Assembly (NCBI GenBank): GCA_900754085.1
Contig: CAAEBO010000045.1
Location: 1 to 61,604, forward strand
From: Clostridia bacterium
GTDB taxonomy: Bacteria; Bacillota; Clostridia; TANB77; CAG-508
Direction of reading: 5' to 3'
Length of the DNA stretch: 61,604 nt
Below the pieces are notes generated by a model, which did not search any database, had not been told where the DNA came from, and saw only the letters and a list, made by a program, of their open reading frames with translations. Position numbers and translations under genes: made by a program. Positions within the stretch are counted from its first letter, which is position 1. The number at the start of each line of letters is the position of its first letter. Positions 1 to 61,604 of the stretch are shown here, piece by piece.

Positions 1-125
1 AGTGATTCGGGTGTCAAAACATGATTCTGTAAACTATGAGTGTATAATACGTTATCCACGGCTGGGGATATAGCATGTTTTGACACAAAAAGTTTATAAT
101 TAAATATAATTATAATATTAATATA

Positions 126-794
126 ATGAAATCAGTAAGCAATAATATTGAAGGAATACAGGAAGAAAATAATTATGCTATTACTATAACTGAACACAGG
201 ATCGATCATGAAAACAAAAGAGAATTTACAGCAATAACTGAACATTATTATAAAGATAATAAATATAAAACTAGAGAATTTTGTGAAAGAGCATCTTTTG
301 ATGTGAAAAATAAAGATATATATTATTATGGGGAGATTAATACCGAAAATAGAATAAAAATAGTAGAAGATACAAAGATGGTTTACAAAGAAAGTAGAAA
401 TTATGACTATGTAAAAAGAGGAGATTTTTTAAGAGATTTAAAAAATACAATCGGAATATTTAATGTAGATTTAGGAGCTTTTAACAATATATTTATTAAA
501 AGTAGATATCAAGTTAGAATTGATAGATACAATGGAAAGGAATGCTATGTTTTAAAATCAGAAAATAATGAAGGATATAGTGAAATTTGGATTGAAAAAG
601 ATTCTATGCTAACTGTTAGAACAATACAAGATATTTATAATATTAGTTATACTGAAAAAGATTATAAGATAGCTATTAATTCTGTTAAAGATGAAGATTT
701 AATAGTTCCGGATTTAGAAGGGTATAAAGTAGAAGAATATATTAATAATGTTAATGAAGAATATCTTGAACTATATAAAAATTTTGAAAATTAA
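126..794 (+). CDS. hypothetical protein, 222 aa, no family recognised
   Basis: Long isolated ORF on + strand followed by a weak hairpin plus T run (~815-842). No TM segment, signal peptide or catalytic motif recognised. Confidence 0.5.
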   Translation: MKSVSNNIEGIQEENNYAITITEHRIDHENKREFTAITEHYYKDNKYKTREFCERASFDVKNKDIYYYGEINTENRIKIVEDTKMVYKESRNYDYVKRGDFLRDLKNTIGIFNVDLGAFNNIFIKSRYQVRIDRYNGKECYVLKSENNEGYSEIWIEKDSMLTVRTIQDIYNISYTEKDYKIAINSVKDEDLIVPDLEGYKVEEYINNVNEEYLELYKNFEN

Positions 795-901
795 TGTAAT
801 AAAACGATATAGGTATCAAATGTTTTTCGCAATTTGATTTTTGAGCATAAATATGTTATCATTACTGTTTGCATATTAAAAATAGCAAATAAGGAGGCAA
901 C

Positions 902-1876
902 ATGAAAAAAATTTTTAAGAACTTATTTATGATAGCATGTATAATCATTTCTGTAGGATTATGCTCTACGATATTTGGGTCAAACAATTCATTAACATGG
1001 GTAGGAATAATTGTAGGTATAATGTTATATTGGAAATTAGATATAGGAGTTAACAAAAAAGAAGCACCAATAGTAATACTAGCACTATTTGCTTTTACAG
1101 GGATAGCCAATAGAATAGCAGAAATAAATCCGATTTTAGGATTAATTGTAAATTTAATTTCAATATTTATTATTATGTATATTCCGTCTGAAAAACCAGA
1201 ATATAAAGCATATATACCATTTGTACTAATATACATTTTAGATCAATCAAATGTTGCTGTGGGAGAAGACTTTTATACTAGAATGTTAAGTTTAGTAATA
1301 GGTGGAATAATAACTGGAGCAGTATATTATTTTAGGCATAAAAATTCGGAAGAAGGAAAACATATAAGCAACATTATGAAAGACATAGATATAACATCAT
1401 CTAGGTTTATAATATCTATTAGGATGGCTATAGGTGTAAGTATTGCAATACTTATAGGAACATTGTTAAACTTGCAAAGAACTATGTGGATTTCTATGTC
1501 GGTAATGTCTTTAACACAATTAGAATTTGAGACAACAAAGGAGAGATTCAAACATAGAATTGTATATACATTAATTGGTGCAGTAGCTTTTGTACTACTA
1601 TTCCAAGTATTAATACCAGAAAAATATGACGCATTAGCAAGTATAGCATTAAGTTATATATATACGTTTATAAAAGATTATAAACATCAAATTATATTTA
1701 TAACAGTAAATGCATTAAGTGCTTCTATGGTAATATTTGATCCAACAGAAGCAATAGGAACAAGGATATTATTAATAATATCTGGATGCATGTTAGCAAT
1801 GGTTATAAATAAAATAGACTTTAAAAAGCCAATGCTTGCGATAAAAGAGCGTTTTGCAAAACCAGATATCGCATAA
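902..1876 (+). CDS. polytopic membrane protein, FUSC/ArAE (aromatic acid exporter)-like
   Basis: AAGGAGG just upstream of ATG. Two blocks of hydrophobic helices separated by a charged loop (RHKNSEEGKH). Family call by overall resemblance only. Confidence 0.45.
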   Translation: MKKIFKNLFMIACIIISVGLCSTIFGSNNSLTWVGIIVGIMLYWKLDIGVNKKEAPIVILALFAFTGIANRIAEINPILGLIVNLISIFIIMYIPSEKPEYKAYIPFVLIYILDQSNVAVGEDFYTRMLSLVIGGIITGAVYYFRHKNSEEGKHISNIMKDIDITSSRFIISIRMAIGVSIAILIGTLLNLQRTMWISMSVMSLTQLEFETTKERFKHRIVYTLIGAVAFVLLFQVLIPEKYDALASIALSYIYTFIKDYKHQIIFITVNALSASMVIFDPTEAIGTRILLIISGCMLAMVINKIDFKKPMLAIKERFAKPDIA

Positions 1877-1953
1877 TATATAAAAATTAACTCTTGAGGA
1901 TATAGGGAAAATATGGTATAATAAAAAACAGATTGACCATATAAGGAGTAATT

Positions 1954-2556
1954 ATGGATATAGATGAAAAAAAGGCTGCAGTACAAGCAATTCTATTTGC
2001 AGCAGGTAGAGAAGTTAAGTTAAACGAAATAATGTCTAGTTTAGAGCTAGGGGAAGAAGAAGCGATTTCTATTTTAAATAGTATGGCTTCCGATTTTGAA
2101 GAAAAAAAATCTGGAATAAAATTAATAAGAATGGAAGACTCATATCAATTAGCAACAAAAACAGATTACCATAAATATGTATATCCAGTGATAGACAAAA
2201 GAAATAAACCTAATTTATCTAATGCAGCATTGGAAACATTAGCAATTATTGCATATAATCCAAAAATCACAAGAGCACAAATAGAGGAAATTAGAGGAGT
2301 AAACTCGGATGGTGCAATATATAAATTACTAGAATATGAACTAATAGAAAATGCAGGAAAGCTTAATGCACCAGGAAAACCAGTTACATATAAAACTACA
2401 AACGAATTTTTAAAAAAGTTTGGGTATAATAGTTTAGAAGAATTACCAGAACTTCCAAAATATAAGTTGGACGAAAACGAACAAATTGTATTAGACGAAT
2501 TTGAAGATCCAGCAGAGGCTCCAATGCCCGCTGAGGGTGTAGAAGAGAATTTATAA
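1954..2556 (+). CDS. scpB: segregation and condensation protein B
   Basis: AAVQAILFAAGREVKLNEI at N-terminus, LSNAALETLAIIAYNPKITRAQIEEIRGV in the second winged helix, acidic C-tail. Typical ScpB size (200 aa). Confidence 0.85.
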   Translation: MDIDEKKAAVQAILFAAGREVKLNEIMSSLELGEEEAISILNSMASDFEEKKSGIKLIRMEDSYQLATKTDYHKYVYPVIDKRNKPNLSNAALETLAIIAYNPKITRAQIEEIRGVNSDGAIYKLLEYELIENAGKLNAPGKPVTYKTTNEFLKKFGYNSLEELPELPKYKLDENEQIVLDEFEDPAEAPMPAEGVEENL

Positions 2557-2589
2557 GGCTAAAAGAAAAAAATAAATTGGAGGTTAATT

Positions 2590-4029
2590 ATGGGAGATAA
2601 TAAAAATTTTGTAAAAGATATAACAAATATAGAAGAAGACTTTGCACAATGGTATACAGATATTGTGTTAAAAGCAGAGCTTGCAGATTATACAGACGTA
2701 AAAGGATTTATATCAATACGTCCTTATGGTTTTGCAATATGGGAAAATATTCAAAATTATGCAGATAAAAAATTTAAAGAAAATGGAGTTAAAAACCTTT
2801 CTATGCCAGTTTTAATTCCAGAAAGTTTATTAAATAAAGAAAAAGATCATGTGGAAGGATTTGCACCAGAGGTAGCATGGGTAACACATGGTGGTGGTAG
2901 CAAATTAGAAGAAAGACTATGTGTAAGGCCAACATCAGAAACAATATTCTGCAATATGTATGCTAAATGGTTAAATTCATGGAGAGACTTACCATTTTTA
3001 TGCAACCAATGGTGTAACGTATTAAGATGGGAAAAAGAAACGAGACCATTTTTACGTTCGAGAGAATTTTTATGGCAAGAAGGTCATACAATCCATGAAA
3101 CAGCAGAAGAAGCAAAAGGATTTACATTAAGAATGTTAGATGTTTATGAAGAAGTTTTAGAAGATTTATTAGCTCTTCCTGTTTTAAAAGGTCAAAAAAC
3201 AGAAACAGAAAAATTTGCAGGAGCAGAAGCAACATATACTGTAGAAACATTAATGCATGATGGTAGAGCTTTACAAGGAGGAACATCACATTACTTTGGT
3301 CAAAATTTTGCTAAGCCATTCGAAGTAAAATTCCAAAACAGAGAAGGAAAAGAAGAATATGCCTACCAAACATCTTGGGGAATAAGTACAAGGTTAATTG
3401 GTGCAATAATTATGGCACATGGAGATAACAGAGGATTAAAACTACCACCAAAAGTGGCTCCAATCCAAGTTGTTGTAGTTCCAGTAGCTCAACAAAAAGA
3501 CGGAGTTATAGAAAAGGCAACAGAACTTACTAATAACTTAAAGAAGGAGTTTAGAGCCGAAATAGATACAAGAGATAATTATACACCAGGATATAAATTT
3601 AATTATTGGGAAATGAAAGGTGTTCCAGTAAGATTAGAAATAGGACCACGTGATATAGAAAATAACCAATGTGTTTTAGTTAGACGTGATACATTAGAAA
3701 AAGAAATTGTAAGTTTAGATAATGTAAACACAAGAATTACAGAACTATTAGAAGAAATACAAAAAAATATGTTTAATATGGCAAAAGAAAATGCTGAAAA
3801 TAAAACAACAATTGCTAAAAACTTAGAAGAATTCGAAAATAATATAAACACAAACCAAGGTTATGTAAAAACAATGTGGTGTGGAAGTGCAGAATGTGAA
3901 GAAAAAATACATGACTTAACTGGTGCAAAATCAAGATGTATACCATTTAACCAAGAACATGTTTCTGATACTTGTGTATGCTGTGGTAAACCAGCAACTA
4001 AAATGGTCGTTTGGGGAAGACAATATTAA
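2590..4029 (+). CDS. proS: proline--tRNA ligase (short archaeal/eukaryote-like class IIa form)
   Basis: [50 protein letters not shown]-terminal Cys cluster (CGSAEC...CVCCGKPA) and terminal Tyr. Confidence 0.9.
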
Positions 4030-4044
4030 TATAAAATAAAGAAG

Positions 4045-4084
4045 AAGCTGTATCATACTTAATAGTAAAGGTACAGCTTTTTTA
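4045..4084 (+). terminator. putative rho-independent terminator after proS
   Basis: AAGCTGTA (4045-4052) pairs with TACAGCTT (4072-4079), followed by a T run. Large loop, so only moderate. Confidence 0.5.
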
Positions 4085-4092
4085 TATAGTAG

Positions 4093-4119
4093 GAAATTTC
4101 TCCTGATAGGAGAAATTTC
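4093..4119. repeat. perfect 12-bp inverted repeat GAAATTTCTCCT-GAT-AGGAGAAATTTC
   Basis: Read directly. No T run on either side, so not a canonical terminator; possible operator or RNA hairpin. Confidence 0.6.
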
Positions 4120-4136
4120 TGTACTAGAGAATTATG

Positions 4137-4189
4137 GCATACCTTAGATTTTCTTAGAATTTACATTTGTTAGAAAATCTTAGGTATGC
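4137..4189 (+). terminator. long hairpin element, family B copy 1 (18-bp stem, conserved 17-nt loop, T run)
   Basis: GCATACCTTAGATTTTCT / AGAAAATCTTAGGTATGC with one mismatch; loop TAGAATTTACATTTGTT; followed by TTTTG. Near-identical loop to the copy at 8458-8506. Confidence 0.7.
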
Positions 4190-4275
4190 TTTTGTATATA
4201 ATATAAAAATTAGTAAATTAATTCAATTTTAATGTGACTTGATTAGATAGTCCAGTTGTAATAATAATAATTATA

Positions 4276-5172
4276 TTAAAAATCTCTTCCATCATCTTCT
4301 TCTTTAGAAAGATTGTTATCTATTTTTGAATTTTTTAAAACATCTTTAGCAGAATCAGAATAATCTTTATTTGTAGAATTTTCTATATAATCGTTAAGTC
4401 CATCTTTTAAATTAGTTACACATTTATTCATTTTTAACCAGTATGCTGTTTTTTCTTTCTTTTCATTGCTAACATTAGAAGAATCGCGTAGATCTTTATA
4501 ATGTAGATAAACATCTTTTGCGAAATCCTTAGGTAATTTGACATTTATAGATTTAGAATCTACACCACTATCAAATTCATAAGAAACTTTAGTATAATTT
4601 AATTTTAATGTAACATCGCTACCGCAAATATTAGCTTCATTATATGATTCTAAACTATAATCATTAAAGAAAGATTTATCATTTGGATTTTTTTCGAAAT
4701 ATGTATCTTCTGCTACATATTGTATTAAATTGTTTGTGTTTTTAAAAAGTTCAGTTTTATCATACTCGTCTAAAGAATATTCAGTAGATGCAATCCTTGC
4801 ATTATTTATGCTAGAACCTACAACTCCACCAAGTAAAACCGCAGCAGAAAGCATACCAGCAGCAATTAATCTTTGTGCATTTCTTTTACGTGAAGAACTG
4901 TAATTGCGTTTTTTATTAGGATTAGGTTTTCTTATTGGTTGAGGATTATTATTTTTGGTATTTCTTGGACGCCTGTTTCTATCAGAACGAGAAGAAGTAC
5001 GAGTTCCTTGCGGATTTCCTTTAGAAGACCTAGAAAATGTTCCTAAAAATGCAGTATCTAATCCATTTGTAGCTTCTTTTTGATTTTCTAAAAATTTCTT
5101 ATAGCGCAATTCGTCTAAACTAACAATATTATCTTTATCATTCATAAAATTTATTCCTTTCATTTGTATCAT
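4276..5172 (-). CDS. hypothetical single-pass membrane protein with polybasic N-terminal region
   Basis: N-terminal R/K/N/P-rich tract (RSDRNRRPRNTKNNNPQPIRKPNPNKKRN), one TM helix (LIAAGMLSAAVLLGGVVGS), about 170-aa C-terminal domain. No family recognised. Confidence 0.55.
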   Translation of the reverse strand: MIQMKGINFMNDKDNIVSLDELRYKKFLENQKEATNGLDTAFLGTFSRSSKGNPQGTRTSSRSDRNRRPRNTKNNNPQPIRKPNPNKKRNYSSSRKRNAQRLIAAGMLSAAVLLGGVVGSSINNARIASTEYSLDEYDKTELFKNTNNLIQYVAEDTYFEKNPNDKSFFNDYSLESYNEANICGSDVTLKLNYTKVSYEFDSGVDSKSINVKLPKDFAKDVYLHYKDLRDSSNVSNEKKEKTAYWLKMNKCVTNLKDGLNDYIENSTNKDYSDSAKDVLKNSKIDNNLSKEEDDGRDF

Positions 5173-5241
5173 ATAAAATTTAACGTCATTGTACTACTAA
5201 AATCTTTATTAGTCAATTCAAGAATAATTTTATAAATAATG

Positions 5242-5270
5242 TTTACAATAAAAATTGCATATGGTATAAT
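5242..5270 (+). promoter_or_regulatory. sigma-A type promoter for 5295-6239
   Basis: TTTACA (5242-5247), 17-nt spacer, TATAAT (5265-5270) preceded by TG (extended -10). Confidence 0.6.
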
Positions 5271-5294
5271 TTTTTAGGTAAAGAGGTGAAGTAA

Positions 5295-6239
5295 TTGAAC
5301 CAAATATTAGCAGTAGAAAATAAGCAAAAAAAGAAAAAAAATACTACAGCAGATATAAAAAAGGTAATAACAGTTTTTTGTGTAATAACAATATTATTTG
5401 GAATTGCAATAACTGGACAAGGAGTATATGCTATTGTAAATAACTTTAAAACAGATACAAAAACCGAAGTTCCGGAACAAAATATAGCAATAAATAGCGA
5501 TACAAATACTGGAAAAGTTATAATTTCTGGTACAGTTCCAAATGGTGTTCAAAAAATAATATATAAATGGAATGAAGAAGAAGAGCAAGAAATTACTAAG
5601 AATGGTGAAACACAAATAAACGAAGAAATAGAATTACCAGTAGGTAATAATAAATTAAGTGTAACTATAGTAGATATGAAAAATAGCTTTACACCATATA
5701 CAAAAGAATTTACAGCAGATTTAGATTTACCACAATTAGCCTTAAGCTTAAGTGAAGACGGATCAAAAATAAAAATAGTTGCAAAAGATATGACAGAATT
5801 ATCTTATATAACTTATCAATGGGATGATGCTGACATTCAAACTATATATCCAGAAGAAAATTCAAAAGCTCAATTAGAAACAGAGATAGATGCAATGGCT
5901 GGAAAACATAAATTAACAGTAATAGCAGTAAACACAAATAATAAAACAACAACTAAAACACAAGAAGTAGATGGAGTAGATCAATCTGCAAAACCATCAG
6001 TAAGTGCTTCAATAGATTCAGCAGATAGGTCAAAAATATTATTCTCTGCAACAGATGCAAATGGTCTAAAGAATTTAGCATTTACAATAAATGGACAAAG
6101 ATACGAATTACCAGCGAGTGAAAACCAAAAAGAATTGCAATATACTTTCCAAGTAAAAGAGGGACATTATTCTATAAGTGTCGAAGCAGAAAATATATAT
6201 GGACAAAAAGAAGCTCAGAATTTTATTTATGATTATTAA
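5295..6239 (+). CDS. hypothetical membrane-anchored protein with three Ig-like internal repeats
   Basis: TTG start 5 nt after AGAGGTGA. N-terminal K-rich stretch plus TM helix (VITVFCVITILFGIAITG). Three ~75-aa modules of similar pattern, each ending G.(H/N)(K/Y)L(S/T)V...N. Confidence 0.55.
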   Translation: MNQILAVENKQKKKKNTTADIKKVITVFCVITILFGIAITGQGVYAIVNNFKTDTKTEVPEQNIAINSDTNTGKVIISGTVPNGVQKIIYKWNEEEEQEITKNGETQINEEIELPVGNNKLSVTIVDMKNSFTPYTKEFTADLDLPQLALSLSEDGSKIKIVAKDMTELSYITYQWDDADIQTIYPEENSKAQLETEIDAMAGKHKLTVIAVNTNNKTTTKTQEVDGVDQSAKPSVSASIDSADRSKILFSATDANGLKNLAFTINGQRYELPASENQKELQYTFQVKEGHYSISVEAENIYGQKEAQNFIYDY

Positions 6240-6259
6240 AAAATATAATATAAAGCATT

Positions 6260-6286
6260 AAAAGACAGGTTTATCCTGTCTTTTAA
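6260..6286 (+). terminator. rho-independent terminator
   Basis: AAAAGACAGG-TTTAT-CCTGTCTTTT followed by T-rich sequence. Confidence 0.75.
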
Positions 6287-6303
6287 TACACAGAGGGAGA
6301 AAA

Positions 6304-7077
6304 ATGGAAAACGAAATAATAAAAATAATATTTTACTTTTTTTTATATTCATTATTGGGTTGGGCAATGGAGTCAACTTATCTTTCAATAGGTCAAAGAA
6401 AACTGGTTAACACAGGATTTATGCATGGACCATTTTGCCCAATTTATGGTTTTGGAGCAGTAGTTTTATATGTACTTTTAATAAAGCTAAAAGGAAATCC
6501 AATTGCAATATTTTGTGTAGGATTTTTTGTTTTATCAGTTTGGGAATACTTTGTAGGATTTTTATTAGAAAAAATATTTAAAACTAAATATTGGGATTAT
6601 TCAAATAATAAATTTAATATAAATGGAAGAGTATGTTTGCTAAATTCTATATACTGGGGATTATTAAGTATATTTTTTATAGAAATATGGAATCCTTTAG
6701 TAGAAGCTCAAATGCATAAAATACCTACAAATATTGTTTTTTATATAGACATTATTTTAATAATATACATAATAATAGACTTTATTACAAGTGCAGTAAA
6801 AACTTCAAACTTACAAAAGAGAATTAAAAATGTAATACAAATAGGAGAAACTTTAAAAGAAAGATTAGAAGAACTTAAAAAGACTTCTTCAGAAAAACAA
6901 AAAGTTGCTTTACAAAAAGTAATAGATGATTTAAAATTAAGACAAAAGACGATGAGAAATAAAATAGATAAACAAGTTATAAAATTAAATAAGGCATTTC
7001 CATCTATTCAATCTGAACACATAAAAGAATATGTAAAACTAAAGGTAAAAGAAATAAAAAATAAGAAAAAGGAGTAA
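6304..7077 (+). CDS. putative ABC-transporter type IV (CmpB/PF06541-like) membrane protein with coiled-coil tail
   Basis: N-terminus FFLYSLLGWAMESTY...NTGFMHGPFCPIYGFGAV resembles that family as I recall it. Four or five TM helices, K/E-rich C-terminus. Confidence 0.55.
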   Translation: MENEIIKIIFYFFLYSLLGWAMESTYLSIGQRKLVNTGFMHGPFCPIYGFGAVVLYVLLIKLKGNPIAIFCVGFFVLSVWEYFVGFLLEKIFKTKYWDYSNNKFNINGRVCLLNSIYWGLLSIFFIEIWNPLVEAQMHKIPTNIVFYIDIILIIYIIIDFITSAVKTSNLQKRIKNVIQIGETLKERLEELKKTSSEKQKVALQKVIDDLKLRQKTMRNKIDKQVIKLNKAFPSIQSEHIKEYVKLKVKEIKNKKKE

Positions 7078-7080
7078 ATT

Positions 7081-8007
7081 ATGATACAAGAGATATATAT
7101 AATCGATGATGATAAATACTCATTACAAGATTTAAAACAACTATTTGCAGATAACGAAGAATATAAGTTCGTAAATGTATCTACAGAAGAAATAAATAAA
7201 GCTTTAATGAATATTCCATCACTAATTATAATAAATGAAGATAATGTAGATAGAGATATAGAAGAATTATGTGCTACTATAAGAAAGAATGAAGATAATA
7301 GTATAACTCCAATAATAGTTATTTCTTCTAATGCAGATAAAAACCACAGACTAAATGTTTTAAAGAAAGCGGTAGAATACTATATAAGAAAACCAGTTGA
7401 CCAAGATTATTTGTATTATACAATTAAAAATTTAATGAGGCTAATGTATACAAATAGACGTGTTAGTCCATTAACTGGATTACCAGGAAATGTACAAATA
7501 CATGCAGAGTTAAAAAAGAGGTTGTTTAATAAAGAAGAATTTGGCGTATTATATTTAGACTTAGATAACTTTAAAGCATACAATGATGTATATGGATTTA
7601 TTAAAGGTGACGAAATAATAAAATTTACAGCAAGAACAATTGTAAGAAATGTACATAAATTGCAAAATAATGATTGCTTCGTTGGTCATATTGGTGGTGA
7701 CGATTTTGTAGCTATAGTTTCTAAAACAGATTATGATGAAATATGCAAAAATATTATTAACGATTTTGATACAGAAATATTAAGCTACTTTACAGAAGAA
7801 GATAGAAAAAGAGGATATATAGAAGTAGCAAATAGAAGAGGAATTTTGGAAGATTTCCCGCTTACTTCAATTTCTATTGGTGTAGTAGATGCAGGTATAG
7901 ATAGATTTGAAAATATATTAGAAATAGGAGAAGTTGGTGCACAAGTAAAACATTTAGCAAAAACAATACTTGGTAGCAGTTATGTAATAGATAGAAGAAA
8001 AGAATAA
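7081..8007 (+). CDS. response-regulator receiver fused to a GGDEF-like nucleotide cyclase domain (motif GGDDF)
   Basis: REC: IYIIDDD..., IIVISS, YIRKP. Cyclase: PLTGLPGN, YLDLDNFKAYNDVYGFIKGDEIIK, VGHIGGDDFVAIV. Confidence 0.75.
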   Translation: MIQEIYIIDDDKYSLQDLKQLFADNEEYKFVNVSTEEINKALMNIPSLIIINEDNVDRDIEELCATIRKNEDNSITPIIVISSNADKNHRLNVLKKAVEYYIRKPVDQDYLYYTIKNLMRLMYTNRRVSPLTGLPGNVQIHAELKKRLFNKEEFGVLYLDLDNFKAYNDVYGFIKGDEIIKFTARTIVRNVHKLQNNDCFVGHIGGDDFVAIVSKTDYDEICKNIINDFDTEILSYFTEEDRKRGYIEVANRRGILEDFPLTSISIGVVDAGIDRFENILEIGEVGAQVKHLAKTILGSSYVIDRRKE

Positions 8008-8126
8008 ATACTTTTGTTCTATGTTAATAATTCTATAAAGAAAATTATAAATTAAATTAATATCGTTCTAATACAACCCCTAAATGAATACATTGTAACA
8101 AAAGTATTCACATGGGGGTTTTCTTT

Positions 8127-8396
8127 ATGAAAAATCTATCAATAGAAAAACGTGCAATAGAACTTGCACATTATATTATAAATTCAAAAGATACAGTAAG
8201 GGGTGCGGCTTCTAAATTTGGAATTAGTAAGAGTACAGTACACAAGGACTTAAGTGAAAGATTACTAAAGATAAACCCAGTATTGGCAAAGGAAGTACGA
8301 AAAATATTAGATAAAAATAAAGCAGAAAGACACATAAGAGGAGGAATGGCAACAAAACTAAAATATAGCCATATAAAGGAAGATAAAGCGGGATAA
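8127..8396 (+). CDS. spoIIID: sporulation transcriptional regulator SpoIIID
   Basis: KFGISKSTVHKDLSERL...NPVLAKEVRKILD...RHIRGGMATKLKY closely parallels B. subtilis SpoIIID. Start moved to ATG 8127 (GGGGG 8 nt upstream) rather than track start 8112. Confidence 0.9.
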   Translation: MKNLSIEKRAIELAHYIINSKDTVRGAASKFGISKSTVHKDLSERLLKINPVLAKEVRKILDKNKAERHIRGGMATKLKYSHIKEDKAG

Positions 8397-8457
8397 ATAT
8401 GAGTCTTTAAGTTATGGATTCATAAAGTTAAACATAATAATTTTATATAACTATGAA

Positions 8458-8506
8458 GTACCTAGAATTTTCTTAGAGTTTACATTTACTAGAAGATTTT
8501 AGGTAC
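8458..8506 (+). terminator. long hairpin element, family B copy 2
   Basis: GTACCTAGAATTTTCT / AGAAGATTTTAGGTAC (16 bp including 2 G-T), loop TAGAGTTTACATTTACT, then ATTTTT. The loop differs from the copy at 4137 at only 3 of 17 positions, while the stem differs at several positions but stays base-paired. Confidence 0.7.
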
Positions 8507-8573
8507 ATTTTTATATTTAACTTAATAGTAACAAGCCCTACTATATTACCATAAAATATAGTAGGTGATAGTA

Positions 8574-9362
8574 ATGAATAAAATAAAAAAAGGAAGTGTT
8601 GTAATAAAAAAAACAGACAATAATAAAATTGTTTTTATAGTAGAAAAAATAAAAGTAGAGAGAAGAAGAAAAATAGCAACATTAAAAGGTGTATATGTAC
8701 GAATTATAGAAAAGCTTCCTGTAGAAGAACTAGAATTGGTAGACCGAAAATATGTAAATAAATATATAGAAGAAAAGACAAAAATTCTAGAAAATAAAAT
8801 TTACAAAAGAAGAAACTCATATAATAATATAAAAACAGGTAAAATACTTCATTTAGATGGAGATAAAAGATATATGGAAAAATCGTATAAATATTATAAA
8901 AAATTAGGTCTAAATGCTATAGTGAAATATGTTCCAGAAGAAAGACAAGAGTATGTAGTAAAAGATATTATATCTAAATATGAACCAGATATTTTAGTAA
9001 TAACAGGACATGATGGAATGATAAAAAAAGGAAGAAACTATAATGATATATATAATTACATGAATTCCAGATTTTTCGTAAATACAGTAAAGAAAGCAAG
9101 AGAACATAAAATGGGAAATAATTTGGTTATATTCGCAGGAGCTTGCCAAAGTTTTTTTGAAGCGCTAATAGATGCAGGTGCAAACTTTGCTTCATCACCG
9201 GGCAGAGTATTAATAGATTTTGCAGATCCATTAATAGTAGCAGAGAGGATTGCTACTACAGATAGTGACTATTATATAACGATAAATGATATAGCAAATG
9301 ACTTAAGAGATGGAAAAGACGGAATTGGAGGCATTGGAGCAAGAGGAAAAAAGAGAAAGTAA
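8574..9362 (+). CDS. yabG: sporulation-specific cysteine protease YabG (peptidase U57)
   Basis: ILVITGHDGM, YNYMNSRFFVNTVKKAR, LVIFAGACQSFFEALIDAGANFASSPGRVLI. Start set to ATG 8574 after AGGTGA. Confidence 0.85.
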   Translation: MNKIKKGSVVIKKTDNNKIVFIVEKIKVERRRKIATLKGVYVRIIEKLPVEELELVDRKYVNKYIEEKTKILENKIYKRRNSYNNIKTGKILHLDGDKRYMEKSYKYYKKLGLNAIVKYVPEERQEYVVKDIISKYEPDILVITGHDGMIKKGRNYNDIYNYMNSRFFVNTVKKAREHKMGNNLVIFAGACQSFFEALIDAGANFASSPGRVLIDFADPLIVAERIATTDSDYYITINDIANDLRDGKDGIGGIGARGKKRK

Positions 9363-9467
9363 TGCAAATGTAATTTAATTGTAATACAAACGTAACAATA
9401 TGCTTACAAGTGTCAAAAATTGCCTATATATAAAGGAAAAACACTGGTATATAAATGGTTTGAAGCT

Positions 9468-9496
9468 TTGACACCTTTCGACAAAACTGCTATAAT
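9468..9496 (+). promoter_or_regulatory. consensus sigma-A promoter of veg
   Basis: TTGACA (9468-9473), exactly 17-nt spacer, TGcTATAAT (-10 at 9491-9496). Perfect -35, -10 and extended -10. Confidence 0.8.
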
Positions 9497-9525
9497 TAGT
9501 ACAGTTTTAAAAAGTAGGTGATGAA

Positions 9526-9825
9526 ATGATTTGTAGAGATGATATAACAAATCTAAAAACAGATATTGATGGAAAGATTGGTCAAAAGATTATTGTAAAA
9601 GGATCTTTAGGTAGAAGTAGAACTTTCGAAAAAGAAGCCACAATAGAAAAAGCCTATCCAAATATTTTTATAGTGAAATATGAGGAAAACGATAGAAATG
9701 TAACATATAGTTATACAGATATTTTAACTAGAACTGTAGAAGTTCAAGTATTTGATGGTCAAGAATATAGTCCATTAATACCACCAGCAGAAGATAAAAG
9801 ATTAAGTAAAAGAATAGATTTATAA
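9526..9825 (+). CDS. veg: Veg (biofilm/sporulation-associated small DNA-binding protein)
   Basis: LKTDIDGKIGQKIIVKGSLGRSRTFEKEATIEKAYPNIFIVKY...VTYSYTDILTRTVEV parallels B. subtilis Veg. Lies next to yabG as in Bacillus. Confidence 0.85.
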   Translation: MICRDDITNLKTDIDGKIGQKIIVKGSLGRSRTFEKEATIEKAYPNIFIVKYEENDRNVTYSYTDILTRTVEVQVFDGQEYSPLIPPAEDKRLSKRIDL

Positions 9826-9847
9826 TATTTTGCTTAAATATAAATGC

Positions 9848-9876
9848 AAATTCCTAGAAATAGGAATTTTTTTTTG
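9848..9876 (+). terminator. rho-independent terminator after veg
   Basis: AAATTCCTA-GAAA-TAGGAATTT followed by a long T run. Confidence 0.8.
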
Positions 9877-9915
9877 CCTTATTCATATAAATATAAAAAG
9901 AAAAGGAGGTAAAAA

Positions 9916-11460
9916 ATGAGTATAGAAGTTTTACAAGACAACTTATGTGTAAATAGACTTATAGAAGGGAAAAAGAAAGAAATTACATTAGAAAGCTCTA
10001 TAATAGTTCCAGATATAAAACCAGACATTGTAAAACCAATAGATTTAAGTGGAAATGTTTGTATATATAAAAAAGAAATGATAAATGGAAAAATTAAAAT
10101 AGATGGTACAATAGATAGTAATATTATATATTTAGCTGATAGTGGAGAAGAAACAATAAGAGGTCTTAATAGTAATATAGATTTTTCGGAATTTTTGGAC
10201 CTTGAAAATAAAGTAGAAGATGCAGATATAGATGTTAATATCATATTAAAGAATATGGAATGTGATGTTTTAAATGGAAGAAAAATTAATTTAAAAGCAG
10301 TTATAGAGGTAAATGCAAGATTATATTCAAATAATGGAGTAAGTATATTAAAAGAAATAAAAGGAATTAGAGGAATACAAAAACTTAATAAAATAGTACA
10401 ATTAAATTCTATGGTAGGAAAGAACACAACAAATGCGAATGCTAAGGAAAATATAATATTAAATTCGAACGAAAAAATTATGGAAATCTTAAAAAAAGAA
10501 GTAAAAATAATAAATAAAGATTTTAAAATTAGTTATAATAAAATTGTAGCTAAATCTGAACTTAGTGCAAAAATACTATATTTAACAGAAGAGGGAAAAA
10601 TAAATTATATAGAGAAAGTAATTCCTATTATGGGATTTATAGACATGGAAAATATAACTGAAGAAAATATATGTGAATTAAAATATTGCATAAAAAATAT
10701 TTTAATAAAATTAAATAATACAGAAGAAAACTCCATATACTTAGAGGTAGAAACAGAAATTAGTTGTTATTCTTACCAAACTAAAGATATAGAATTAATA
10801 CAAGATGTATTTACACCATTTGCTAATATCGAATATAAACAAAAAAATATAAAGGCAATGGTAGGACTGCAAAATATAAGTGATAATTATTTAATGAAAG
10901 AGCAAATAACAAATTCAGAAATTACCAATGGAAGAATTTATAATGTTAGCACAAGTGCAAATATAAATAACATAAAAATACTCGGTAGTAAAGCTATTTA
11001 TGAAGGTGAAGCAATCGTAAATATTTTATACGAAAGTACAGAAGTTACACATGTAGATAAAAAAGAATTTAGATTTCCAATTAATTACGAAATAAATATA
11101 TTAGAAGGCATTAAAGAAGAAAATTTAGACATTATTGTTGATGTAGAAAAGTGTGATATTTTAGTAGAAAATGATAATGTTGGTATTAATATAGGACTAA
11201 ATATTAATACTAAGATGTTTAAAACGATAGAACTTAACATTATAGACGATTTAGAGGAAAAAGAGTTAGAAGAAAGAGAAGAATATAGTATAATAATATA
11301 TTTTGTTAAGGCTGGAGATACATTATGGAACATAGCTAAAAAATATAGAAGCACAGTGGAAAATATAAAACAGATTAATAATATAGAAGATGAAGATAAG
11401 TTAGAGATAAATCAACAATTATTTATACCTAGATATGTAGAAAAAGTTAAGGCTATTTAA
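9916..11460 (+). CDS. sipL: DUF3794 repeats plus C-terminal LysM protein, SipL-like spore coat morphogenetic protein
   Basis: Repeated ...PDIKPDIVKPIDLSGNV...GKIKIDGTIDSNIIYL modules. C-terminal LysM (YFVKAGDTLWNIAKKYRSTVENIKQINNI...LEINQQLFIP). About 514 aa, in a yabG-veg-sipL arrangement as I recall for C. difficile. Confidence 0.7.
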   Translation: MSIEVLQDNLCVNRLIEGKKKEITLESSIIVPDIKPDIVKPIDLSGNVCIYKKEMINGKIKIDGTIDSNIIYLADSGEETIRGLNSNIDFSEFLDLENKVEDADIDVNIILKNMECDVLNGRKINLKAVIEVNARLYSNNGVSILKEIKGIRGIQKLNKIVQLNSMVGKNTTNANAKENIILNSNEKIMEILKKEVKIINKDFKISYNKIVAKSELSAKILYLTEEGKINYIEKVIPIMGFIDMENITEENICELKYCIKNILIKLNNTEENSIYLEVETEISCYSYQTKDIELIQDVFTPFANIEYKQKNIKAMVGLQNISDNYLMKEQITNSEITNGRIYNVSTSANINNIKILGSKAIYEGEAIVNILYESTEVTHVDKKEFRFPINYEINILEGIKEENLDIIVDVEKCDILVENDNVGINIGLNINTKMFKTIELNIIDDLEEKELEEREEYSIIIYFVKAGDTLWNIAKKYRSTVENIKQINNIEDEDKLEINQQLFIPRYVEKVKAI

Positions 11461-11461
11461 T

Positions 11462-12118
11462 ATGGAAAAGATATATTCTAGAAAAAGAATAAATTTGTCA
11501 AAAAAGTATAGCTTAATACTTTTAATTTTAATAACAGCATTGTTTACAGTAGGTTACTTAGTAAAAACGATTGGACCTGTATTTAATCAATTATGTTTAA
11601 ATGAAGCAAAGTCTGTAGCAACAAAGATAGTACATGAAACAATAGATGAAGTTATGGAAAAATACGGGTATAATGATTTAATTACATTGGTAAAAGATAA
11701 AGAAGGTAAGATAGTTTCTATGCAAGCTAATATAGCAATAATAAATAAGATCATTTCACAAATTTCGCTAAAAATACAAGATAAAATAGATAGTACTCCA
11801 AATAGGGATATATATATAAGATTAGGCTCATTTACCGGAATTACAGTTTTATCTGGAAGAGGACCGAAAGTTCCAATTAGAATATCCAGTATAGGAAATA
11901 TTAATACAGAAGTAATGAGCGAATTTACATCTACTGGAATAAACCAATCCATACATAGGATTTTTACAAATATAACTTGTAAAATAGAAGTACTAACGCC
12001 ATTTAATACTATAACTAATGAAATAGAAGAAAAGATAATATTAGCAGAGAATGTAATTATAGGAAATATTCCAGAGAATTATTTGGATATTGGAAGGTTG
12101 TTAAGTGAAAATAATTAG
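11462..12118 (+). CDS. yunB: sporulation protein YunB
   Basis: N-terminal TM helix, then LCLNEAKSVATKIVHETIDEV, RLGSFTGITVLSGRGPKVPIRI, FTSTGINQSIHRI, as in the Spore_YunB family. Confidence 0.75.
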   Translation: MEKIYSRKRINLSKKYSLILLILITALFTVGYLVKTIGPVFNQLCLNEAKSVATKIVHETIDEVMEKYGYNDLITLVKDKEGKIVSMQANIAIINKIISQISLKIQDKIDSTPNRDIYIRLGSFTGITVLSGRGPKVPIRISSIGNINTEVMSEFTSTGINQSIHRIFTNITCKIEVLTPFNTITNEIEEKIILAENVIIGNIPENYLDIGRLLSENN

Positions 12119-12130
12119 TTGACATATTAA

Positions 12131-12152
12131 ATTTCAAAAAAATTTCAAAAAA
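12131..12152 (+). repeat. tandem 11-bp A-tract repeat (ATTTCAAAAAA x2)
   Basis: Read directly upstream of the ftsZ-like gene. Period is about one helical turn. Confidence 0.7.
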
Positions 12153-12154
12153 GC

Positions 12155-12183
12155 TCCACAAAAGGCGAAAAAAGTGTTATAAT
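12155..12183 (+). promoter_or_regulatory. putative extended -10 promoter of the ftsZ-like gene
   Basis: TCCACA (12155-12160), 17-nt spacer, TGtTATAAT (-10 at 12178-12183). Confidence 0.45.
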
Positions 12184-12257
12184 GAGGTCGAAGTGTTATA
12201 TTTTATAAAATGCCTAGTAATATATTATTGAAATATAAAAAATAAAGGAGATAATAT

Positions 12258-13205
12258 ATGGATAAATTAAATGTAAAGAACTTAATTAATATTAAAGTAA
12301 TTGGAATCGGTGGAGCTGGTAACAATGCTGTTAATAGAATGATCGAAGATGGAATCGAAGGTGTAGAATTTTATGAGTTTAACACAGAAGTAAAAGTTCT
12401 CGAAAAATCAAAAACAAAAAATGTTATGCAAATCGGGAAAGAAATTACAAAAGGATTAGGTGCTGGAGGAGATGTATCCATAGGTGAAAGAGCAGCAATG
12501 GAGAGCAAAGAGGAAATCAAAAATATATTACAAGGTACAGATTTATTGTTCCTAACAGCTGGAATGGGTGGAGGAACAGGAACAGGTGCAATTCCTACAA
12601 TAGCACAATTTGCAAAAGAAATGGGAATCCTAACAGTAGGTATAGTTTCTAGACCATTTTCTTTTGAAGGAAAAATACGAATGGCAAGAGCACAAAGAGG
12701 AATAGATGAATTACGTGAAAACGTAAATTCATTAATAGTTGTTTTAAATGACAATCTATTAAAAGGAAACAGCAGAATTACATTACAAAACGCATTTAAA
12801 GAAGTAGACTTGGTTTTAGAAAAAGGAATAAAAGGTATAACAGACCAAATTGCAACACCAGGATTAGTAAACATAGACTTTGCAGATATTAGAACTATTA
12901 TTGGTTATAAAGGAAATGCTTATATGGGTATTGGTAGAGGCAAAGGCGAACACAGAAACGAAGTTGCAGTAAAAGAAGCAATAGGAAATCCTTTAACAGA
13001 AACAATGATACAAAATGCTAAAGGTGTAATTGTAAATATAGCTGGAAGTGCAGAAATGCCTTTAGATGAAATAAATGCAATTATGACTGTAATAGGAGAT
13101 AGAGTAGATAATCCAGAAGCAAATATAATTTTTGGAACAATTATAGACGATTCTTTACAAGACGAAATAATAATTACAGTTATAGCAACAGGAATAGGTA
13201 TGTAA
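12258..13205 (+). CDS. FtsZ-family tubulin-like GTPase, short form lacking C-terminal linker and tail
   Basis: IKVIGIGGAGNNAVNRMI, TAGMGGGTGTGAIP, VGIVSRPFSFEG, PGLVNIDFADIRT. Ends ...IIITVIATGIGM right after the globular domain (315 aa). Confidence 0.85.
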   Translation: MDKLNVKNLINIKVIGIGGAGNNAVNRMIEDGIEGVEFYEFNTEVKVLEKSKTKNVMQIGKEITKGLGAGGDVSIGERAAMESKEEIKNILQGTDLLFLTAGMGGGTGTGAIPTIAQFAKEMGILTVGIVSRPFSFEGKIRMARAQRGIDELRENVNSLIVVLNDNLLKGNSRITLQNAFKEVDLVLEKGIKGITDQIATPGLVNIDFADIRTIIGYKGNAYMGIGRGKGEHRNEVAVKEAIGNPLTETMIQNAKGVIVNIAGSAEMPLDEINAIMTVIGDRVDNPEANIIFGTIIDDSLQDEIIITVIATGIGM

Positions 13206-13214
13206 CCAATATTA

Positions 13215-13243
13215 GGGATTTTGGGGACGGTCCTAAAAATCCC
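13215..13243 (+). repeat. REP-like 29-bp palindromic element, forward copy
   Basis: GGGATTTTGGGGACGGTCCTAAAAATCCC, 9 nt after the ftsZ-like stop, followed by TTTTT. Confidence 0.9.
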
Positions 13244-13325
13244 TTTTTAAAACACCAAATGTTTTTACATTAAGGTGTTTTTTTTTGCCTAAATATGATA
13301 ATATTAACACATATGAGGTGAGCAA

Positions 13326-16300
13326 ATGAGTTTAAAATTAATATATGGCAGATCTGGGTCTGGTAAAAGTGAATTTTGCTTTAGAGATATTGCAAAAAAT
13401 ATAAATAAAGAGAAAATATATTTAATTGTACCAAACCAAATGGCATTAATGGCAGAAAAGAAATTAATGGAAATTACTAATAATGTAAGCTTAATAAATA
13501 CAGAGGTAATTACATTTAACAGAATGGCTTTTAGAGTAAGAAATGAAATAGGTGGAGCTAAAAAGACAAACTTAAGTAAAAGTGGAAAAGCAATGTTACT
13601 TTATGATATTCTAAGAAAACAAAAAGATTCTCTAAATTTTTTAGGAAAGAGTGCAGAGAATGTAGATATAATAGGTAATTCCATAACTGAGTTTAAAAAA
13701 CATAGAATAGATATAAACAAATTAAAAGAAGAATGTAACAATACAGATGATATGTATTTAAAGCTAAAATTAAATGATATGATTAAAATGTACGAAGAAT
13801 TCGAAAGTAGTATTCAAAATAGATTTTTAGATGAAAATGATGTTTTAGATATTTTAAATACTCAAATAGTAGAAAGTAATCAATTTAAAAATTCGATAAT
13901 ATATATAGATGAATTTGTAGGTTTTACAACCCAAGAATATCAAATAATCGCAAAATTGTTACAAATTGCAAAACAAGTAAACATTACAATTTGTACAGAT
14001 AATTTAATACAAGATGAAGAAGTGGATAAAGATATTTTTTATGCAAGCAAAAATACAGGAATAAAATTAATTAATATTGCAAAAGAATATGGAATAGAAA
14101 TAGAAGATGATGTAAAACTTACACAATTATATAGGTTTAAAAACGATGAACTTAAACATTTAGAAGGAAATTTTTATAATATACCATATAAAAAATACGA
14201 AGAAGAACCTAAAAATATAAAAATGTTTTTAGCTAATAATCAATATAGCGAAATAGAACATATAGCGAGCCAAATAGTAAAATTAGTTAGAAACGAAGAA
14301 TATAGGTATAAAGATATATCTGTTATAACTAAAAATTTAAATATATATTCTAGTTTAATAAAAGTAATATTTGGCAATTATAACATTCCAGTGTTTATAG
14401 ACGAAAAAAGAGAATTAAGTGAAAATATAATAGTAAAATTCTTAATTTCTGTTTTGGAAATATGTAGTAAAAATTGGTCATATGAGGCTGTATTTAATTA
14501 TTTAAAAACAGGTTTTGTAAATATAGATAGAGAAGAAATATTTAAATTAGAAAATTACTGTATAAGATGGGGAATAAAAGGAAATAAGTGGTATAGAGAA
14601 GATTGGAACTACTTAGGTAAAGATGAATACACACAAGAAGAACTGGAAAGATTAAATGAATTAAGAAGAATAATAGTAAAACCAATAAGAAATTTACAAG
14701 AAAAAGCTAAAAAAGATAGTACATTTTTAAATTTGACTAAAATTTTATATGAATTTTTACAAGAAATGAAATTAGAAGAAACAATAAGGCTAAAAATAAA
14801 TAAGTTAGAAGAAAAAGGCTTTATAGAACTTGCAAATGAATATGAAACTAGTTTTAAAGTTTTAATAGATTTATTTGACGAAATAGTTTTAGTATTTGGA
14901 GAAGAGAATACTAATTTTGATAAATATATAAATACGCTAAAAATAGGATTAAAAAATACAGGACTTGGTAAAATTCCTGCAACACAAGACGAAGTAATTG
15001 TAGGAGATGTTAGTAGATCTAGAAGTCATAAAGTTAAGGCGGTATTTATTATAGGAATAAATGATGGCGAATTTCCAAGCATTTATAAAGATGAGGGATT
15101 TTTTAACGATAAAGATAGAGAATACTTAAAAGGCCAAGGCTTTGAACTTGCAAATGGAAGTATAGAAAATTTATACGAAGAAAATTTTAATATATATAAA
15201 GCTTTTACAGTTGCAGAAGAAAAATTATTTCTTTCTTATGCTTCATCAGATAACGAAGGGCGAACACTAAGACCATCAATACTAATAACAAAGGTAAAAA
15301 AGATATATCCAAAATTGCAAGAAACAAGTGATATAATAATACAAGAGAAAGAGATTATTACTAAAAATAATACATTTGACAATTTAATAGAAAAATTAAA
15401 TGATTATCAAGAAGGAAAAGAAATAGAAGATATATGGTTTGACATTTTATATTATTATGAAAATGATGCTTTATGGAGAGGAAGACTTTTAAAGAGTTTA
15501 GAGGGGATTAATTATACAAATATTCCAGAAAAAATAAGACCAGAGTTTGTAAAAAAATTATATGGAGAAACGTTACATACAACGATTTCTAGATTAGAAC
15601 GATATAGAAGTTGTCCATTTTCTTTTTATTTAGAATATGGATTAAAATTAAAAGAGAAGAAATCTTTAAAATTAGATCCAATAGATACAGGTTCTTTTAT
15701 GCACGAGGTTATAGATACATTTTTCGAAGAAATTGCTAATAATAAAATTTCGATACAAGAAATTGAAAAAGCAGATATAGAAAAGATTGTAAAAAAAATA
15801 GTAGAAGAAAAATTAAATTTAACATCTAATTATATTTTTAAAAGTATTCCAAAGTTTATTATGCTTACAAATAGGCTATGCAGATTGGTAACACTTTCTA
15901 TAATATATATTGTTCAGGGACTTAAAAATACAGATTTTGAAGTAGTAGGAAATGAGATAGAATTTAAAAATGGCAAAGAATATAGACCTATAGAAATTAT
16001 TACAAAAGATGGTAGAAAAGTAGAAATAACAGGTAAAATAGATAGAATAGATTTAGCAAAAGATGAAACAGGAAAATATATTAGAATAATAGATTATAAA
16101 TCTTCTGCAAAAGATATAAATTTAAATGAAGTATTAGCAGGTCTACAATTACAATTAATTACATACTTAGATGCTGTATGCCAGGAAAAAGATTTAATAC
16201 CAGCAGGAATATTGTATTTTGGACTAGTAGAGCCTAAAATAGATAAAGGAAAAAGAGGAAAAGATATAACAGAGGAAGAGCTAGAACAAAAAATAAGGGA

Positions 16301-16706
16301 ACATTTTAGAATGAATGGACTAGTTTTGGCAGAAATGAAGGCTGTAAACATGATGGATAATAAGTTAAAAGATGGAGAAAAGTCAGACATAATTCCTGTT
16401 AAAATAAAAAAGGATGGAACTATGGATAAAACCTCTAAAGTAGTTTCAAGAAAAGAATTCGAAATTTTACAAAAGTATGTAAAAAAGACATTAGGAGAAA
16501 TTTCTAAAGAGATTTTAGATGGAAATATAGATATAAAGCCATATTATAATGTTAAAACTAAAAAGAAACCTTGTGAATATTGCAAATATAATTCGATATG
16601 TAATTTTAAAAAAGGATTTTATGGTAATGATTATAATTATATAGACAACATGGAAAAAGAATTTATACTTGAGTGTATGAAAGGAGATATTAATGAATCT
16701 AAGTAA
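13326..16706 (+). CDS. addB: ATP-dependent helicase/nuclease AddAB, subunit B
   Basis: N-terminal LIYGRSGSGKSEF. C-terminal RecB-type nuclease with Fe-S cysteines (RSCPFSF ... PCEYCKYNSIC). 1126 aa. Confidence 0.85.
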   Translation: MSLKLIYGRSGSGKSEFCFRDIAKNINKEKIYLIVPNQMALMAEKKLMEITNNVSLINTEVITFNRMAFRVRNEIGGAKKTNLSKSGKAMLLYDILRKQKDSLNFLGKSAENVDIIGNSITEFKKHRIDINKLKEECNNTDDMYLKLKLNDMIKMYEEFESSIQNRFLDENDVLDILNTQIVESNQFKNSIIYIDEFVGFTTQEYQIIAKLLQIAKQVNITICTDNLIQDEEVDKDIFYASKNTGIKLINIAKEYGIEIEDDVKLTQLYRFKNDELKHLEGNFYNIPYKKYEEEPKNIKMFLANNQYSEIEHIASQIVKLVRNEEYRYKDISVITKNLNIYSSLIKVIFGNYNIPVFIDEKRELSENIIVKFLISVLEICSKNWSYEAVFNYLKTGFVNIDREEIFKLENYCIRWGIKGNKWYREDWNYLGKDEYTQEELERLNELRRIIVKPIRNLQEKAKKDSTFLNLTKILYEFLQEMKLEETIRLKINKLEEKGFIELANEYETSFKVLIDLFDEIVLVFGEENTNFDKYINTLKIGLKNTGLGKIPATQDEVIVGDVSRSRSHKVKAVFIIGINDGEFPSIYKDEGFFNDKDREYLKGQGFELANGSIENLYEENFNIYKAFTVAEEKLFLSYASSDNEGRTLRPSILITKVKKIYPKLQETSDIIIQEKEIITKNNTFDNLIEKLNDYQEGKEIEDIWFDILYYYENDALWRGRLLKSLEGINYTNIPEKIRPEFVKKLYGETLHTTISRLERYRSCPFSFYLEYGLKLKEKKSLKLDPIDTGSFMHEVIDTFFEEIANNKISIQEIEKADIEKIVKKIVEEKLNLTSNYIFKSIPKFIMLTNRLCRLVTLSIIYIVQGLKNTDFEVVGNEIEFKNGKEYRPIEIITKDGRKVEITGKIDRIDLAKDETGKYIRIIDYKSSAKDINLNEVLAGLQLQLITYLDAVCQEKDLIPAGILYFGLVEPKIDKGKRGKDITEEELEQKIREHFRMNGLVLAEMKAVNMMDNKLKDGEKSDIIPVKIKKDGTMDKTSKVVSRKEFEILQKYVKKTLGEISKEILDGNIDIKPYYNVKTKKKPCEYCKYNSICNFKKGFYGNDYNYIDNMEKEFILECMKGDINESK

Positions 16707-17517
16707 CGAAAATGTTATTCACTTTAAAGCCGGAGATGTAGAATATTTACAATTTAGGGAATTGCTAAAATATTCAGATAAAATACAACATGCATATTCG
16801 TTAAAACCATTACAATTTAGCGATGATAACGAAGAAGCAACAGAAAATTATAGGAAAATATGTGAATTATTAAAAATAGATTCTAATAAAATAATAAAAT
16901 CTGTGCAAAAACATACCAATGTAGTACAAAACATAACAGAATTCACAAATGAAAACTTTGAATTTGTAGATGGGTTTGTAACGAACCAAAAAGGTATACC
17001 ATTAGTTACAAAATATGCAGATTGTACACCAATAATTTTTTATGATAAAATAAAAAACGTTATAGGAAATGTGCATTCTGGTTGGAGAGGAACTTTGCAA
17101 CGAATAAGCCAGAAAGCAGTTATAATGATGCAAGAAAAATATGGGAGTAATCCAGAAGATATTATAGTATGTATAGGCCCTTGCATAAAACAATGTCACT
17201 TTGAAGTAGAAGAAGATTTTATACAAAGATTTAAAGAAGAATTTGGAAATATAGAAAAATATTATAAAAAAGGAAAAAATAAAAATTTAGAAGAAAAGTT
17301 AAATAATAATCTTGAAAACAAAGAAGTAGGAGAAAAACAAAAATATTATTTTGATACAACAAAATTAATAATAGACGATTTAACAAAAATAGGAATTAAA
17401 AAAGAGAATATATTCGATAGTAATATATGTAGTGTATGTAATTCTAGTATAATGTATTCATATAGAGCAGAAAAAGAATTAGCAGATAGAAATATGAATA
17501 TAGTACAACTTTTATAA
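16693..17517 (+). CDS. pgeF: peptidoglycan editing factor PgeF / YfiH (DUF152, laccase-domain) family
   Basis: YADCTPIIF, NVHSGWRGTLQRI, CIGPCIKQCHFEV, C-terminal CSVC...YSYR. Contains a K/N/E-rich insertion. Overlaps the addB stop by 14 nt. Confidence 0.75.
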   Translation: MNLSNENVIHFKAGDVEYLQFRELLKYSDKIQHAYSLKPLQFSDDNEEATENYRKICELLKIDSNKIIKSVQKHTNVVQNITEFTNENFEFVDGFVTNQKGIPLVTKYADCTPIIFYDKIKNVIGNVHSGWRGTLQRISQKAVIMMQEKYGSNPEDIIVCIGPCIKQCHFEVEEDFIQRFKEEFGNIEKYYKKGKNKNLEEKLNNNLENKEVGEKQKYYFDTTKLIIDDLTKIGIKKENIFDSNICSVCNSSIMYSYRAEKELADRNMNIVQLL

Positions 17518-17594
17518 AATGTAATCCCATTCTTGTGAATAAAAAAATGAAGAAAAAGAACATTAATAATATTCAATTTTAGAAAGGAGAAATT

Positions 17595-18512
17595 ATGATA
17601 CCAAATAGACTAAAAAAAGGAGATACATTAGGAATAATTGCACCATCAGATAATGTGACAGAGCAAAATTTGGATGAATTTAATAGCTCAATTTTGTTAA
17701 TGGAACAAGCAGGATATAATATAAAGATAGGAAAAAATGTTTTTTCTAATGAAACAGAATATGGAGCAACAGCAAAACAAAAAGCAGATGATTTAAATAA
17801 AATGTTTGCTGATAAAGACGTGAAAATGGTTTGGTGTGCTAAAGGTGGTTATAATTCGAACTCTATTTTTGATTTGATTGATTATGAATTAATAAAAAAC
17901 AATCCTAAAATATTATGTGGATATAGTGATACTACTGCTATAGCTAATATAATTTATGAAAGAACAGGATTAGTTACATTTTCTGGTCAAACATTTAAAG
18001 GGTTAGCTTCGTGCGAAACAGAATATTGCTATAATGAAATTATAAAAAGATTACAAGAAGCAGATTTAGAACTTGGAGATAATAGTGATAAATATAATGT
18101 AATACATAAAGGTAAAGCAGAAGGTATTATGATTGGGGGAAATTTAAGTATATTTTCTAACTTAATAACAGGAAAATATAATATGAATATTAAAGATAAA
18201 ATTTTATTTTTAGAAGAATTTCCACTAGAATCACCACCAGAAGCAGTTAGTTCATATTTTTATAGAATGAAACAAAATGATGTTTTTAACCAAATTAAAG
18301 GAATATGGTTTGGTGGATATGAACATGAATCTGGAATAACACTTTCTAAAATATTAGAAGATACAATAGGAAATGAATATGATTTTCCAATAATACAATC
18401 AAGCAATTTTGGACATATAGATAAGAAAACAGTTATACCAATTGGAACAAAAGTAAAAATAGATACAGAAGACGAAGTAAAAATAAGATTATTAGAAAAA
18501 TGTGTAAAATAG
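17595..18512 (+). CDS. LD-carboxypeptidase (peptidase S66, LdcA/MccF-like)
   Basis: LKKGDTLGIIAPS, WCAKGGYNSN, CGYSDTTAI (nucleophile Ser), SNFGHIDKK. Confidence 0.8.
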   Translation: MIPNRLKKGDTLGIIAPSDNVTEQNLDEFNSSILLMEQAGYNIKIGKNVFSNETEYGATAKQKADDLNKMFADKDVKMVWCAKGGYNSNSIFDLIDYELIKNNPKILCGYSDTTAIANIIYERTGLVTFSGQTFKGLASCETEYCYNEIIKRLQEADLELGDNSDKYNVIHKGKAEGIMIGGNLSIFSNLITGKYNMNIKDKILFLEEFPLESPPEAVSSYFYRMKQNDVFNQIKGIWFGGYEHESGITLSKILEDTIGNEYDFPIIQSSNFGHIDKKTVIPIGTKVKIDTEDEVKIRLLEKCVK

Positions 18513-18530
18513 CATGAAGAGGTGTAAAAA

Positions 18531-19103
18531 TTGTACGATAATTGGGAAGACTTAGAAAAATCAATAATAGGTTGTAAGAAATGTAAATTATGCAATAATA
18601 GAACAAACATTGTATTTGCAGAAGGTAATAAAAATGCTAATGTAATGTTTATTGGTGAAGGTCCAGGAGCAGATGAAGATAAACAAGGAATACCATTTGT
18701 AGGAAAAGCAGGACAACTAATGAACAAAGCATTTGAAGGTTTGGGAATAGACAGAAAGAAAATATATATAGCAAATATAGTAAAATGCAGGCCACCAAAT
18801 AATAGAGTACCAGAAGTAGACGAAGCACAAGCATGCTTAAATTACTTAAGAAACCAAGTAATATTGGTAAAACCACAAATAATAGTACTAATGGGAAGCA
18901 CAGCACTTCAAAACATATTAGGAAAAGAATATAAAATAACAACAACAAGAGGACACTGGATAGAAAGAAAAGGAATAATGTATATGCCAACATGGCACCC
19001 AGCAGCACTATTAAGAGATGAAAACAAAAAAATAGACTTTTGGAAAGATCTAAAAAAAGTATTAGAAATGTGTGAAGAATTAAAAACAGAAATAGGGATT
19101 TAG
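18531..19103 (+). CDS. uracil-DNA glycosylase, family 4
   Basis: TTG start after GAGGTG. CKKCKLC, FIGEGPGADEDKQGIPFVGKAGQL, IVKCRPP, TWHPAALLR. Confidence 0.85.
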   Translation: MYDNWEDLEKSIIGCKKCKLCNNRTNIVFAEGNKNANVMFIGEGPGADEDKQGIPFVGKAGQLMNKAFEGLGIDRKKIYIANIVKCRPPNNRVPEVDEAQACLNYLRNQVILVKPQIIVLMGSTALQNILGKEYKITTTRGHWIERKGIMYMPTWHPAALLRDENKKIDFWKDLKKVLEMCEELKTEIGI

Positions 19104-19122
19104 GGATGGTCCTTAAAATCCC
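19095..19122 (+). repeat. REP-like element, forward copy (28 nt, slightly diverged)
   Basis: GGGATTTAGGGATGGTCCTTAAAATCCC. Contains the last two sense codons and the TAG stop (19101-19103) of the UDG gene. Confidence 0.8.
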
Positions 19123-19157
19123 TGTTACTAGAGTAAATAAAAAATGGGAGGGGCATA

Positions 19158-19706
19158 ATGGAAAAATATTTTAAAGATATGGATTACGAAAAATTAAGTG
19201 AAGAAATAGCTTTTAAAGGGAAAAGAGTTACAGTAAAAGTTGAAAAGTATTTTAATAAAAGGGATAATAAAGAAATCTATCGTGAGCATATAAAATCTGG
19301 AAATGGAGCTGTTATAATGCCTTTTTTAGATGATAATACATTAATTATGATAGAAGAGGTAAGAACACCTATAGAAAAAAGTATATTAGCATTTCCAGCA
19401 GGCTTAATAGAAGAAGGAGAAAATCCAGAAGAAGCAGCTATAAGGGAATTAGAAGAGGAAACAGGTTATAGAGCAGGAGAAATAGAAGAAATAATATACG
19501 AATATCCAGCGGTAGGGTATTCTAACGAAAAAGTATATATATTTAAGGCGAAGAACTTAACTAAAACACAAAGAAATTTAGACCCTACAGAAGATATACA
19601 AGTACATAAAATTTCTATAAATAAGTTAAAAGAATTATACAAAAATGGAGAAATACATTCTTCAGCAGAAATAATAGCTATATTAAGTTATTTTTCGAAT
19701 ATATAA
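19158..19706 (+). CDS. NUDIX hydrolase (ADP-ribose pyrophosphatase-like)
   Basis: Nudix box GLIEEGENPEEAAIRELEEETGY; 182 aa. Confidence 0.8.
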   Translation: MEKYFKDMDYEKLSEEIAFKGKRVTVKVEKYFNKRDNKEIYREHIKSGNGAVIMPFLDDNTLIMIEEVRTPIEKSILAFPAGLIEEGENPEEAAIRELEEETGYRAGEIEEIIYEYPAVGYSNEKVYIFKAKNLTKTQRNLDPTEDIQVHKISINKLKELYKNGEIHSSAEIIAILSYFSNI

Positions 19707-19726
19707 AATTATAAACAGGAGGAAAA

Positions 19727-20977
19727 ATGAATAATTTAATAGAAGAATCAAATAGATGCTTAAATTGTAAAGTTAAACCATGTCAAAAAGCATGTCCTTT
19801 AGGTAATGATATTCCTAGTTTTATAAAATGTGTTAAAGAAAATAATTTAAAGGAGGCTTTTAATGTTTTAACAAAAACTACTGTTTTGGGAGCAATTTGT
19901 GGTAGAATTTGTCCGCATTTTAAACAATGTAAAGGAAGCTGTGTAAGAGGTATAAAAACAGAACCTATAAGTATTGGCGAATTGGAAGCCTATGTGTTTG
20001 ATAATGCGTTTAAAGAAGATTATAAAATAAAAACGACTAAGGAATTAGAAGGAAAAAAAGTTGCAGTAATAGGAGGTGGACCTTCTGGTCTTACTTGTGC
20101 AGCTTTTTTAAAGATGTATGGCGCAGATGTTACTATTTACGAGAAACAGCCAAAACTTGGAGGCATTACAAGATATGGAATACCAGACTTTAGATTATCT
20201 AGAGAAATAATAGATAAAAATATAGAAAAAATACTAAACTTAGGAATAAAAGCAGAGTGTAATAAATCTTTTGGAAAGGATTATAATCTAGAAGACTTAG
20301 AAAAAGAATATGATGCTATATATTTAAGCTTTGGAGCAAATGTATCATCAAAAATGAATATACCAGGTGAAAACTTACAAGGTATATATGGAGGAAATGA
20401 ACTATTAGAAACAAATATGCACCCGGATTATACAGGGAAAAATGTAGCAGTAAGTGGTGGAGGAAATGTAGCCATGGATACTGCAAGAACAATAAAACGA
20501 TTAGGAGCAAAAAATGTATATGTAATATATAGAAGAGCAAAAGAACAAATGCCAGCAGAAGAACTAGAAATAGAAGAAGCAGAAAAAGAAGGAATAGAAT
20601 TTTTATTTAAAACAAATATTATAAAAATATTAGGAAATGAAAAAGTAGAAAAATTAGAATGTATAAAGACAGAATTAGTACAAAAAGAAGGGGAAAAAAG
20701 ACCTGTACCTGTAAATATAGAGAATTCTAATTATTTACTAGATATGGACTATGTAGTAATGGCAGTAGGATCTAAGCCTAATGAAGAAATTGTTTCTAAA
20801 ACTAAGTTAGAAGTAACACAATATGGAAATATAAAAGTAGATGAAAATTACATGACATCCAAAAAAGGAATATTTGCAGGTGGAGATTTAATAGGAACAA
20901 AATCAACTGTGGCATGGGCTGCACGTTCTGGAAGAAATGCTTCAGAAGCAATAAAAAATTATTTATTAGAAAAGTAA
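19727..20977 (+). CDS. NAD(P)H-dependent FAD/Fe-S oxidoreductase, glutamate synthase small-subunit (GltD/NfnB/SudA) family
   Basis: RCLNCKVKPCQKACPLGNDIPSFI, a second Cys cluster, and two dinucleotide folds (VAVIGGGPSGLTCA; VAVSGGGNVAMD). Confidence 0.75.
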   Translation: MNNLIEESNRCLNCKVKPCQKACPLGNDIPSFIKCVKENNLKEAFNVLTKTTVLGAICGRICPHFKQCKGSCVRGIKTEPISIGELEAYVFDNAFKEDYKIKTTKELEGKKVAVIGGGPSGLTCAAFLKMYGADVTIYEKQPKLGGITRYGIPDFRLSREIIDKNIEKILNLGIKAECNKSFGKDYNLEDLEKEYDAIYLSFGANVSSKMNIPGENLQGIYGGNELLETNMHPDYTGKNVAVSGGGNVAMDTARTIKRLGAKNVYVIYRRAKEQMPAEELEIEEAEKEGIEFLFKTNIIKILGNEKVEKLECIKTELVQKEGEKRPVPVNIENSNYLLDMDYVVMAVGSKPNEEIVSKTKLEVTQYGNIKVDENYMTSKKGIFAGGDLIGTKSTVAWAARSGRNASEAIKNYLLEK

Positions 20978-21101
20978 ATAACAACATAATAAGAAAAATT
21001 TTCTAAAGCACTAATCACAGCAAGCACTAAAATAAAATATTTACTTTTTACATTTTTTGATATATAATTTGGCAAACAAAAATAATGAAGGGATGAAGTT
21101 T

Positions 21102-23519
21102 ATGTACAATTATAAAGAGGTAGAGAAAAAATGGCAAAACAAGTGGTATACAGAAGGTACCTTTAATGCAAAAAACGATTATTCAAAAGAAAAATGGTTT
21201 GGACTAATAGAATTTCCTTATCCATCTGGTCAAGGATTACATGTTGGACACCCAAGAAGCTATACAGCGCTAGACATAATAGCTAGAAAAAGAAGAATGC
21301 AAGGGTATAACGTGTTATTTCCTATTGGGTTTGACGCATTTGGGCTTCCAGCAGAAAACTATGCAATAAAAAATCATGTTCATCCTAAAATAACAACAGA
21401 GAAAAATATAAATCATTTTAAAGAACAATTAAAATCTATTGGTTTTTCTTTTGATTGGTCAAGAGAAGTAAACACAACAGATCCTAATTATTATAAATGG
21501 ACACAATGGATTTTTATACAATTATATAAACATGGCTTAGCCTATAAAACGACTATGCCAATAAACTTTTGTACAGGCTGTAAAGTAGGACTAGCAAACG
21601 AAGAAGTTGTAAACGGAGTTTGCGAAAGATGTGGAAGTCCTGTTGTACAAAAAGAAAAAAGCCAATGGATGCTAAAAATTACAGAATATGCACAAAGGCT
21701 GATAGATGATTTAGATGATGTTAATTTCTTAGAAAAAATAAAAGCACAACAAATAAATTGGATTGGAAGAAGTGAAGGTGCAGAAGTTAATTTTAAAATA
21801 AGTGGAGAAGACGACAAACTTCTAATTTATACAACTAGACCAGATACAATATTTGGAGCAACATATATGGTTGTAGCACCAGAGCATGAAATTATAAAAA
21901 AATATAAAGACAAAATAACAAACCTTGAAGAAGTAGAAGAATATAAAAGAAAAGCATCATTAAAATCAGATTTTGAAAGAGCAGAGCTAAACAAAGAAAA
22001 AACAGGTGTAGAAATAAAAGGAATAAAAGCAGTAAACCCATTAACTAATGAGGAAATACCAATTTGGATTTCAGATTATGTATTAATAACATATGGAACA
22101 GGTGCTATTATGGCTGTTCCTGCACATGATGCAAGAGATTTCGAATTTGCAAAGAAATTCAATTTACCAATTAAACAAGTTATAGTAGAAAAAACAAATA
22201 AACAAATTCTAGAAGAAATAACAGAACCACTTACAGATGTAAATAATGGAATAGCAATAAATTCAGAATTTTTAAATGGATTAGAATCTAAAGAAGCAAT
22301 AAATAAAGCAATAGAATACATAGAGAAAAATAATTTAGGAGAAAGAAAAATAAATTATAAACTTCGTGATTGGGTATTTTCTAGACAACGTTATTGGGGA
22401 GAACCAATACCTATGGTATATTGCGATAAATGTGGATGGGTTCCAATTCCAGAAGAGGAATTACCTTTAAAATTACCAGATGTAGAAGATTATGAACCAG
22501 GAGAAAATGGAGAGTCACCACTTTCAAAGCATGAAGAATGGATAAATACAACTTGCCCATGTTGCCATGGAAAAGCAAGAAGAGAAACAGACACAATGCC
22601 ACAGTGGGCAGGATCTTCATGGTATTACTTAAGATATATGGATCCACATAATAATAATGAGTTAGCCTCAAAAGAAGCATTAGAATATTGGTCACCAGTA
22701 GATTGGTATAATGGTGGAATGGAACATACTACTTTACATTTATTATATTCAAGATTTTGGCATAAATTTTTATATGATATCGGAGTTGTACCAACTAAAG
22801 AACCATATGCAAAACGTACATCGCATGGAATGATATTAGGAAGCAATGGAGAAAAAATGTCTAAATCTAAAGGAAATGTAATAAATCCAGACGAAATAGT
22901 AGAAGACTTTGGGGCAGATGCGTTTAGAGTTTACGAAATGTTTATGGGACCTTTCGACCAAACAGCTCCATGGTCAATGGAAAGTATTAGAGGATGTATG
23001 AAATTCCTAGATAGAGTTTGGAATATGCAAGACTTCTTGGTAGAAGGAGATAAGTATTCAGAAAAATTCGAAAAAATGCTTAATAAAGCAATAAAGAAGG
23101 TTTCTATGGATATAGAAGAAATGAAATTTAATACATCTATTGCTACATTTATGACAATGGTAAATGAATTTTACAAAGAAAAACAAATTAACAAAGCAGA
23201 ATTTACTACATTTTTACAATTATTAAATCCATTCGCACCACATATGACAGAAGAATTATATAAGATAATTGGTGGTAAAGAAGATTTAGCATATAAAGAA
23301 TGGCCAAAATATGATGAAGCAAAAACAGTAGAAGATGAAATAGAAATTCCAGTTCAGATAAAAGGCAAAGTTAAGGCAACAATTACTATTAAAAAAGATG
23401 AAGATGAAGAAATAGTAAAACAAAAAGCAAAAGAAGCAGTTGCAAGCCAAATAGAAGATAAAAAGATTATAAAAGAAATATATGTTAAAAATAAAATATA
23501 TAACATAGTAATTGCGTAA
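21102..23519 (+). CDS. leuS: leucine--tRNA ligase
   Basis: [16 protein letters not shown] (HIGH region), CP1 editing insert, KMSKSKGN. Start placed at ATG 21102 (9 nt after GAAGGG); 21093 is an alternative. Confidence 0.9.
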
Positions 23520-23579
23520 ATACTATAAAAAAATTGGAATAAATTAAACTATAAAATATATGTATGGGTTAATAATGAA

Positions 23580-23620
23580 CATTACAGTTATGTTTTGTAA
23601 CATAGCTGTAATGCTTTTTT
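23580..23620 (+). terminator. rho-independent terminator after leuS
   Basis: CATTACAGTTATG / CATAGCTGTAATG, 13-bp stem (one G-T), 8-nt loop, TTTTTT. Confidence 0.8.
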
Positions 23621-23695
23621 AAAGAGAATGTTATAGAACTTTAAATTATATATAGTATAATATAATTATCTATAAGTGTATTAGGAGAAAAGCAT

Positions 23696-24805
23696 ATGGG
23701 GATAGAGTCAAACTTAAAAAAAGAAGGAATCAAAGTTGTAGAAGAACTTGATAAAATAAAAGTTAATACAATAGCTAAGAATGTAGCTCAAAAAATTGTG
23801 GCTGCGTTTCCTAATATGGACTTTAAATTAGGAGAAATATTTATAAGGCTTTCACAAATAAAAATGTATTATGCAGAAGTTCCAAAGGGATTTTCGGAAG
23901 CTAATTATTTTTATAAAAATACATCAATATATTTTAACTGCGAAGTACCATTAGAAAAAGTAGAAGATTATGCTATACATGAATGTATTCACTATTTACA
24001 AGAAAGAAAAGATAAAGCAGGTTTTTTACTAAGATTAGGCTTGTGTGATTTAACACAATATAAAGTTCATGGATTGGCACTAAATGAAGCAGCGGTACAA
24101 TATGCCACAGCAAAAGCAACTAAGGAGCCAAAAGATAATGTGAAGTATTATGGAATTTCGTTTGATACAATAAGCCCTACTTGCTATCCTTTAATATGTA
24201 ATTTAATTGCACAAATGGCATATGTAACAGGAGAAGACGCTCTTTTTGATAGTGTATTTAATAGTAATGATAACTTTAAAGAAAACTTTATAGAAAAAAC
24301 AACAGAAGAAACGTTTTATTCTTTAGAAAAGAATTTTGATAAAATATTAAAATTAGAGGAAGAATTATTAAAATTAAATAATAAAATAGAAATTACAGAT
24401 AATTTAAATTCATCAATGAATAAAAAAAGAGTTAAAATAAAAAATGACATTCAGAAAACATTTATGGATTCACAAAACTTAATAATGAATTCTTATTTTG
24501 ATACATCTTTTGATAGAATTACAAATTTAGAAGAAGTAGAAAATTATAGAAGAGCATTATATAACTACAAAGATTTAGTAGGCTATGTAGAAGGAAAAGA
24601 TGAATTTAATGAATATTATATAAAAACAATGAATAAATTAGAAAATAAATATAACGAATTAGAAAATGAAAATTTATTAGCTGATGATGAAGAAATTGTA
24701 GACTTGCCAATAGAAAGAAAAAATAAATTCCAAATTATATGGCAAACTATAAAGAAATTTTTATTTAAATCTGGTGAAGAATACCAAAGAGAAACAGAAA
24801 AATAG
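23696..24805 (+). CDS. hypothetical protein with HExxH motif and coiled-coil C-terminal half
   Basis: AGGAGAA RBS. YAIHECIHYLQE (HExxH) about 95 aa from the N-terminus. C-terminal heptad-like K/E/N/L-rich region. No family recognised. Confidence 0.55.
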   Translation: MGIESNLKKEGIKVVEELDKIKVNTIAKNVAQKIVAAFPNMDFKLGEIFIRLSQIKMYYAEVPKGFSEANYFYKNTSIYFNCEVPLEKVEDYAIHECIHYLQERKDKAGFLLRLGLCDLTQYKVHGLALNEAAVQYATAKATKEPKDNVKYYGISFDTISPTCYPLICNLIAQMAYVTGEDALFDSVFNSNDNFKENFIEKTTEETFYSLEKNFDKILKLEEELLKLNNKIEITDNLNSSMNKKRVKIKNDIQKTFMDSQNLIMNSYFDTSFDRITNLEEVENYRRALYNYKDLVGYVEGKDEFNEYYIKTMNKLENKYNELENENLLADDEEIVDLPIERKNKFQIIWQTIKKFLFKSGEEYQRETEK

Positions 24806-24815
24806 CAATTAAGTA

Positions 24816-24844
24816 TTGACAATATAAAAAATAGATGATATTAT
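24816..24844 (+). promoter_or_regulatory. sigma-A promoter of the infC-rpmI-rplT operon
   Basis: TTGACA (24816-24821), 17-nt spacer, TGaTATTAT (-10 at 24839-24844). Confidence 0.7.
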
Positions 24845-24850
24845 ATATAA

Positions 24851-25002
24851 GCGATTAAAGAAGAAGGTAACCACTTCCACCTTATCTATACAGATAGAAA
24901 GGTAAAATAATTTAATATATATAGTATATAATTATTTTAGTGGGTTAACTTGCGTCTTTAAGTTAATTCATTTTTTTATTGCTTATTTATAAGCAAAATA
25001 TA
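24851..25002 (+). promoter_or_regulatory. structured leader, probable ribosomal protein L20 leader (autoregulatory attenuator)
   Basis: About 150-nt leader with long-range pairing (TTAAAGA...GGTAACCAC with GTGGGTTAAC...TCTTTAA), an internal hairpin (CCTTATCTAT/ATAGAAAGG), and a TTAACTT...AAGTTAA hairpin followed by a T run before infC. Confidence 0.5.
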
Positions 25003-25014
25003 TGGAGGTGTTTT

Positions 25015-25527
25015 ATAATAAAACAAGATTTACCTATTAACGAAAAAATAAGAGCCAAAGAAGTAAACTTAATAGATGAAAATGGCGAAAAATTAGGAGT
25101 AATGTCACTTAATGAAGCATTAAGAATAGCTTCAGAAAAGAATTTGGATGTAGCTTTAGTTTCTCCAAATACTGTGCCACCTGTTTGCAAAATTATGAAT
25201 TATGGTAAATACAAATTCGAACAAGCAAAAAGGGAAAAAGAGGCAAAGAAAAAACAAAAAGTATTTGAATTAAAAGAAATAAGAGTAACACCTAATATAG
25301 AAGAACACGACTTCAGCTTTAAATCTAAAAATGTAAGAAAATTCATAGAAGATGGAGCAAAAGTAAAAATTACAGTTAGATTTAGAGGAAGAGAAGTTAA
25401 CAATGTTAAATTAGGAGAAGCAGTTATCAATAAATTTATAGAAGAATTAAAAGATATAGCAACTCCAGAAAAGAAACCTTTATTAGAAGGTAGAAATATG
25501 TTTGTAATTTTATCAAAAAAAGCATAA
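25015..25527 (+). CDS. infC: translation initiation factor IF-3, non-AUG (ATA) start
   Basis: INEKIRAKEVNLIDENGEKLGVMSLNEALRIA...DVALVSPN...PPVCKIMNYGKYKFEQ. GGAGG at 25004-25008 is followed only by ATA codons (25015, 25018); no in-frame ATG/GTG/TTG is suitably spaced. Confidence 0.85.
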   Translation: MIKQDLPINEKIRAKEVNLIDENGEKLGVMSLNEALRIASEKNLDVALVSPNTVPPVCKIMNYGKYKFEQAKREKEAKKKQKVFELKEIRVTPNIEEHDFSFKSKNVRKFIEDGAKVKITVRFRGREVNNVKLGEAVINKFIEELKDIATPEKKPLLEGRNMFVILSKKA

Positions 25528-25546
25528 ATAGAAAGGAGCAATTAAA

Positions 25547-25744
25547 ATGCCAAAATTAAAAACAAATAAAGCTGCAAGCAAAAGATATGGATTTACAGCA
25601 AAAGGAAAAGTAAAAAGAACATCTGCAAATTCAAGACACAGATTATCTACAAAAACAAGCAGACAAAAAATGTCTAGAAAACAAAATTCTTATGCAGACA
25701 AAACATGTGTAGAAGGAATCAAAAAATTATTACCTTATGGTTAA
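25547..25744 (+). CDS. rpmI: 50S ribosomal protein L35
   Basis: MPKLKTNKAASKRYGFTAKGKVKR..., 65 aa, between infC and rplT. Confidence 0.95.
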   Translation: MPKLKTNKAASKRYGFTAKGKVKRTSANSRHRLSTKTSRQKMSRKQNSYADKTCVEGIKKLLPYG

Positions 25745-25776
25745 TAAGAAGAACGAAGAATAAGGAGGAATAGAAA

Positions 25777-26127
25777 ATGGCAAGAGTAAAAACAGCAAGA
25801 ATTACTCGTAAAAAACATAAAAAAGTATTAAAACAAGCAAAAGGATATTTTGGAGCAAAAAGATATAGATTCAGAATGGCTAAACAAGCTGTTATGAAAT
25901 CTGGAATGTATGCTTATATAGCTAGAAAAGATAAAAAGAGTAATTTTAGAAAATTATGGATAGCAAGAATAAATGCTGCTGCAAGAATGAATGGAATTTC
26001 TTACAGCAAATTAATAGCAGGATTAAAGAAAGCTAATGTAACAATAAACAGAAAAATGTTAGCAGATATAGCTATAACAGATCCAAAAGCATTTACAGAA
26101 ATTGCAGAAATCGCAAAAAAAGCATAA
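25777..26127 (+). CDS. rplT: 50S ribosomal protein L20
   Basis: [29 protein letters not shown]...[13 protein letters not shown]. Confidence 0.95.
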
Positions 26128-26141
26128 TTTAAAAAAGTTCT

Positions 26142-26172
26142 AAAATACTAGTTTTTTAAACTAGTATTTTTA
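26142..26172 (+). terminator. rho-independent terminator after rplT
   Basis: AAAATACTAGTTT-TTT-AAACTAGTATTTT, 13-bp stem, T run. Confidence 0.8.
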
Positions 26173-26251
26173 TGTGCTAAAATTTTTTATTAATTTTTAA
26201 CAAGAAATTAATAAAAATTCATATTATATATTAAGAAAGGAGGAATATTTT

Positions 26252-26749
26252 ATGTCTGAAGACCAAAAAGTAGTATCTATTATAGATTATATAAACGAAA
26301 ATAATATATGTAATAAATACTTAAATAAGATAAACGATATAATTGGAAATAGTAATGTAGAAGTTTTAGCAAGAGTCAAAGATAAAGAATCTGCATTACA
26401 AAAAATGCAAGTAAGAAATTTTGCATTTGCAAACCAGATAAGTGATTTTATAGGATATATGCTAATTACAGACAAAATAGAAGATGTATATAAAATTAGA
26501 AATAAATTAAAAAATACATTTGGAAATTGTATAGAAGAAGATTATATAAAAAATCCTAAAAATGGATATCAAAGTATTCATTTAAATTATTTTGTAGAGA
26601 AAAATATTCCTCTAGAAATACAAATAAAAACTAAAAGAATGAAAATAGCACAAGACATAGTACATGATAAAATATATAAAAACTTTAAATTATCAGAAGA
26701 TTTAAGGAATGTATTAAGTCAATTAGCATTTTTAAAGATTTTAAAATAA
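26252..26749 (+). CDS. minimal RelA/SpoT-domain (small alarmone synthetase-like) protein, 165 aa
   Basis: ARVKDKESALQKM, ISDFIGYMLIT, DYIKNPKNGYQSIHL, LEIQIKTKRMKIAQDIVHDKIYK align block by block with the RelQ/RelP synthetase core. Confidence 0.7.
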   Translation: MSEDQKVVSIIDYINENNICNKYLNKINDIIGNSNVEVLARVKDKESALQKMQVRNFAFANQISDFIGYMLITDKIEDVYKIRNKLKNTFGNCIEEDYIKNPKNGYQSIHLNYFVEKNIPLEIQIKTKRMKIAQDIVHDKIYKNFKLSEDLRNVLSQLAFLKILK

Positions 26750-26791
26750 AAATATTAAACGCAAACGCTTAATAACAAAATATAACTTATA

Positions 26792-26825
26792 AAAAAGCAA
26801 TAAAGAGTATTCTTTATTGCTTTTT
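26792..26825. terminator. bidirectional terminator between convergent genes
   Basis: AAAAAGCAATAAAGA-GTAT-TCTTTATTGCTTTTT; includes the spoVAE stop codon. Confidence 0.7.
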
Positions 26826-27209
26826 CATTTTTGGCTTGGCAATAAGTGAAGCTAAATAACCAAAGAAAATTGCAGCAGCAATTCCACCAGCAGCATTTTT
26901 TATACCACCAGTAAAAGCACCTAAAAGTCCAGAAGTTTTAACACCTTCTATTGCGCCTTTTGCTAAATTATAACCAAAACCAGTAAGAGGAACGGTAGCA
27001 CCAGCACCTGCAAAATCTACTAAATATTTGTATATACCAAGCCCACCTAAAATAACACCAAGTGTTACAAAAGAAACAAGAATTCTTGCAGGAGTTAATT
27101 TAGTTTTGTCTATTAAAATTTGTCCAATTACACATATTAAGCCTCCAACAACAAAAGCCTTTAATAATGAGCTCCATTCAAAAACTGCCATCCAATCTAT
27201 ATTACTCAT
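26814..27209 (-). CDS. spoVAE: stage V sporulation protein AE (SpoVAEB-type)
   Basis: LKAFVVGGLICVIGQILIDKTKLTPARILV, FAGAGATVPLTGFGYNLAKG. GGAGGAG RBS. Last gene of the spoVA C-D-E set. Confidence 0.85.
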   Translation of the reverse strand: MSNIDWMAVFEWSSLLKAFVVGGLICVIGQILIDKTKLTPARILVSFVTLGVILGGLGIYKYLVDFAGAGATVPLTGFGYNLAKGAIEGVKTSGLLGAFTGGIKNAAGGIAAAIFFGYLASLIAKPKMKKQ

Positions 27210-27297
27210 AAAATCTCCTCCAATAATTACGATTTATACAGCAAAATTAACTGCATATGCAACTTTTTATACTGCAAATCTCTTTAAAAGTTATGCT

Positions 27298-28302
27298 TTA
27301 TATTTCGATACTAATAGCATGGGCAATACCAGGAATACTTTCACCTTGTTGTGAAGATGTAGCATTCATTAAGGCTCCGGTGGCTATTAATAATATTTTT
27401 TTATATTTTTTTGTTTGTAACATATTAAATAAATAACCAGAAAAAACTGTACCGCAACAAGCACAACCACTTCCACCGGAATGAGTATCTTGTGTTTCTT
27501 TATCAAAAATTAAAACACCACAATCATTATAATTAGACTTTATGTTATAACCTTTGGTTTGTGCGAGTTCTATTAATATTTCTTTTCCCACATGACCTAA
27601 GTCACCAGTTATTATTGCGTCATAATAACTAGGTTTTCTACCTGTATCGGTTAAGTGTGTAATTAAGGTATCCAATGCAGCAGGTGCCATTGCAGCTCCC
27701 ATATTATTGCCATCTTTAATACCCATATCTATAATTTTTCCAGGAGTAAAGTGTGTTATAAAAGGACCACTACCACTAGAAGATAAAATTGCAGAGCCAG
27801 CGCCAGTAACAGTCCATTGGGAAGATTGTGGCCTTTGATTTCCTAGCTCTAATGGAAACCTAAATTGCTTTTCAGCGCTACAAAAATGACTAGAGGCACC
27901 ACAAATAACATTATTAGCAGCACCACTATCTATAAAGATAGAGCCCACACCTAAACCTTCAACAAAAGTAGAGCAAGCACCAAAAATACCTATAAAAGGA
28001 ATATTTAAATCACGAAGTCCAAAACTAGAAGATATACACTGGTTTAATAAATCACCTGCAAAACAATAATCTATACTAGAAGCGGGAAGATTTGATTTTT
28101 TTATTGCAGAATAAAAAGTTTCCTTTAAAATTTTACTTTCAGCCTTTTCCCAAGTTTTTTCTCCCCAGAATTCATCTTCTAAACATTTATCAAAATATTT
28201 AGCAAGAGGTCCTTCTGCTTCTTTTGGACCAACAATACATGCGGTATCTAGTATTGTTGGAAGATTTGTGAATTTTATAGTTTGTTTTCCTAACTTTTCC
28301 AA
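27298..28302 (-). CDS. spoVAD: stage V sporulation protein AD (thiolase-fold, DPA-binding)
   Basis: 334 aa. GPKEAEGPL, IGIFGACSTF, HSGGSGCACCG, typical SpoVAD motifs. Confidence 0.85.
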   Translation of the reverse strand: MEKLGKQTIKFTNLPTILDTACIVGPKEAEGPLAKYFDKCLEDEFWGEKTWEKAESKILKETFYSAIKKSNLPASSIDYCFAGDLLNQCISSSFGLRDLNIPFIGIFGACSTFVEGLGVGSIFIDSGAANNVICGASSHFCSAEKQFRFPLELGNQRPQSSQWTVTGAGSAILSSSGSGPFITHFTPGKIIDMGIKDGNNMGAAMAPAALDTLITHLTDTGRKPSYYDAIITGDLGHVGKEILIELAQTKGYNIKSNYNDCGVLIFDKETQDTHSGGSGCACCGTVFSGYLFNMLQTKKYKKILLIATGALMNATSSQQGESIPGIAHAISIEI

Positions 28303-28314
28303 AAAATCATCTCC

Positions 28315-28779
28315 TTATGCTAAAGTAATACCTTGAGTATTAAAAATAAGGTATATAATTCCAACAAGGATAGAACTACAAATACCAAAAACCAAGACAG
28401 GACCAGCAATAGTAAACATTTTACTACCAACTCCCATAACATAACCTTCAGATTTATATTCTATAGAGGGTGCAACAATTGAATTAGCAAAACCAGTAAT
28501 AGGAACTAAAGAACCAGCACCTGCAAATTTACCTATTTTGTTAAATATATTTAAACCAGTTAAGAAAGCACTAAGGCCAATTAAAATAATAGAAGCAATA
28601 GTTCCAGATGTTGCATCATCTAAACCGCGTGCTTTGCAGATAAGTAGAATAATTTGTCCAAAGGTACAAATTAAACCTCCTACCCAAAATGCGTTAAAAC
28701 AATTTTTTAATATAGGTGAATTGGGAGATTTTTTATCTACATATTCTTGATATTTTTTTTGCGTTTCTATAGGTTGCAT
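28315..28779 (-). CDS. spoVAC: stage V sporulation protein AC
   Basis: YQEYVDKKSPNSPILKNCFNAFWVGGLICTFGQ, FAGAGSLVPITGFANS; 154 aa. Confidence 0.85.
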   Translation of the reverse strand: MQPIETQKKYQEYVDKKSPNSPILKNCFNAFWVGGLICTFGQIILLICKARGLDDATSGTIASIILIGLSAFLTGLNIFNKIGKFAGAGSLVPITGFANSIVAPSIEYKSEGYVMGVGSKMFTIAGPVLVFGICSSILVGIIYLIFNTQGITLA

Positions 28780-28791
28780 AAAAACTCCTTT

Positions 28792-29004
28792 CTATTCATT
28801 TGAATGATCAATAAAAAAAGTAAGTTCGATTTCAGCAAAATATTCTACAATTTTTCCATCTTGAATATTTGCAGTTTGATCTATAACTTTAACCTCTGAT
28901 ATATAATTTATCGTTTTAGAAGCCTCGTTAATAGTTTGTACTATAGCATCTTTCCAAGATATATTAGAAGATCCTCTAACACGAATATGTTTTTCAACAG
29001 TCAT
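28792..29004 (-). CDS. dodecin-family (flavin-binding) small protein
   Basis: 70 aa. IRVRGSSNISWKDAIVQTINEASKTI...V.VIDQTANIQDGKIVEYFAEIELTF matches the dodecin pattern. Confidence 0.65.
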   Translation of the reverse strand: MTVEKHIRVRGSSNISWKDAIVQTINEASKTINYISEVKVIDQTANIQDGKIVEYFAEIELTFFIDHSNE

Positions 29005-29115
29005 TTAGTAATACCTCCTATAAATAAAATTAGTAATATTTTTTACAATTAATTTAATTTTATACAGGAAAATGGTATAATGTATAAAGTTATAAAAGGA
29101 AAGGAAAAATACTTT

Positions 29116-30417
29116 ATGAAAATAGATTTTGCACGAAATATTGCATTAAAAATAATATATGAAGTAAATGCAAAACAAGCATATTCAAACATTGTTTTAG
29201 ATAAATATATTAATGAGAACAGAGATAAGTTAAGTAATTTGGACATTAACTTTATTTCTGAATTAGTATATGGTGTTATAACTTGGAAATTAACATTGGA
29301 ACAAATAATTCAAAAATATTCAAAAACAAAAATAAAGAAAATGTCAGATTGGGTAAAGAACATACTATACTTAGGAAGTTACCAAATAATCTTTTTAGAT
29401 AAAGTACCAAAATCTGCAGCAGTAAATGAAAGTGTTAATTTATGCAAAAAATATAATTTTAAATCTGCAAATTTTGTAAATGCAATTTTAAGAAAAATAA
29501 GTAAAGAAGATTATGCAGAAATTGATAATATAACAGATAGTATAACTAAAATTAGTTTAAAATATTCTATTCCAGAATGGATGGTAAAAAAGTTTTTTTC
29601 TGAATATGGTGAAAATAAAACAGAAGAAATTTGTAAGAATTTAAACTTAAGACCAAATATGTCTGTAAGACTAAATAGTTTAAAAGAGAAAATAGGAATA
29701 GGGGATAAAGGAATTTTAGAAGATTTTAGAGTAGTTACAAAAACTAAAAATATTATTAAGACAAAAGAATATGAGGAAGGATATATAACTCTTCAAGATG
29801 AAGCAGCAGGTTTAAGTAGTTTTGTTTTAAGCCCCAAAAAAGGAGATATTGTACTAGATGCGTGTAGTGCTCCTGGCGGAAAGACAACATATTTAGCAGA
29901 ATTAATGCAAAATGAAGGTAAAATTATAGCATGGGATATTTACGAAGAAAGATTAAAGCAAGTTAAGCAAAATGCTAAAAGGCTTGGTATAAATATTATA
30001 GAAACACAAGTAAATGATGCAACTATTTTAAAAGAAGAATTAAAAAATAAATTTGATAAAATATTACTAGATGTACCATGCCTTGGTTTAGGAGTAATTA
30101 GAAGAAAGCCAGATATAAAATGGAACAGAAAAGAAGAAGATATTAACGAAATTGCTGATATTCAATACAAAATATTAAAAACATGTGCAAATTATTTAAA
30201 AAAGGACGGAGTTTTAGTATATTCTACATGTAGTATGCTAAAAGAAGAAAATGAGCTAATAATAAATAAATTTTTACAAGAAGATAATTTTATAACTATA
30301 AATATAGAAGAAAAAATTCCTAAAGAATTTTATAAAATAACAAAAAACAATATGGTGCAATTTTTGCCAAGCGAAAAACATGATGGATTTTTTATAGCAA
30401 TGCTAAAAAGAAAATAA
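29116..30417 (+). CDS. rsmB: 16S rRNA (cytosine967-C5)-methyltransferase RsmB/Sun
   Basis: NusB-like N-domain, LDACSAPGGKTT, LLDVPCLGLGVIRRKPD, VYSTCS. Start moved to ATG 29116. Confidence 0.85.
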   Translation: MKIDFARNIALKIIYEVNAKQAYSNIVLDKYINENRDKLSNLDINFISELVYGVITWKLTLEQIIQKYSKTKIKKMSDWVKNILYLGSYQIIFLDKVPKSAAVNESVNLCKKYNFKSANFVNAILRKISKEDYAEIDNITDSITKISLKYSIPEWMVKKFFSEYGENKTEEICKNLNLRPNMSVRLNSLKEKIGIGDKGILEDFRVVTKTKNIIKTKEYEEGYITLQDEAAGLSSFVLSPKKGDIVLDACSAPGGKTTYLAELMQNEGKIIAWDIYEERLKQVKQNAKRLGINIIETQVNDATILKEELKNKFDKILLDVPCLGLGVIRRKPDIKWNRKEEDINEIADIQYKILKTCANYLKKDGVLVYSTCSMLKEENELIINKFLQEDNFITINIEEKIPKEFYKITKNNMVQFLPSEKHDGFFIAMLKRK

Positions 30418-30563
30418 AAACAGCTATATTACGATAATATTACATTAATATTATGTTTAAATTAAACACCTTGACTTTTTTACATAAACATATAAAATAT
30501 TGGTATATAAAAACAGTAAAAGTGCTACGCACAATATATATACAAAAGAAGGGAGACGTTTAT

Positions 30564-30974
30564 ATGTTAAATAAAGTAAAAGAAGAAAAAGGAATAACAT
30601 TAGTTGTTTTAATAATTACAATAATTATATTACTATGTTTAGCAGGAGTTATAGTATATTTAGTATTTGGTCAAGATGGATTAAAAGGTAAAGATAATGC
30701 TTTAGAAGCTGAAAGAGATAAAGCATATGCAAAAGATATAGTAACTATGGCATTAAAAGTAGTAGAAAAAGATAGAGAGCAAATGAATGTTAATGGTTTA
30801 GTACAAACTAATACAAATCCAGATGTTATAGATGCAGTAGTAAAAACAATAGATAAGTCTTCAAATTTTAAAGAGGGTGCAGACGGAAGTTCTGTAGAGT
30901 ATGTAACAAATAGTGGAGATAAATATATTGTTAAAGTAGATACTAAAAGTTTAAAAGTTCAAGAAGTAAACTAA
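30564..30974 (+). CDS. small secreted/anchored protein with prepilin-like N-terminus (lacks Glu5)
   Basis: GGGAG RBS then MLNKVKEEKG/ITLVVLIITIIILL, resembling a class III signal (KG-[FI]TL...), but position +5 is Val, not Glu. Track start 30453 rejected. Confidence 0.45.
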   Translation: MLNKVKEEKGITLVVLIITIIILLCLAGVIVYLVFGQDGLKGKDNALEAERDKAYAKDIVTMALKVVEKDREQMNVNGLVQTNTNPDVIDAVVKTIDKSSNFKEGADGSSVEYVTNSGDKYIVKVDTKSLKVQEVN

Positions 30975-31038
30975 AGAAAAGGCATATACACTAGTTGTAT
31001 ATGCCTAAAAAAATGTTAATAAAAAGGAGCAGATATAT

Positions 31039-31950
31039 ATGAATATAGGAATAGATATAGGTGGAAGTCATGTAGGTGTAGGACTTGTAGGGTCAAGTGG
31101 AAAGATAATAAACAAAAAAGAAGTAGATATAACAGAAAAAGATAAAAAGAATATAGAAAAGATGATAACAAATACTATAATAAATTTTATAAAGCAAATT
31201 TTAAAAGAACAAGATATAGAAGCTAATGAAATTGGCTATGTAGGAATTGCATCACCAGGTACAATAGAAAATAATTGTATATATAATGTAGTTAACTTAG
31301 GATTAGAAAAATTAGATATAGCTAAAACTATTAAAAAAGAATTTAATTTAGAAGTAAAAATAAAAAATGATGCAAAATGCGCAGGAATTGCAGAAAGTAT
31401 GTATGGAAGTACAAAATTTGTGCAAGATAATATATATTTGTGTTTAGGAACAGGAATAGGAGGAGCAGCATTTATAAATAATAAATTAGTAGAACCAAGG
31501 TACAAATCTGGAATGGAATTTGGACACATGATAATTGATAAAGATGGAAGAGAATGTAGATGTGGAAGCAAAGGATGTTTCGAAAAATATTGCTCTATGA
31601 AAACATTAAAAAGAGAAATTATAGAAACTTTAGAATTAGATAAAAATGATACAGGTGCAAATATTGTAAACGAGATTAGAAAACATATAGATGATTTAAG
31701 AATAAGACCTTTAATAAAAGAATATGTAGAGTATTTAGCAATAGGAATATCTAATTTAATAAATATATTCGAGCCAGAAGTTGTATGTATTGGGGGAAGT
31801 TTTGTATTTATAGGTGACTTAATTATTCCGAAATTAAAAAAGGAAATTCAAGATAAAAAATTATTATTTAATCCAAGAAAAGATGTAAATATAGTGCTTG
31901 CAACACTAAGCAATGATGCAGGAATAATAGGGGCAGCAAGCTTATTATAG
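31039..31950 (+). CDS. ROK-family sugar kinase (glucokinase-like)
   Basis: IGIDIGGSHVGVGLV, GTGIGGAAF, GHMIIDKDGRECRCGSKGCFEKY (ROK zinc motif). Confidence 0.85.
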   Translation: MNIGIDIGGSHVGVGLVGSSGKIINKKEVDITEKDKKNIEKMITNTIINFIKQILKEQDIEANEIGYVGIASPGTIENNCIYNVVNLGLEKLDIAKTIKKEFNLEVKIKNDAKCAGIAESMYGSTKFVQDNIYLCLGTGIGGAAFINNKLVEPRYKSGMEFGHMIIDKDGRECRCGSKGCFEKYCSMKTLKREIIETLELDKNDTGANIVNEIRKHIDDLRIRPLIKEYVEYLAIGISNLINIFEPEVVCIGGSFVFIGDLIIPKLKKEIQDKKLLFNPRKDVNIVLATLSNDAGIIGAASLL

Positions 31951-32031
31951 AAAAATTACTTAAATACTTGTACAAACTTTAAGATTGTGATATAAAATAT
32001 GTATGAATATTATAGGAGAGGTGGAACATTT

Positions 32032-32760
32032 GTGGAAGGCGAAGTAAGTAACGAGAAAAAAACAATATTAATTGTGGATGACGAACAACCAATAATTGAT
32101 ATGTTAGTATATAATTTAGAAAAAGAAGGATATAACACATTAGAGGCAACAGATGGAGAAAAAGCAGTAGACATTGCTTTAAATAATACACCTGACTTAA
32201 TATTATTAGATATTATGATACCTAAAATGGATGGGTTATCTGTATGCAAAAGAATAAGACATAATTTAAATGTTCCAATTATAATGTTAAGTGCAAAAGG
32301 TGAAGAAATAGACAAAATATTAGGTTTAGAATTAGGAGCAGATGATTATATTACAAAACCTTTTAGCATAAGGGAGTTAATGGCAAGAATAAAGGCTAAC
32401 CTAAGAAAAGGAAAAGGTAGCTACGAAGAAGGCAAAATAGAAGCAAATACTAATAAAATTGTTGTAGGAAATTTACAATTGGATATAGATAAATTCGAAA
32501 CTAGAGTAAAGAATAAAGTTGTTGACTTAACATTAAGAGAATTTGAAGTATTAAAATATTTAGCAAATCAATTAGGACAAGTTGTAACAAGGGAAACTTT
32601 ATTAGAAAAAGTATGGGGATATGAATATTATGGTGACATAAGAACTGTAGATGTTACTGTAAGAAGAATTAGAGAAAAAATAGAAGAAGATACATCTAAC
32701 CCAAAAATTTTAATAACAAAAAGAGGAGTAGGTTATTATATAGCCACAGGTGATAAATAA
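32032..32760 (+). CDS. OmpR-family response regulator (WalR/ResD/PhoP-like)
   Basis: ILIVDDEQPI, DLILLDIMIPKMDG, ITKPF, wHTH LTLREFEVLKYL...TVDVTVRRIREKIE. GTG start 7 nt after AGGAGAGGTGG preferred over track ATG 31999. Confidence 0.85.
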   Translation: MEGEVSNEKKTILIVDDEQPIIDMLVYNLEKEGYNTLEATDGEKAVDIALNNTPDLILLDIMIPKMDGLSVCKRIRHNLNVPIIMLSAKGEEIDKILGLELGADDYITKPFSIRELMARIKANLRKGKGSYEEGKIEANTNKIVVGNLQLDIDKFETRVKNKVVDLTLREFEVLKYLANQLGQVVTRETLLEKVWGYEYYGDIRTVDVTVRRIREKIEEDTSNPKILITKRGVGYYIATGDK

Positions 32761-32958
32761 AATTTAAATAAGTTGCTAAAACAAAAAATTAAAATCGTCG
32801 GTTAAAATATACAGTATTTAGTCTATTTTACTGGCGATTTTATTATAATTAATATAAGTTTGCAAAAATTAAATAATAAAGTATTTTAGTATAGTAGAAT
32901 TATTGTAAATGCGATATATATTTGCTAAAATATTTAAGTATTTAGTAAGGAGTAATAA

Positions 32959-34461
32959 ATGATAAAGAATATACAATTAAAAATAGTTTTAATATTTTTT
33001 ATATTGGGTATGTTTACAATTATTGGTTTAGGTTTCTTTTTTACAAATTCATTAGAAGCTATAAATGTAGCTATTAATACTGCAGAAGTTACAGATGTTA
33101 TAAACATAAATATAAGTAATGTAAAATTAATACTCATGATTTCACTATTAGTTTTAGGAGCAATAAGTATTATAGTAGGAATATTTCTTTCTAAAACAGT
33201 AGTAAAGCCAATAGATAAATTAATAAAGAATGCAGAAAAATTAACATCAAAAGAAAAAAGTAAACATATAAGAAGTAAAAATGAAATAGATAATTTAGCA
33301 GATACATTTGAAGAAATGACAACAAAACTTCAAGAAAATCTATCTGAAATATCTACACAAAAAAAGCAAATGGAAACAATACTTATTCATATGAGTGATG
33401 GTATAATTGCGTTTAATATGGAAGGAAAAGTTATACTTATAAACCCAGCTGCAACAAGAGCTTTATCTATTATGGATGAAGAAACAAATTTTGAAACAAT
33501 ATTTAAAAATGTAAATTTAAATATAAATATGGAAAAAATTATTTACTTAGAAGATTGGACATCATCTGAGCAAAAAGTTAAAGTAAAAGATAAATATTTA
33601 AATTTAGCATTTGAGATTTTAAAAGATGAAAAAGATAGACCATCTGGTGTAATGGTGCTTATACAAGATATAACAGAACATGTAAAACTAGATAATATGA
33701 GAAAAGAATTTGTGGCAGATGTTTCTCACGAACTTAAAACACCTATTACATCAATTATGGGATATGCAGATACTTTATTAGAAACAGAGCATGACAAAGA
33801 AATAGAAACTAAGTTTTTAGGCGTAATATCTTCAGAAGCAAAAAGAATGTCTAAATTGGTAACAGATTTATTATCACTTTCAAGGTTTGATAATAATAAA
33901 ACAAATATAGTAAAAGAAGAATTCGATTTGGGTGAGCTTGCTAAAAAGTGCCAAGAGAAGCTTCAAATAGAAATAGATAAAAAGCAACTTAAAGTAAACT
34001 GCTTAGTTACAGCAAATGTTCCACCTGTATATGCAGAAAAAGATGGAATAGAAAGAGTTATAATAAACATATTGTCAAATAGTATAAAATATACTAATGA
34101 AAAAGGTACTATTAATATATATGTAGGTTTTGTATATAATGATGCTTATATTAAATGTATAGATACAGGAATGGGAATACCAGAAGAGGATTTAGAAAGA
34201 ATTTTTGAAAGATTTTATAGGGTGGACAAAGCTAGAACAAGAGAAATGGGTGGAACAGGTTTAGGACTATCCATAGCAAAAGAAATTTTAGACAGAAATA
34301 ACGGAACTATAGATATTAAAAGTAAATTAAACGAAGGAACAGAAGTTGTAATAAGAATCCCTACAAAAACTAATAATAAATTTATCCTAAAGGAGGAAGA
34401 AAAATTAAATGAGGGAAAAAACAGTAGGAAGCCAAATAACCAGGAAACAAAAAATAATTAA
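32959..34461 (+). CDS. sensor histidine kinase (TM-HAMP-PAS-HisKA-HATPase)
   Basis: Two TM helices, VSHELKTPITSIMGY (H-box), NSIKYTN, DTGMGIPEEDL, GGTGLGLSIAKE. Confidence 0.85.
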   Translation: MIKNIQLKIVLIFFILGMFTIIGLGFFFTNSLEAINVAINTAEVTDVININISNVKLILMISLLVLGAISIIVGIFLSKTVVKPIDKLIKNAEKLTSKEKSKHIRSKNEIDNLADTFEEMTTKLQENLSEISTQKKQMETILIHMSDGIIAFNMEGKVILINPAATRALSIMDEETNFETIFKNVNLNINMEKIIYLEDWTSSEQKVKVKDKYLNLAFEILKDEKDRPSGVMVLIQDITEHVKLDNMRKEFVADVSHELKTPITSIMGYADTLLETEHDKEIETKFLGVISSEAKRMSKLVTDLLSLSRFDNNKTNIVKEEFDLGELAKKCQEKLQIEIDKKQLKVNCLVTANVPPVYAEKDGIERVIINILSNSIKYTNEKGTINIYVGFVYNDAYIKCIDTGMGIPEEDLERIFERFYRVDKARTREMGGTGLGLSIAKEILDRNNGTIDIKSKLNEGTEVVIRIPTKTNNKFILKEEEKLNEGKNSRKPNNQETKNN

Positions 34462-35086
34462 AGAAATAGTAAGTTGGGTTATTTGTATTGTAATTGCAGT
34501 TATATTAGCTTTACTAATAAAATACTTTGTATTAACACCAACAGTAGTAAAGCAAAAGTCAATGTATCCTACATTAGAAGAAAATCAAAGATTAATTTTA
34601 AATAGATTAGGAAGAACGCTAAAAAAGATGCCTGAAAGAGGAGATATAATTACTTTCGAGGCACCATCAAATACATATAGAACAGAGGAAGATACAGATC
34701 TTTCTAACCCAGTAGCAGTTTATGAATATAGTGAAAAAAGCTTTTTAGATAGTTTTAAATATAATGTATTAGAAATAGGAAAAGTAAGTTATATAAAAAG
34801 AGTTATAGGTTTACCAGGTGAACATATACAAATAAAAGATGGCAAAGTATATGTAAACGAAGAAGAATTAGAAGAAGATTATTTGCAACCAGGAATTGTT
34901 ACAGATAATTCGGAAGGAATATTTTATGATATTGTAGTGCCAGAAAACACAGTGTTTGCAATGGGAGATAATAGAAATTCTAGTGTGGACTGTAGAGCTT
35001 TTGGTTGTATACCATTAGAAAAAATAGAGGGAAATGTATTACTTAGATTTTGGCCATTAAATAAGTTTGGAAAAGTAGAAGATTAG
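34409..35086 (+). CDS. lepB: signal peptidase I
   Basis: TM anchor, KSMYPTL (Ser box), YIKRVIGLPGE, GDNRNSSVDCR. GGAGGA RBS. Overlaps the kinase 3' end by 53 nt. Confidence 0.85.
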   Translation: MREKTVGSQITRKQKIIKEIVSWVICIVIAVILALLIKYFVLTPTVVKQKSMYPTLEENQRLILNRLGRTLKKMPERGDIITFEAPSNTYRTEEDTDLSNPVAVYEYSEKSFLDSFKYNVLEIGKVSYIKRVIGLPGEHIQIKDGKVYVNEEELEEDYLQPGIVTDNSEGIFYDIVVPENTVFAMGDNRNSSVDCRAFGCIPLEKIEGNVLLRFWPLNKFGKVED

Positions 35087-35097
35087 GAGGAATATAC

Positions 35098-36024
35098 TTG
35101 TTTAAAAATATTGTAGGTCATGAAAGCATAAAGAAAATATTAGAAAATAATATAAAAACAAAAAATATATTACATAGTTATTTATTTATAGGAGAAGAAG
35201 GTATTGGAAAGCAAACTTTAGGCAAAGAGTTTGCTAAGGCAGTTTTGTGCAATTCTGAAGACGAAAAGCCATGTGATACCTGTAAACCATGTGTAGAATT
35301 TAATACAAAGAATAATGTAAATTTTACTATCATAAATGAAGAAGAAGTTGCAATAAAAATAGATCAAATAAGAAATATGCAAGTTAAAATTGCAGAAAAA
35401 CCACTTAATTCAGACTATAAAATATATTTAATTAACGATGCAGATCTTATGACAACAGAAGCTCAAAATTGTTTATTAAAAACGTTAGAAGAACCACCAG
35501 AGTATATAGTTATAATTTTAATAACATCAAATGAAAACAAAATTTTAAATACAATAAAATCTAGATGTATGAAAATATATTTTAATAAACTAGAAAATAG
35601 TGATATAAAAAAGATTTTAGAAGAGAGATTTGAAGTTAGCGATATAAATGATTCTTTTTTAGATGCAGCAAGTGGAAGTATAAAAAAAGCACTATTAATT
35701 AAAGAAAATTCGTCAGAATACGAGCAAATAAATAAAATATTTGATATAATAGATAAAGAAAATTTAGTAAGCTTCATAAATTCAGCAAGTTCTATATATG
35801 AAAGTAAAGATGATATTTACAATATTTTAGATTATATAAATATTTTATTAGATATAAAAATTAAGAAAAACACAAAAGATTCTTTTAAATACGCAAAATG
35901 TATTTTTATAGTAGAAGAAGTTAAAAAAAGATTAAGAGCAAATAGTAATTATGATATGTCTATAGACTATCTATTAATGAATATGTGGAAGGAGATTAAT
36001 AGTGAAAGAAGTAGTAGGTATTAA
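35098..36024 (+). CDS. holB: DNA polymerase III delta-prime subunit
   Basis: TTG start after AGGAGG. HSYLFIGEEGIGKQT, CDTCKPC, LLKTLEEPP, TIKSRC. Confidence 0.85.
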   Translation: MFKNIVGHESIKKILENNIKTKNILHSYLFIGEEGIGKQTLGKEFAKAVLCNSEDEKPCDTCKPCVEFNTKNNVNFTIINEEEVAIKIDQIRNMQVKIAEKPLNSDYKIYLINDADLMTTEAQNCLLKTLEEPPEYIVIILITSNENKILNTIKSRCMKIYFNKLENSDIKKILEERFEVSDINDSFLDAASGSIKKALLIKENSSEYEQINKIFDIIDKENLVSFINSASSIYESKDDIYNILDYINILLDIKIKKNTKDSFKYAKCIFIVEEVKKRLRANSNYDMSIDYLLMNMWKEINSERSSRY

Positions 36025-36916
36025 ATTTAAGAAACCAGGTAAAATATATTTTTTTGATCCTGCAGGTTTAAAACTTAACCTACAAGATATGGTTATAGCA
36101 GATACTGCAAATGGTGAAGAATTTGCCAAAATAGCTATGGCAAATAAATTAATGCCGGATGAAAAAATAGTAGAACCACTTAGAAAAGTAATAAGACTAG
36201 CAAATAAAAAAGATATAAGGCAAAACGAAGAAAACAAAGCAAAAGAACGCGAGGCTTTTAATATTGCAATAGAGAAAATAAAGAAACATAAATTACCAAT
36301 GAAGCTTATAGATGTAGAATATAAGTTTGACAGAACTAAAATATTATTTTATTTTACAGCAGATGGAAGAATTGACTTTAGGGAATTGGTAAAAGATTTA
36401 GCAGCCATATTCAAAACAAGAATAGAGCTTAGACAAATAGGTGTAAGAGATGAAGTTAGAAGAATGGGTGGAAATGGAATATGTGGAAGAGAGCTATGTT
36501 GTTGTAGTTTTCTAAATAATTTTGATGCTGTTTCTATAAAAATGGCAAAAGAGCAAAATATGTCTTTAAACCCTTCTAAAATATCTGGTTTATGTGGAAG
36601 ACTAATGTGTTGCTTAAAGTATGAGCAAGAAGCATACGAAGATAAGCTACAACGTTTACCAAAAGTGGGCTCTATTGTAGGAACATTAGACGGTGAAGGT
36701 GTAATAGATAATGTAGAAATATTAAAAGAAAATGTAAGAGTAAAATTTGAAGATGATGATGGATATCATTACAAAAAATATAAAGCAGAAGAAGTAAAAC
36801 TAATAAAAGAAAGCGAAACAGAAGAAATAAATCTAGAAGAAAGAGAAAATGAAAAAGAATTAGAAGAATTAGAGAAACTAGCTAAAAATGACATACTAGT
36901 AGAAGACGATATGTAA
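36002..36916 (+). CDS. ricT: PSP1-domain protein YaaT/RicT (stage 0 sporulation / RNase Y regulator)
   Basis: GTG start after GGAAGGAG. KILFYFTADGRIDFRELVKDLAAIFKTRIELRQIGVRDE, Cys cluster GRELCCCSF...CGRLMCCLKYE. Follows holB as in Bacillus. Confidence 0.85.
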   Translation: MKEVVGIKFKKPGKIYFFDPAGLKLNLQDMVIADTANGEEFAKIAMANKLMPDEKIVEPLRKVIRLANKKDIRQNEENKAKEREAFNIAIEKIKKHKLPMKLIDVEYKFDRTKILFYFTADGRIDFRELVKDLAAIFKTRIELRQIGVRDEVRRMGGNGICGRELCCCSFLNNFDAVSIKMAKEQNMSLNPSKISGLCGRLMCCLKYEQEAYEDKLQRLPKVGSIVGTLDGEGVIDNVEILKENVRVKFEDDDGYHYKKYKAEEVKLIKESETEEINLEERENEKELEELEKLAKNDILVEDDM

Positions 36917-37037
36917 AAAATAAAGAATAAAAAATAAAGAAAAAATATTAATATGTTATATTAGACAAATTATAAATACAAAGTTAGAAGAATAGTGAAA
37001 TTAGTAAGAAATGTAGCAATGAAAGGTGGTGAAGAAT

Positions 37038-37208
37038 ATGGCATATAAAATAACAGATAAATGTATAAGCTGTGGAGCTTGTGCAGCAGAATGTCCAGTA
37101 GGATGCATATCACAAGGAGATGATAAATTTGTAATCGATCCAGAAGTATGTATTTCTTGTGGTACATGCGCAGGAGTTTGCCCAGTTGAAGCGCCAGAAG
37201 AAGAATAA
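37038..37208 (+). CDS. fdx: 2x[4Fe-4S] clostridial-type ferredoxin
   Basis: MAYKITDKCISCGACAAECPV...CISCGTCAGVCPV, 56 aa. Start at ATG 37038 after AAAGGTGG. Confidence 0.9.
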   Translation: MAYKITDKCISCGACAAECPVGCISQGDDKFVIDPEVCISCGTCAGVCPVEAPEEE

Positions 37209-37224
37209 TATATATAGTGTGAGG

Positions 37225-37253
37225 GGGATTTTGGGGACGTACCTTAAAATCCC
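37225..37253 (+). repeat. REP-like element, forward copy, ACGTACC centre variant (left boundary of RAYT cassette)
   Basis: GGGATTTTGGGGACGTACCTTAAAATCCC, 16 nt after the ferredoxin stop, followed by TGTTTTTTTT. Exact reverse complement of 38719-38747. Confidence 0.9.
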
Positions 37254-37355
37254 TGTTTTTTTTCTAAACATAAATTGTTATCTAAAAAATTAATTCATAG
37301 CTATAAATTAAAAATCTAAAATTAATCAAGAACAAATTAAATTTAAGGAGGTAAA

Positions 37356-38150
37356 ATGCCAAGAACATCAAGAGAAAGTATTAAATCTAATTTTATTCAC
37401 ATTGTAACAAAGGGAGTAACAAGAGAATTTATATTTTATAAAAAAGAATATAAAGATAAATATATTTCTTTGCTAAAACAAAAGTTAGAGAATGGTATCC
37501 AATTAATATCATATTGTGTTATGGACAACCATGCACATATATTAATGTATATGGAAGATATAAAAATATTGGAGAAATTCATGAAAAAACTGAACACAGC
37601 ATATGCTATTTTTTATAATGCGAAAGAAGAAAGGGAAGGATACGTTTTTGCTACTAGATATTATTCACAAATCATAAAAAATGAAAAACACTTATTACAG
37701 TGTATGCATTATATTCATAAGAATCCTGTAAAAGCTGGAATTGTAAGCTTGCCTAAAAATTATAAATATTCATCATACAATGCAATTATGAATGGAAAGA
37801 TGCAAGCTGAAATATTAAAATCTGTATTCGGAGAGAATTTTTATTATATGTATGCAGAAGCTGATGCAGAAGCTGATGCAGAAGCTGATACAGAAGAAAA
37901 TGGTAATTTTATAGAGGAAGATTTACAAAATAATATTATAGATAAAAAGGACGTAGAGGATATGATTAACGAATTTTGCAATAAAAAGGGTACAACAATG
38001 AAGCAAATAAAACAGTCAAATAAATTAATAATAGAGTTGAAGGAACATTTGAATATAAACCATAGGGTAAGTAACAAAAATATATGTGCTATATTAGGAA
38101 TTGGTAAAAATAGAATAACTCTAATAGAAAGAAAATTAAAAAAAGATTAG
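37356..38150 (+). CDS. REP-associated tyrosine transposase (RAYT; IS200/IS605-like Y1/HUH family) with C-terminal HTH-like tail
   Basis: GGAGG RBS. CVMDNHAHILMY (HUH), GYVFATRYYSQIIKNEKHLLQCMHYIHKNPVKAGIV...YKYSSY (catalytic Tyr helix, RAYT flavour). Tail ends ...NKNICAILGIGKNRITLIERKLK. Confidence 0.8.
   Translation: MPRTSRESIKSNFIHIVTKGVTREFIFYKKEYKDKYISLLKQKLENGIQLISYCVMDNHAHILMYMEDIKILEKFMKKLNTAYAIFYNAKEEREGYVFATRYYSQIIKNEKHLLQCMHYIHKNPVKAGIVSLPKNYKYSSYNAIMNGKMQAEILKSVFGENFYYMYAEADAEADAEADTEENGNFIEEDLQNNIIDKKDVEDMINEFCNKKGTTMKQIKQSNKLIIELKEHLNINHRVSNKNICAILGIGKNRITLIERKLKKD
37854..37889 (+). repeat. perfect 12-bp coding tandem repeat x3 (GCAGAAGCTGAT = AEAD)
   Basis: Read directly. Encodes AEADAEADAEAD in the linker between the Y1 domain and the C-terminal tail of the RAYT. 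Confidence 0.9.
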
Positions 38151-38293
38151 TATAATAATTGCATATGCCATATGGAAAGAATAGAAAGCAAAATCTTTTT
38201 TGTGATATACTTAAGTTCATTAATATATATGGATTTTCAGAAATCAAGAAAATTTAATAAAGCAGAATGACTAAAAAAGTACATTGATATATA

Positions 38294-38322
38294 GGGCAAA
38301 AAAGGAACGTCCCTGAAATTCC
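38294..38322 (-). repeat. decayed REP-like element (reverse orientation)
   Basis: GGGCAAAAAAGGAACGTCCCTGAAATTCC: about 19 of 29 positions match the reverse-orientation consensus. The left arm has lost complementarity. Confidence 0.45.
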
Positions 38323-38341
38323 TATAAGAGGAGTTATACAA

Positions 38342-38656
38342 ATGAAAATGACATGGATAACTAGAAGAATGAGTTATGAACAAATTAAGCCTAATAAGCA
38401 AATAAGATATATGCAAATATTACAAAGATTATGTTTGGGGAATAAGTCTGCGAAAGAGATTGCTGTGGAATTGTATAATTTAAATTTGGCAAGTACCGAT
38501 GAACGCAATGTTGCGGCGCCTAGATTAACAGAGTTAGAAAAGTTGGGATTTGTGGAAGAAACAGCAAAGAAAATATGTGAATATACAGGGAGAACTGTAA
38601 CTGTATATAAGATTACGAAAAAAGAATTTGAATTTATACATAAAGTAAATCAATGA
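38342..38656 (+). CDS. small winged-helix DNA-binding protein (MarR/ArsR-like), function unknown
   Basis: AGAGGAG RBS. 104 aa. KSAKEIAVEL...NVAAPRLTELEKLGFVEE...TGRTVTVYKIT looks like HTH plus wing. Contains locally GC-rich codons unusual for this window. Confidence 0.5.
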   Translation: MKMTWITRRMSYEQIKPNKQIRYMQILQRLCLGNKSAKEIAVELYNLNLASTDERNVAAPRLTELEKLGFVEETAKKICEYTGRTVTVYKITKKEFEFIHKVNQ

Positions 38657-38718
38657 ATACGTAAAAAAGAAAATGTAATATAAACTTAATAGTAAGAGCT
38701 GAATATGAAAGAAATATA

Positions 38719-38747
38719 GGGATTTTAAGGTACGTCCCCAAAATCCC
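38719..38747 (-). repeat. REP-like element, reverse copy, ACGTACC centre variant (right boundary of RAYT cassette; 3' of porB)
   Basis: GGGATTTTAAGGTACGTCCCCAAAATCCC, 8 nt beyond the stop of the minus-strand porB. Confidence 0.9.
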
Positions 38748-38755
38748 TACTTATA

Positions 38756-39709
38756 TTATTCTTTGTTTGTTAATTCTTCTAACAATAGTAATTCTTCCCA
38801 TCTACTGTCTACAATTTTTTGGAAGTCTTCTATCATCCATTCATTACCAGGTTTAAACATATGTCTAAAGCGTTTTTGTGGTTTTAAGAATTCTTCTATA
38901 GGAAGTTTTTTTGCAGGTTTATATGTTATTTTATATTTTCCATCTACAACTTCGTATAATGGCCAATAACATGTATCTGCTGCTAATTTGTTAATTTGCA
39001 TTAAATCTTCTGTTGGGTATCCCCATCCTCTTGGGCAAGGTGCTAATACATTTAAAAATGTTGGACCTTCTGTATATATTGCTTTTTCAGCTTTTTCGTA
39101 TAAATCTTTAAAGTTATTCATTGCAATTGTTTGTGCAACATATGGTAGATGATGTGCTACCATTATTTTTGCTAAATCTTTTCTTGCTTGTGACTTACCA
39201 GGCACTACTGTTCCAGCAGGTGAAGTGGTTGTATCTGCATATTTTGGTGTTGCAGAAGAACGTTGAATACCTGTGTTCATGTAGGCACCATTGTCATAAC
39301 ATACATATAACATGTCATGGCCTCTTTCCATAGCACCAGAAAGTGATTGTAAACCTATGTCATAAGTTCCACCATCTCCACCAAAGGCAATAAACTTAGT
39401 ATGTTTATCATCTTCTATCTTACCTTGTCTTTTTAGAGCTTTATATGCAGCTTCTACACCAGACAAAGTACTTCCTGCATTTTCAAAAGCTGTATGAATA
39501 AAAGAATCTGTCCATGATGTATATGGGTAAGTAAATGTAGAAACTTCCATACAACCAGTAGCACCAGCGATTACAGCATGGTCTTCAGGTTTTACAGCAC
39601 GTAAAATCATTCTAGCAACTGGTGGAGCTCCACATCCTGCACACATTTTGTGACCTTCTGAAAAACGTGAAGGTTTTGTTGCAACTACTTCTTTTAAATT
39701 ATATGCCAT
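38756..39709 (-). CDS. porB: 2-oxoacid (pyruvate/ketoisovalerate):ferredoxin oxidoreductase, beta (TPP-binding) subunit
   Basis: CAGCGAP, GATGC, FGGDGGTYDIGLQSLS (TPP motif), YDNGAYMNTGIQ. Confidence 0.85.
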   Translation of the reverse strand: MAYNLKEVVATKPSRFSEGHKMCAGCGAPPVARMILRAVKPEDHAVIAGATGCMEVSTFTYPYTSWTDSFIHTAFENAGSTLSGVEAAYKALKRQGKIEDDKHTKFIAFGGDGGTYDIGLQSLSGAMERGHDMLYVCYDNGAYMNTGIQRSSATPKYADTTTSPAGTVVPGKSQARKDLAKIMVAHHLPYVAQTIAMNNFKDLYEKAEKAIYTEGPTFLNVLAPCPRGWGYPTEDLMQINKLAADTCYWPLYEVVDGKYKITYKPAKKLPIEEFLKPQKRFRHMFKPGNEWMIEDFQKIVDSRWEELLLLEELTNKE

Positions 39710-39711
39710 TA

Positions 39712-40905
39712 TTATTCAGCTCCTTTCGTTCTTAATCCTAAATATCTATATGGATTATCTATTTTTCCTGTTTTTACAATGTCTTCTAAGTCTGTATAAA
39801 CTTTTTCTATGTCATCACATTTTGTATCTCTTCCACCAATACCATAAATATAGCTTACAGTAGGAACATTAATATTATTTACATACATACCAGATGTAAT
39901 ATCTGTAAATAATGCACCACCAGCGGCATTTAAAGAATCAGCTTTATCTAAAACTGCAACAGCTTTTAAATGAGAAAGAGCTTTTGCAATTTCTTCAGCA
40001 GGGAAAGGTCTAAATACACGAACTTTTAAAAGACCTGCTTTAATGCCTTTACTACGTAAATCATCTACTACAAATTTTGCAGTACCAGCTGTAGAATTCA
40101 TACAAACTATAGCAATTTCTGCATCATCCAATTTGTATTCTTCAAATAAATTATATTTTCTACCAGTTAATTTTTCGAATTCTTCAGCTACTTCTAAAAT
40201 AACTTTTTTAGCATTTTTCATAGCTTCAGCTTGAGCAGCTTTATGCTCAAATAAATATCCTTGTAAATCTAAAGGTCCCATAGATATAGGCTCATTATGA
40301 TTTAATAAATAGTGATCTGGCTTATATGTTCCAACAAAATCTTTTACTTTATCATCTTCTAATAAGTCGATTGTTTCTATAGAATGTGATGTAATAAACC
40401 CATCTTGGCATACCATTAAAGGTAATAATACATCTTTATGTTCTGCAATTCTGTGAGCCATTAATAAGTTATCATAAGCTTCTTGATTATTTTCAGAAAA
40501 TAACATTATCCAACCAGCATCTCTAACACCCATTGCATCAGAATGGTCATTATGAATATTTAATGGACCAGATACAGCACGGTTTACAAGTGACATAACT
40601 ATTGGTAAACGTAGAGATGAAGCTATATATATCATTTCCCACATAAAAGATAAACCATTTGAAGATGTAGCAGTCATAGCTCTAGAACCAGCAGCTTCTG
40701 CTCCAACACATGCACTCATTGCACTATGCTCACTTTCTACTGCAACAAATTCTGTATCAACAGAACCATTGCTAACAAAAGTAGAAAAATATTGTGGTAT
40801 TTCTGTTGACGGTGTAATAGGGAATGCAGCAACAACATCTGGATTTATTTGTTTCATAGCTGTAGCTGCAGCTTCATTACCACTTAAACGTTCTCTTATA
40901 CTCAT
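39712..40905 (-). CDS. porA: 2-oxoacid:ferredoxin oxidoreductase, alpha subunit
   Basis: LSGNEAAATAMKQINPDVVAAFPITPSTEI, ESEHSAMSACVGA. 397 aa. Start is adjacent to the porD stop. Confidence 0.85.
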   Translation of the reverse strand: MSIRERLSGNEAAATAMKQINPDVVAAFPITPSTEIPQYFSTFVSNGSVDTEFVAVESEHSAMSACVGAEAAGSRAMTATSSNGLSFMWEMIYIASSLRLPIVMSLVNRAVSGPLNIHNDHSDAMGVRDAGWIMLFSENNQEAYDNLLMAHRIAEHKDVLLPLMVCQDGFITSHSIETIDLLEDDKVKDFVGTYKPDHYLLNHNEPISMGPLDLQGYLFEHKAAQAEAMKNAKKVILEVAEEFEKLTGRKYNLFEEYKLDDAEIAIVCMNSTAGTAKFVVDDLRSKGIKAGLLKVRVFRPFPAEEIAKALSHLKAVAVLDKADSLNAAGGALFTDITSGMYVNNINVPTVSYIYGIGGRDTKCDDIEKVYTDLEDIVKTGKIDNPYRYLGLRTKGAE

Positions 40906-41210
40906 TATTCAATTCCCTCCTCTACCATTGAAATTGCTTTAAAAGGACAAACTTTTGCACATACGCCACATCCTTTGCAATAGTCGTAATTAAAATCTGT
41001 TCTTTTCATATCTTCTCCAACTGGAATTGCATTTTCTGGGCAAACAGGGAAGCATAAACCACATTGTCTACATTTTTCACTATCAAATACAGGTTTCATA
41101 CTTCTCCAATCACCAGTTTTTATCTCACGAGAGTTTCCAGCTGTATATATTGTTCCTCCAACTGTCATATCTTCCATTGGAGTTGAATTATTTATATTTG
41201 TTTTATCCAT
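40905..41210 (-). CDS. porD: 2-oxoacid:ferredoxin oxidoreductase, delta (2x[4Fe-4S]) subunit
   Basis: CRQCGLCFPVCP and CKGCGVCAKVCP; 101 aa. Confidence 0.85.
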   Translation of the reverse strand: MDKTNINNSTPMEDMTVGGTIYTAGNSREIKTGDWRSMKPVFDSEKCRQCGLCFPVCPENAIPVGEDMKRTDFNYDYCKGCGVCAKVCPFKAISMVEEGIE

Positions 41211-41261
41211 TATCTAAACTCCTTTCTTAATATTATAAATACTTCTATAAGATTTGTAATA

Positions 41262-41290
41262 GGGATTTTAAGGACCGTCCCCGAAATCCC
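41262..41290 (-). repeat. REP-like element, reverse copy, inside the por operon (between gamma and delta genes)
   Basis: GGGATTTTAAGGACCGTCCCCGAAATCCC, 3 nt beyond the porC stop. Reverse complement is identical to the copy at 55620. Confidence 0.9.
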
Positions 41291-41293
41291 CTT

Positions 41294-41875
41294 CTATTGT
41301 ACTTTTATAACTTTTTGTAAGGCTATTTCTAAGGCTTTCATATTTCCTTCTATAACTTCTGGTTTTTTTGCAAATTTGTGTTTAAATGAACCTTCCATGT
41401 CATTTAAAAAGTCATTTTCAGGAATAATTCCTGTTACTTTAACAACTGCTGCAAGCATAGGTGTATTAGGAAAATATTTTCCTAATGCTTCTATAGATAC
41501 TGTTCTTGCATCTATTGTGTATATGTGTCCTTTATATCCTTTTAATAATTTTTTTAAAGTTTCTCCATCTTTTGTTGTATTAATAATAATTGCTCCAGAT
41601 TCTTTTAATCCTGCAGTTACATCTACGGAATGTAATAAAGTATCATCAACAACTACTACATAATCTGGGTTGTAAATATTACAATGTATTCTAATAGGCA
41701 TTGTACTAATTCTATTGTAGGCGGTTATTGGTGCTCCCATTCTTTCGGCACCATATTCAGGAAATCCTTGTATGTATTTACCTGTATTAAAAGCTGCATC
41801 AGCTAATAATAAAGAAGCTGTTTTTGCACCTTGGCCACCTCTACCATGCCATCTAATTTCGATTAAATTATCCAT
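41294..41875 (-). CDS. porC: 2-oxoacid:ferredoxin oxidoreductase, gamma subunit
   Basis: IRWHGRGGQGAKTASLLLA, GFPEYGAERMGAP; 193 aa; GGAGG RBS. Confidence 0.85.
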   Translation of the reverse strand: MDNLIEIRWHGRGGQGAKTASLLLADAAFNTGKYIQGFPEYGAERMGAPITAYNRISTMPIRIHCNIYNPDYVVVVDDTLLHSVDVTAGLKESGAIIINTTKDGETLKKLLKGYKGHIYTIDARTVSIEALGKYFPNTPMLAAVVKVTGIIPENDFLNDMEGSFKHKFAKKPEVIEGNMKALEIALQKVIKVQ

Positions 41876-42143
41876 TGGTATGTAATTACCTCCTTTTAGT
41901 AAATTTGCGTATATATGTATAAATATACACTTAAAGTATATTCTTAAAAGGTGTAAGTGTCAAGAAATTTTCTTAGAATAAATGGTCACTTCAGAAAAAT
42001 AAAACAGGCAAAATGTATCGAATTTATAACAAAAATATATTAGTACAAATATGGTAAATTGTAAAAGTAAAATATAGTCTGTAAAAATAACATCCATTGT
42101 AAAATTATTAGTACAAATACTGCAAAAAAGAGCTTAACATAAA

Positions 42144-42172
42144 TAGACATAAGATAAAAAATATGCTATAAT
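42144..42172 (+). promoter_or_regulatory. promoter P1 of the unknown-function island (TAGACA ... TGcTATAAT)
   Basis: TAGACA (42144-42149), 17-nt spacer, TG-extended TATAAT (42167-42172). 22 of 29 positions identical to the promoter at 43037-43065. Confidence 0.6.
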
Positions 42173-42217
42173 AGGAAAGATGTAACTGTTAATGTAGTTT
42201 TTTATGAGGAGGAAAAA

Positions 42218-42949
42218 ATGATTACAGACTTAACAAGTTTAAACTACAAAGAGGCTTGGAAATATTTTTCCACAGATACAGCAAAGCAACCTATAGGAGA
42301 AGCCACAGAGTATATTGTAGCATTGCGACGGGCGCAGACCATTGATTTAAGAAAAGAAGAGCAAGCCAAAGAAAGAATATTAGGAGCAATTAAACCAAAA
42401 ACTTTAATACTAGTTGATGGTTGTAGCTTAAACGGAAAAACAACTTTTGCTAATAGATTAGCAAGACAAATTAATGCAATAGTTGTAGATGTTGATGAGG
42501 TTTGCTTGAAATGGGTAAATTCACAACTGCAAAGATGTAGAACAAGAAGACAAGTTATGCAAGTACTAATAAATGCAGGAAGGGCAACAGATGAGTATTT
42601 GCTAAATTGTTTAGAAGATTTAATCAGCAGTTATAGCAAAGAAGGTAAGTCGGTAATTTTAGTAGGATATTACGTAGAAATTATTTACCGTTCAATAGTT
42701 GCAAAAACAATTGGTAGCTACTTCGATAATACAGTAAGTTTATTTTGCTGTGAATTGGATTTTCATAAAGTAGAACAATTTATGGAAAAGAGAGCAAACG
42801 AAGGAGAAAGCTTAACATCAAGAGAAGAAATTTTAGAACAGTACCTATTATCTAAAAAACGTGTAGATACAGAAGGAGGAAGACTTCTTGGGTTTGGAAT
42901 GAATTATTCTTTTGTAGTAGATAGTGGAGTTAGTAATTTGTTTGCATAA
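42218..42949 (+). CDS. P-loop NTPase, small-molecule/nucleotide kinase-like (zeta-toxin/AAA_33-like fold suspected)
   Basis: GAGGAGG RBS. Walker A VDGCSLNGKTTF at about residue 67, IVVDVDE about 20 aa later. 243 aa. Visibly richer in G/C codons (e.g. CGACGGGCGCAGACC) than its neighbours. Confidence 0.55.
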   Translation: MITDLTSLNYKEAWKYFSTDTAKQPIGEATEYIVALRRAQTIDLRKEEQAKERILGAIKPKTLILVDGCSLNGKTTFANRLARQINAIVVDVDEVCLKWVNSQLQRCRTRRQVMQVLINAGRATDEYLLNCLEDLISSYSKEGKSVILVGYYVEIIYRSIVAKTIGSYFDNTVSLFCCELDFHKVEQFMEKRANEGESLTSREEILEQYLLSKKRVDTEGGRLLGFGMNYSFVVDSGVSNLFA

Positions 42950-42952
42950 AAA

Positions 42953-42990
42953 AGAGGGATACAAAGAAAGAATCTTTGTATCCCTCTTTT
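42953..42990 (+). terminator. strong rho-independent terminator between the two island genes
   Basis: AGAGGGATACAAAG-AAAGAAT-CTTTGTATCCCTCT plus TTT; 14-bp perfect stem. Confidence 0.8.
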
Positions 42991-43036
42991 ACTGTTTAGA
43001 AGTAATGGGATATGTTACAAACAATGAAAAATAAAG

Positions 43037-43065
43037 TAGACATAAATATAGGAATATGATATAAT
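43037..43065 (+). promoter_or_regulatory. promoter P2 of the island (TAGACA ... TGaTATAAT)
   Basis: TAGACA (43037-43042), 17-nt spacer, TG-extended TATAAT (43060-43065). Confidence 0.6.
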
Positions 43066-43113
43066 TTTTTAGCTAACGCAAAATAGAAAAAAGGTCTAAA
43101 AGGAGGAATTAAA

Positions 43114-44640
43114 ATGATTATTAAAAAAACACTAAGACCAAAAGAATTGAATGAGTTTAACCGGCTTTTTGGAGATTTAAAACACTCCATAAAACCAATT
43201 GAACCTGAAGAATTACTAGTAGAAGTTATGCAAGATAATGAAATAGCTTTTAAAGTAGCAATAATTTCTAAAAACATATTTACCCAGCACGTTACAAAAG
43301 AGGTTAAGTTGATACACAGTCAACTTCTTTCAGTAGTAAAAAATGAAATGAATAGTGTTCAAAAGCAAATTATTAATATGTATTGCAAGTTACAAAGAAA
43401 TGCTTATATTGTACTTTTTGGTGAAGATTTAGTAGCTAATATAGATGAATATACAAGCGTAGATACACTTATTTTAAATGAGCTTTTGGACGAAAGATTT
43501 ATTAAAGATATGAGAGAGCACAAGGAAGAAATAGACCAAGGCCTTGTCATAGAAGAAGAAATATTCGACTTAGAGAGTGACGAAAAGGTGGGGTATATAA
43601 CAAGATATAGTAACTTTAAACGGATGAATATGCCAAAAGAGTTCATAAAAAAAGCGAAGGATTTATCAATTACTGAAGAAGAACTCAATAATATTAAGTT
43701 TTATTATTTAATATTATTGGATATCGCAGTACGTCCATTTTGTGACAATATAGTTCCAATAATGGAATCTAATAGACCTCTTTATAGGTGCTTAAGTAGA
43801 ATTATTAAAAAAATGGACAGCGATTTTAGAGCTTTTTGGCAAGAAGCAGGTAGAGAAATAAAAGAGAGTTACTATAAAGAAGACAAAGAAATAGAAAAAA
43901 TTTATAAAGAATTGCTAGAAGATGTAAATGAAAAACGCGGGAAAGAACTACTAGAAGAAAACAGATTTTTTAATTTAGCAACAGGTATAATTCTCAAAAA
44001 TGAATTACTAATAAGACTATTTCTATCTTTGGAAAAAGAAGAAAAGAATATTGTAATAAATGAAGTTGTTAAATTAGAAAGAAATATTAATAAGTTAATA
44101 GCAAATAAATTAAAAGATTTTATGCCAGAAATGTTATTTATGCCAAATGAATATGAAGAACAAATAAAAGAGATAAATTTTACTATGTATGCTTTTGAAT
44201 TTGCTAAAAAAGAAATCGAAAGAATATTTATGGAAAAAGGACTTTCTAAGCAAGACTGGTATTTCTTTAAGAATATGGCAAATGTTTTCGAGAAAAGAGA
44301 GATGATTATAAAAACATATGAAAAATACCAAAATGCAACTGCAAAAGATTTTTTCATAATAAATAATTTAGCAGTTAATTATAATTTGAATTCTGTAGCA
44401 TCAGTAAATGTAAATTATGCTGAACTATGCAGATATATATTAGCGTATAGTATGGCAATACAAGAACAAACAGAGCAAGACAAAGAAATGATAGAAATAT
44501 GTGATGGCTTTTTTGCTGTAATAAAAATTAAAACTAGACTAAATATTAAGAAAGAAATTATGCTAGAAGTACAAAGAAAGAACGGTGTAAGTGAAGGAAA
44601 GATAAATTTATTTACATTTTTTGTTAATAAAATATTGTAA
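43114..44640 (+). CDS. hypothetical 508-aa protein, probably all-helical, no family recognised
   Basis: AGGAGG RBS. Continuous ORF, K/E/I/L-rich, no TM segment, no catalytic motif I can name. Confidence 0.55.
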   Translation: MIIKKTLRPKELNEFNRLFGDLKHSIKPIEPEELLVEVMQDNEIAFKVAIISKNIFTQHVTKEVKLIHSQLLSVVKNEMNSVQKQIINMYCKLQRNAYIVLFGEDLVANIDEYTSVDTLILNELLDERFIKDMREHKEEIDQGLVIEEEIFDLESDEKVGYITRYSNFKRMNMPKEFIKKAKDLSITEEELNNIKFYYLILLDIAVRPFCDNIVPIMESNRPLYRCLSRIIKKMDSDFRAFWQEAGREIKESYYKEDKEIEKIYKELLEDVNEKRGKELLEENRFFNLATGIILKNELLIRLFLSLEKEEKNIVINEVVKLERNINKLIANKLKDFMPEMLFMPNEYEEQIKEINFTMYAFEFAKKEIERIFMEKGLSKQDWYFFKNMANVFEKREMIIKTYEKYQNATAKDFFIINNLAVNYNLNSVASVNVNYAELCRYILAYSMAIQEQTEQDKEMIEICDGFFAVIKIKTRLNIKKEIMLEVQRKNGVSEGKINLFTFFVNKIL

Positions 44641-44661
44641 TTTTTCATTCTGAAAGAAATT

Positions 44662-44686
44662 GGCGAGGTATTACCTCGTCTTTTTC
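44662..44686 (+). terminator. rho-independent terminator after the 508-aa ORF
   Basis: GGCGAGGT-ATT-ACCTCGTC (includes one G-T) followed by TTTTT. Confidence 0.7.
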
Positions 44687-44744
44687 TGTGAGAAATTTTA
44701 AAAATAAAAAACGATAAATCTTTACGCAAATAAGGCTTCTAACA

Positions 44745-44773
44745 TTGACTTTTTGTAGCTTTTCATATATTAT
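44745..44773 (+). promoter_or_regulatory. sigma-A promoter of minD-minE-rodA
   Basis: TTGACT (44745-44750), 17-nt spacer, TATTAT (44768-44773). Confidence 0.6.
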
Positions 44774-44834
44774 AGTAGTGTCAAATTTTATGTATAGAAG
44801 AGATATAAAAGCACTAACTTAAGGAGGAAGATTT

Positions 44835-45629
44835 ATGGGAGAAGTAATAGTTATAACATCTGGTAAAGGTGGAGTAGGAAAAACTACTACAACAGCTAAT
44901 TTAGGTTCAGCTTTAGCATTAGAAGGTAAAAAAGTAGTATTAGTAGATACAGATATAGGACTTCGTAATTTAGACGTTGTAATGGGACTAGAAAATAGAA
45001 TTGTATACGATATTGTAGATGTTGTAGAAGAAAAATGTAAATTAAGACAAGCTTTAATAAAAGACAAGCGTTTTCAAGAACTATTCCTATTACCAGCTGC
45101 CCAAACAAGAGATAAAAGTGCAATAACAGAAGAACAAATGAGAAAATTAACAGATCAACTAAAAGAAGAATTTGACTATATTTTAATAGACTGTCCAGCA
45201 GGAATAGAACAAGGCTTTAAAAATGCTATTATAGGTGCAGATAAAGCAATAGTTGTTACAATGCCAGAAATTTCAGCAATAAGAGATGCAGATAGAATAA
45301 TAGGTTTATTAGAAGCATCAGAAATAAAAAATCCACAATTAATCATTAATAAATTAAGGCCAGAAATGGCAAGAAAAGGTAAAATGATGGATGTTGACGA
45401 TATAGTGGATTTATTATCAATAGAACTTTTAGGAGTAGTACCAGATGATGAATATGTAATTACTCAAACAAACAAAGGAGAGCCAGTTATATCTAATAGA
45501 AAAGCACCTTCTGGTAAAGCATATATGGAAACTGCTAAGAGACTTTTAGGGGAAGATATAGAAGTAACTATACCAGGAAGAGAAAAAGGATTTTTTGCAG
45601 CTTTAAAGAGATTGTTTAAAAGAAAATAA
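44835..45629 (+). CDS. minD: septum site-determining ATPase MinD
   Basis: VITSGKGGVGKTTTTANLG (deviant Walker A), LIDCPAGIE, C-terminal amphipathic helix GFFAALKRLFKRK. Confidence 0.9.
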   Translation: MGEVIVITSGKGGVGKTTTTANLGSALALEGKKVVLVDTDIGLRNLDVVMGLENRIVYDIVDVVEEKCKLRQALIKDKRFQELFLLPAAQTRDKSAITEEQMRKLTDQLKEEFDYILIDCPAGIEQGFKNAIIGADKAIVVTMPEISAIRDADRIIGLLEASEIKNPQLIINKLRPEMARKGKMMDVDDIVDLLSIELLGVVPDDEYVITQTNKGEPVISNRKAPSGKAYMETAKRLLGEDIEVTIPGREKGFFAALKRLFKRK

Positions 45630-45648
45630 ATAACAGTGGAGGTAGAAT

Positions 45649-46449
45649 ATGTTTGAAAACGTAGTAGGTTTCTTTAAAAAGTTACTAAAAAAAGAAGATG
45701 AAGAAGAAAATAATAAAGATATGGCTAAAGAAAGATTACATCTTGTTTTAATGCAAGACAGAGCTAATGTATCTGCAGACTTTTTAGAAATGATGAAGCA
45801 AGAAATTATAGAAGTAATTAAAAAGTATATAGATGTAGATGAAAGAGAAATAGATGTACATTTAACTAATAAAACTAACGAGGATGGCTCTGCCGCAGCA
45901 CCAGCTTTATATGCTAATATTCCTATAGTTAGCATTAAACATACAGGTGAAATAGATGACGAAATAAAAGAAAAGGTTCAAGAAGAAATAGAAGAAAAAA
46001 ATAATAAAGATAAAAAAGATACTAAAAATGAAAATTCAAAAGAAATAAAACAAGAAGTAAAAGAAGAACAAGGAAATAAAGAAAAAATAGAATCAAAACA
46101 GGAAGAACCAAAACAAGAAAACAGTGAAGAAAACAAAGTAGATAATGCAGATAGTAAGAACAAAGCTATAGAAGAAACTAAAATTAAAGAAGAAAAAACT
46201 AATAATGTAGAGAAGCAAGAAGAAAATAAAAAAGATCAAAAAGAAGAACATATTTCTACTACTAATAACAATGAAAAAGAAAAACAAGAGAACGAAGAAA
46301 ATAAAAAAATAGATAATAAAGAAGTTAGTACAAATAAAGAAATAAATAAGCAAGAAGAAAATGCACAGGAAAAAACACAAATAAAACAAGAGCCTGTAAT
46401 ACATAATAACAGTAAAAGAAGGAATAAAAAAAGAAAAGGTAGAAGATAA
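45649..46449 (+). CDS. minE: cell division topological specificity factor MinE with about 170-aa K/E/N-rich C-terminal extension
   Basis: First ~98 aa are MinE (FFKKLLKK..., AKERLHLVLMQDRANVSADFLEMMKQEIIEVIKKYIDVD). The rest is a low-complexity charged tract ending in the polybasic SKRRNKKRKGRR. Confidence 0.8.
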   Translation: MFENVVGFFKKLLKKEDEEENNKDMAKERLHLVLMQDRANVSADFLEMMKQEIIEVIKKYIDVDEREIDVHLTNKTNEDGSAAAPALYANIPIVSIKHTGEIDDEIKEKVQEEIEEKNNKDKKDTKNENSKEIKQEVKEEQGNKEKIESKQEEPKQENSEENKVDNADSKNKAIEETKIKEEKTNNVEKQEENKKDQKEEHISTTNNNEKEKQENEENKKIDNKEVSTNKEINKQEENAQEKTQIKQEPVIHNNSKRRNKKRKGRR

Positions 46450-46509
46450 GAGGATGTATAACAAATAAAGATAGAATAACTATAAAATTAAATACGAAAA
46501 GGATGAAAG

Positions 46510-47616
46510 ATGAGAAAGAAGATATTAAAAAACATTGACTGGGGAATTTTTATATGTTGCATTCTACTTTCAATTATAGGAATGGTAGCACTGTTTTCTG
46601 CTACATACGATTCAGAAGACACAAGTTTGCAGAGGCAATTAATATGGTTTGTTATTTGTATTCCGATAGTATTCATAATTATATTTATAGATTATGAATC
46701 GATTGCAAAAATATCGCCAATACTGTATGGGGCGGTTCTGCTACTCTTGGTGGCAGTATTATTTACAGATTCGGTAAATGGAGCACGAAGTTGGTTCGAT
46801 TTTGGATTTCTTTCAATTCAACCTGCTGAATTTGCAAAAATAGCAGTAGTTCTGACTTTGGCGCTTGTGCTATGCAAAATACAAGAAAAAGATAAAAATG
46901 ATATAAACAAACCTACTAAATTATTAATGGCTTTAGCAGTAGTAGGAATTCCAGTACTTTTAATAATAAAACAACCAGATTATGGTACAGCTGCAGCATT
47001 TATAGTTGCTACAGTAATGATGATATTTACAGCAGGTATTAACAAAAAATATATAATAGGAACAATATTACTAATAGTTATAGCTGTTCCATTATTATAC
47101 TTTTTTGTATTACCAAGTCATGCAAAGCAAAGAATAGAAGTATTTTTAAATCCAGAGTCTGACCCACGTGGTTCAGGATATAATTTAACACAATCTAAAT
47201 TAGCTATAGGAGCTGGACAATTAACAGGAATGGGATTATTAAAAGGAAACCAAACACAACTTGGCTTTTTATATCCTAAGACAACAGACTTTATATTTTC
47301 TGTAATAGGTGAAGAAATGGGATTTGTAGGGGCAGGAGCTGTTATAATAATTTATGTAATACTCATAACCAAAGCAATATATGTATCAAAAACAGCAAAA
47401 GACGATTTAGGTTCATATATTGCAATAGGAATAGCAGGAATATTTTTGTTTCATATGTTAGAAAACATAGGAATGACAATGGGATTGCTACCAATAACAG
47501 GTGTTCCGTTACCTTTTGTAAGTTATGGAGGAAGCTCTTTGCTAACTAATTTTATTTTAATAGCAATACTTTTAAATATAAGTGGAAGAAGGCAAAAAGC
47601 AATATTTATAGAGTAA
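46510..47616 (+). CDS. rodA: SEDS-family peptidoglycan polymerase RodA (FtsW/RodA/SpoVE)
   Basis: About 10 TM helices. QPAEFAKI, TDFIFSVIGEEMGF, GVPLPFVSYGGSS. Follows minE as in other Firmicutes. Confidence 0.8.
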   Translation: MRKKILKNIDWGIFICCILLSIIGMVALFSATYDSEDTSLQRQLIWFVICIPIVFIIIFIDYESIAKISPILYGAVLLLLVAVLFTDSVNGARSWFDFGFLSIQPAEFAKIAVVLTLALVLCKIQEKDKNDINKPTKLLMALAVVGIPVLLIIKQPDYGTAAAFIVATVMMIFTAGINKKYIIGTILLIVIAVPLLYFFVLPSHAKQRIEVFLNPESDPRGSGYNLTQSKLAIGAGQLTGMGLLKGNQTQLGFLYPKTTDFIFSVIGEEMGFVGAGAVIIIYVILITKAIYVSKTAKDDLGSYIAIGIAGIFLFHMLENIGMTMGLLPITGVPLPFVSYGGSSLLTNFILIAILLNISGRRQKAIFIE

Positions 47617-47647
47617 AATATTAAAGAAATTTAATAAGGAATGTATA

Positions 47648-47684
47648 ATCCACTAAAGTATAAATATTTTAGTGGATATTTTTA
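47648..47684 (+). terminator. rho-independent terminator after rodA
   Basis: ATCCACTAAA / TTTAGTGGAT, 10-bp stem, then ATTTTTAT. Confidence 0.7.
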
Positions 47685-47759
47685 TATTATAATGTTATAG
47701 CAAATGGTAGAACACAATAAGAATATACATTCGCTTTTGAGAAATAAAGGAGAAATAAG

Positions 47760-48743
47760 ATGTATTTAAAAAGCATTAAAATTGGAAATTTAGAATTAAA
47801 AAACAATATATTCTTAGCACCTATGGCAGGAATTACAGACAAGCCATTTAGAATTTTGTGCAAAGAAATGGGTGTAGGTCTTGCAACAACTGAAATGGTA
47901 AGCACTAAGGCTATTTTCTACAATGATAATAAGACAAAAAAATTGTATAATTCAGAAGGTGAGGAAGGACCAATTAGCATTCAATTATTTGGAAGTGACA
48001 TAGAAGCAATTAAGTATGCTACACAAGAAATAGACAAGATTGCAGATATTATAGACTTTAATATGGGATGTCCTGCTCCAAAGATTGTAAAAAATGGTGA
48101 TGGAAGTAATTTATTACTTCATTTAGATCTGTTAGAGAAAATTGTTAAGGCGATAAGAGAGAATACAAGCAAACCAATTACATTTAAAATAAGAAAAGGT
48201 TGGGACGAAAACTCTATTGTAGCAGAAGAAGCCGCTAAAATAATAGAAAGAGCAGGTGGAGATGCAATTGTAATTCATGGAAGGACTAGAAAAGAATTTT
48301 ACTCTGGAAAAGCAGATTGGGATATTATAAAAAAAGTAAAAGAAAGTGTAAAAATTCCGGTTATAGGAAATGGAGATATACTAGACGAAGAAACAGCATT
48401 AAAAATGTTTAAGGAGACAAATGTAGATGGAATAATGATAGGAAGAGCTGCATTTGGAAATCCATGGATATTTAGAGAAATAATATACTTTTTGGAAAAT
48501 GGAAAGAAACTAGAAAAGCCAACTTTAGATGAAAGATACAATACGATGGTAAGCCACATTAATATGGAAATAGAAGAAAGAGGAGAAGAAGTTGCAATAA
48601 AAGAAATGAGAAAACAACTAAGTTGGTATATAAAGAATTTAAAAGATGCAAGTAATATGAGAGATAAAATAAATAAAATAGTTTCTAAAGAAGAATTATT
48701 AAAAGAAATAAAAGATTATTTTGAATATATAAAAAGTAATTGA
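47760..48743 (+). CDS. dusB: tRNA-dihydrouridine synthase
   Basis: LAPMAGITDKPFR, DFNMGCPAPKI, IHGRTR, IGNGDI. Confidence 0.85.
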   Translation: MYLKSIKIGNLELKNNIFLAPMAGITDKPFRILCKEMGVGLATTEMVSTKAIFYNDNKTKKLYNSEGEEGPISIQLFGSDIEAIKYATQEIDKIADIIDFNMGCPAPKIVKNGDGSNLLLHLDLLEKIVKAIRENTSKPITFKIRKGWDENSIVAEEAAKIIERAGGDAIVIHGRTRKEFYSGKADWDIIKKVKESVKIPVIGNGDILDEETALKMFKETNVDGIMIGRAAFGNPWIFREIIYFLENGKKLEKPTLDERYNTMVSHINMEIEERGEEVAIKEMRKQLSWYIKNLKDASNMRDKINKIVSKEELLKEIKDYFEYIKSN

Positions 48744-48751
48744 ATAAAATG

Positions 48752-48783
48752 AAAAAAGAATAGTGTAATCCTATTCTTTTTTA
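48752..48783 (+). terminator. rho-independent terminator after dusB
   Basis: AAAAGAATAG-TGTAATC-CTATTCTTTT plus T run. Confidence 0.75.
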
Positions 48784-48871
48784 TTTGGGAAATTATCTTT
48801 GGTAATGAAAATTTTTGTAGTAGATAATTGGCGTTTATTAAGATTTAAAAAAATTTTGTTGGGAGGGGCAT

Positions 48872-49465
48872 ATGAAAATTAATAAATTAATAATAGTTAT
48901 TATATTTATAGTAATTATTATAAGTGTAGGTATTTTTATGTTAAAAAATAATAAAAAAGTTGAAATTGGGAATAATGATAGTAATCAAATTTTAAATATG
49001 AACTCGTATAAAGCTCAGATAGAATTAACTGTTATAAGCAATAAAAATACTAACAAATATAAAGTTATGCAAGAATATAAAAAAGATGAATATTGCATTC
49101 AAGAAATAGTGGAACCAGAAAATATTAAAGGTGTAAAAATAGAATATAGTAATAATACTCTAACATTAAAAAATACCAATTTAAATCTTACAAACATTTA
49201 TGAAAATTATAAATATATCGCAGAAAATAATTTGTTTTTAGATAAATTTATAGAAGACTTTAAAAACAGTGAAAATTCAAGCAAGCAAGAATCAGAAAAT
49301 GAATTTATTTTAACTACAGATTGTAAAACAAAAGAAAATAAATATCAGGTTAAAAAGAAATTAGTTATAAATAAACAAACAAATAAGCCAGTAAAATTAG
49401 AAGTACAAGACATTAACCAAAATATAACTGCTTACATATTATATAATGAGATAAGTTATAAGTAG
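48872..49465 (+). CDS. hypothetical membrane-anchored protein (possibly LolA-fold/YdcC-like)
   Basis: GGGAGGGG RBS. N-terminal TM anchor ([17 protein letters not shown]), beta-rich remainder. Fold suggestion only by position upstream of mazF and by composition. Confidence 0.45.
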
Positions 49466-49536
49466 TAAAAAGCTATTTTCTTTATCTCGAGCTAGTATTT
49501 AAAACAAGATATATACTAATAATGGGAGTGAAGAAA

Positions 49537-49887
49537 ATGAATATAAGAAGAGGCGACATGTTTTATGCAGACTTAAGTCCTGTTGTTGGCTCAGAGCAAG
49601 GAGGAATTAGACCAGTTTTAATAATTCAAAATGATTTAGGAAATAAGTATAGTCCAACTGTAATTGCAGCTGCAATTACATCTCAAAAAACTAAAAATAA
49701 GTTGCCTACACATATAGAAATAAATTCAAAAGATTTTGGGTTAAAATCAGATTCTATAGTGCTTGCAGAACAAATTAGAACAATAGACAAAAGTAGATTA
49801 AAAGAGAGAATAGGACATATAGATAATGATGAAATTATAGGTAAAATAAATAATGCGTTAGGGGTTAGCTTTGGATTAGGCGAATAA
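49537..49887 (+). CDS. mazF: mRNA interferase toxin MazF/EndoA (PemK family)
   Basis: [47 protein letters not shown]...LPTHIEI...[17 protein letters not shown] closely parallels B. subtilis EndoA. Start at ATG 49537 after GGGAG. Confidence 0.85.
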
Positions 49888-49936
49888 AATTGTTATTAGA
49901 ATTGATTTATTTTTATAACAATTCTAAGTATAAAAA

Positions 49937-49982
49937 AGCGTGTATGAGATTTAATTAAGTTTTAAAAAATCTTATACACGCT
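49937..49982. terminator. long hairpin (bidirectional terminator) between convergent mazF and HD-GYP genes
   Basis: AGCGTGTATGAGATTT / AAATCTTATACACGCT, 16-bp stem (one G-T), 14-nt loop. The arm is related to the hairpin at 59167. Confidence 0.7.
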
Positions 49983-50006
49983 ATAATTATTAGAATAATT
50001 AAAAGA

Positions 50007-50035
50007 GGGATTTTAAGGACCGTCCCCAAAATCCC
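50007..50035 (-). repeat. REP-like element, reverse copy
   Basis: GGGATTTTAAGGACCGTCCCCAAAATCCC, 13 nt beyond the stop of minus-strand gene 50049-50987. Confidence 0.9.
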
Positions 50036-50048
50036 GCATAAATTCTAG

Positions 50049-50987
50049 TTAGACTTGTAGTTTTTTTATTATTTTTATTTCTTCATATAATTTTTCTACT
50101 ATTTCTTTTCTGGTTATATATGCTGTTTGATATTCATGATATATTTTGTGGATATTACTAAAGTTTTCGCCTTCTTCAAAAAGTATTTCCATTCCTTCTT
50201 TGTAATAGTTCTTTTTCTTTTCTGTGTGTGCTTTTTCCATTTTTTCTTCATATTCTAAAATTTGTTCTATTCTTTTTATTTGATTTTTTAAATAGTCTAC
50301 ATATCCAGAAACACAACTAATTTCATAATAAGTGTCATCTATTACTACTTTAAATAAAGCTTTTACAACTTTTTTATTAAGTTTACCAAGTTTTACTCCT
50401 TGTGCAGCATTGTCTAAAGCTGCAACTTTAATGTTTGGAGTAGTGTCTTTTATTAAGTCTTTTAAAGTGTCAGATATGTGAATATGTGTTTTGTATTGTC
50501 TTTTGGTAACTAAGGCATCGTAATCGTCTGCTACTTTTATAATTTGATCTTCGTATGGAATAGAAGAACCTTCTAAACCTTCTGGATAGCCTGTACCATC
50601 TAATGTTTCATGATGATATTTAGGACCAAGTGCATATGGTCTTAAGCGAATATCATCTATACACATTTTATAACCAATAAGTGTATGTGTCTTCATAATA
50701 TCAAATTCTTCATCAGTTAGCTTATCCGGTTTATTTAGAATTTTTGCAGGTATAAACATTTTACCAATATCATGAAGATATGCACAAATTGTACAATAAG
50801 AAGTGAAATTTTTATCACAATGCAAATATTCACATAATCTACAAGTAATACTTGCAACATTTTCACTATGGATTCTTGTAAAAGGGTCTAGACTGTCTAA
50901 CATAGTTAATTGATATCTCATTGTGACATCTAAATTATATGATTTTAAAGTGGTTTTATCATAAAAATCAAATTTGTTATCTAACAT
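50049..50987 (-). CDS. HD-GYP domain protein (putative c-di-GMP phosphodiesterase), paralogue A
   Basis: HSENVA, YLHDIGKMFIP, HHETLDGTGYPEGL, VADDYDALVTKRQYK. Coiled-coil C-terminal extension. Confidence 0.8.
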   Translation of the reverse strand: MLDNKFDFYDKTTLKSYNLDVTMRYQLTMLDSLDPFTRIHSENVASITCRLCEYLHCDKNFTSYCTICAYLHDIGKMFIPAKILNKPDKLTDEEFDIMKTHTLIGYKMCIDDIRLRPYALGPKYHHETLDGTGYPEGLEGSSIPYEDQIIKVADDYDALVTKRQYKTHIHISDTLKDLIKDTTPNIKVAALDNAAQGVKLGKLNKKVVKALFKVVIDDTYYEISCVSGYVDYLKNQIKRIEQILEYEEKMEKAHTEKKKNYYKEGMEILFEEGENFSNIHKIYHEYQTAYITRKEIVEKLYEEIKIIKKLQV

Positions 50988-51009
50988 TTAAAACTCCTCT
51001 TTAGTAAAA

Positions 51010-51900
51010 TTATATTTTTAATTTTTTAATTTCTTTTAATTCTGCATTTAATTTATCTATAATTTTTTCTTTTTCGGTTAAAGCATTTTCATAATCTTCT
51101 AGAATACCTAAACAATTGTCTACAGTTTCACCAGTATCAAGCAACATTTTCATTCCTTCTAAATAATAATTTTTTTGTTTTTCAGAAGAAACAGACATCA
51201 TTTTATCATGATATTTTTTTACTTGTTTTAATCTTTTTATGTTTTCTTTTAAGTAATCTAAATAGTTAAAAGCAGAAGATATTTCGTAAATAGTATCGTC
51301 TATTACAACTTTTTTTAGTGCTTTTGTAGCGGGGATATTATTTTTTCCATTATGTGCGTTTTCTATTAATATTTTTAAAGTATCAACAATACCAATATGA
51401 GATTTATATTGTCTTTTACTAACAATGGCATCAAATTCATCTGCAACTCTAATAATTTGCGCTTCTATTGGAATTTTGTCACCTGCTAACCCATCTGGAT
51501 AACCTTTACCATTTAAAGCTTCGTGATGGTATTTGGCACCAGCTGAATATGGTCTTAAATTAAGATCATCCATACACATTTTATAGCCAATAGTTGTATG
51601 TGTTTTCATAATTTCATATTCTTCATCTGTAAGTTTTGCAGGTTTTTGCAAAATAGAAGGTGGAATAAACATTTTTCCAATATCATGTAAATATGCACAA
51701 GTAGTACAATATATAGTAAAATCTTTATTTAAATGCAAATAATCACAAATTCTACAAGTTATATTTGCAACGCTTTCAGAATGTTTACGTGTAAAATTGT
51801 CTAGTGAATCTAACATTTTTAATTGATACCTAGCTGTTGAATCTAAGTCGTAAGATTTTAAGACAGTTTTATCATAAAAGTCAAATTTTTCTTTAATCAT
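51010..51900 (-). CDS. HD-GYP domain protein, paralogue B
   Basis: HSESVA, YLHDIGKMFIP, HHEALNGKGYPDGL (Asp to Asn in the DGxGYP part), VADEFDAIVSKRQYK. Collinear with paralogue A over most of its length. Confidence 0.8.
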   Translation of the reverse strand: MIKEKFDFYDKTVLKSYDLDSTARYQLKMLDSLDNFTRKHSESVANITCRICDYLHLNKDFTIYCTTCAYLHDIGKMFIPPSILQKPAKLTDEEYEIMKTHTTIGYKMCMDDLNLRPYSAGAKYHHEALNGKGYPDGLAGDKIPIEAQIIRVADEFDAIVSKRQYKSHIGIVDTLKILIENAHNGKNNIPATKALKKVVIDDTIYEISSAFNYLDYLKENIKRLKQVKKYHDKMMSVSSEKQKNYYLEGMKMLLDTGETVDNCLGILEDYENALTEKEKIIDKLNAELKEIKKLKI

Positions 51901-52065
51901 TTTGTTACTCCTTTGTATATTATTATTACATATAAGTAATTAATTAATCCGAAATTTCTACAAAAATATAATATCATTAAATGAAATAAAGTTCAATATA
52001 TTGTTGATTTATATCGATTTTTAATATATTATAAGTAGGTACAAAAAGATAAAAAGGTGATAAAA

Positions 52066-55000
52066 ATGTATTTAAAAAGATTAGAATTACAAGGATTTAA
52101 ATCCTTTGCAGATAAAACAATTTTAGAATTTATGACAGGAATTACTACAGTTATAGGACCTAATGGGTCTGGAAAAAGTAATATTTCGGATGCAATTCGT
52201 TGGGTATTAGGAGAACAAAGTATAAAATCTTTAAGGGGAGCTAAATCTGAAGATATAATTTTTGCTGGAACGCAAAATAGAAAGTCTTTAGGTTTTGCAG
52301 AAGCATCTTTAGTTTTTGATAATAATGATGGTAAATTGCCAATAGAATATTCAGAAGTTACAGTTACAAGAAGAATATATAGAACTGGTGAAACAGGATA
52401 TTTTATAAATAAAACGCCATGTAGATTAAAAGATATTTTAGAATTATTTATGGACACAGGAATAGGAAAAGATGGATATTCTATTATAGGGCAAGGAAAA
52501 ATAGATGAAATATTAAGCAATAAATCAGAAGATAGAAGACATATTTTTGAAGAAGCAGCAGGAATTGTAAAATATCGTTCAAGAAAAGAAGATTCAGAAA
52601 AGAAATTAGAAAGAGCAAAATTAAATTTATTAAGAATAAACGATATATTATCAGAAATAGAAAATAATATAGAACCATTAAAAATTCAATCAGAAAAAGC
52701 TAAGAAATTTTTAAGTTTAAGAGAAGAATTAAAGGGAATAGAAGTAGGACTATTTTTATATAACATAGACTTATATAAAGAAAGATTAGAAAAAATAACA
52801 GCAGACGAAGAAATTATGAATTCAACATATGAAAGTGAAGAGAACAGTCAAAAATTAAAAAATGAAGAAAAGAACAATTTGAAGTTAGAAATAAATAACT
52901 TAATAGAAGAAATAGAAAAAATGCAAAATATTGGTTTCGAAAGTACAAACCAAATAGAAAAAATAAATTCTAATATAAATGTTTCAGAAGAAAGAATTAA
53001 TAATATAAAAGAAAACAATATAAGATATGAAACAGAAATAAATGAATTAAACGAGAAAATAGAAGAGCTAAAAGAAGAAGAGAAACAAAAAATAGCTAAA
53101 AAAGAAAATTTATATAGTAACAAAGAAAAGTTCGAAAAAGAGTTAAAAGAGAAAGAAGAAGAATTAAGTAAATTAACAACCAAATTATCTAGTAAACAGT
53201 TAGAAATAGAAAATAAAAAAAGAATAATAGAAGAAAACACAGACAATAAATATGAAATTCAGAATGAAATAAATACACAAGATGTAAAAGTGGATTCTAT
53301 AATAAAAAATGTTAAATCAAAAACAGAAGAATTGGAGCTTACAATTTCAGAATTAGACCAATCTAGATTAAAGAAAAGTGAAATAGAGCAAAACTTTTTA
53401 GATATCGAAAACAAAAGGAATAAAATAAAAAATGATTTAAGTGAAATAGAAAATAAGAAGATAGAAGCAGATAATAAAATAAAAACGTTTGAATTACAAA
53501 TAAATCAATTAGGACAAGAAATTAGAATAAAAGAATCTAGATTAAAGTTTTTAGAAGAAACAGAAAAAGAAAAAGAAGGATATACAAAAAGTGTTAAATC
53601 TTTACTTAAATCTGCAGAAGCAAATAAGGAATTGAAAAAAGGATTACACGATGTAGTAGCAAATTTAATAAATGTTAAAAAGGAATATGAAATTGCAATA
53701 GAAATGGCATTAGGTGCAAGCCTTCAAAACGTAGTTACAGAAACAGAACAAGATGCTAAAAACTTAATAGAATACTTAAGAAAGAACAATTTAGGAAGAG
53801 TAACGTTTTTACCTATTTCAGCAGTTAATGGTAAAAAACTAGAAAAGGCACACTTAAATATTAAAGGTGTAATAGGAATTGCATCAGATTTAGTAGAATA
53901 CAATAATAAATATGATGGAATATTTAAAAATTTATTAGGAAGAACAGTAATTGTAGAAGATATGGAAGCAGGAATTGCTGTGGCTAAGAAAAATAGTTAT
54001 TCTTTTAGAATTGTAACATTAAAAGGAGATATAATTAATTCTTCTGGAGCTATGACAGGTGGTTCTGTACAAACTAAAACAGTGAATATATTAGGAAGAA
54101 GTAGAGAGATAGAAGCACTAAAGGAAGAATTAAAAGGTTTAAATATAAAAATAAAAAATAAAGAAGAAGAAAAAGAAAAATATATAGATAGCATAGAAGA
54201 CCTATTAGAAACAATAGAAAGTTTAGAAACTAATTTACAAGAGATTGATATAGAGTATGCTACACAAAAACAAAAAGTAGAGCTAATAGTAGAAAATGTT
54301 GATAAATTAGTTAATAGAATGGATAAAACTAAACAAGAAATAGAAAATTTAAACAAACAAAAGATAGAAATTACTGAACATAAAAAACAATTAATAGAAA
54401 GCCTAGAAAATTTAGAAGAAGAGATTCAAAAATTAAATCTAGAAGTAGAAGAATTTGTTAGATTAAATAAAGATGACCAAACATATATAGATAATTTAAA
54501 CATGGATATAACAAACTTAAAAATATCTGTATCATCATTTGAAGAAAGCGAAATGTCAATAGACGAGATTACAGAAAGAATAAAAATAGATATAAAAAAT
54601 AATACATTAAGTTTAGAAATGAAGAAAGAGCAGATAGAAAAGAATAAACAAGAAGAGGAAAGTTTAAAGGCTAAAATAGAAGAATTACAAAATGATATTA
54701 TTAAGATAAAAGAAAATGTAAAAAATAGTGGCTCAAAAATAGAAGAATTAAAAAATGAAAAAAATGAGAAGAATACTTATTTAGAGAAAATAGAAAAAGA
54801 TATAGAAGAGCAATTTACAAAATTACAAGATATAAAAGAGCAACTAGTAAAAATTGATATAAAGAAAAATAAGACATCACAAGATTTAGAAGATGTAGTT
54901 AATAAACTATGGGAAGAATACGAATTAACTCCTAATAATGCAGGTGGATTTACAAAAACAACAGATCAAGCTAAAACACAAAAAGAAGTTAATTATTTAC

Positions 55001-55611
55001 GAACACAAATTAGAGACTTAGGAAGTATAAATATAGATTCTATTAAAGAATACCAAATATTAAAAGAAAGATATGACTTTATGTGTGAACAAAGACTAGA
55101 CTTAGAAAATTCTATGTCAAAATTAAGAAATGTAATTTCTGAAATGATAAATATAATGAAGACACAATTTAAAGATAAATTTAAACTTATAAACAAAAAC
55201 TTTAACGAAGTATTTACAGAATTATTTGGTGGAGGAAAAGCAGAATTAATATTAGAAAACGAAGAAGATGTTTTAAACTGTGGAATAGACATAAGAGTAC
55301 AACCACCAGGTAAAAAGCTACAAAATATGACATTACTATCTGGAGGAGAAAAAGCATTTACAGCAATTGCAATATTATTTGCAATATTAAAAATAAATCC
55401 AGCACCATTCTGTGTATTAGACGAAATAGAAGCAGCATTAGATGACGTTAATGTTAACAGATATGCAGAATACCTAAAGAAATTTGCAACATATACACAA
55501 TTCTTAGTAATAACACATAGAAAAGGAACAATGGAAGCAGCAGACACAGTATATGGAATAACAATGGAAGAAAACGGAATAAGTAAATTACTTTCTATGA
55601 AACTAAAATAA
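52066..55611 (+). CDS. smc: chromosome partition protein Smc
   Basis: MYLKRLELQGFKSF, GPNGSGKSNI, long coiled coils, hinge (LGRVTFLP), LSGGEKA, FCVLDEIEAALD. Start at ATG 52066 after AAAGGTGA. Confidence 0.9.
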   Translation: MYLKRLELQGFKSFADKTILEFMTGITTVIGPNGSGKSNISDAIRWVLGEQSIKSLRGAKSEDIIFAGTQNRKSLGFAEASLVFDNNDGKLPIEYSEVTVTRRIYRTGETGYFINKTPCRLKDILELFMDTGIGKDGYSIIGQGKIDEILSNKSEDRRHIFEEAAGIVKYRSRKEDSEKKLERAKLNLLRINDILSEIENNIEPLKIQSEKAKKFLSLREELKGIEVGLFLYNIDLYKERLEKITADEEIMNSTYESEENSQKLKNEEKNNLKLEINNLIEEIEKMQNIGFESTNQIEKINSNINVSEERINNIKENNIRYETEINELNEKIEELKEEEKQKIAKKENLYSNKEKFEKELKEKEEELSKLTTKLSSKQLEIENKKRIIEENTDNKYEIQNEINTQDVKVDSIIKNVKSKTEELELTISELDQSRLKKSEIEQNFLDIENKRNKIKNDLSEIENKKIEADNKIKTFELQINQLGQEIRIKESRLKFLEETEKEKEGYTKSVKSLLKSAEANKELKKGLHDVVANLINVKKEYEIAIEMALGASLQNVVTETEQDAKNLIEYLRKNNLGRVTFLPISAVNGKKLEKAHLNIKGVIGIASDLVEYNNKYDGIFKNLLGRTVIVEDMEAGIAVAKKNSYSFRIVTLKGDIINSSGAMTGGSVQTKTVNILGRSREIEALKEELKGLNIKIKNKEEEKEKYIDSIEDLLETIESLETNLQEIDIEYATQKQKVELIVENVDKLVNRMDKTKQEIENLNKQKIEITEHKKQLIESLENLEEEIQKLNLEVEEFVRLNKDDQTYIDNLNMDITNLKISVSSFEESEMSIDEITERIKIDIKNNTLSLEMKKEQIEKNKQEEESLKAKIEELQNDIIKIKENVKNSGSKIEELKNEKNEKNTYLEKIEKDIEEQFTKLQDIKEQLVKIDIKKNKTSQDLEDVVNKLWEEYELTPNNAGGFTKTTDQAKTQKEVNYLRTQIRDLGSINIDSIKEYQILKERYDFMCEQRLDLENSMSKLRNVISEMINIMKTQFKDKFKLINKNFNEVFTELFGGGKAELILENEEDVLNCGIDIRVQPPGKKLQNMTLLSGGEKAFTAIAILFAILKINPAPFCVLDEIEAALDDVNVNRYAEYLKKFATYTQFLVITHRKGTMEAADTVYGITMEENGISKLLSMKLK

Positions 55612-55619
55612 CAAAAACA

Positions 55620-55648
55620 GGGATTTCGGGGACGGTCCTTAAAATCCC
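55620..55648 (+). repeat. REP-like element, forward copy
   Basis: GGGATTTCGGGGACGGTCCTTAAAATCCC, 8 nt after the smc stop. Confidence 0.9.
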
Positions 55649-55657
55649 TATTTAAAT

Positions 55658-55697
55658 AAAAAACTCGATGTACAAATACTAAGCATCGAGTTTTTTT
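55658..55697. terminator. bidirectional terminator between smc and ytaF
   Basis: AAAAAACTCGATG ... CATCGAGTTTTTT; A run before and T run after. Confidence 0.75.
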
Positions 55698-55774
55698 ACA
55701 TTTACTTGTAAGCAATATTTAAAATTTAAGATAAAGACATAACTGAAAAATTTACTAAAATGCAAAAAATCTAT

Positions 55775-56398
55775 TTAAAAAATTCTTAAAACTCCAATTA
55801 TAATTAATAAAATTCCAGACAAAATATTCCATTTTTTTATAGAAGTATTATATAAAATTATTTTTTTTCCAAGAGCAATACCAACATTTAGAAACAAAAA
55901 TTGAAAAAGAGGAACTAATATAGGAAACAGTAAGCTATACATTCCAAAAGAAGAACTTGTAATACCAACACATATGGAATCTAAAGAAAGAGCAAATGCT
56001 AAATATACAGCTTCGTTTTTTTCTATAATTTTAGAGTTATTTAAATCTGAAGAAATGGGATTTTTAATAATTTGAATTGTAATACCTAAAGGTTTTAAAA
56101 ATATTTGATGACTTTTATATTCTTTTTTTTCAGTAGTATTCATTGCTTCATATATAATTAAAAATCCCATTAAACATAGGAGGATTACACTAACAGTCTT
56201 TATTATATTATTAGGTAGAATAGAAATTAGAAAATATCCCAATGTAACAGAAATACACACAAAAGCAAAAGAAATAATAAATAATATAAATTTTGCAGGA
56301 GTAGATATAGATGTTTTTCTAAGACCATATGTAATTCCAATCCCTAAAGAATCTATACTAACAGATAAAGCAAGAAGAATAATAGTAAATAGCATCAT
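55775..56398 (-). CDS. ytaF: sporulation membrane protein YtaF (MntP/DUF204-like)
   Basis: MMLFTIILLALSVSIDSLGIGITYGLRK and a second half-repeat AFALSLDSICVGITS. Start moved to the ATG pair after AGAGGTGA (56398/56395); the track extension to 56491 is hydrophobic read-through. Confidence 0.75.
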   Translation of the reverse strand: MMLFTIILLALSVSIDSLGIGITYGLRKTSISTPAKFILFIISFAFVCISVTLGYFLISILPNNIIKTVSVILLCLMGFLIIYEAMNTTEKKEYKSHQIFLKPLGITIQIIKNPISSDLNNSKIIEKNEAVYLAFALSLDSICVGITSSSFGMYSLLFPILVPLFQFLFLNVGIALGKKIILYNTSIKKWNILSGILLIIIGVLRIF

Positions 56399-56504
56399 AT
56401 CACCTCTATACATAATATGTAAACCTAAAAAATAGGTGAAAGGTTGTAATAAAAAAATAAATACAAGCATATAAATTAATAAACTATACAAAGGAGAGAT
56501 TTAT

Positions 56505-59117
56505 ATGTGGCATACAAAAAGTGTTAAAGAAATTGCAAAAGAACTTAGGACAAATATAAAAACAGGGCTAAGTGAAGAAGATGTAAAAATAAGACAAGAA
56601 GAATTTGGAAAGAATAGAATAGAAGAGGGAAAAAAAGTAAGCCTATTAGTAAAGTTTTTAGCCCAATTTAAAGATTTTATGATAATAATTTTAATATTAG
56701 CAGCAGGAATTTCTGCACTGGTGAGTTATTTTGAAGGAACAGGTGACTATTTTGATTCGATAATAATTATTTCTATAGTTATTTTTAATGGAATTATCGG
56801 TTTAATACAAGAAAATAGAGCAGAGAAATCTATAGAAGCTTTAAAGAAGATGTCTGCTCCAATTGCAAAAGTTAGAAGGAATGGGAAAATTTTTACTGTA
56901 AATGGAGAAGATATAGTTCCAGGAGACATTGTTATTTTAGAAACAGGTTGTTATGTTCCAGCAGATATTAGGCTAATAAATGCACATAATTTAAAAATAG
57001 AAGAGGCTAGCTTAACTGGTGAAACAGAAGCAGTGGAAAAGGATGAAAATATATTATTTGAAAACGAAAAAGTTGCACTGGGCGATAGAATTAACATGGC
57101 TTTTGCGAGTACTGCTGTAGTAAATGGACATGCAGAAGGAATAGTAACCAATATAGGAATGGGAACAGAGGTAGGAAAGATTGCAAATATGATAATAAAG
57201 AATGAAGCACCTACCACGCCAATACAAAAGAAACTAGAAGAAGTTGGAAAAGCATTAGGAATTGCTTGCATTGTTATTTGCGCATTAATATTTTTAATAG
57301 GAGTTATAAAGAAAATATCTGCAGTTGAAATGTTTATGACATCAGTAGGATTAGCTGTTGCAGCAATACCAGAAGGACTTCCTGCGATTGTAACAATAAT
57401 TCTTTCCATAGCAGTAACAAAAATGGCAAAGAAAAATGCAATAATAAGAAAATTGCCAGCAGTAGAAACATTAGGAAGTAGTAAAGTAATTTGCTCAGAT
57501 AAAACAGGTACACTTACAGAAAATAATATGAAAGTTGTGGAAATAATAGGAAATAAGTCAAAAGTATTAGAATATGGAGCATTATGTTGTAATTGTGATG
57601 TAGTAGAAGGAAAAGTAGAAGGAGAGGCAACAGAAGTAGCAATTGTAAAAGAGGCAATTAAAGAAAAAGCCAATAAAGTATTGCATAGAATATACGAAAT
57701 TCCATTTGACTCAAATAGAAAACTAATGACAGTAGTTAATGAACTAGAAAATGGAAAATATAGAATTATAACAAAAGGTGCTCCAGAAATATTGTTAAAT
57801 ATATGTGACAATTATGAGGAAAACAATAATATAAATAAAATAAGTAACACATTTTTAAGCAATATAAAAAATAAAAACGAGAAAATGGCTAAAAATGCTT
57901 TAAGAGTATTAGGAGTTGCATATTTAGATGTAGATATAATGCCAAAAGAAATAACATCAGATTTTATAGAAAAAGGATTAACTTTTATAGGCTTAATTGG
58001 AATGATAGATCCACCAAGAAAAGGCGTAAAAGAAGCAGTTTTGGCATGTAGGAGAGCAGGAATAAAAACAGTAATGATTACAGGTGACCATATAACAACA
58101 GCAAAAGCAATTGCAAAGGATTTAGAAATATTAAAAGGTAGAGAACTTGCTATAACAGGACAGGAGTTAGACAAAATTCCAGACAATAAATTAGAAAAAG
58201 AAATAATGAACTATTCCGTTTTTGCTAGGGTTACGCCAGAACATAAAGTTAGAATTGTTAAGGCATTTCAACAAACTGGAGCCGTAGTTGCAATGACAGG
58301 TGATGGTGTTAACGATGCACCAGCATTAAAAAAATCTAATATTGGAATTGCCATGGGATTAAAGGGTACAGATGTTGCAAAAAATGCTGCAGATATGGTC
58401 TTAAATGATGATAATTTTGTTACTATTGTTAGTGCAGTAAAACAAGGAAGAAATATTTTTGACAATATAAAGAAAGCAATACATTTTTTAATTGCTACAA
58501 ATATAGGGGAGATAGTTACAATTTTTGTTGGACTATTATTAGGTGTAAAGTCGCCATTATTGGCAATACAATTATTGTGGGTAAACTTAGTTACAGATTC
58601 TTTGCCAGCAATAGCATTAGGACTAGAACCACCAGAAAAAAATATAATGAATAGGCCACCAAGAGATGCTAAAAAAAGTATATTTGCGGATGGCTTAATG
58701 GGAAAGATAGTATCAGAAGGTTTTATGATTGGAATGTTTACTATATTAGCATTTTTTATAGGAAACAAATATTATGGAATAGAAGTTGCAAGAACAATGG
58801 CGTTTATAAGTTTAGGAATGTTAGAGTTAATACATAGTTTTAATGTAAAAAGTGAAGAATCCATATTTAAAGTTGGAATATTAGAAAATAAATACTTAAT
58901 AGGAGCATTTTTATTAGGAACAATATTACAAGTTGGAATAGTATTTATACCAACTTTAGCAGAATTATTTAAACTAACAGAATTAAATTCTATTCAATGG
59001 TTAATAACTTTAGCAATTTCTTTAGCACCAATTGTTATAATAGAAATTCAGAAAAAATTTAATGAACTTAAATTTGGAAAGGTTGTATATGATTATAAAT
59101 TAAAACAAGAAATATAG
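56505..59117 (+). CDS. P-type Ca2+-transporting ATPase (PMCA/YloB-like, P2 type)
   Basis: SLTGETE, ICSDKTGTLTENNM, MITGDH, MTGDGVNDAPALKKSNIG; about 10 TM helices; 870 aa. Confidence 0.85.
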   Translation: MWHTKSVKEIAKELRTNIKTGLSEEDVKIRQEEFGKNRIEEGKKVSLLVKFLAQFKDFMIIILILAAGISALVSYFEGTGDYFDSIIIISIVIFNGIIGLIQENRAEKSIEALKKMSAPIAKVRRNGKIFTVNGEDIVPGDIVILETGCYVPADIRLINAHNLKIEEASLTGETEAVEKDENILFENEKVALGDRINMAFASTAVVNGHAEGIVTNIGMGTEVGKIANMIIKNEAPTTPIQKKLEEVGKALGIACIVICALIFLIGVIKKISAVEMFMTSVGLAVAAIPEGLPAIVTIILSIAVTKMAKKNAIIRKLPAVETLGSSKVICSDKTGTLTENNMKVVEIIGNKSKVLEYGALCCNCDVVEGKVEGEATEVAIVKEAIKEKANKVLHRIYEIPFDSNRKLMTVVNELENGKYRIITKGAPEILLNICDNYEENNNINKISNTFLSNIKNKNEKMAKNALRVLGVAYLDVDIMPKEITSDFIEKGLTFIGLIGMIDPPRKGVKEAVLACRRAGIKTVMITGDHITTAKAIAKDLEILKGRELAITGQELDKIPDNKLEKEIMNYSVFARVTPEHKVRIVKAFQQTGAVVAMTGDGVNDAPALKKSNIGIAMGLKGTDVAKNAADMVLNDDNFVTIVSAVKQGRNIFDNIKKAIHFLIATNIGEIVTIFVGLLLGVKSPLLAIQLLWVNLVTDSLPAIALGLEPPEKNIMNRPPRDAKKSIFADGLMGKIVSEGFMIGMFTILAFFIGNKYYGIEVARTMAFISLGMLELIHSFNVKSEESIFKVGILENKYLIGAFLLGTILQVGIVFIPTLAELFKLTELNSIQWLITLAISLAPIVIIEIQKKFNELKFGKVVYDYKLKQEI

Positions 59118-59166
59118 CATTTTTATACAATGTAGAAGAATTTTAGTAATTAGTTATAAAAATATA

Positions 59167-59218
59167 AGCGTGCTTTAGATTTTCAAAAAACATGTTATAC
59201 GAAAATCTAAAGCACGCT
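59167..59218. terminator. long perfect hairpin (bidirectional terminator) between Ca-ATPase and PBP genes
   Basis: AGCGTGCTTTAGATTTTC / GAAAATCTAAAGCACGCT, perfect 18-bp stem, 16-nt loop. Confidence 0.75.
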
Positions 59219-59230
59219 ATTTATAAAAAA

Positions 59231-61507
59231 TTATTGGTTTGTTCCATCATTATCAGTAGATAATATTAACTTTATAATAGTACCTTCTTCAACAGCTGTA
59301 TCTACCATTATACTTTGGCTTACTACAGTTCCAGAACCTTCAGAAGTAATATTTATATTATTAGCTTTCGCCATATTTTCAGATTGTGAAGGCGATTTAC
59401 CTTTAAAATCTGGTACTTTTACAGAAACTCTTGTGTCATTTTCTGCTGAATATAAAACTATAATAGATTTTTTAGGTATACTAGAACCAGGTTTTGGATT
59501 TTGGTCTGTTACCAATGTTGTATTTTTATTACCACTAATATTAATTTTTGTATTAAGACCAGCTTGTTTTAATATTTTTTCAGCTTCTGTAACAGTCTTA
59601 TTTCTAATATCTGGAACAGTTACATAACTTGTATTTTCTTCTACAGGAGATGTAGGTGTTTGTATATGGCTAGAATTTATACCTAATATAGGTAAAATTT
59701 CAGTTAACATTTGCGAAATTACAGGTCCACAAACTTGTCCTCCTTGGTGACTACCTTGACCATTAGGATTTGGATTGTGTATAGCCATTAGCAAACAAAT
59801 TTCTGGTTTTTCGGTAGGAGCAATTGCAACATAAGAAGCAATGTAACCTTCATCTTCACGCCCAGCTTGAGGTTCAGATGTACCAGTTTTACCACCTATA
59901 GAATAACCTTCAACTTTAGCAAGTCTTCCAGAACCATCATCTACAACAGATTTCATTAGATCTCTCATTCTTTCAGAAGTAGATTTCGAAATAACTTGCC
60001 TTACTTGAACAGGTTCTATATCTGTAGTAGTGCCAGTTTCTGGATTTATAATTTGTTTTACAATTCGTGGCTTCATTAAAACACCATCATTAGCTATTGC
60101 AGAAATTGCAGATACTAATTGTATAGGAGTAATTGTAAATCTTTGCCCAAAAGACATTGTTGCAAGTTCTACATCGTTAACATCTTCTAATTCCCAATAT
60201 GTACTACTAGCTTCTTGAGGTAAATCTATATTAGTTTTATTAAAGAAACCAAATGCTTGGTAATATTTATATAGTGTAGGAGCACCTATTCTTTGGCCTA
60301 ATTGCATAAGGGAAGGGTTGCATGAAACTTGAAGAGCTTGTCTTAATGTTTTAGTACCTTTGTGACCTTGTGTCCAACAGCTAATTTTTCTATCTGCAAC
60401 AACGTAGACACCATCACAATAAAAATCACCAGCAACATCTTCCGATGTAATATTTTCTTCTAAGGCAACAGCAGCAGTTATTAATTTATATGGAGATCCA
60501 GGTTCATAAGGTGAAGAAATTACATCATTTTTCCACATACTATATAATTCATTAGACTGAGTAGTAGAGTCTAATTTATCCCATGTACTTTTTAATTCAT
60601 CTGTATTTGGTTCAAATGGAGTATTTAAATTATAATCTGGATAACAAGCCATTCCTAAAACATCACCAGTACTAGGAGCTAATGCAACAACTGTACCACT
60701 ATCTGCATGGTTTTCCTCAACAGCTTGCTTTAAATATTTTTCTATAATAGTTTGAATATTAAAATCTAATGTTAAAACAATATCACTACCATTTTCCGCA
60801 GGAATATAAGTTTGATTGCTATCTGGAATTTCTTCTCTAATTGCATCTGTTGATGTTGTTAGCTTACCAGGAGTACCTTGTAAAACTTTATTCCAACTAT
60901 CTTCTATTCCTTGAATACCTGTGTTATCTGTACCACAGAAACCTATTAAATTAGAAGCTAGATTATTATAAGGATAAACTCTTTTAGTATCTTCGTCTAT
61001 GTTTATACCAGTACTTATTTTTTCTTCTTCCATCCAAGATTTTAATTCATCAATTTTAGTTTTATCAACTTTTTTGGCTATAGTTTGAACATTAGAAGTA
61101 CTATTAACTTTTTCTAAAGTTTCGTCATAATTTAATTCGAAAATTTCTGAAAAAGCTTTTGCAACTTTTTCCTTCTTAGCTTTAGTTTCTTCTGGAGTAT
61201 TTGCCACTATTTTTTTAGGATTAATTGTTACAGTATCTGTTGGTGTACTAATAGCTAAAGTTTTTCCAGTAGAATCATAAATAGTTCCTCTGCTAGTACT
61301 TATAATTTGATCTGTAGTTTGTTGATTATAGGCTTTTTCTTTTAATTCAGAACCTTGAATAAATTGAAGCCAAATAAGCCTAAATACTAGTAATAAAAAT
61401 ATTATAAGTAAAGAAGCAAGCACAATTCTAAACTTTTTTACAGCTAATAAATTAGTAGAAAACTCTTTATTAGCAGATTTATATAATTTATTATTTCTTT
61501 TTTTCAT
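59231..61507 (-). CDS. class B penicillin-binding protein with two PASTA domains (SpoVD/PBP2B-like)
   Basis: N-terminal TM anchor, dimerisation domain, transpeptidase motifs GSPYK (SxxK), SCN, KTGT. Two C-terminal PASTA repeats (VTVPDIRNKTVTEAEKILKQAGL...; VKVPDFKGKS...). Confidence 0.8.
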   Translation of the reverse strand: MKKRNNKLYKSANKEFSTNLLAVKKFRIVLASLLIIFLLLVFRLIWLQFIQGSELKEKAYNQQTTDQIISTSRGTIYDSTGKTLAISTPTDTVTINPKKIVANTPEETKAKKEKVAKAFSEIFELNYDETLEKVNSTSNVQTIAKKVDKTKIDELKSWMEEEKISTGINIDEDTKRVYPYNNLASNLIGFCGTDNTGIQGIEDSWNKVLQGTPGKLTTSTDAIREEIPDSNQTYIPAENGSDIVLTLDFNIQTIIEKYLKQAVEENHADSGTVVALAPSTGDVLGMACYPDYNLNTPFEPNTDELKSTWDKLDSTTQSNELYSMWKNDVISSPYEPGSPYKLITAAVALEENITSEDVAGDFYCDGVYVVADRKISCWTQGHKGTKTLRQALQVSCNPSLMQLGQRIGAPTLYKYYQAFGFFNKTNIDLPQEASSTYWELEDVNDVELATMSFGQRFTITPIQLVSAISAIANDGVLMKPRIVKQIINPETGTTTDIEPVQVRQVISKSTSERMRDLMKSVVDDGSGRLAKVEGYSIGGKTGTSEPQAGREDEGYIASYVAIAPTEKPEICLLMAIHNPNPNGQGSHQGGQVCGPVISQMLTEILPILGINSSHIQTPTSPVEENTSYVTVPDIRNKTVTEAEKILKQAGLNTKINISGNKNTTLVTDQNPKPGSSIPKKSIIVLYSAENDTRVSVKVPDFKGKSPSQSENMAKANNINITSEGSGTVVSQSIMVDTAVEEGTIIKLILSTDNDGTNQ

Positions 61508-61546
61508 AAAATCACCTAAAATTTAGTCGAGATTAAGGCTGTAATC

Positions 61547-61573
61547 GAAATTTTGAACAGTCCTTAAAATCTT
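61547..61573 (+). repeat. decayed REP-like element
   Basis: GAAATTTTGAACAGTCCTTAAAATCTT. The right half matches the consensus (CAGTCCTTAAAATC vs CGGTCCTTAAAATC); the left arm is degraded with a 2-nt deletion. Confidence 0.4.
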
Positions 61574-61604
61574 GTTAATATAAAATACTTAATATATTTT
61601 ATAT

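Follow-up and report, generated by a model that had tools for sequence, protein, structure and literature searches.

The window, which is the whole analysed stretch of 61,604 nucleotides from a Clostridia bacterium, harbors seven intact or near-intact copies of a 29-nt palindromic repeat (7 in 61.6 kb) and a gene for a putative Y1 HUH tyrosine transposase of the RAYT/TIRYT class (Table 1). A mismatch-tolerant search with at most three mismatches to the 29-nt consensus recovers six of the copies in the window, i.e., all but the one at 19095, which differs from the consensus by its deletion and one substitution; from 100 shuffles of the window, the number expected by chance is 0. Only the copy at 50007 is perfect. 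Together with its flanks, the whole repeat unit spans about 37 nt and reads AATA-GGGATTTTGGGGACGGTCCTTAAAATCCC-TATT. An initial annotation of this DNA had counted the same seven copies and two decayed ones, and all of these are present. An Rfam search of the window returned no match.

Table 1. Repeat copies and the transposase gene in the window.
Feature	Position	Strand	Context
REP copy	13215..13243	+	9 nt past ftsZ stop codon, then TTTTT
REP copy, 1-nt deletion	19095..19122	+	last two codons and TAG stop of the uracil-DNA glycosylase gene (udg)
REP copy, GTACC variant, 5-nt loop	37225..37253	+	16 nt past ferredoxin (fdx) stop codon; left end of the REPtron, RAYT start 102 nt downstream; TGTTTTTTTT directly 3′
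Putative RAYT/TIRYT-type Y1 HUH tyrosine transposase, 264 aa	37356..38150	+	HUH motif H59, H61; Y119-IHKNP; C-terminal helical extension
Decayed inverted REP	38294..38322	-	9 mismatches; 143 nt past RAYT stop codon
REP copy, GTACC variant as at 37225	38719..38747	-	inverted relative to 37225; 8 nt past porB stop
REP copy	41262..41290	-	3 nt past porC stop, ~50 nt before porD; interior of por operon; no U-tract
REP copy, perfect consensus	50007..50035	-	13 nt past stop of HD-domain gene; convergent with mazF-like gene; terminator-like
REP copy	55620..55648	+	8 nt past smc stop codon; convergent with ytaF
Decayed REP remnant	61547..61573	+	close to window end

All seven copies in the window are in sense orientation relative to the gene with the nearest stop codon, and they lie at about -10 to +16 nt from stop codons, the extremes being 9 nt of overlap and a gap of 16 nt. 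The initial annotation placed every copy 2-16 nt after a stop codon. This holds for six copies (3-16 nt) but is wrong for 19095 because the udg stop codon (19101-19103) is inside the repeat. The T-rich tracts described behind 13215 and 37225 are confirmed, and 50007 also has one.

Computed folding of the consensus as RNA yields the 13-bp stem and 3-nt loop that had been proposed for the mRNA sense (-16.2 kcal/mol), while the complementary RNA contains a 2x2 internal loop (-10.7 kcal/mol). When both orientations are folded for each of the seven copies, the sense RNA (-11.9 to -16.2 kcal/mol) is always more stable than the antisense RNA (-9.6 to -11.1 kcal/mol), by 1.3 to 5.5 kcal/mol. For the DNA strands, the gap narrows to 1.1 kcal/mol (-7.7 vs -6.6), and the more stable hairpin in single-stranded DNA is again that of the top strand. 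The apex of the hairpin is constant, GGGGACGG, with G-T wobbles on one (top) strand only.

The open reading frame at 37356-38150 was overlooked in the initial annotation. Its product matches Pfam Y1_Tnp (E=1.3e-8) and the full NCBIfam REP_Tyr_transpos profile (E=7e-19), the latter with 68 bits, which is below the family cut-off of 80 bits. Across 70 homologues, H59/H61 and Y119-x3-N123-P124 do not vary. The AlphaFold model (pLDDT 81.5) has as its best PDB match 4er8 (E=2e-5), a complex of E. coli TnpA-REP with a REP hairpin; this structure is also matched by the sequence profile. The C-terminal extension is predicted to be helical (residues 200-263), with 10-residue blocks of mean pLDDT 79-92 over residues 201-260, and carries a conserved ILGIGKNRI motif; a Pfam search of this extension gave no match, and two homologues carry PF13412, an HTH family. 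With both the predicted fold and the catalytic motifs present, the product is a putative Y1 HUH transposase of the RAYT/TIRYT class.

The RAYT gene is single-copy and is bracketed by the forward repeat at 37225 upstream and by the inverted repeats at 38294 and 38719 downstream, which is the layout of a REPtron or TIRtron. The GTACC variant is rare and confined to the two copies bracketing the gene (37225 and 38719); the same pair is found at the orthologous locus L036. Between the RAYT stop codon and the intact right-hand copy at 38719 lie 568 nt that include an unrelated 104-aa ORF; judged by position, the decayed 38294 is the likely original right end. Of 80 homologous loci, 70 have a forward GGGAC[AG] hairpin within 300 nt upstream of the gene and 64 have an inverted one within 300 nt downstream (opposite orientations: 11 upstream, 14 downstream), and many Bacillota conserve this arrangement of a gene with inverted hairpins.

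The hairpins flanking these transposase genes are conserved as structures. In a count for which hairpins were pre-selected for at least nine pairs, 93% of cells are paired vs 63% in shuffles, both sides have changed in 9 of 13 pairs, and the outer stems covary. Three of the five apical pairs are most often G-U, and the same-strand G-T wobbles are kept in dozens of distantly related genomes. The wobbles, which the initial annotation took as a sign of RNA-level selection, are a property of the predicted single-strand DNA substrate of the transposase. That claim is therefore unsupported; the asymmetry is no proof of RNA selection because it is conserved with the predicted recognition hairpin of the transposase.

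Given the RAYT gene, a DNA-level, transposase-driven origin becomes the primary explanation of the family. The repeats are very probably the REP hairpins of a REPtron/TIRtron that its RAYT has spread, with copies settling at gene 3′ ends. By analogy with the enzyme family, the transposase would recognise the top-strand hairpin once the DNA is single-stranded, and would cut and join that strand such that hairpins spread around the chromosome. The G-rich arm of a copy usually lies against, or overlaps, the stop codon of a co-directional gene, and copies at such 3′ ends are consequently transcribed as 3′-UTR hairpins. The polarity itself could arise from RNA-level selection after insertion or from insertion into the non-template strand.

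REP/RAYT systems are already known as a kind, and the window family is an additional member. In TIRYT genes, the flanking repeats carry GGGGWSAS (Di Nocera et al. 2013, PMC3733652). The TIRtrons of these authors are probably the counterpart of TnpA-Y1 subclass 2.1 (Quentin et al. 2018, PMC6006769); this subclass includes nearly all of RAYT Group 1, a group recorded in Clostridia (Bertels et al. 2017, PMC5581495). Compared by features, the window RAYT appears closest to this TIRYT/subclass 2.1/Group 1 assemblage. As in TIRtrons, the Y1 enzyme is RAYT-like and extended at its C-terminus, and its gene lies between inverted repeats with a core at or near GGGGWSAS: the window core GGGGACGG is one mismatch away, and relatives such as L062, with GGGGACAC, fit exactly. 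Self-complementarity is also seen in some TIRtron repeats, which make up dispersed families of moderate abundance that include dimers and clusters. In contrast, the flanking repeats of the window are compact perfect hairpins dispersed at ~1 per 10 kb, and the list of Di Nocera et al. contains no Firmicutes (PMC3733652). Likewise, no REP-like structures were found beside subclass 2.1 genes (PMC6006769), and the flanking 16-mers of Group 1 reached only about 12 occurrences (PMC5581495).

With the classical REP/BIME/REPIN systems (E. coli TnpA-REP, 4er8; Pseudomonas REPINs), the window family shares a single-copy Y1 HUH transposase flanked by its own hairpins, G-T pairs in the stems, and an extragenic, transcribed location mostly downstream of genes, where the repeats can supply stop codons. 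According to published work, REPs are found 3′ of ORFs, provide stop codons, and have many G-T pairs (PMC3733652). A sister family (family B) forms inverted doublets, as REPINs do. However, the classical 5′ GTAG foot (GT[AG]G, or CGTC) is absent from the repeat flanks, whose 5′ consensus is A-A-T-A (-1 A 0.71, -2 T 0.52); the conserved element is instead at the hairpin apex, the repeats in the window are singletons rather than inverted pairs, and the host belongs to a low-GC gut Clostridia lineage rather than the Proteobacteria. The IS200/IS605 elements (IS608, ISDra2) have in common with the window system the Y1 HUH fold and subterminal hairpins that are recognised on one DNA strand, with imperfect pairing separating top from bottom strand. 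They differ in that the window hairpins are dispersed without the gene, are oriented independently of replication, and belong to an enzyme with the RAYT-type tyrosine motif Y-x3-NP rather than the IS200 type.

At least 17 MAG species carry the dispersed family, with a density of about one copy per 10 kb; 209 copies were recorded in 131 loci of related genomes. A census covers 128 de-duplicated sites in related gut Clostridia genomes, for which repeat loci were gathered by near-exact matches and genes were called with a purpose-made ORF and codon-score caller rather than taken from annotation. A single site (1/128) is called within a gene. Between same-direction genes, the window's family (family A) is sense at 60 and antisense at 21 sites (p=1.7e-5), and outside the window it is sense in 57 of 78 such pairs. 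At convergent sites, the copy lies against the sense stop codon in 14 of 15 cases (11/12 outside the window). A stop codon is found within -35 to +16 nt of 46/60 sense but only 5/21 antisense copies (Fisher 3.6e-5). Many copies begin ahead of the effective stop codon, the ORF running into the repeat and terminating there, and no conserved target motif was found around the insertion points; the 5′ ends of the repeats fall at -35 to +16 nt of stop codons. Family B behaves similarly (40 sense vs 21 antisense; 14/15 convergent sites against the sense stop). Summed over both families, 106 sites have the G-rich arm facing a stop codon no more than 16 nt away, as against 19 for the other arm. Orientation is thus non-random with respect to neighboring genes, although the "strict strand coupling" of the initial annotation is a strong bias and not a rule: the transcribed orientation holds for 7/7 copies in the window but for about three in four between same-direction genes of related genomes, the remaining quarter being antisense.

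The empty-site search yielded one clean pair, in which the repeat is present in L172 and missing from the same site in L190, the remaining candidates being too diverged to read. At the ftsZ site, 8 assemblies share an identical 120-nt intergenic spacing with no visible polymorphism, which suggests that the repeat is present in each of them. In some relatives, copies form direct tandem arrays with a 37-nt period and inter-copy gaps of ~6-8 nt.

Part of the family resembles intrinsic terminators. Both have G-C base pairs at the stem foot, and a U-tract follows 26/51 stop-adjacent sense copies in the census vs 2/17 antisense copies read in the direction of the transcript. In the window, a consensus terminator scan flags 3/7 copies, and 19095, 41262, and 55620 do not combine a G-C-rich stem with a U-tract. 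Unlike ordinary terminators, the REP copies share one sequence, are mobile, in many cases have no U-tract, and in one case lie within an operon. They are also nearer to stop codons than the non-REP terminator-like hairpins of the window (about 20-60 nt). Liang, Rudd and Deutscher (2015) reportedly placed REPs within 15 nt of stop codons. Judging from sequence features, about half of the stop-adjacent sense copies, those with a U-tract, probably end transcription, and the rest are probably 3′-end barriers or neutral. The proposal of a terminator is supported for the former half, whereas a general terminator role is excluded because 41262, between porC and porD, is within an operon and has no U-tract.

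According to the initial annotation, the hairpin is selected in RNA as a terminator or 3′ stabiliser, and the G-U wobbles mark the functional mRNA strand. As an account of why the family exists, this is a tentative reading, and one somewhat more probably wrong than right. The sense bias and stop-codon adjacency in two families, the greater stability of the sense RNA hairpin, and the U-tracts behind about half of the stop-adjacent sense copies, which are rare behind antisense ones, all point to it, and a precedent exists in E. coli REP325, which can both terminate transcription and stabilise upstream mRNA (bioRxiv 10.64898/2026.03.23.713779). However, the wobble asymmetry is kept at transposase-flanking hairpins of distant genomes in any gene context, the small strand difference in DNA favors the same hairpin, ~25% of copies between same-direction genes are antisense, and the porC-porD copy is not terminator-like. 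Furthermore, stop-adjacent sense copies are no better preserved or retained across species than antisense or distant ones (a weak test, as the loci were gathered by near-exact matches); no excess conservation that would point directly to a selected RNA role is seen. Selection on RNA also leaves the origin of identical copies unexplained.

Alternatively, the polarity may be set at insertion, with the Y1 transposase placing the top-strand hairpin into the non-template strand at the end of translation, where the nascent RNA is free to form an R-loop. Since such an R-loop would form just past the stop codon, where ribosomes no longer cover the nascent RNA, both the sense orientation and the stop-codon anchoring would follow. 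Y1 transposases act on DNA only when it is single-stranded, and a proposed substrate of TnpA-REP is the DNA of R-loops (PMC3333891). The narrow zone of repeat 5′ ends at stop codons (-35 to +16 nt) without a target motif, the unexceptional preservation of stop-adjacent sense copies, and the strongly purine-rich coding strands are consistent with this route; purine bias of coding strands has been linked to transcription outrunning ribosomes (PMC13323073). Nonetheless, the scheme is wholly inferential and on balance unlikely: the many ORFs that end inside a repeat are not obviously predicted by an R-loop model, and clustering at gene ends could also result from purifying selection against promoter and coding hits. 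If true, REP transposition would be coupled to transcription and translation rather than replication, and the singleton REPs of these Clostridia would offer the first direct view of REP insertion polarity.

It is highly improbable that orientation follows replication, via the lagging-strand template as for IS608, with the apparent link to transcription reflecting co-directional genes. IS200/IS605 elements do show a lagging-strand-template bias (cited in PMC3333891), and same-direction pairs do not discriminate between the two models, since nearly all of their genes are on the inferred leading strand. Convergent sites were used for this question because only 6 same-direction sites are on the inferred lagging strand; they divide into 7 leading and 9 lagging, yet 14/15 abut a sense stop. 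In the window, the replication component of the GC skew is positive and the + strand carries 78% of genes. Three of the seven copies nonetheless run against the leading strand, each of them following a gene on the - strand. Replication-coupled orientation was rejected on these grounds.

The faintest prospect is that the repeats are protein-binding sites, DNA-uptake sites, or a degenerate CRISPR-like array independent of the transposase: the 37-nt tandem arrays of some relatives invite this reading, as do the inverted-repeat uptake sequences that some bacteria also use as terminators, but the tandem gaps are only ~6-8 nt, copies outside such arrays are scattered one by one, Rfam has no match in the window, and the tight, conserved RAYT association accounts for the family, so that the CRISPR and DNA-uptake readings were rejected.

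REP insertion in living cells and the effects of REPs on the host are both still being worked out (bioRxiv 10.64898/2026.03.23.713779). Most REPs of the best-studied hosts are inverted pairs, which hides any polarity. Here, polarity is exposed because the repeats are singletons; it is reproducible, and the repeats go with an apparent member of a RAYT class reported to be without REPs (PMC6006769), providing a concrete handle on RNA-level selection vs strand-specific insertion. As the repeats overlap or supply stop codons, gene-end and terminator calls will be affected in many gut Clostridia MAGs.

The palindromes of the window are the REP family of a transposase of the RAYT/TIRYT type (REP- or TIR-associated Y1 HUH tyrosine transposases), whose gene, overlooked in the initial annotation, lies between two of the copies. 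Its 264-aa product harbors a Pfam Y1_Tnp domain and matches the full NCBIfam REP_Tyr_transpos profile (E=7e-19; 68 bits, under the 80-bit cut-off). The HUH histidines H59/H61 and the Y119-x3-N-P motif are invariant across 70 homologues. A profile search of solved structures returns 4er8 (E. coli TnpA-REP) as the sole match, and the same structure is the top match of the AlphaFold model (pLDDT 81.5), above the IS608 and ISDra2 transposases. The bracketing copies at 37225 and 38719 are mutually inverted and are the only ones to carry a 'GTACC' loop variant; together with the gene, they form a REPtron/TIRtron layout. The decayed inverted copy at 38294, 143 nt past the RAYT stop codon, occupies the place of the right-hand hairpin in relatives.

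Repeat copies and neighboring features in the window
Feature	Position	Strand	Remark
ftsZ	12258-13205		
REP copy	13215	+	at most 3 mismatches
REP copy	19095	+	1-nt deletion; recovered by looser scan
REP copy	37225	+	at most 3 mismatches
RAYT gene	37356-38150		
Decayed REP copy	38294	-	recovered by looser scan
104-aa ORF	38342-38656	+	weak winged-HTH match (AraR_C, E=0.003), no other family match
REP copy	38719	-	at most 3 mismatches
REP copy	41262	-	at most 3 mismatches
MazF/PemK-like toxin gene	49522-49887	+	Pfam E=7e-34; convergent with HD-domain gene
REP copy	50007	-	at most 3 mismatches
REP copy	55620	+	at most 3 mismatches
REP remnant	61547	+	confirmed present

An AEAD tetrapeptide occurs three times, followed by TEEN, in RAYT residues of about 165-180, and the closest homologue (P0001) lacks eight residues of this region. 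This tandem repeat, polymorphic in length, falls in the linker that joins the catalytic domain to the C-terminal helices, a low-confidence part of the model. The 104-aa ORF lies between the decayed and intact copies at 38294 and 38719 and therefore shares a REP-bounded segment with the transposase; the ORF may be cargo or have inserted later.

TIRYT genes are RAYT-like, and the inverted repeats on either side of them have GGGGWSAS in common; some of these repeats are self-complementary and reach moderate abundance. For REPs, the same authors noted a location downstream of ORFs, an ability to provide stop codons, and a high content of G-T pairs (Di Nocera et al., PMC3733652, in which Firmicutes and Clostridia are unmentioned). 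Quentin et al. equate TIRYTs with subclass 2.1, with C-terminal HTH-like domains, and found no REP-like structures beside its genes (PMC6006769). Group 1 RAYTs have been recorded in Clostridia, with flanking 16-mers of only about 12 occurrences (Bertels et al., PMC5581495).

With at most three mismatches to the 29-mer of the initial annotation, the window holds six copies (0 expected in 100 shuffles), and the remaining copies claimed there are also present, one with a deletion and two as remnants. ORF lists and Pfam/NCBIfam scans confirm the genes ahead of the copies as ftsZ, uracil-DNA glycosylase (udg), a 60-aa ferredoxin, and smc, as well as the TPP-binding and gamma subunits of pyruvate:ferredoxin oxidoreductase and an HD-domain protein. 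Every intact copy is sense, i.e., in the transcribed orientation of the gene with the nearest stop codon, and six begin 3 to 16 nt after it. The claimed position directly after the stop codon does not hold for udg, whose TAG lies inside the repeat, the final two codons (Gly-Ile) and the stop being REP-derived (19095-19103).

As RNA, the consensus folds into the previously proposed 13-bp stem with a 3-nt loop (-16.2 kcal/mol), while its complement has a 2x2 internal loop (-10.7 kcal/mol). The sense RNA is the more stable by 1.3-5.5 kcal/mol across the seven window copies; for the consensus folded as DNA, the strand difference is 1.1 kcal/mol.

Species-representative genomes yielded at least 561 stretches with RAYT relatives, 80 of which were fetched. 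The motif GGGAC[AG], which sits at the hairpin apex in relatives, occurs at most 300 nt upstream on the same strand as the gene at 70/80 homologous loci and at most 300 nt downstream on the opposite strand at 64/80, versus 11/80 and 14/80 in the respective reverse orientations; the outer stem varies between genomes. Pairs were counted in 23 hairpins from the upstream side, all with a 3-nt loop and pre-selected to have 9 pairs or more; 93% of cells are paired, versus 63% when shuffled and at most 60% with the partner column slid, and both sides change in 9 of 13 stem pairs. Apical G14-G15-G16-A17 is invariant in this set, and at three of the five apical pairs G-U outnumbers every other pair type (in 19, 12, and 9 of the 23 hairpins). 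The initial annotation had taken the wobble asymmetry as a mark of RNA-level selection. Its conservation in transposase-flanking hairpins makes it instead a deep property of the hairpin beside the transposase gene. An asymmetric hairpin is the substrate to be expected for an enzyme acting on one DNA strand.

The polarity of the repeat is real and reproducible, though not strict. Two pattern scans of gut 'uncultured Clostridium/Clostridia' MAGs gave 131 loci with 209 copies of this family (family A); genes were called with a codon-score ORF caller checked on the window, and merging sites with homologous flanks left 128. Between same-direction genes, 60 copies are sense and 21 antisense (p=1.7e-5; 57 and 21 with the window excluded), such that the earlier strand coupling persists as a bias but loses its strictness. 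A stop codon lies between -35 and +16 nt relative to the repeat 5' end in 46/60 sense copies, compared with 5/21 antisense copies equally near the upstream gene's stop (Fisher 3.6e-5). At convergent sites, the copy is closer to the sense stop codon in 14/15; six sites are divergent. ORF ends inside the repeat are common, as TAG (-2, -9, or -10) or TAA (-23), and TAG, mostly repeat-supplied, accounts for 27 of the 63 stop codons listed at up to 30 nt from a sense copy. No target motif is conserved between stop codon and repeat at the family A sites. Antisense copies tend toward the next gene's start rather than the previous stop codon; one (L035, 3529-3559) lies 9-12 nt before the RBS of a gene encoding MVKIRLQRQG..., which we take to be ribosomal protein S16.

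The full repeat unit is about 37 nt (AATA...TATT), equal to the period of direct tandem arrays in some relatives. Two or three units follow one another head to tail at L029 6557-6622, L030 449-547, and L012 5503-5564, the second unit often being degenerate.

A sister hairpin, TGAACTTTAGGGACGTTCCTTAAAGTTCA (family B), flanks a RAYT homologue in other Clostridia MAGs (L261, the L048 region). Over at least 120 loci (L244-L363; 144 de-duplicated sites), its singletons are 40 sense and 21 antisense and adjoin the sense stop codon at 14/15 convergent sites. The family consists largely of inverted doublets, all '+ then -' (44 vs 0) with spacers of 7-86 nt, which mimic the order of the RAYT gene's own flanks, resemble REPINs or miniature transposase-gene flanks, and also adjoin the upstream gene's stop codon. 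Summing stop-adjacent counts of both families, a stop codon lies within 16 nt of the G-rich arm at 106 sites and of the other arm at 19.

The polarity may be caused by either RNA-level selection or strand-specific insertion. R-loop DNA has been suggested as a possible substrate (Ton-Hoang et al., PMC3333891). As to function, at least five T within the next 8 nt follow 26/51 stop-adjacent sense copies versus 2/17 antisense copies in the transcript direction; 46/99 copies are followed by four or more T in a row, and the symmetric A-run precedes 25/99. The window copies at 37225, 38719, and 50007 are terminator-like in the consensus scan, and the window's other terminator-like hairpins, which are not REPs, are about 20-60 nt away from stop codons. 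The 41262 copy has no U-tract and sits between porC and porD, which excludes a terminator role for it. Stop-adjacent sense copies do not exceed the others in preservation or in how often they are shared between species, in a test that is weak because loci were ascertained through near-exact matches. REPs at most about 15 nt from a stop codon reportedly reduce translation (Liang, Rudd and Deutscher, 2015), and in Bacillus, terminators near stop codons are reportedly tolerated since transcription there runs ahead of ribosomes (Johnson et al., 2020). One E. coli REP (REP325) acts at once as terminator and stabilizer (2026 preprint, bioRxiv 10.64898/2026.03.23.713779).

Replication-coupled orientation is disfavored, since the + strand is the leading strand on the replication component of GC skew (+0.09; coding strand, +0.21), yet 3/7 window copies lie on the - strand, each following a - strand gene, and convergent sites split 7 leading to 9 lagging, same-direction pairs being uninformative because nearly all are on the inferred leading strand. 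The window has 25-31% G+C and positive GC skew over its whole length. Its coding strands are strongly purine-rich (+ strand genes: GC skew +0.30, AT skew +0.25; - strand genes: both negative, read on the + strand), a pattern tied to transcription ahead of ribosomes and Rho avoidance (2026 paper, PMC13323073).

The exact FtsZ protein of the window is indexed in 310 public-assembly blocks, among them a 1.22-Mb long-read contig; this marks the organism as a common gut species, for which a near-complete genome is available to support a full census.

Follow-up and report, generated by a model that had tools for sequence, protein, structure and literature searches.

A Clostridia bacterium of the human gut, with a small genome of 27% GC, possesses a genuine REP/RAYT-type system: a HUH/Y1 transposase gene associated with inverted hairpin repeats, further copies of which are dispersed among its other genes. 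It comes from a subgroup of RAYTs reported to be free of such repeats and is not a new kind of system. The analysis covered the window, i.e. the entire 61,604-nucleotide stretch of DNA, and 80 homologous loci, mostly from Bacillota. From these we estimate a probability of roughly three in four that the system belongs to the RAYT Group 1/TnpAREP subclass 2.1/TIRYT branch, that its hairpin family was seeded by the enzyme and that the hairpins have a role at transcript 3'-ends.

What is known of REP/RAYT systems comes almost entirely from Proteobacteria, and Group 1/subclass 2.1, which bears an HTH tail, is the largest RAYT branch and has been described as lacking REP-like partners. The TIRYT/TIRtron systems (Di Nocera et al. 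2013, PMC3733652) correspond to TnpAREP subclass 2.1 (Quentin et al. 2018, PMC6006769), which is equivalent to RAYT Group 1 (Bertels et al. 2017, PMC5581495). Members of Group 1 are recorded as being 'also found in the Clostridia' (PMC5581495), and no Firmicutes are among the TIRYTs listed by Di Nocera et al. (PMC3733652). Quentin et al. found no REP-like sequences near subclass 2.1 genes (PMC6006769), the flanking 16-mers that Bertels et al. report for Group 1 are of low frequency only (PMC5581495), and these RAYTs have been treated as co-opted single-copy genes without REPINs (PMC5581495; bioRxiv 10.1101/2021.07.10.451892).

The locus and the dispersed repeat copies comprise the following features:

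13215..13243, + strand: dispersed copy, 9 nt past the stop of an ftsZ-like gene (12258-13205)
19095..19122, + strand: dispersed 28-nt copy, its 5' stem formed by the last two codons and stop of the UDG gene
37225..37253, + strand: left flanking hairpin repeat (REP/TIR), GGGGACGT on the RAYT coding strand
37356..38150, + strand: RAYT/TIRYT-type HUH-Y1 gene, 264 aa
38294..38322, - strand: decayed inverted copy, at the canonical right-end hairpin position
38342..38656, + strand: 104-aa ORF with a weak wHTH signal, between the perfect 29-mers
38719..38747, - strand: outer right hairpin repeat, exact reverse complement of 37225-37253
41262..41290, - strand: dispersed copy within the POR operon, between porG and porD
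50007..50035, - strand: dispersed copy matching the window consensus, 13 nt past the stop of a - strand gene (50049-50987)
55620..55648, + strand: dispersed copy, 8 nt past the stop of a + strand gene for an 1184-aa protein (52057-55611)

The first-pass annotation had read ORF 37356-38150, with its motifs CVMDNHAHILMY, GYVFATRYYS, YIHKNPVKAGIV and YKYSSY, as a Y1/HUH enzyme of the RAYT type rather than an IS200 TnpA, and profile searches bear this out: the protein passes Pfam Y1_Tnp (PF01797; 35.4 bits, cut-off 23), and its best-scoring NCBIfam model by far is NF047646, 'REP-associated tyrosine transposase' (REP_Tyr_transpos; 68.1 bits, E = 7e-19), whereas the IS200 TnpA equivalog NF033573 fails with 11.5 bits against a cut-off of 55. 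Since 68.1 bits falls below the equivalog cut-off of 80 of the RAYT model, the product is no equivalog of the curated RAYTs; the broad label 'RAYT flavour' can be sharpened to the Group 1/subclass 2.1/TIRYT branch, which the protein appears to fit best by shared features rather than by published profiles. PDB 4ER8, E. coli TnpAREP (YafM) bound to a REP hairpin, ranks first in a profile search (E = 6e-4) and is the top structure match of the AlphaFold model (pLDDT 80; E = 4.5e-6), followed by the ISDra2 and IS608 TnpA proteins. The HUH motif is H59-A-H61 (37530-37538) and the catalytic-type tyrosine is Y119 (37710-37712) in Y-IHK-NP; H59, H61, Y119, N123 and P124 are invariant in 21 homologues, and S139/S140 are conserved. 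Class 2 Y1 HUH enzymes combine the HUH motif with a catalytic tyrosine in a Y---NP signature (PMC6006769); here this is Y119-I-H-K-N123-P124, which aligns to YIYINPVKHG of 4ER8.

An additional C-terminal HTH-like tail had also been proposed. The AlphaFold model predicts five helices in such a tail (residues about 197-263), and the tails of family members match the Pfam families HTH_24, HTH_19, HTH_11, HTH_23 and HTH_28; the window protein itself has no significant match to HTH Pfam families and gives weak sigma-70 region 4 matches in the profile search. The gene contains a 12-nt tandem repeat, (EADA)n, at about 37857-37895. Its dN/dS of 0.17 indicates purifying selection, and its non-synonymous evolution is 3 to 10 times faster than that of its neighbours. 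All species contigs carrying the protein (P0001) have it as a single copy at one locus per contig, and no tnpB is present; two or three gene copies within 20 kb occur in 5 of the 80 family loci, all in other taxa, e.g. Sporomusa acidovorans.

Sequence reading and pattern search agree that the flanking 29-mers, GGGATTTTGGGGACGTACCTTAAAATCCC at 37225-37253 (+) and its counterpart at 38719-38747, are exact reverse complements, as had been claimed. The hairpin at 37225-37253 has a stem of 12 pairs, including two G.T wobbles, and a loop ACGTA. The repeat is strongly over-represented within the window: six matches with at most 3 mismatches are found against 0.00 expected in 100 dinucleotide-preserving shuffles, and chance palindromes are rejected on this count. 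A looser search adds the 28-nt copy at 19095-19122, with an ATGGTCC centre and a 1-nt deletion. The 61.6-kb window thus holds 7 intact copies, namely the flanks at 37225(+) and 38719(-) and the five others previously reported, 13215(+), 19095(+), 41262(-), 50007(-) and 55620(+), and 1 decayed copy, at a density of about one per 9 kb. The decayed copy was correctly recognized 3' of the transposase gene: its sequence, GGAATTTCAGGGACGTTCCTTTTTTGCCC, matches 21 of 29 consensus positions and has lost its folding, and sister strains have GGGATTTC... at this site, slightly nearer to the consensus. All window copies are singlets and none forms an inverted doublet, while doublets are seen in the relatives L005 and L030 and in Lachnospiraceae loci.

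The repeat recurs in 59 further stretches from gut metagenomes, and the window and related metagenome loci combined have 39 unique sites. The ACGTACC centre of the two flanks had been called private to them; this is so within the window, but at least four other sites in related gut-metagenome contigs (L098, L103, L106, L093) have it. Both flanks bear this loop across the sampled strains of the lineage (about 93-99% nucleotide identity), and more distant relatives have ACGGTCC on both flanks; the shared ACGTACC loop is a derived double substitution. Both dispersed copies that could be checked are fixed in 10 of 10 conspecific strains, among them that at 13215-13243, and three junction copies are common to several species: the copy at 19095-19122 keeps its junction in related species, the UDG/NUDIX repeat being present in all species compared, and the one at 41262-41290 keeps its junction in L005 and L010. 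With copies fixed in strains and shared between species, there is no sign of recent repeat movement in this species. The repeat cluster of L005, between an S26 peptidase gene and holB, was too diverged to give insertion ends by comparison with the 11-nt spacer of the window. Rfam scans of the entire window (gathering thresholds) and of the locus (E up to 10) returned only chance miRNA and CRISPR-DR matches; hence, the hairpin corresponds to no described RNA family.

The limits and age of the unit emerge from its relatives, in which the right hairpin lies directly 3' of the gene. As the decayed copy at 38294-38322 occupies this very position, it is the canonical right end in the window. The ancestral unit is hairpin(+), gene, hairpin(-), spanning 37225 to 38322 here with its right hairpin decayed, and not the 1523-bp segment, including the small ORF, that had been proposed. 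L149 and L156 are 94% identical to the window up to the fdx stop codon and lack exactly 37209-38315, a missing segment whose right edge is marked by the decayed copy. Both retain the small gene (78% aa identity), and the RAYT-less L149 leads us to reject it as a RAYT partner; since it is kept there and is replaced by a different gene or absent in L005 and L010, it is an independent neighbour. Its 104-aa reading frame is real, but the wHTH assignment made for it is weak: the best signal is AraR_C, below the cut-off at E = 0.003.

Recent insertion between fdx and the POR operon, as inferred in the first-pass annotation, does not agree with the distribution of the gene. It adjoins fdx in L001-L010, and fdx-adjacent versions occur in relatives at 99%, 93% and 88% (L128) nucleotide identity; the fdx/POR junction holds it in L005 and L010 and the PSP1-fdx side in L009 and L021, where neighbouring genes are only 47-93% identical. 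As the same position is found in species so diverged, the location downstream of fdx is old, and the gene has been mostly vertically inherited. The two perfect copies each sit at the terminator spot of a neighbouring gene: the left one lies 16 nt past the stop of fdx with T8 behind it, and therefore also looks like the fdx terminator, while the outer right one lies 8 nt past the stop of porB (- strand), for which it is terminator-like. Their bracketing of the gene at this single locus could therefore be coincidental; it is the family-wide pattern, rather than this locus alone, that rules out coincidence.

Searching the family loci for the window-type 29-mer with up to 4 substitutions yielded matches only in the same species; hence, a motif-anchored analysis was needed for the family. 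The typical unit is ~0.9 kb: hairpin(+), gene, hairpin(-). In about 65 of the 80 loci the gene lies between inverted hairpins, so that the previously claimed arrangement of a RAYT between inverted repeats recurs in most of them; GGGAC[AG] is found 5' of the gene on the coding strand in about 70/83 loci and its complement 3' of the gene in about 68/83. Measured from the start codon, the upstream hairpin lies at -60 to -170 and the downstream one at +740 to +840, a geometry which holds in most of the 80 loci whatever the neighbouring genes. The flanking hairpin of the locus itself is also found at distant sites in 15 of 40 loci. A missing Y1/HUH score, a repeat without over-representation and repeats without a RAYT had been named beforehand as signs against the REP/RAYT reading; none was seen, the genome-wide ones being judged on the window and the fetched loci.

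Across the family the hairpin combines a species-specific lower stem with an apical module, GGG/GACGGTY/CYY, which includes a conserved G.T wobble, so that only one strand folds perfectly. The 12-nt apical core, gGGGACGGTYCT, is conserved from Clostridia MAGs to Sporomusa and Syntrophomonas above stems that covary freely. In a set of 70 hairpins, 52 of them hand-picked, pairing reaches 77.6% of cells where shuffles give 52.1%, and the covariation score of 0.677 exceeds both the 0.232 of shuffles and the 0.18-0.25 of slid registers. An unselected fixed-register set agrees, less strongly: pairing is 62-89% at stem positions 1-10, against 25-55% at positions 4-10 in shifted registers. Plasmid homologues of Rhodospirillum rubrum and P. 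aeruginosa (33-35% identical) have inverted GGGGTCAG and GGGGACAG repeats in the same geometry. A GTAG or CGTC tag at the hairpin foot characterizes Group 2 and 3 REPs; no GTAG was found at the foot of the clostridial hairpin, where the 5' flanks of the 39 sites are variable and A-rich, and CGTC is confined to the apical loop, on the complementary strand. In the absence of this guide tetranucleotide, the choice of cleavage site is not transferable from E. coli.

The repeats are strictly polar with respect to genes: a sense-strand ORF ends no more than 40 nt before 25 of the 39 unique sites, the median distance from its stop codon being 8 nt, and the exclusive cases number 22 sense versus 0 antisense (p = 4.8e-7). 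T-rich sequence follows the dispersed copies, and both flanking copies were called terminator-like, the hallmark being a G+C-rich hairpin with a T run, in sense orientation 3' of a gene. Moreover, the G.T (G.U) wobbles allow the sense transcript to fold better than the antisense one. Replication-strand bias as the cause of the orientation is rejected: GC skew is positive over the whole window, and copies nevertheless occur in both orientations within this one replichore. Most likely, the surviving copies serve as transcript 3'-end hairpins, either terminators or mRNA stabilisers, a role that would account for their retention at orthologous sites in different species.

These same observations raise the question of whether the hairpins might be primarily host terminators or mRNA stabilisers, spread or converged by selection, which the RAYT unit targets or by which it is insulated without having made them. 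The sense polarity and short distance to stop codons, the T-rich tails, the terminator-like flanks, the wobbles favouring the sense transcript and the stasis of copies within species and their conservation between them would all be expected, and L149 has an ordinary terminator after fdx at the spot where the window has the repeat. Nonetheless, we consider this unlikely: independent terminators would share neither a 29-nt sequence nor a 12-nt apical core across such divergent genomes; the dispersed copies match the hairpins flanking each genome's own RAYT; the left hairpin keeps its fixed distance and the inverted one its place directly 3' of the gene beside any neighbours; the GGGGWSAS inverted repeats of the proteobacterial plasmid homologues are not terminator-like hairpins; and one copy is intra-operonic, between porG and porD.

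Two further alternatives appear very improbable. In one, the unit would be an autonomous insertion sequence of IS200/IS605 type, newly arrived between fdx and the POR operon by transposition, with the remaining 29-mers as its MITE-like remnants. The Y1/HUH fold, the presence/absence polymorphism of a roughly 1.1-kb unit and the multicopy loci of other taxa point this way, but the IS200 TnpA score is far below its cut-off, the hairpins are inverted instead of lying on one strand like IS200/IS605 ends, every species contig examined has one copy at one locus, the fdx-adjacent position is kept among diverged neighbours, the right end is decayed and tnpB is missing. In the other, to which we give equally little credence, the enzyme would be domesticated and serve the host in a way that does not involve the repeats (e.g. 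replication or repair via a DnaA-like HTH), and the flanking repeats would be relics. This reading accords with single copy, vertical inheritance, purifying selection, static repeats and the published view of Group 1 as co-opted and REPIN-less (PMC5581495; bioRxiv 10.1101/2021.07.10.451892). Relics, however, would not show stem covariation and loop conservation around the gene in about 70 divergent loci, nor would the flanks share a derived double substitution, and the elevated non-synonymous rate is unusual for a core function.

Under the favoured REP/RAYT reading, the gene product would be a putative HUH/Y1 single-strand DNA endonuclease-ligase with a C-terminal HTH tail. By analogy with E. 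coli TnpAREP and the IS608/ISDra2 TnpA enzymes, it may bind the folded 29-base hairpin in single-stranded DNA, reading the conserved apical part, and then cleave and rejoin the DNA beside it; cleavage is extrapolated from Group 2 and Group 3 RAYTs. Over evolutionary time such reactions could have disseminated solo hairpins around the chromosome, and those surviving in sense orientation a few bases past stop codons, with their T-rich tails, would function as 3'-end terminators or mRNA stabilisers. A more speculative extension, which we regard as possible but on balance doubtful, is that Bacillota Group 1 RAYTs, far from being co-opted genes devoid of repeats, maintain a hairpin family that is recognised by its conserved apical GGGGACGGTYC module and is installed or retained directly behind stop codons in a transcription-coupled and strand-specific manner, forming a genome-wide source of 3'-end hairpins. 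Not post-insertion selection but a preference for the single-stranded non-template strand where transcripts end might then underlie the strict polarity. If transcription-coupled hairpin maintenance is true, it would make a domesticated transposase a functional partner of host gene expression.

The window and the 80 related loci show that Bacillota members of Group 1/subclass 2.1 do have hairpin partners, with a common apical motif over covarying stems, which in the gut clostridial lineage are dispersed and oriented with transcription. They provide a concrete and easily made substrate for the first biochemistry of the branch, i.e. the top strand (GGGGACGGTCC), the bottom strand and loop and wobble mutants. 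The pair of genomes with and without the RAYT is a natural test of repeat decay without the enzyme, and the system makes it possible to test whether a domesticated transposase is tied to transcript 3' ends in abundant gut anaerobes.

Among known systems, the IS200/IS605 TnpA proteins (IS608, ISDra2) share the HUH/Y1 fold and the recognition of imperfect hairpins in single-stranded DNA; however, their elements are multicopy and horizontally mobile with ends on one strand, unlike the inverted clostridial hairpins, and their tyrosine motif lacks the Y---NP signature. The REPIN-RAYT systems of Pseudomonas and Neisseria (Groups 2 and 3) likewise pair one vertically inherited RAYT gene with short hairpins that persist as a long-lived population, and doublets occur in relatives, but the window copies are singlets and the population seen is small and static. 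The E. coli REPtron (TnpAREP, RAYT Group 2) provides the best sequence and structure match to the clostridial protein, and also has a single-copy HUH/Y1 gene between inverted REP hairpins, with REP/BIME hairpins dispersed in extragenic space, often downstream of genes. E. coli REPs affect termination and mRNA stability. The clostridial protein is only about 15% identical to TnpAREP over the core and has the extra HTH tail; its hairpin is without GTAG at the foot and is conserved at the apex, not in a stem bulge and foot; and its copies are strictly sense after stops, in a Gram-positive anaerobe.

The closest counterparts are the TIRYT/Group 1 systems: the Y1/HUH proteins of these, too, exceed the classical RAYTs in length, end in an HTH-type tail resembling Bac_DnaA_C, HTH_23 or HTH_28 and have a conserved Ser motif beyond the catalytic Tyr, and their genes are mostly single-copy with occasional duplication. 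Their inverted repeats lie at a roughly fixed distance upstream and directly downstream of the gene, and the TIRs carry GGGGWSAS (PMC3733652). The clostridial version, GGGGAC[GA][GC], resembles this consensus and meets it exactly only in a minority, position 7 (after GGGGAC) being G in 57 and A in 13 of 70 upstream copies; the plasmid homologues with exact GGGGTCAG and GGGGACAG share the geometry of the hairpin unit. What sets the clostridial inverted repeat apart from the TIRs is that it is a true covarying hairpin with a conserved motif at its apex, and that its copies are dispersed, roughly one every 9 kb in the window, in strict polarity to genes.

On the sequence evidence, the RAYT gene and the 29-nt hairpin repeat are best explained as a putative REP/RAYT-type system of the Group 1 / subclass 2.1 / TIRYT branch, an assignment made from shared features and not from published profiles. 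The components in the window, with both ORFs confirmed in the sequence as the first-pass annotation had claimed, are:

37356-38150 (+), RAYT ORF, 264 aa
38342-38656 (+), wHTH ORF, 104 aa
13215(+), 19095(+), 37225(+), 38719(-), 41262(-), 50007(-), 55620(+), the seven intact repeat copies
38294-38322 (-), decayed repeat copy, 21/29 positions matched, hairpin folding lost

The RAYT protein belongs to the Y1/HUH family, as had been proposed, passing the Pfam Y1_Tnp cut-off of 23 with 35.4 bits. Its designation as a RAYT rather than an IS200 TnpA also holds: it scores 68.1 bits with the NCBIfam model 'REP-associated tyrosine transposase', though this is under the equivalog cut-off of 80, and just 11.5 bits with the IS200 TnpA model. 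An alignment of 21 homologues shows no variation at H59, H61, Y119, N123, P124 and S139 and almost none at S140; the motif Y-IHK-NP corresponds to the 'Y---NP' signature of class 2 Y1 proteins (PMC6006769). Among PDB sequences, a profile search places E. coli TnpAREP (4ER8) at the top with ISDra2 TnpA behind it; the AlphaFold model (pLDDT 80) has the same 4ER8 as its first structural match (E = 4.5e-6), followed by ISDra2 and IS608 TnpA. The extra C-terminal HTH-like tail noted earlier is seen in the model as five helices at residues ~197-263, a region where several family members match HTH Pfam families. The linker, modelled with low confidence (pLDDT ~50), contains a 12-nt tandem repeat GCAGAAGCTGAT (37857-37895, encoding EADA); 96%-identical relatives have two EADA units fewer and a protein of 256 aa. 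The family is large, with 1,776 clusters at 50% identity (E <= 1e-30) and 20,849 at E <= 1e-10.

The flanking 29-mers at 37225-37253 and 38719-38747, described at first pass as a perfect inverted pair, are exact reverse complements by sequence and pattern search. Allowing <=3 mismatches, the window contains six matches to the 29-mer against 0.00 expected (100 dinucleotide-preserving shuffles), which bears out over-representation at the scope of the window; a looser search adds the 28-nt copy at 19095. The five further intact copies and the decayed inverted one reported before are all present. The hairpins are conspicuous because they are G+C-rich and the window is 27% G+C. An Rfam search found no family matching the repeat hairpin. 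A second, unrelated hairpin repeat, a long palindrome (GCATACCTTAGATTTTCT...AGAAAATCTTAGGTATGC), is present as two 82-nt copies (4125-4206 and 8444-8525; 74% identical) located 3' of the prolyl-tRNA synthetase and spoIIID genes; these look like bidirectional terminators of one origin. The same synteny occurs on 1.2-1.85 Mb contigs of long-read gut assemblies (loci L179-L188 and L169), which identifies the host as a small-genome (~1.7-1.9 Mb), 27% G+C, spore-forming gut Clostridia lineage; it is known mainly from MAGs.

The linkage of gene and hairpin extends across the family. Inverted repeats bracket the gene in ~65 of 80 loci from a genome scan (mainly Clostridia MAGs, with Sporomusa, Syntrophomonas, Alkaliphilus, Sedimentibacter, Dorea and others); ~70/83 loci have GGGAC[AG] on the coding strand no more than 350 nt upstream, and ~68/83 have its complement downstream. 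The geometry from the start codon is fixed, with the left copy at -60 to -170 and the right at +740 to +840, and this constant spacing delineates a hairpin-gene-hairpin unit of ~0.9 kb. The apical core gGGGACGGTYCT is conserved; the stems are wholly different between species. With one fixed register and no fitting to individual sequences, 62-89% of 71 loci have a pair at stem positions 1-10, versus 25-55% at positions 4-10 in shifted registers. Alignment A2, comprising 52 hand-picked hairpins and agreeing in direction with this unselected analysis, has 77.6% of cells paired versus 52.1% in shuffles, a covariation score of 0.677 (shuffles, 0.232; slid registers, 0.18-0.25), and all four Watson-Crick pair types at lower stem positions. 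Counting from the loop, the second pair is G.T in 38/52 of these, by virtue of which only the GGGGAC strand folds perfectly, the complementary strand getting A.C mismatches. Distant solo copies of a locus's own flanking hairpin are found at 15/40 loci. At 5/80 the gene itself is duplicated or triplicated within 20 kb, in agreement with reports that Group 1 behaves partly like an IS.

Sporomusa acidovorans DSM 3132 (L052, NZ_CP155571.1, 10001-19900) has three RAYT homologues within 10 kb, each within the same hairpin pair ~870 nt apart, and 11 hairpin copies in 20 kb, which shows that the whole unit has been amplified there in the manner of an IS; two copies also occur in L056, L057, L063 and L028. 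In the Lachnospiraceae loci L064, L078, L081, L082 and L085 (Dorea, Sellimonas, Roseburia, Faecalimonas) GGGACGG forms the stem and not the loop (GGGACGGAGG...CCCCGTCCC, REPIN-like inverted doublets), a different architecture from the same motif.

At the window locus, the related loci L149 (ERZ28637271 scaffold_9) and L156 (ERZ28617436 scaffold_26) are 94% identical to the window as far as the fdx stop codon (37208), after which come 60 unrelated bases including an ordinary terminator hairpin, with homology back at 38316. These breakpoints define the variable segment as 37209-38315, namely the left hairpin, the gene and the decayed right hairpin. The wHTH gene is kept in both without the RAYT gene (78% aa identity) and is thus an independent neighbour, its position being taken by an unrelated 218-aa ORF in L005 and by nothing in L010, two more distant homologous loci. 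Hence, the 1.5-kb unit including the wHTH ORF does not stand: related strains do differ by presence and absence, but of 37209-38315 and not of the 1523-bp unit. From family geometry, the canonical right end is the decayed copy, +938 from the start of the 795-nt gene. Large SpaA/MucBP adhesin genes, not the POR operon, follow the wHTH gene in L149 (4172-8171) and L156; this junction is a strain-level rearrangement or island.

The position next to fdx is old, so that the insertion proposed at the fdx/POR junction is not a recent one: L005 and L010 hold the gene there though the neighbouring proteins are just 47-93% identical. The gene also adjoins fdx in relatives at 99%, 93% and 88% (L128) nucleotide identity, and PSP1 and fdx adjoin it in L009 and L021. 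By parsimony, the unit was lost in the L149/L156 lineage. The RAYT gene is under purifying selection, yet evolves fast, being 86% identical where its neighbours are 96-99% and having a dN/dS of 0.17 versus 0.02-0.10. Every sampled strain of the window lineage has the derived ACGTACC loop on both flanks, and in L005 and L010 both flanks show the consensus ACGGTCC; the shared double substitution argues that the flanks are coupled, by conversion or re-copying. This centre, earlier called private, is indeed on both flanks but also occurs at at least four other sites on related metagenome contigs.

A metagenome scan yielded 59 stretches; those that carry a name come from human-gut assemblies. Combined with the window, the stretches give 39 unique sites. 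Twenty-five lie <=40 nt past a sense-strand ORF (>=60 codons; median gap 8 nt); an antisense ORF ends as close at only three, all with a sense ORF too, leaving 22 exclusively sense versus 0 antisense cases (p = 4.8e-7). T is the usual base right behind the repeat, with T-rich sequence beyond it, and the two copies flanking the RAYT gene are classified as terminator-like, one for fdx and one for porB. GC skew is positive over the whole window, which is therefore one replichore; since both repeat orientations occur in it, each copy following its local gene, repeat orientation goes with transcription and not with replication. The dispersed copies are old. All 10 conspecific strains compared carry those at 13215 and 19095, and the latter, the UDG/NUDIX copy, is common to related species, which also have members of this repeat family, with ACGTTCC in the loop, at other sites. 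The copy at 41262-41290, between porG and porD within the 2-oxoacid:ferredoxin oxidoreductase operon, is common to the window, L005 and L010, and could allow differential expression inside the operon. At 19095-19122 the repeat and the 3' end of the UDG gene (18531-19103) coincide in part: the 5' stem of this copy encodes the last residues G and I and the TAG stop; unlike in the window, the UDG stop codon of related species is upstream of the repeat.

The sense polarity is explained by the main rival, namely that the hairpins are host terminators merely targeted or borrowed by the RAYT unit. However, this leaves unexplained the 29-nt sequence in common, the family-wide conserved core, the match of each genome's dispersed copies to its own RAYT flanks, and the fixed geometry around the gene. 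Under the favored REP/RAYT-type reading, the enzyme would, by homology, recognize the hairpin when it folds in single-stranded DNA, with the conserved apical module as the most plausible target, and would have seeded the solo copies; the survivors may be those serving as, or harmless as, 3'-end hairpins of transcripts, with a putative terminator role. A more novel but less certain reading would be a transcription-coupled partnership that seeds terminators. Three features rule out a recent IS insertion: there is one conserved locus, its ends are inverted, and the protein scores low on the IS200 model.

This kind of system is already known and the branch already named. TnpAREP subclass 2.1 comprises long proteins with a C-terminal HTH (Bac_DnaA_C, HTH_23 or HTH_28), is equated with Bertels' RAYT Group 1 and probably also with Di Nocera's TIRYTs, and was reported to lack REP-like structures beside its genes (Quentin et al., 2018, PMC6006769). 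Bertels et al. (2017, PMC5581495) noted Group 1 in the Clostridia as well and saw flanking 16-mers for it only at low frequency. In subsequent REPIN papers, Group 1 RAYTs figure as co-opted single-copy genes. TIRYT genes are bounded by terminal inverted repeats that have GGGGWSAS in common, some self-complementary and some moderately repeated, in a description that leaves Firmicutes unmentioned (Di Nocera et al., 2013, PMC3733652). Two plasmid homologues (R. rubrum, P. aeruginosa), examined to link the window protein with this branch, are 230-235 aa long and 33-35% identical to it. Their flanking inverted repeats, GGGGTCAG and GGGGACAG, lie at -49 and -77 on one side and immediately behind the stop codon on the other. 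The P. aeruginosa plasmid NZ_CP116719.1 (L178, 1-3453) has >10 AAAGGGGACAGATTTATTTTCCCTACTCTAA copies in both orientations within 3.4 kb around its TIRYT homologue; a gene for a DNA/RNA non-specific endonuclease comes next after the homologue. What is new relative to these systems is the uncharacterized repeat/enzyme pair in gut Clostridia, the association of Bacillota members of the branch with covarying hairpins bearing a conserved apical motif, and the strict transcription-sense placement behind stop codons.
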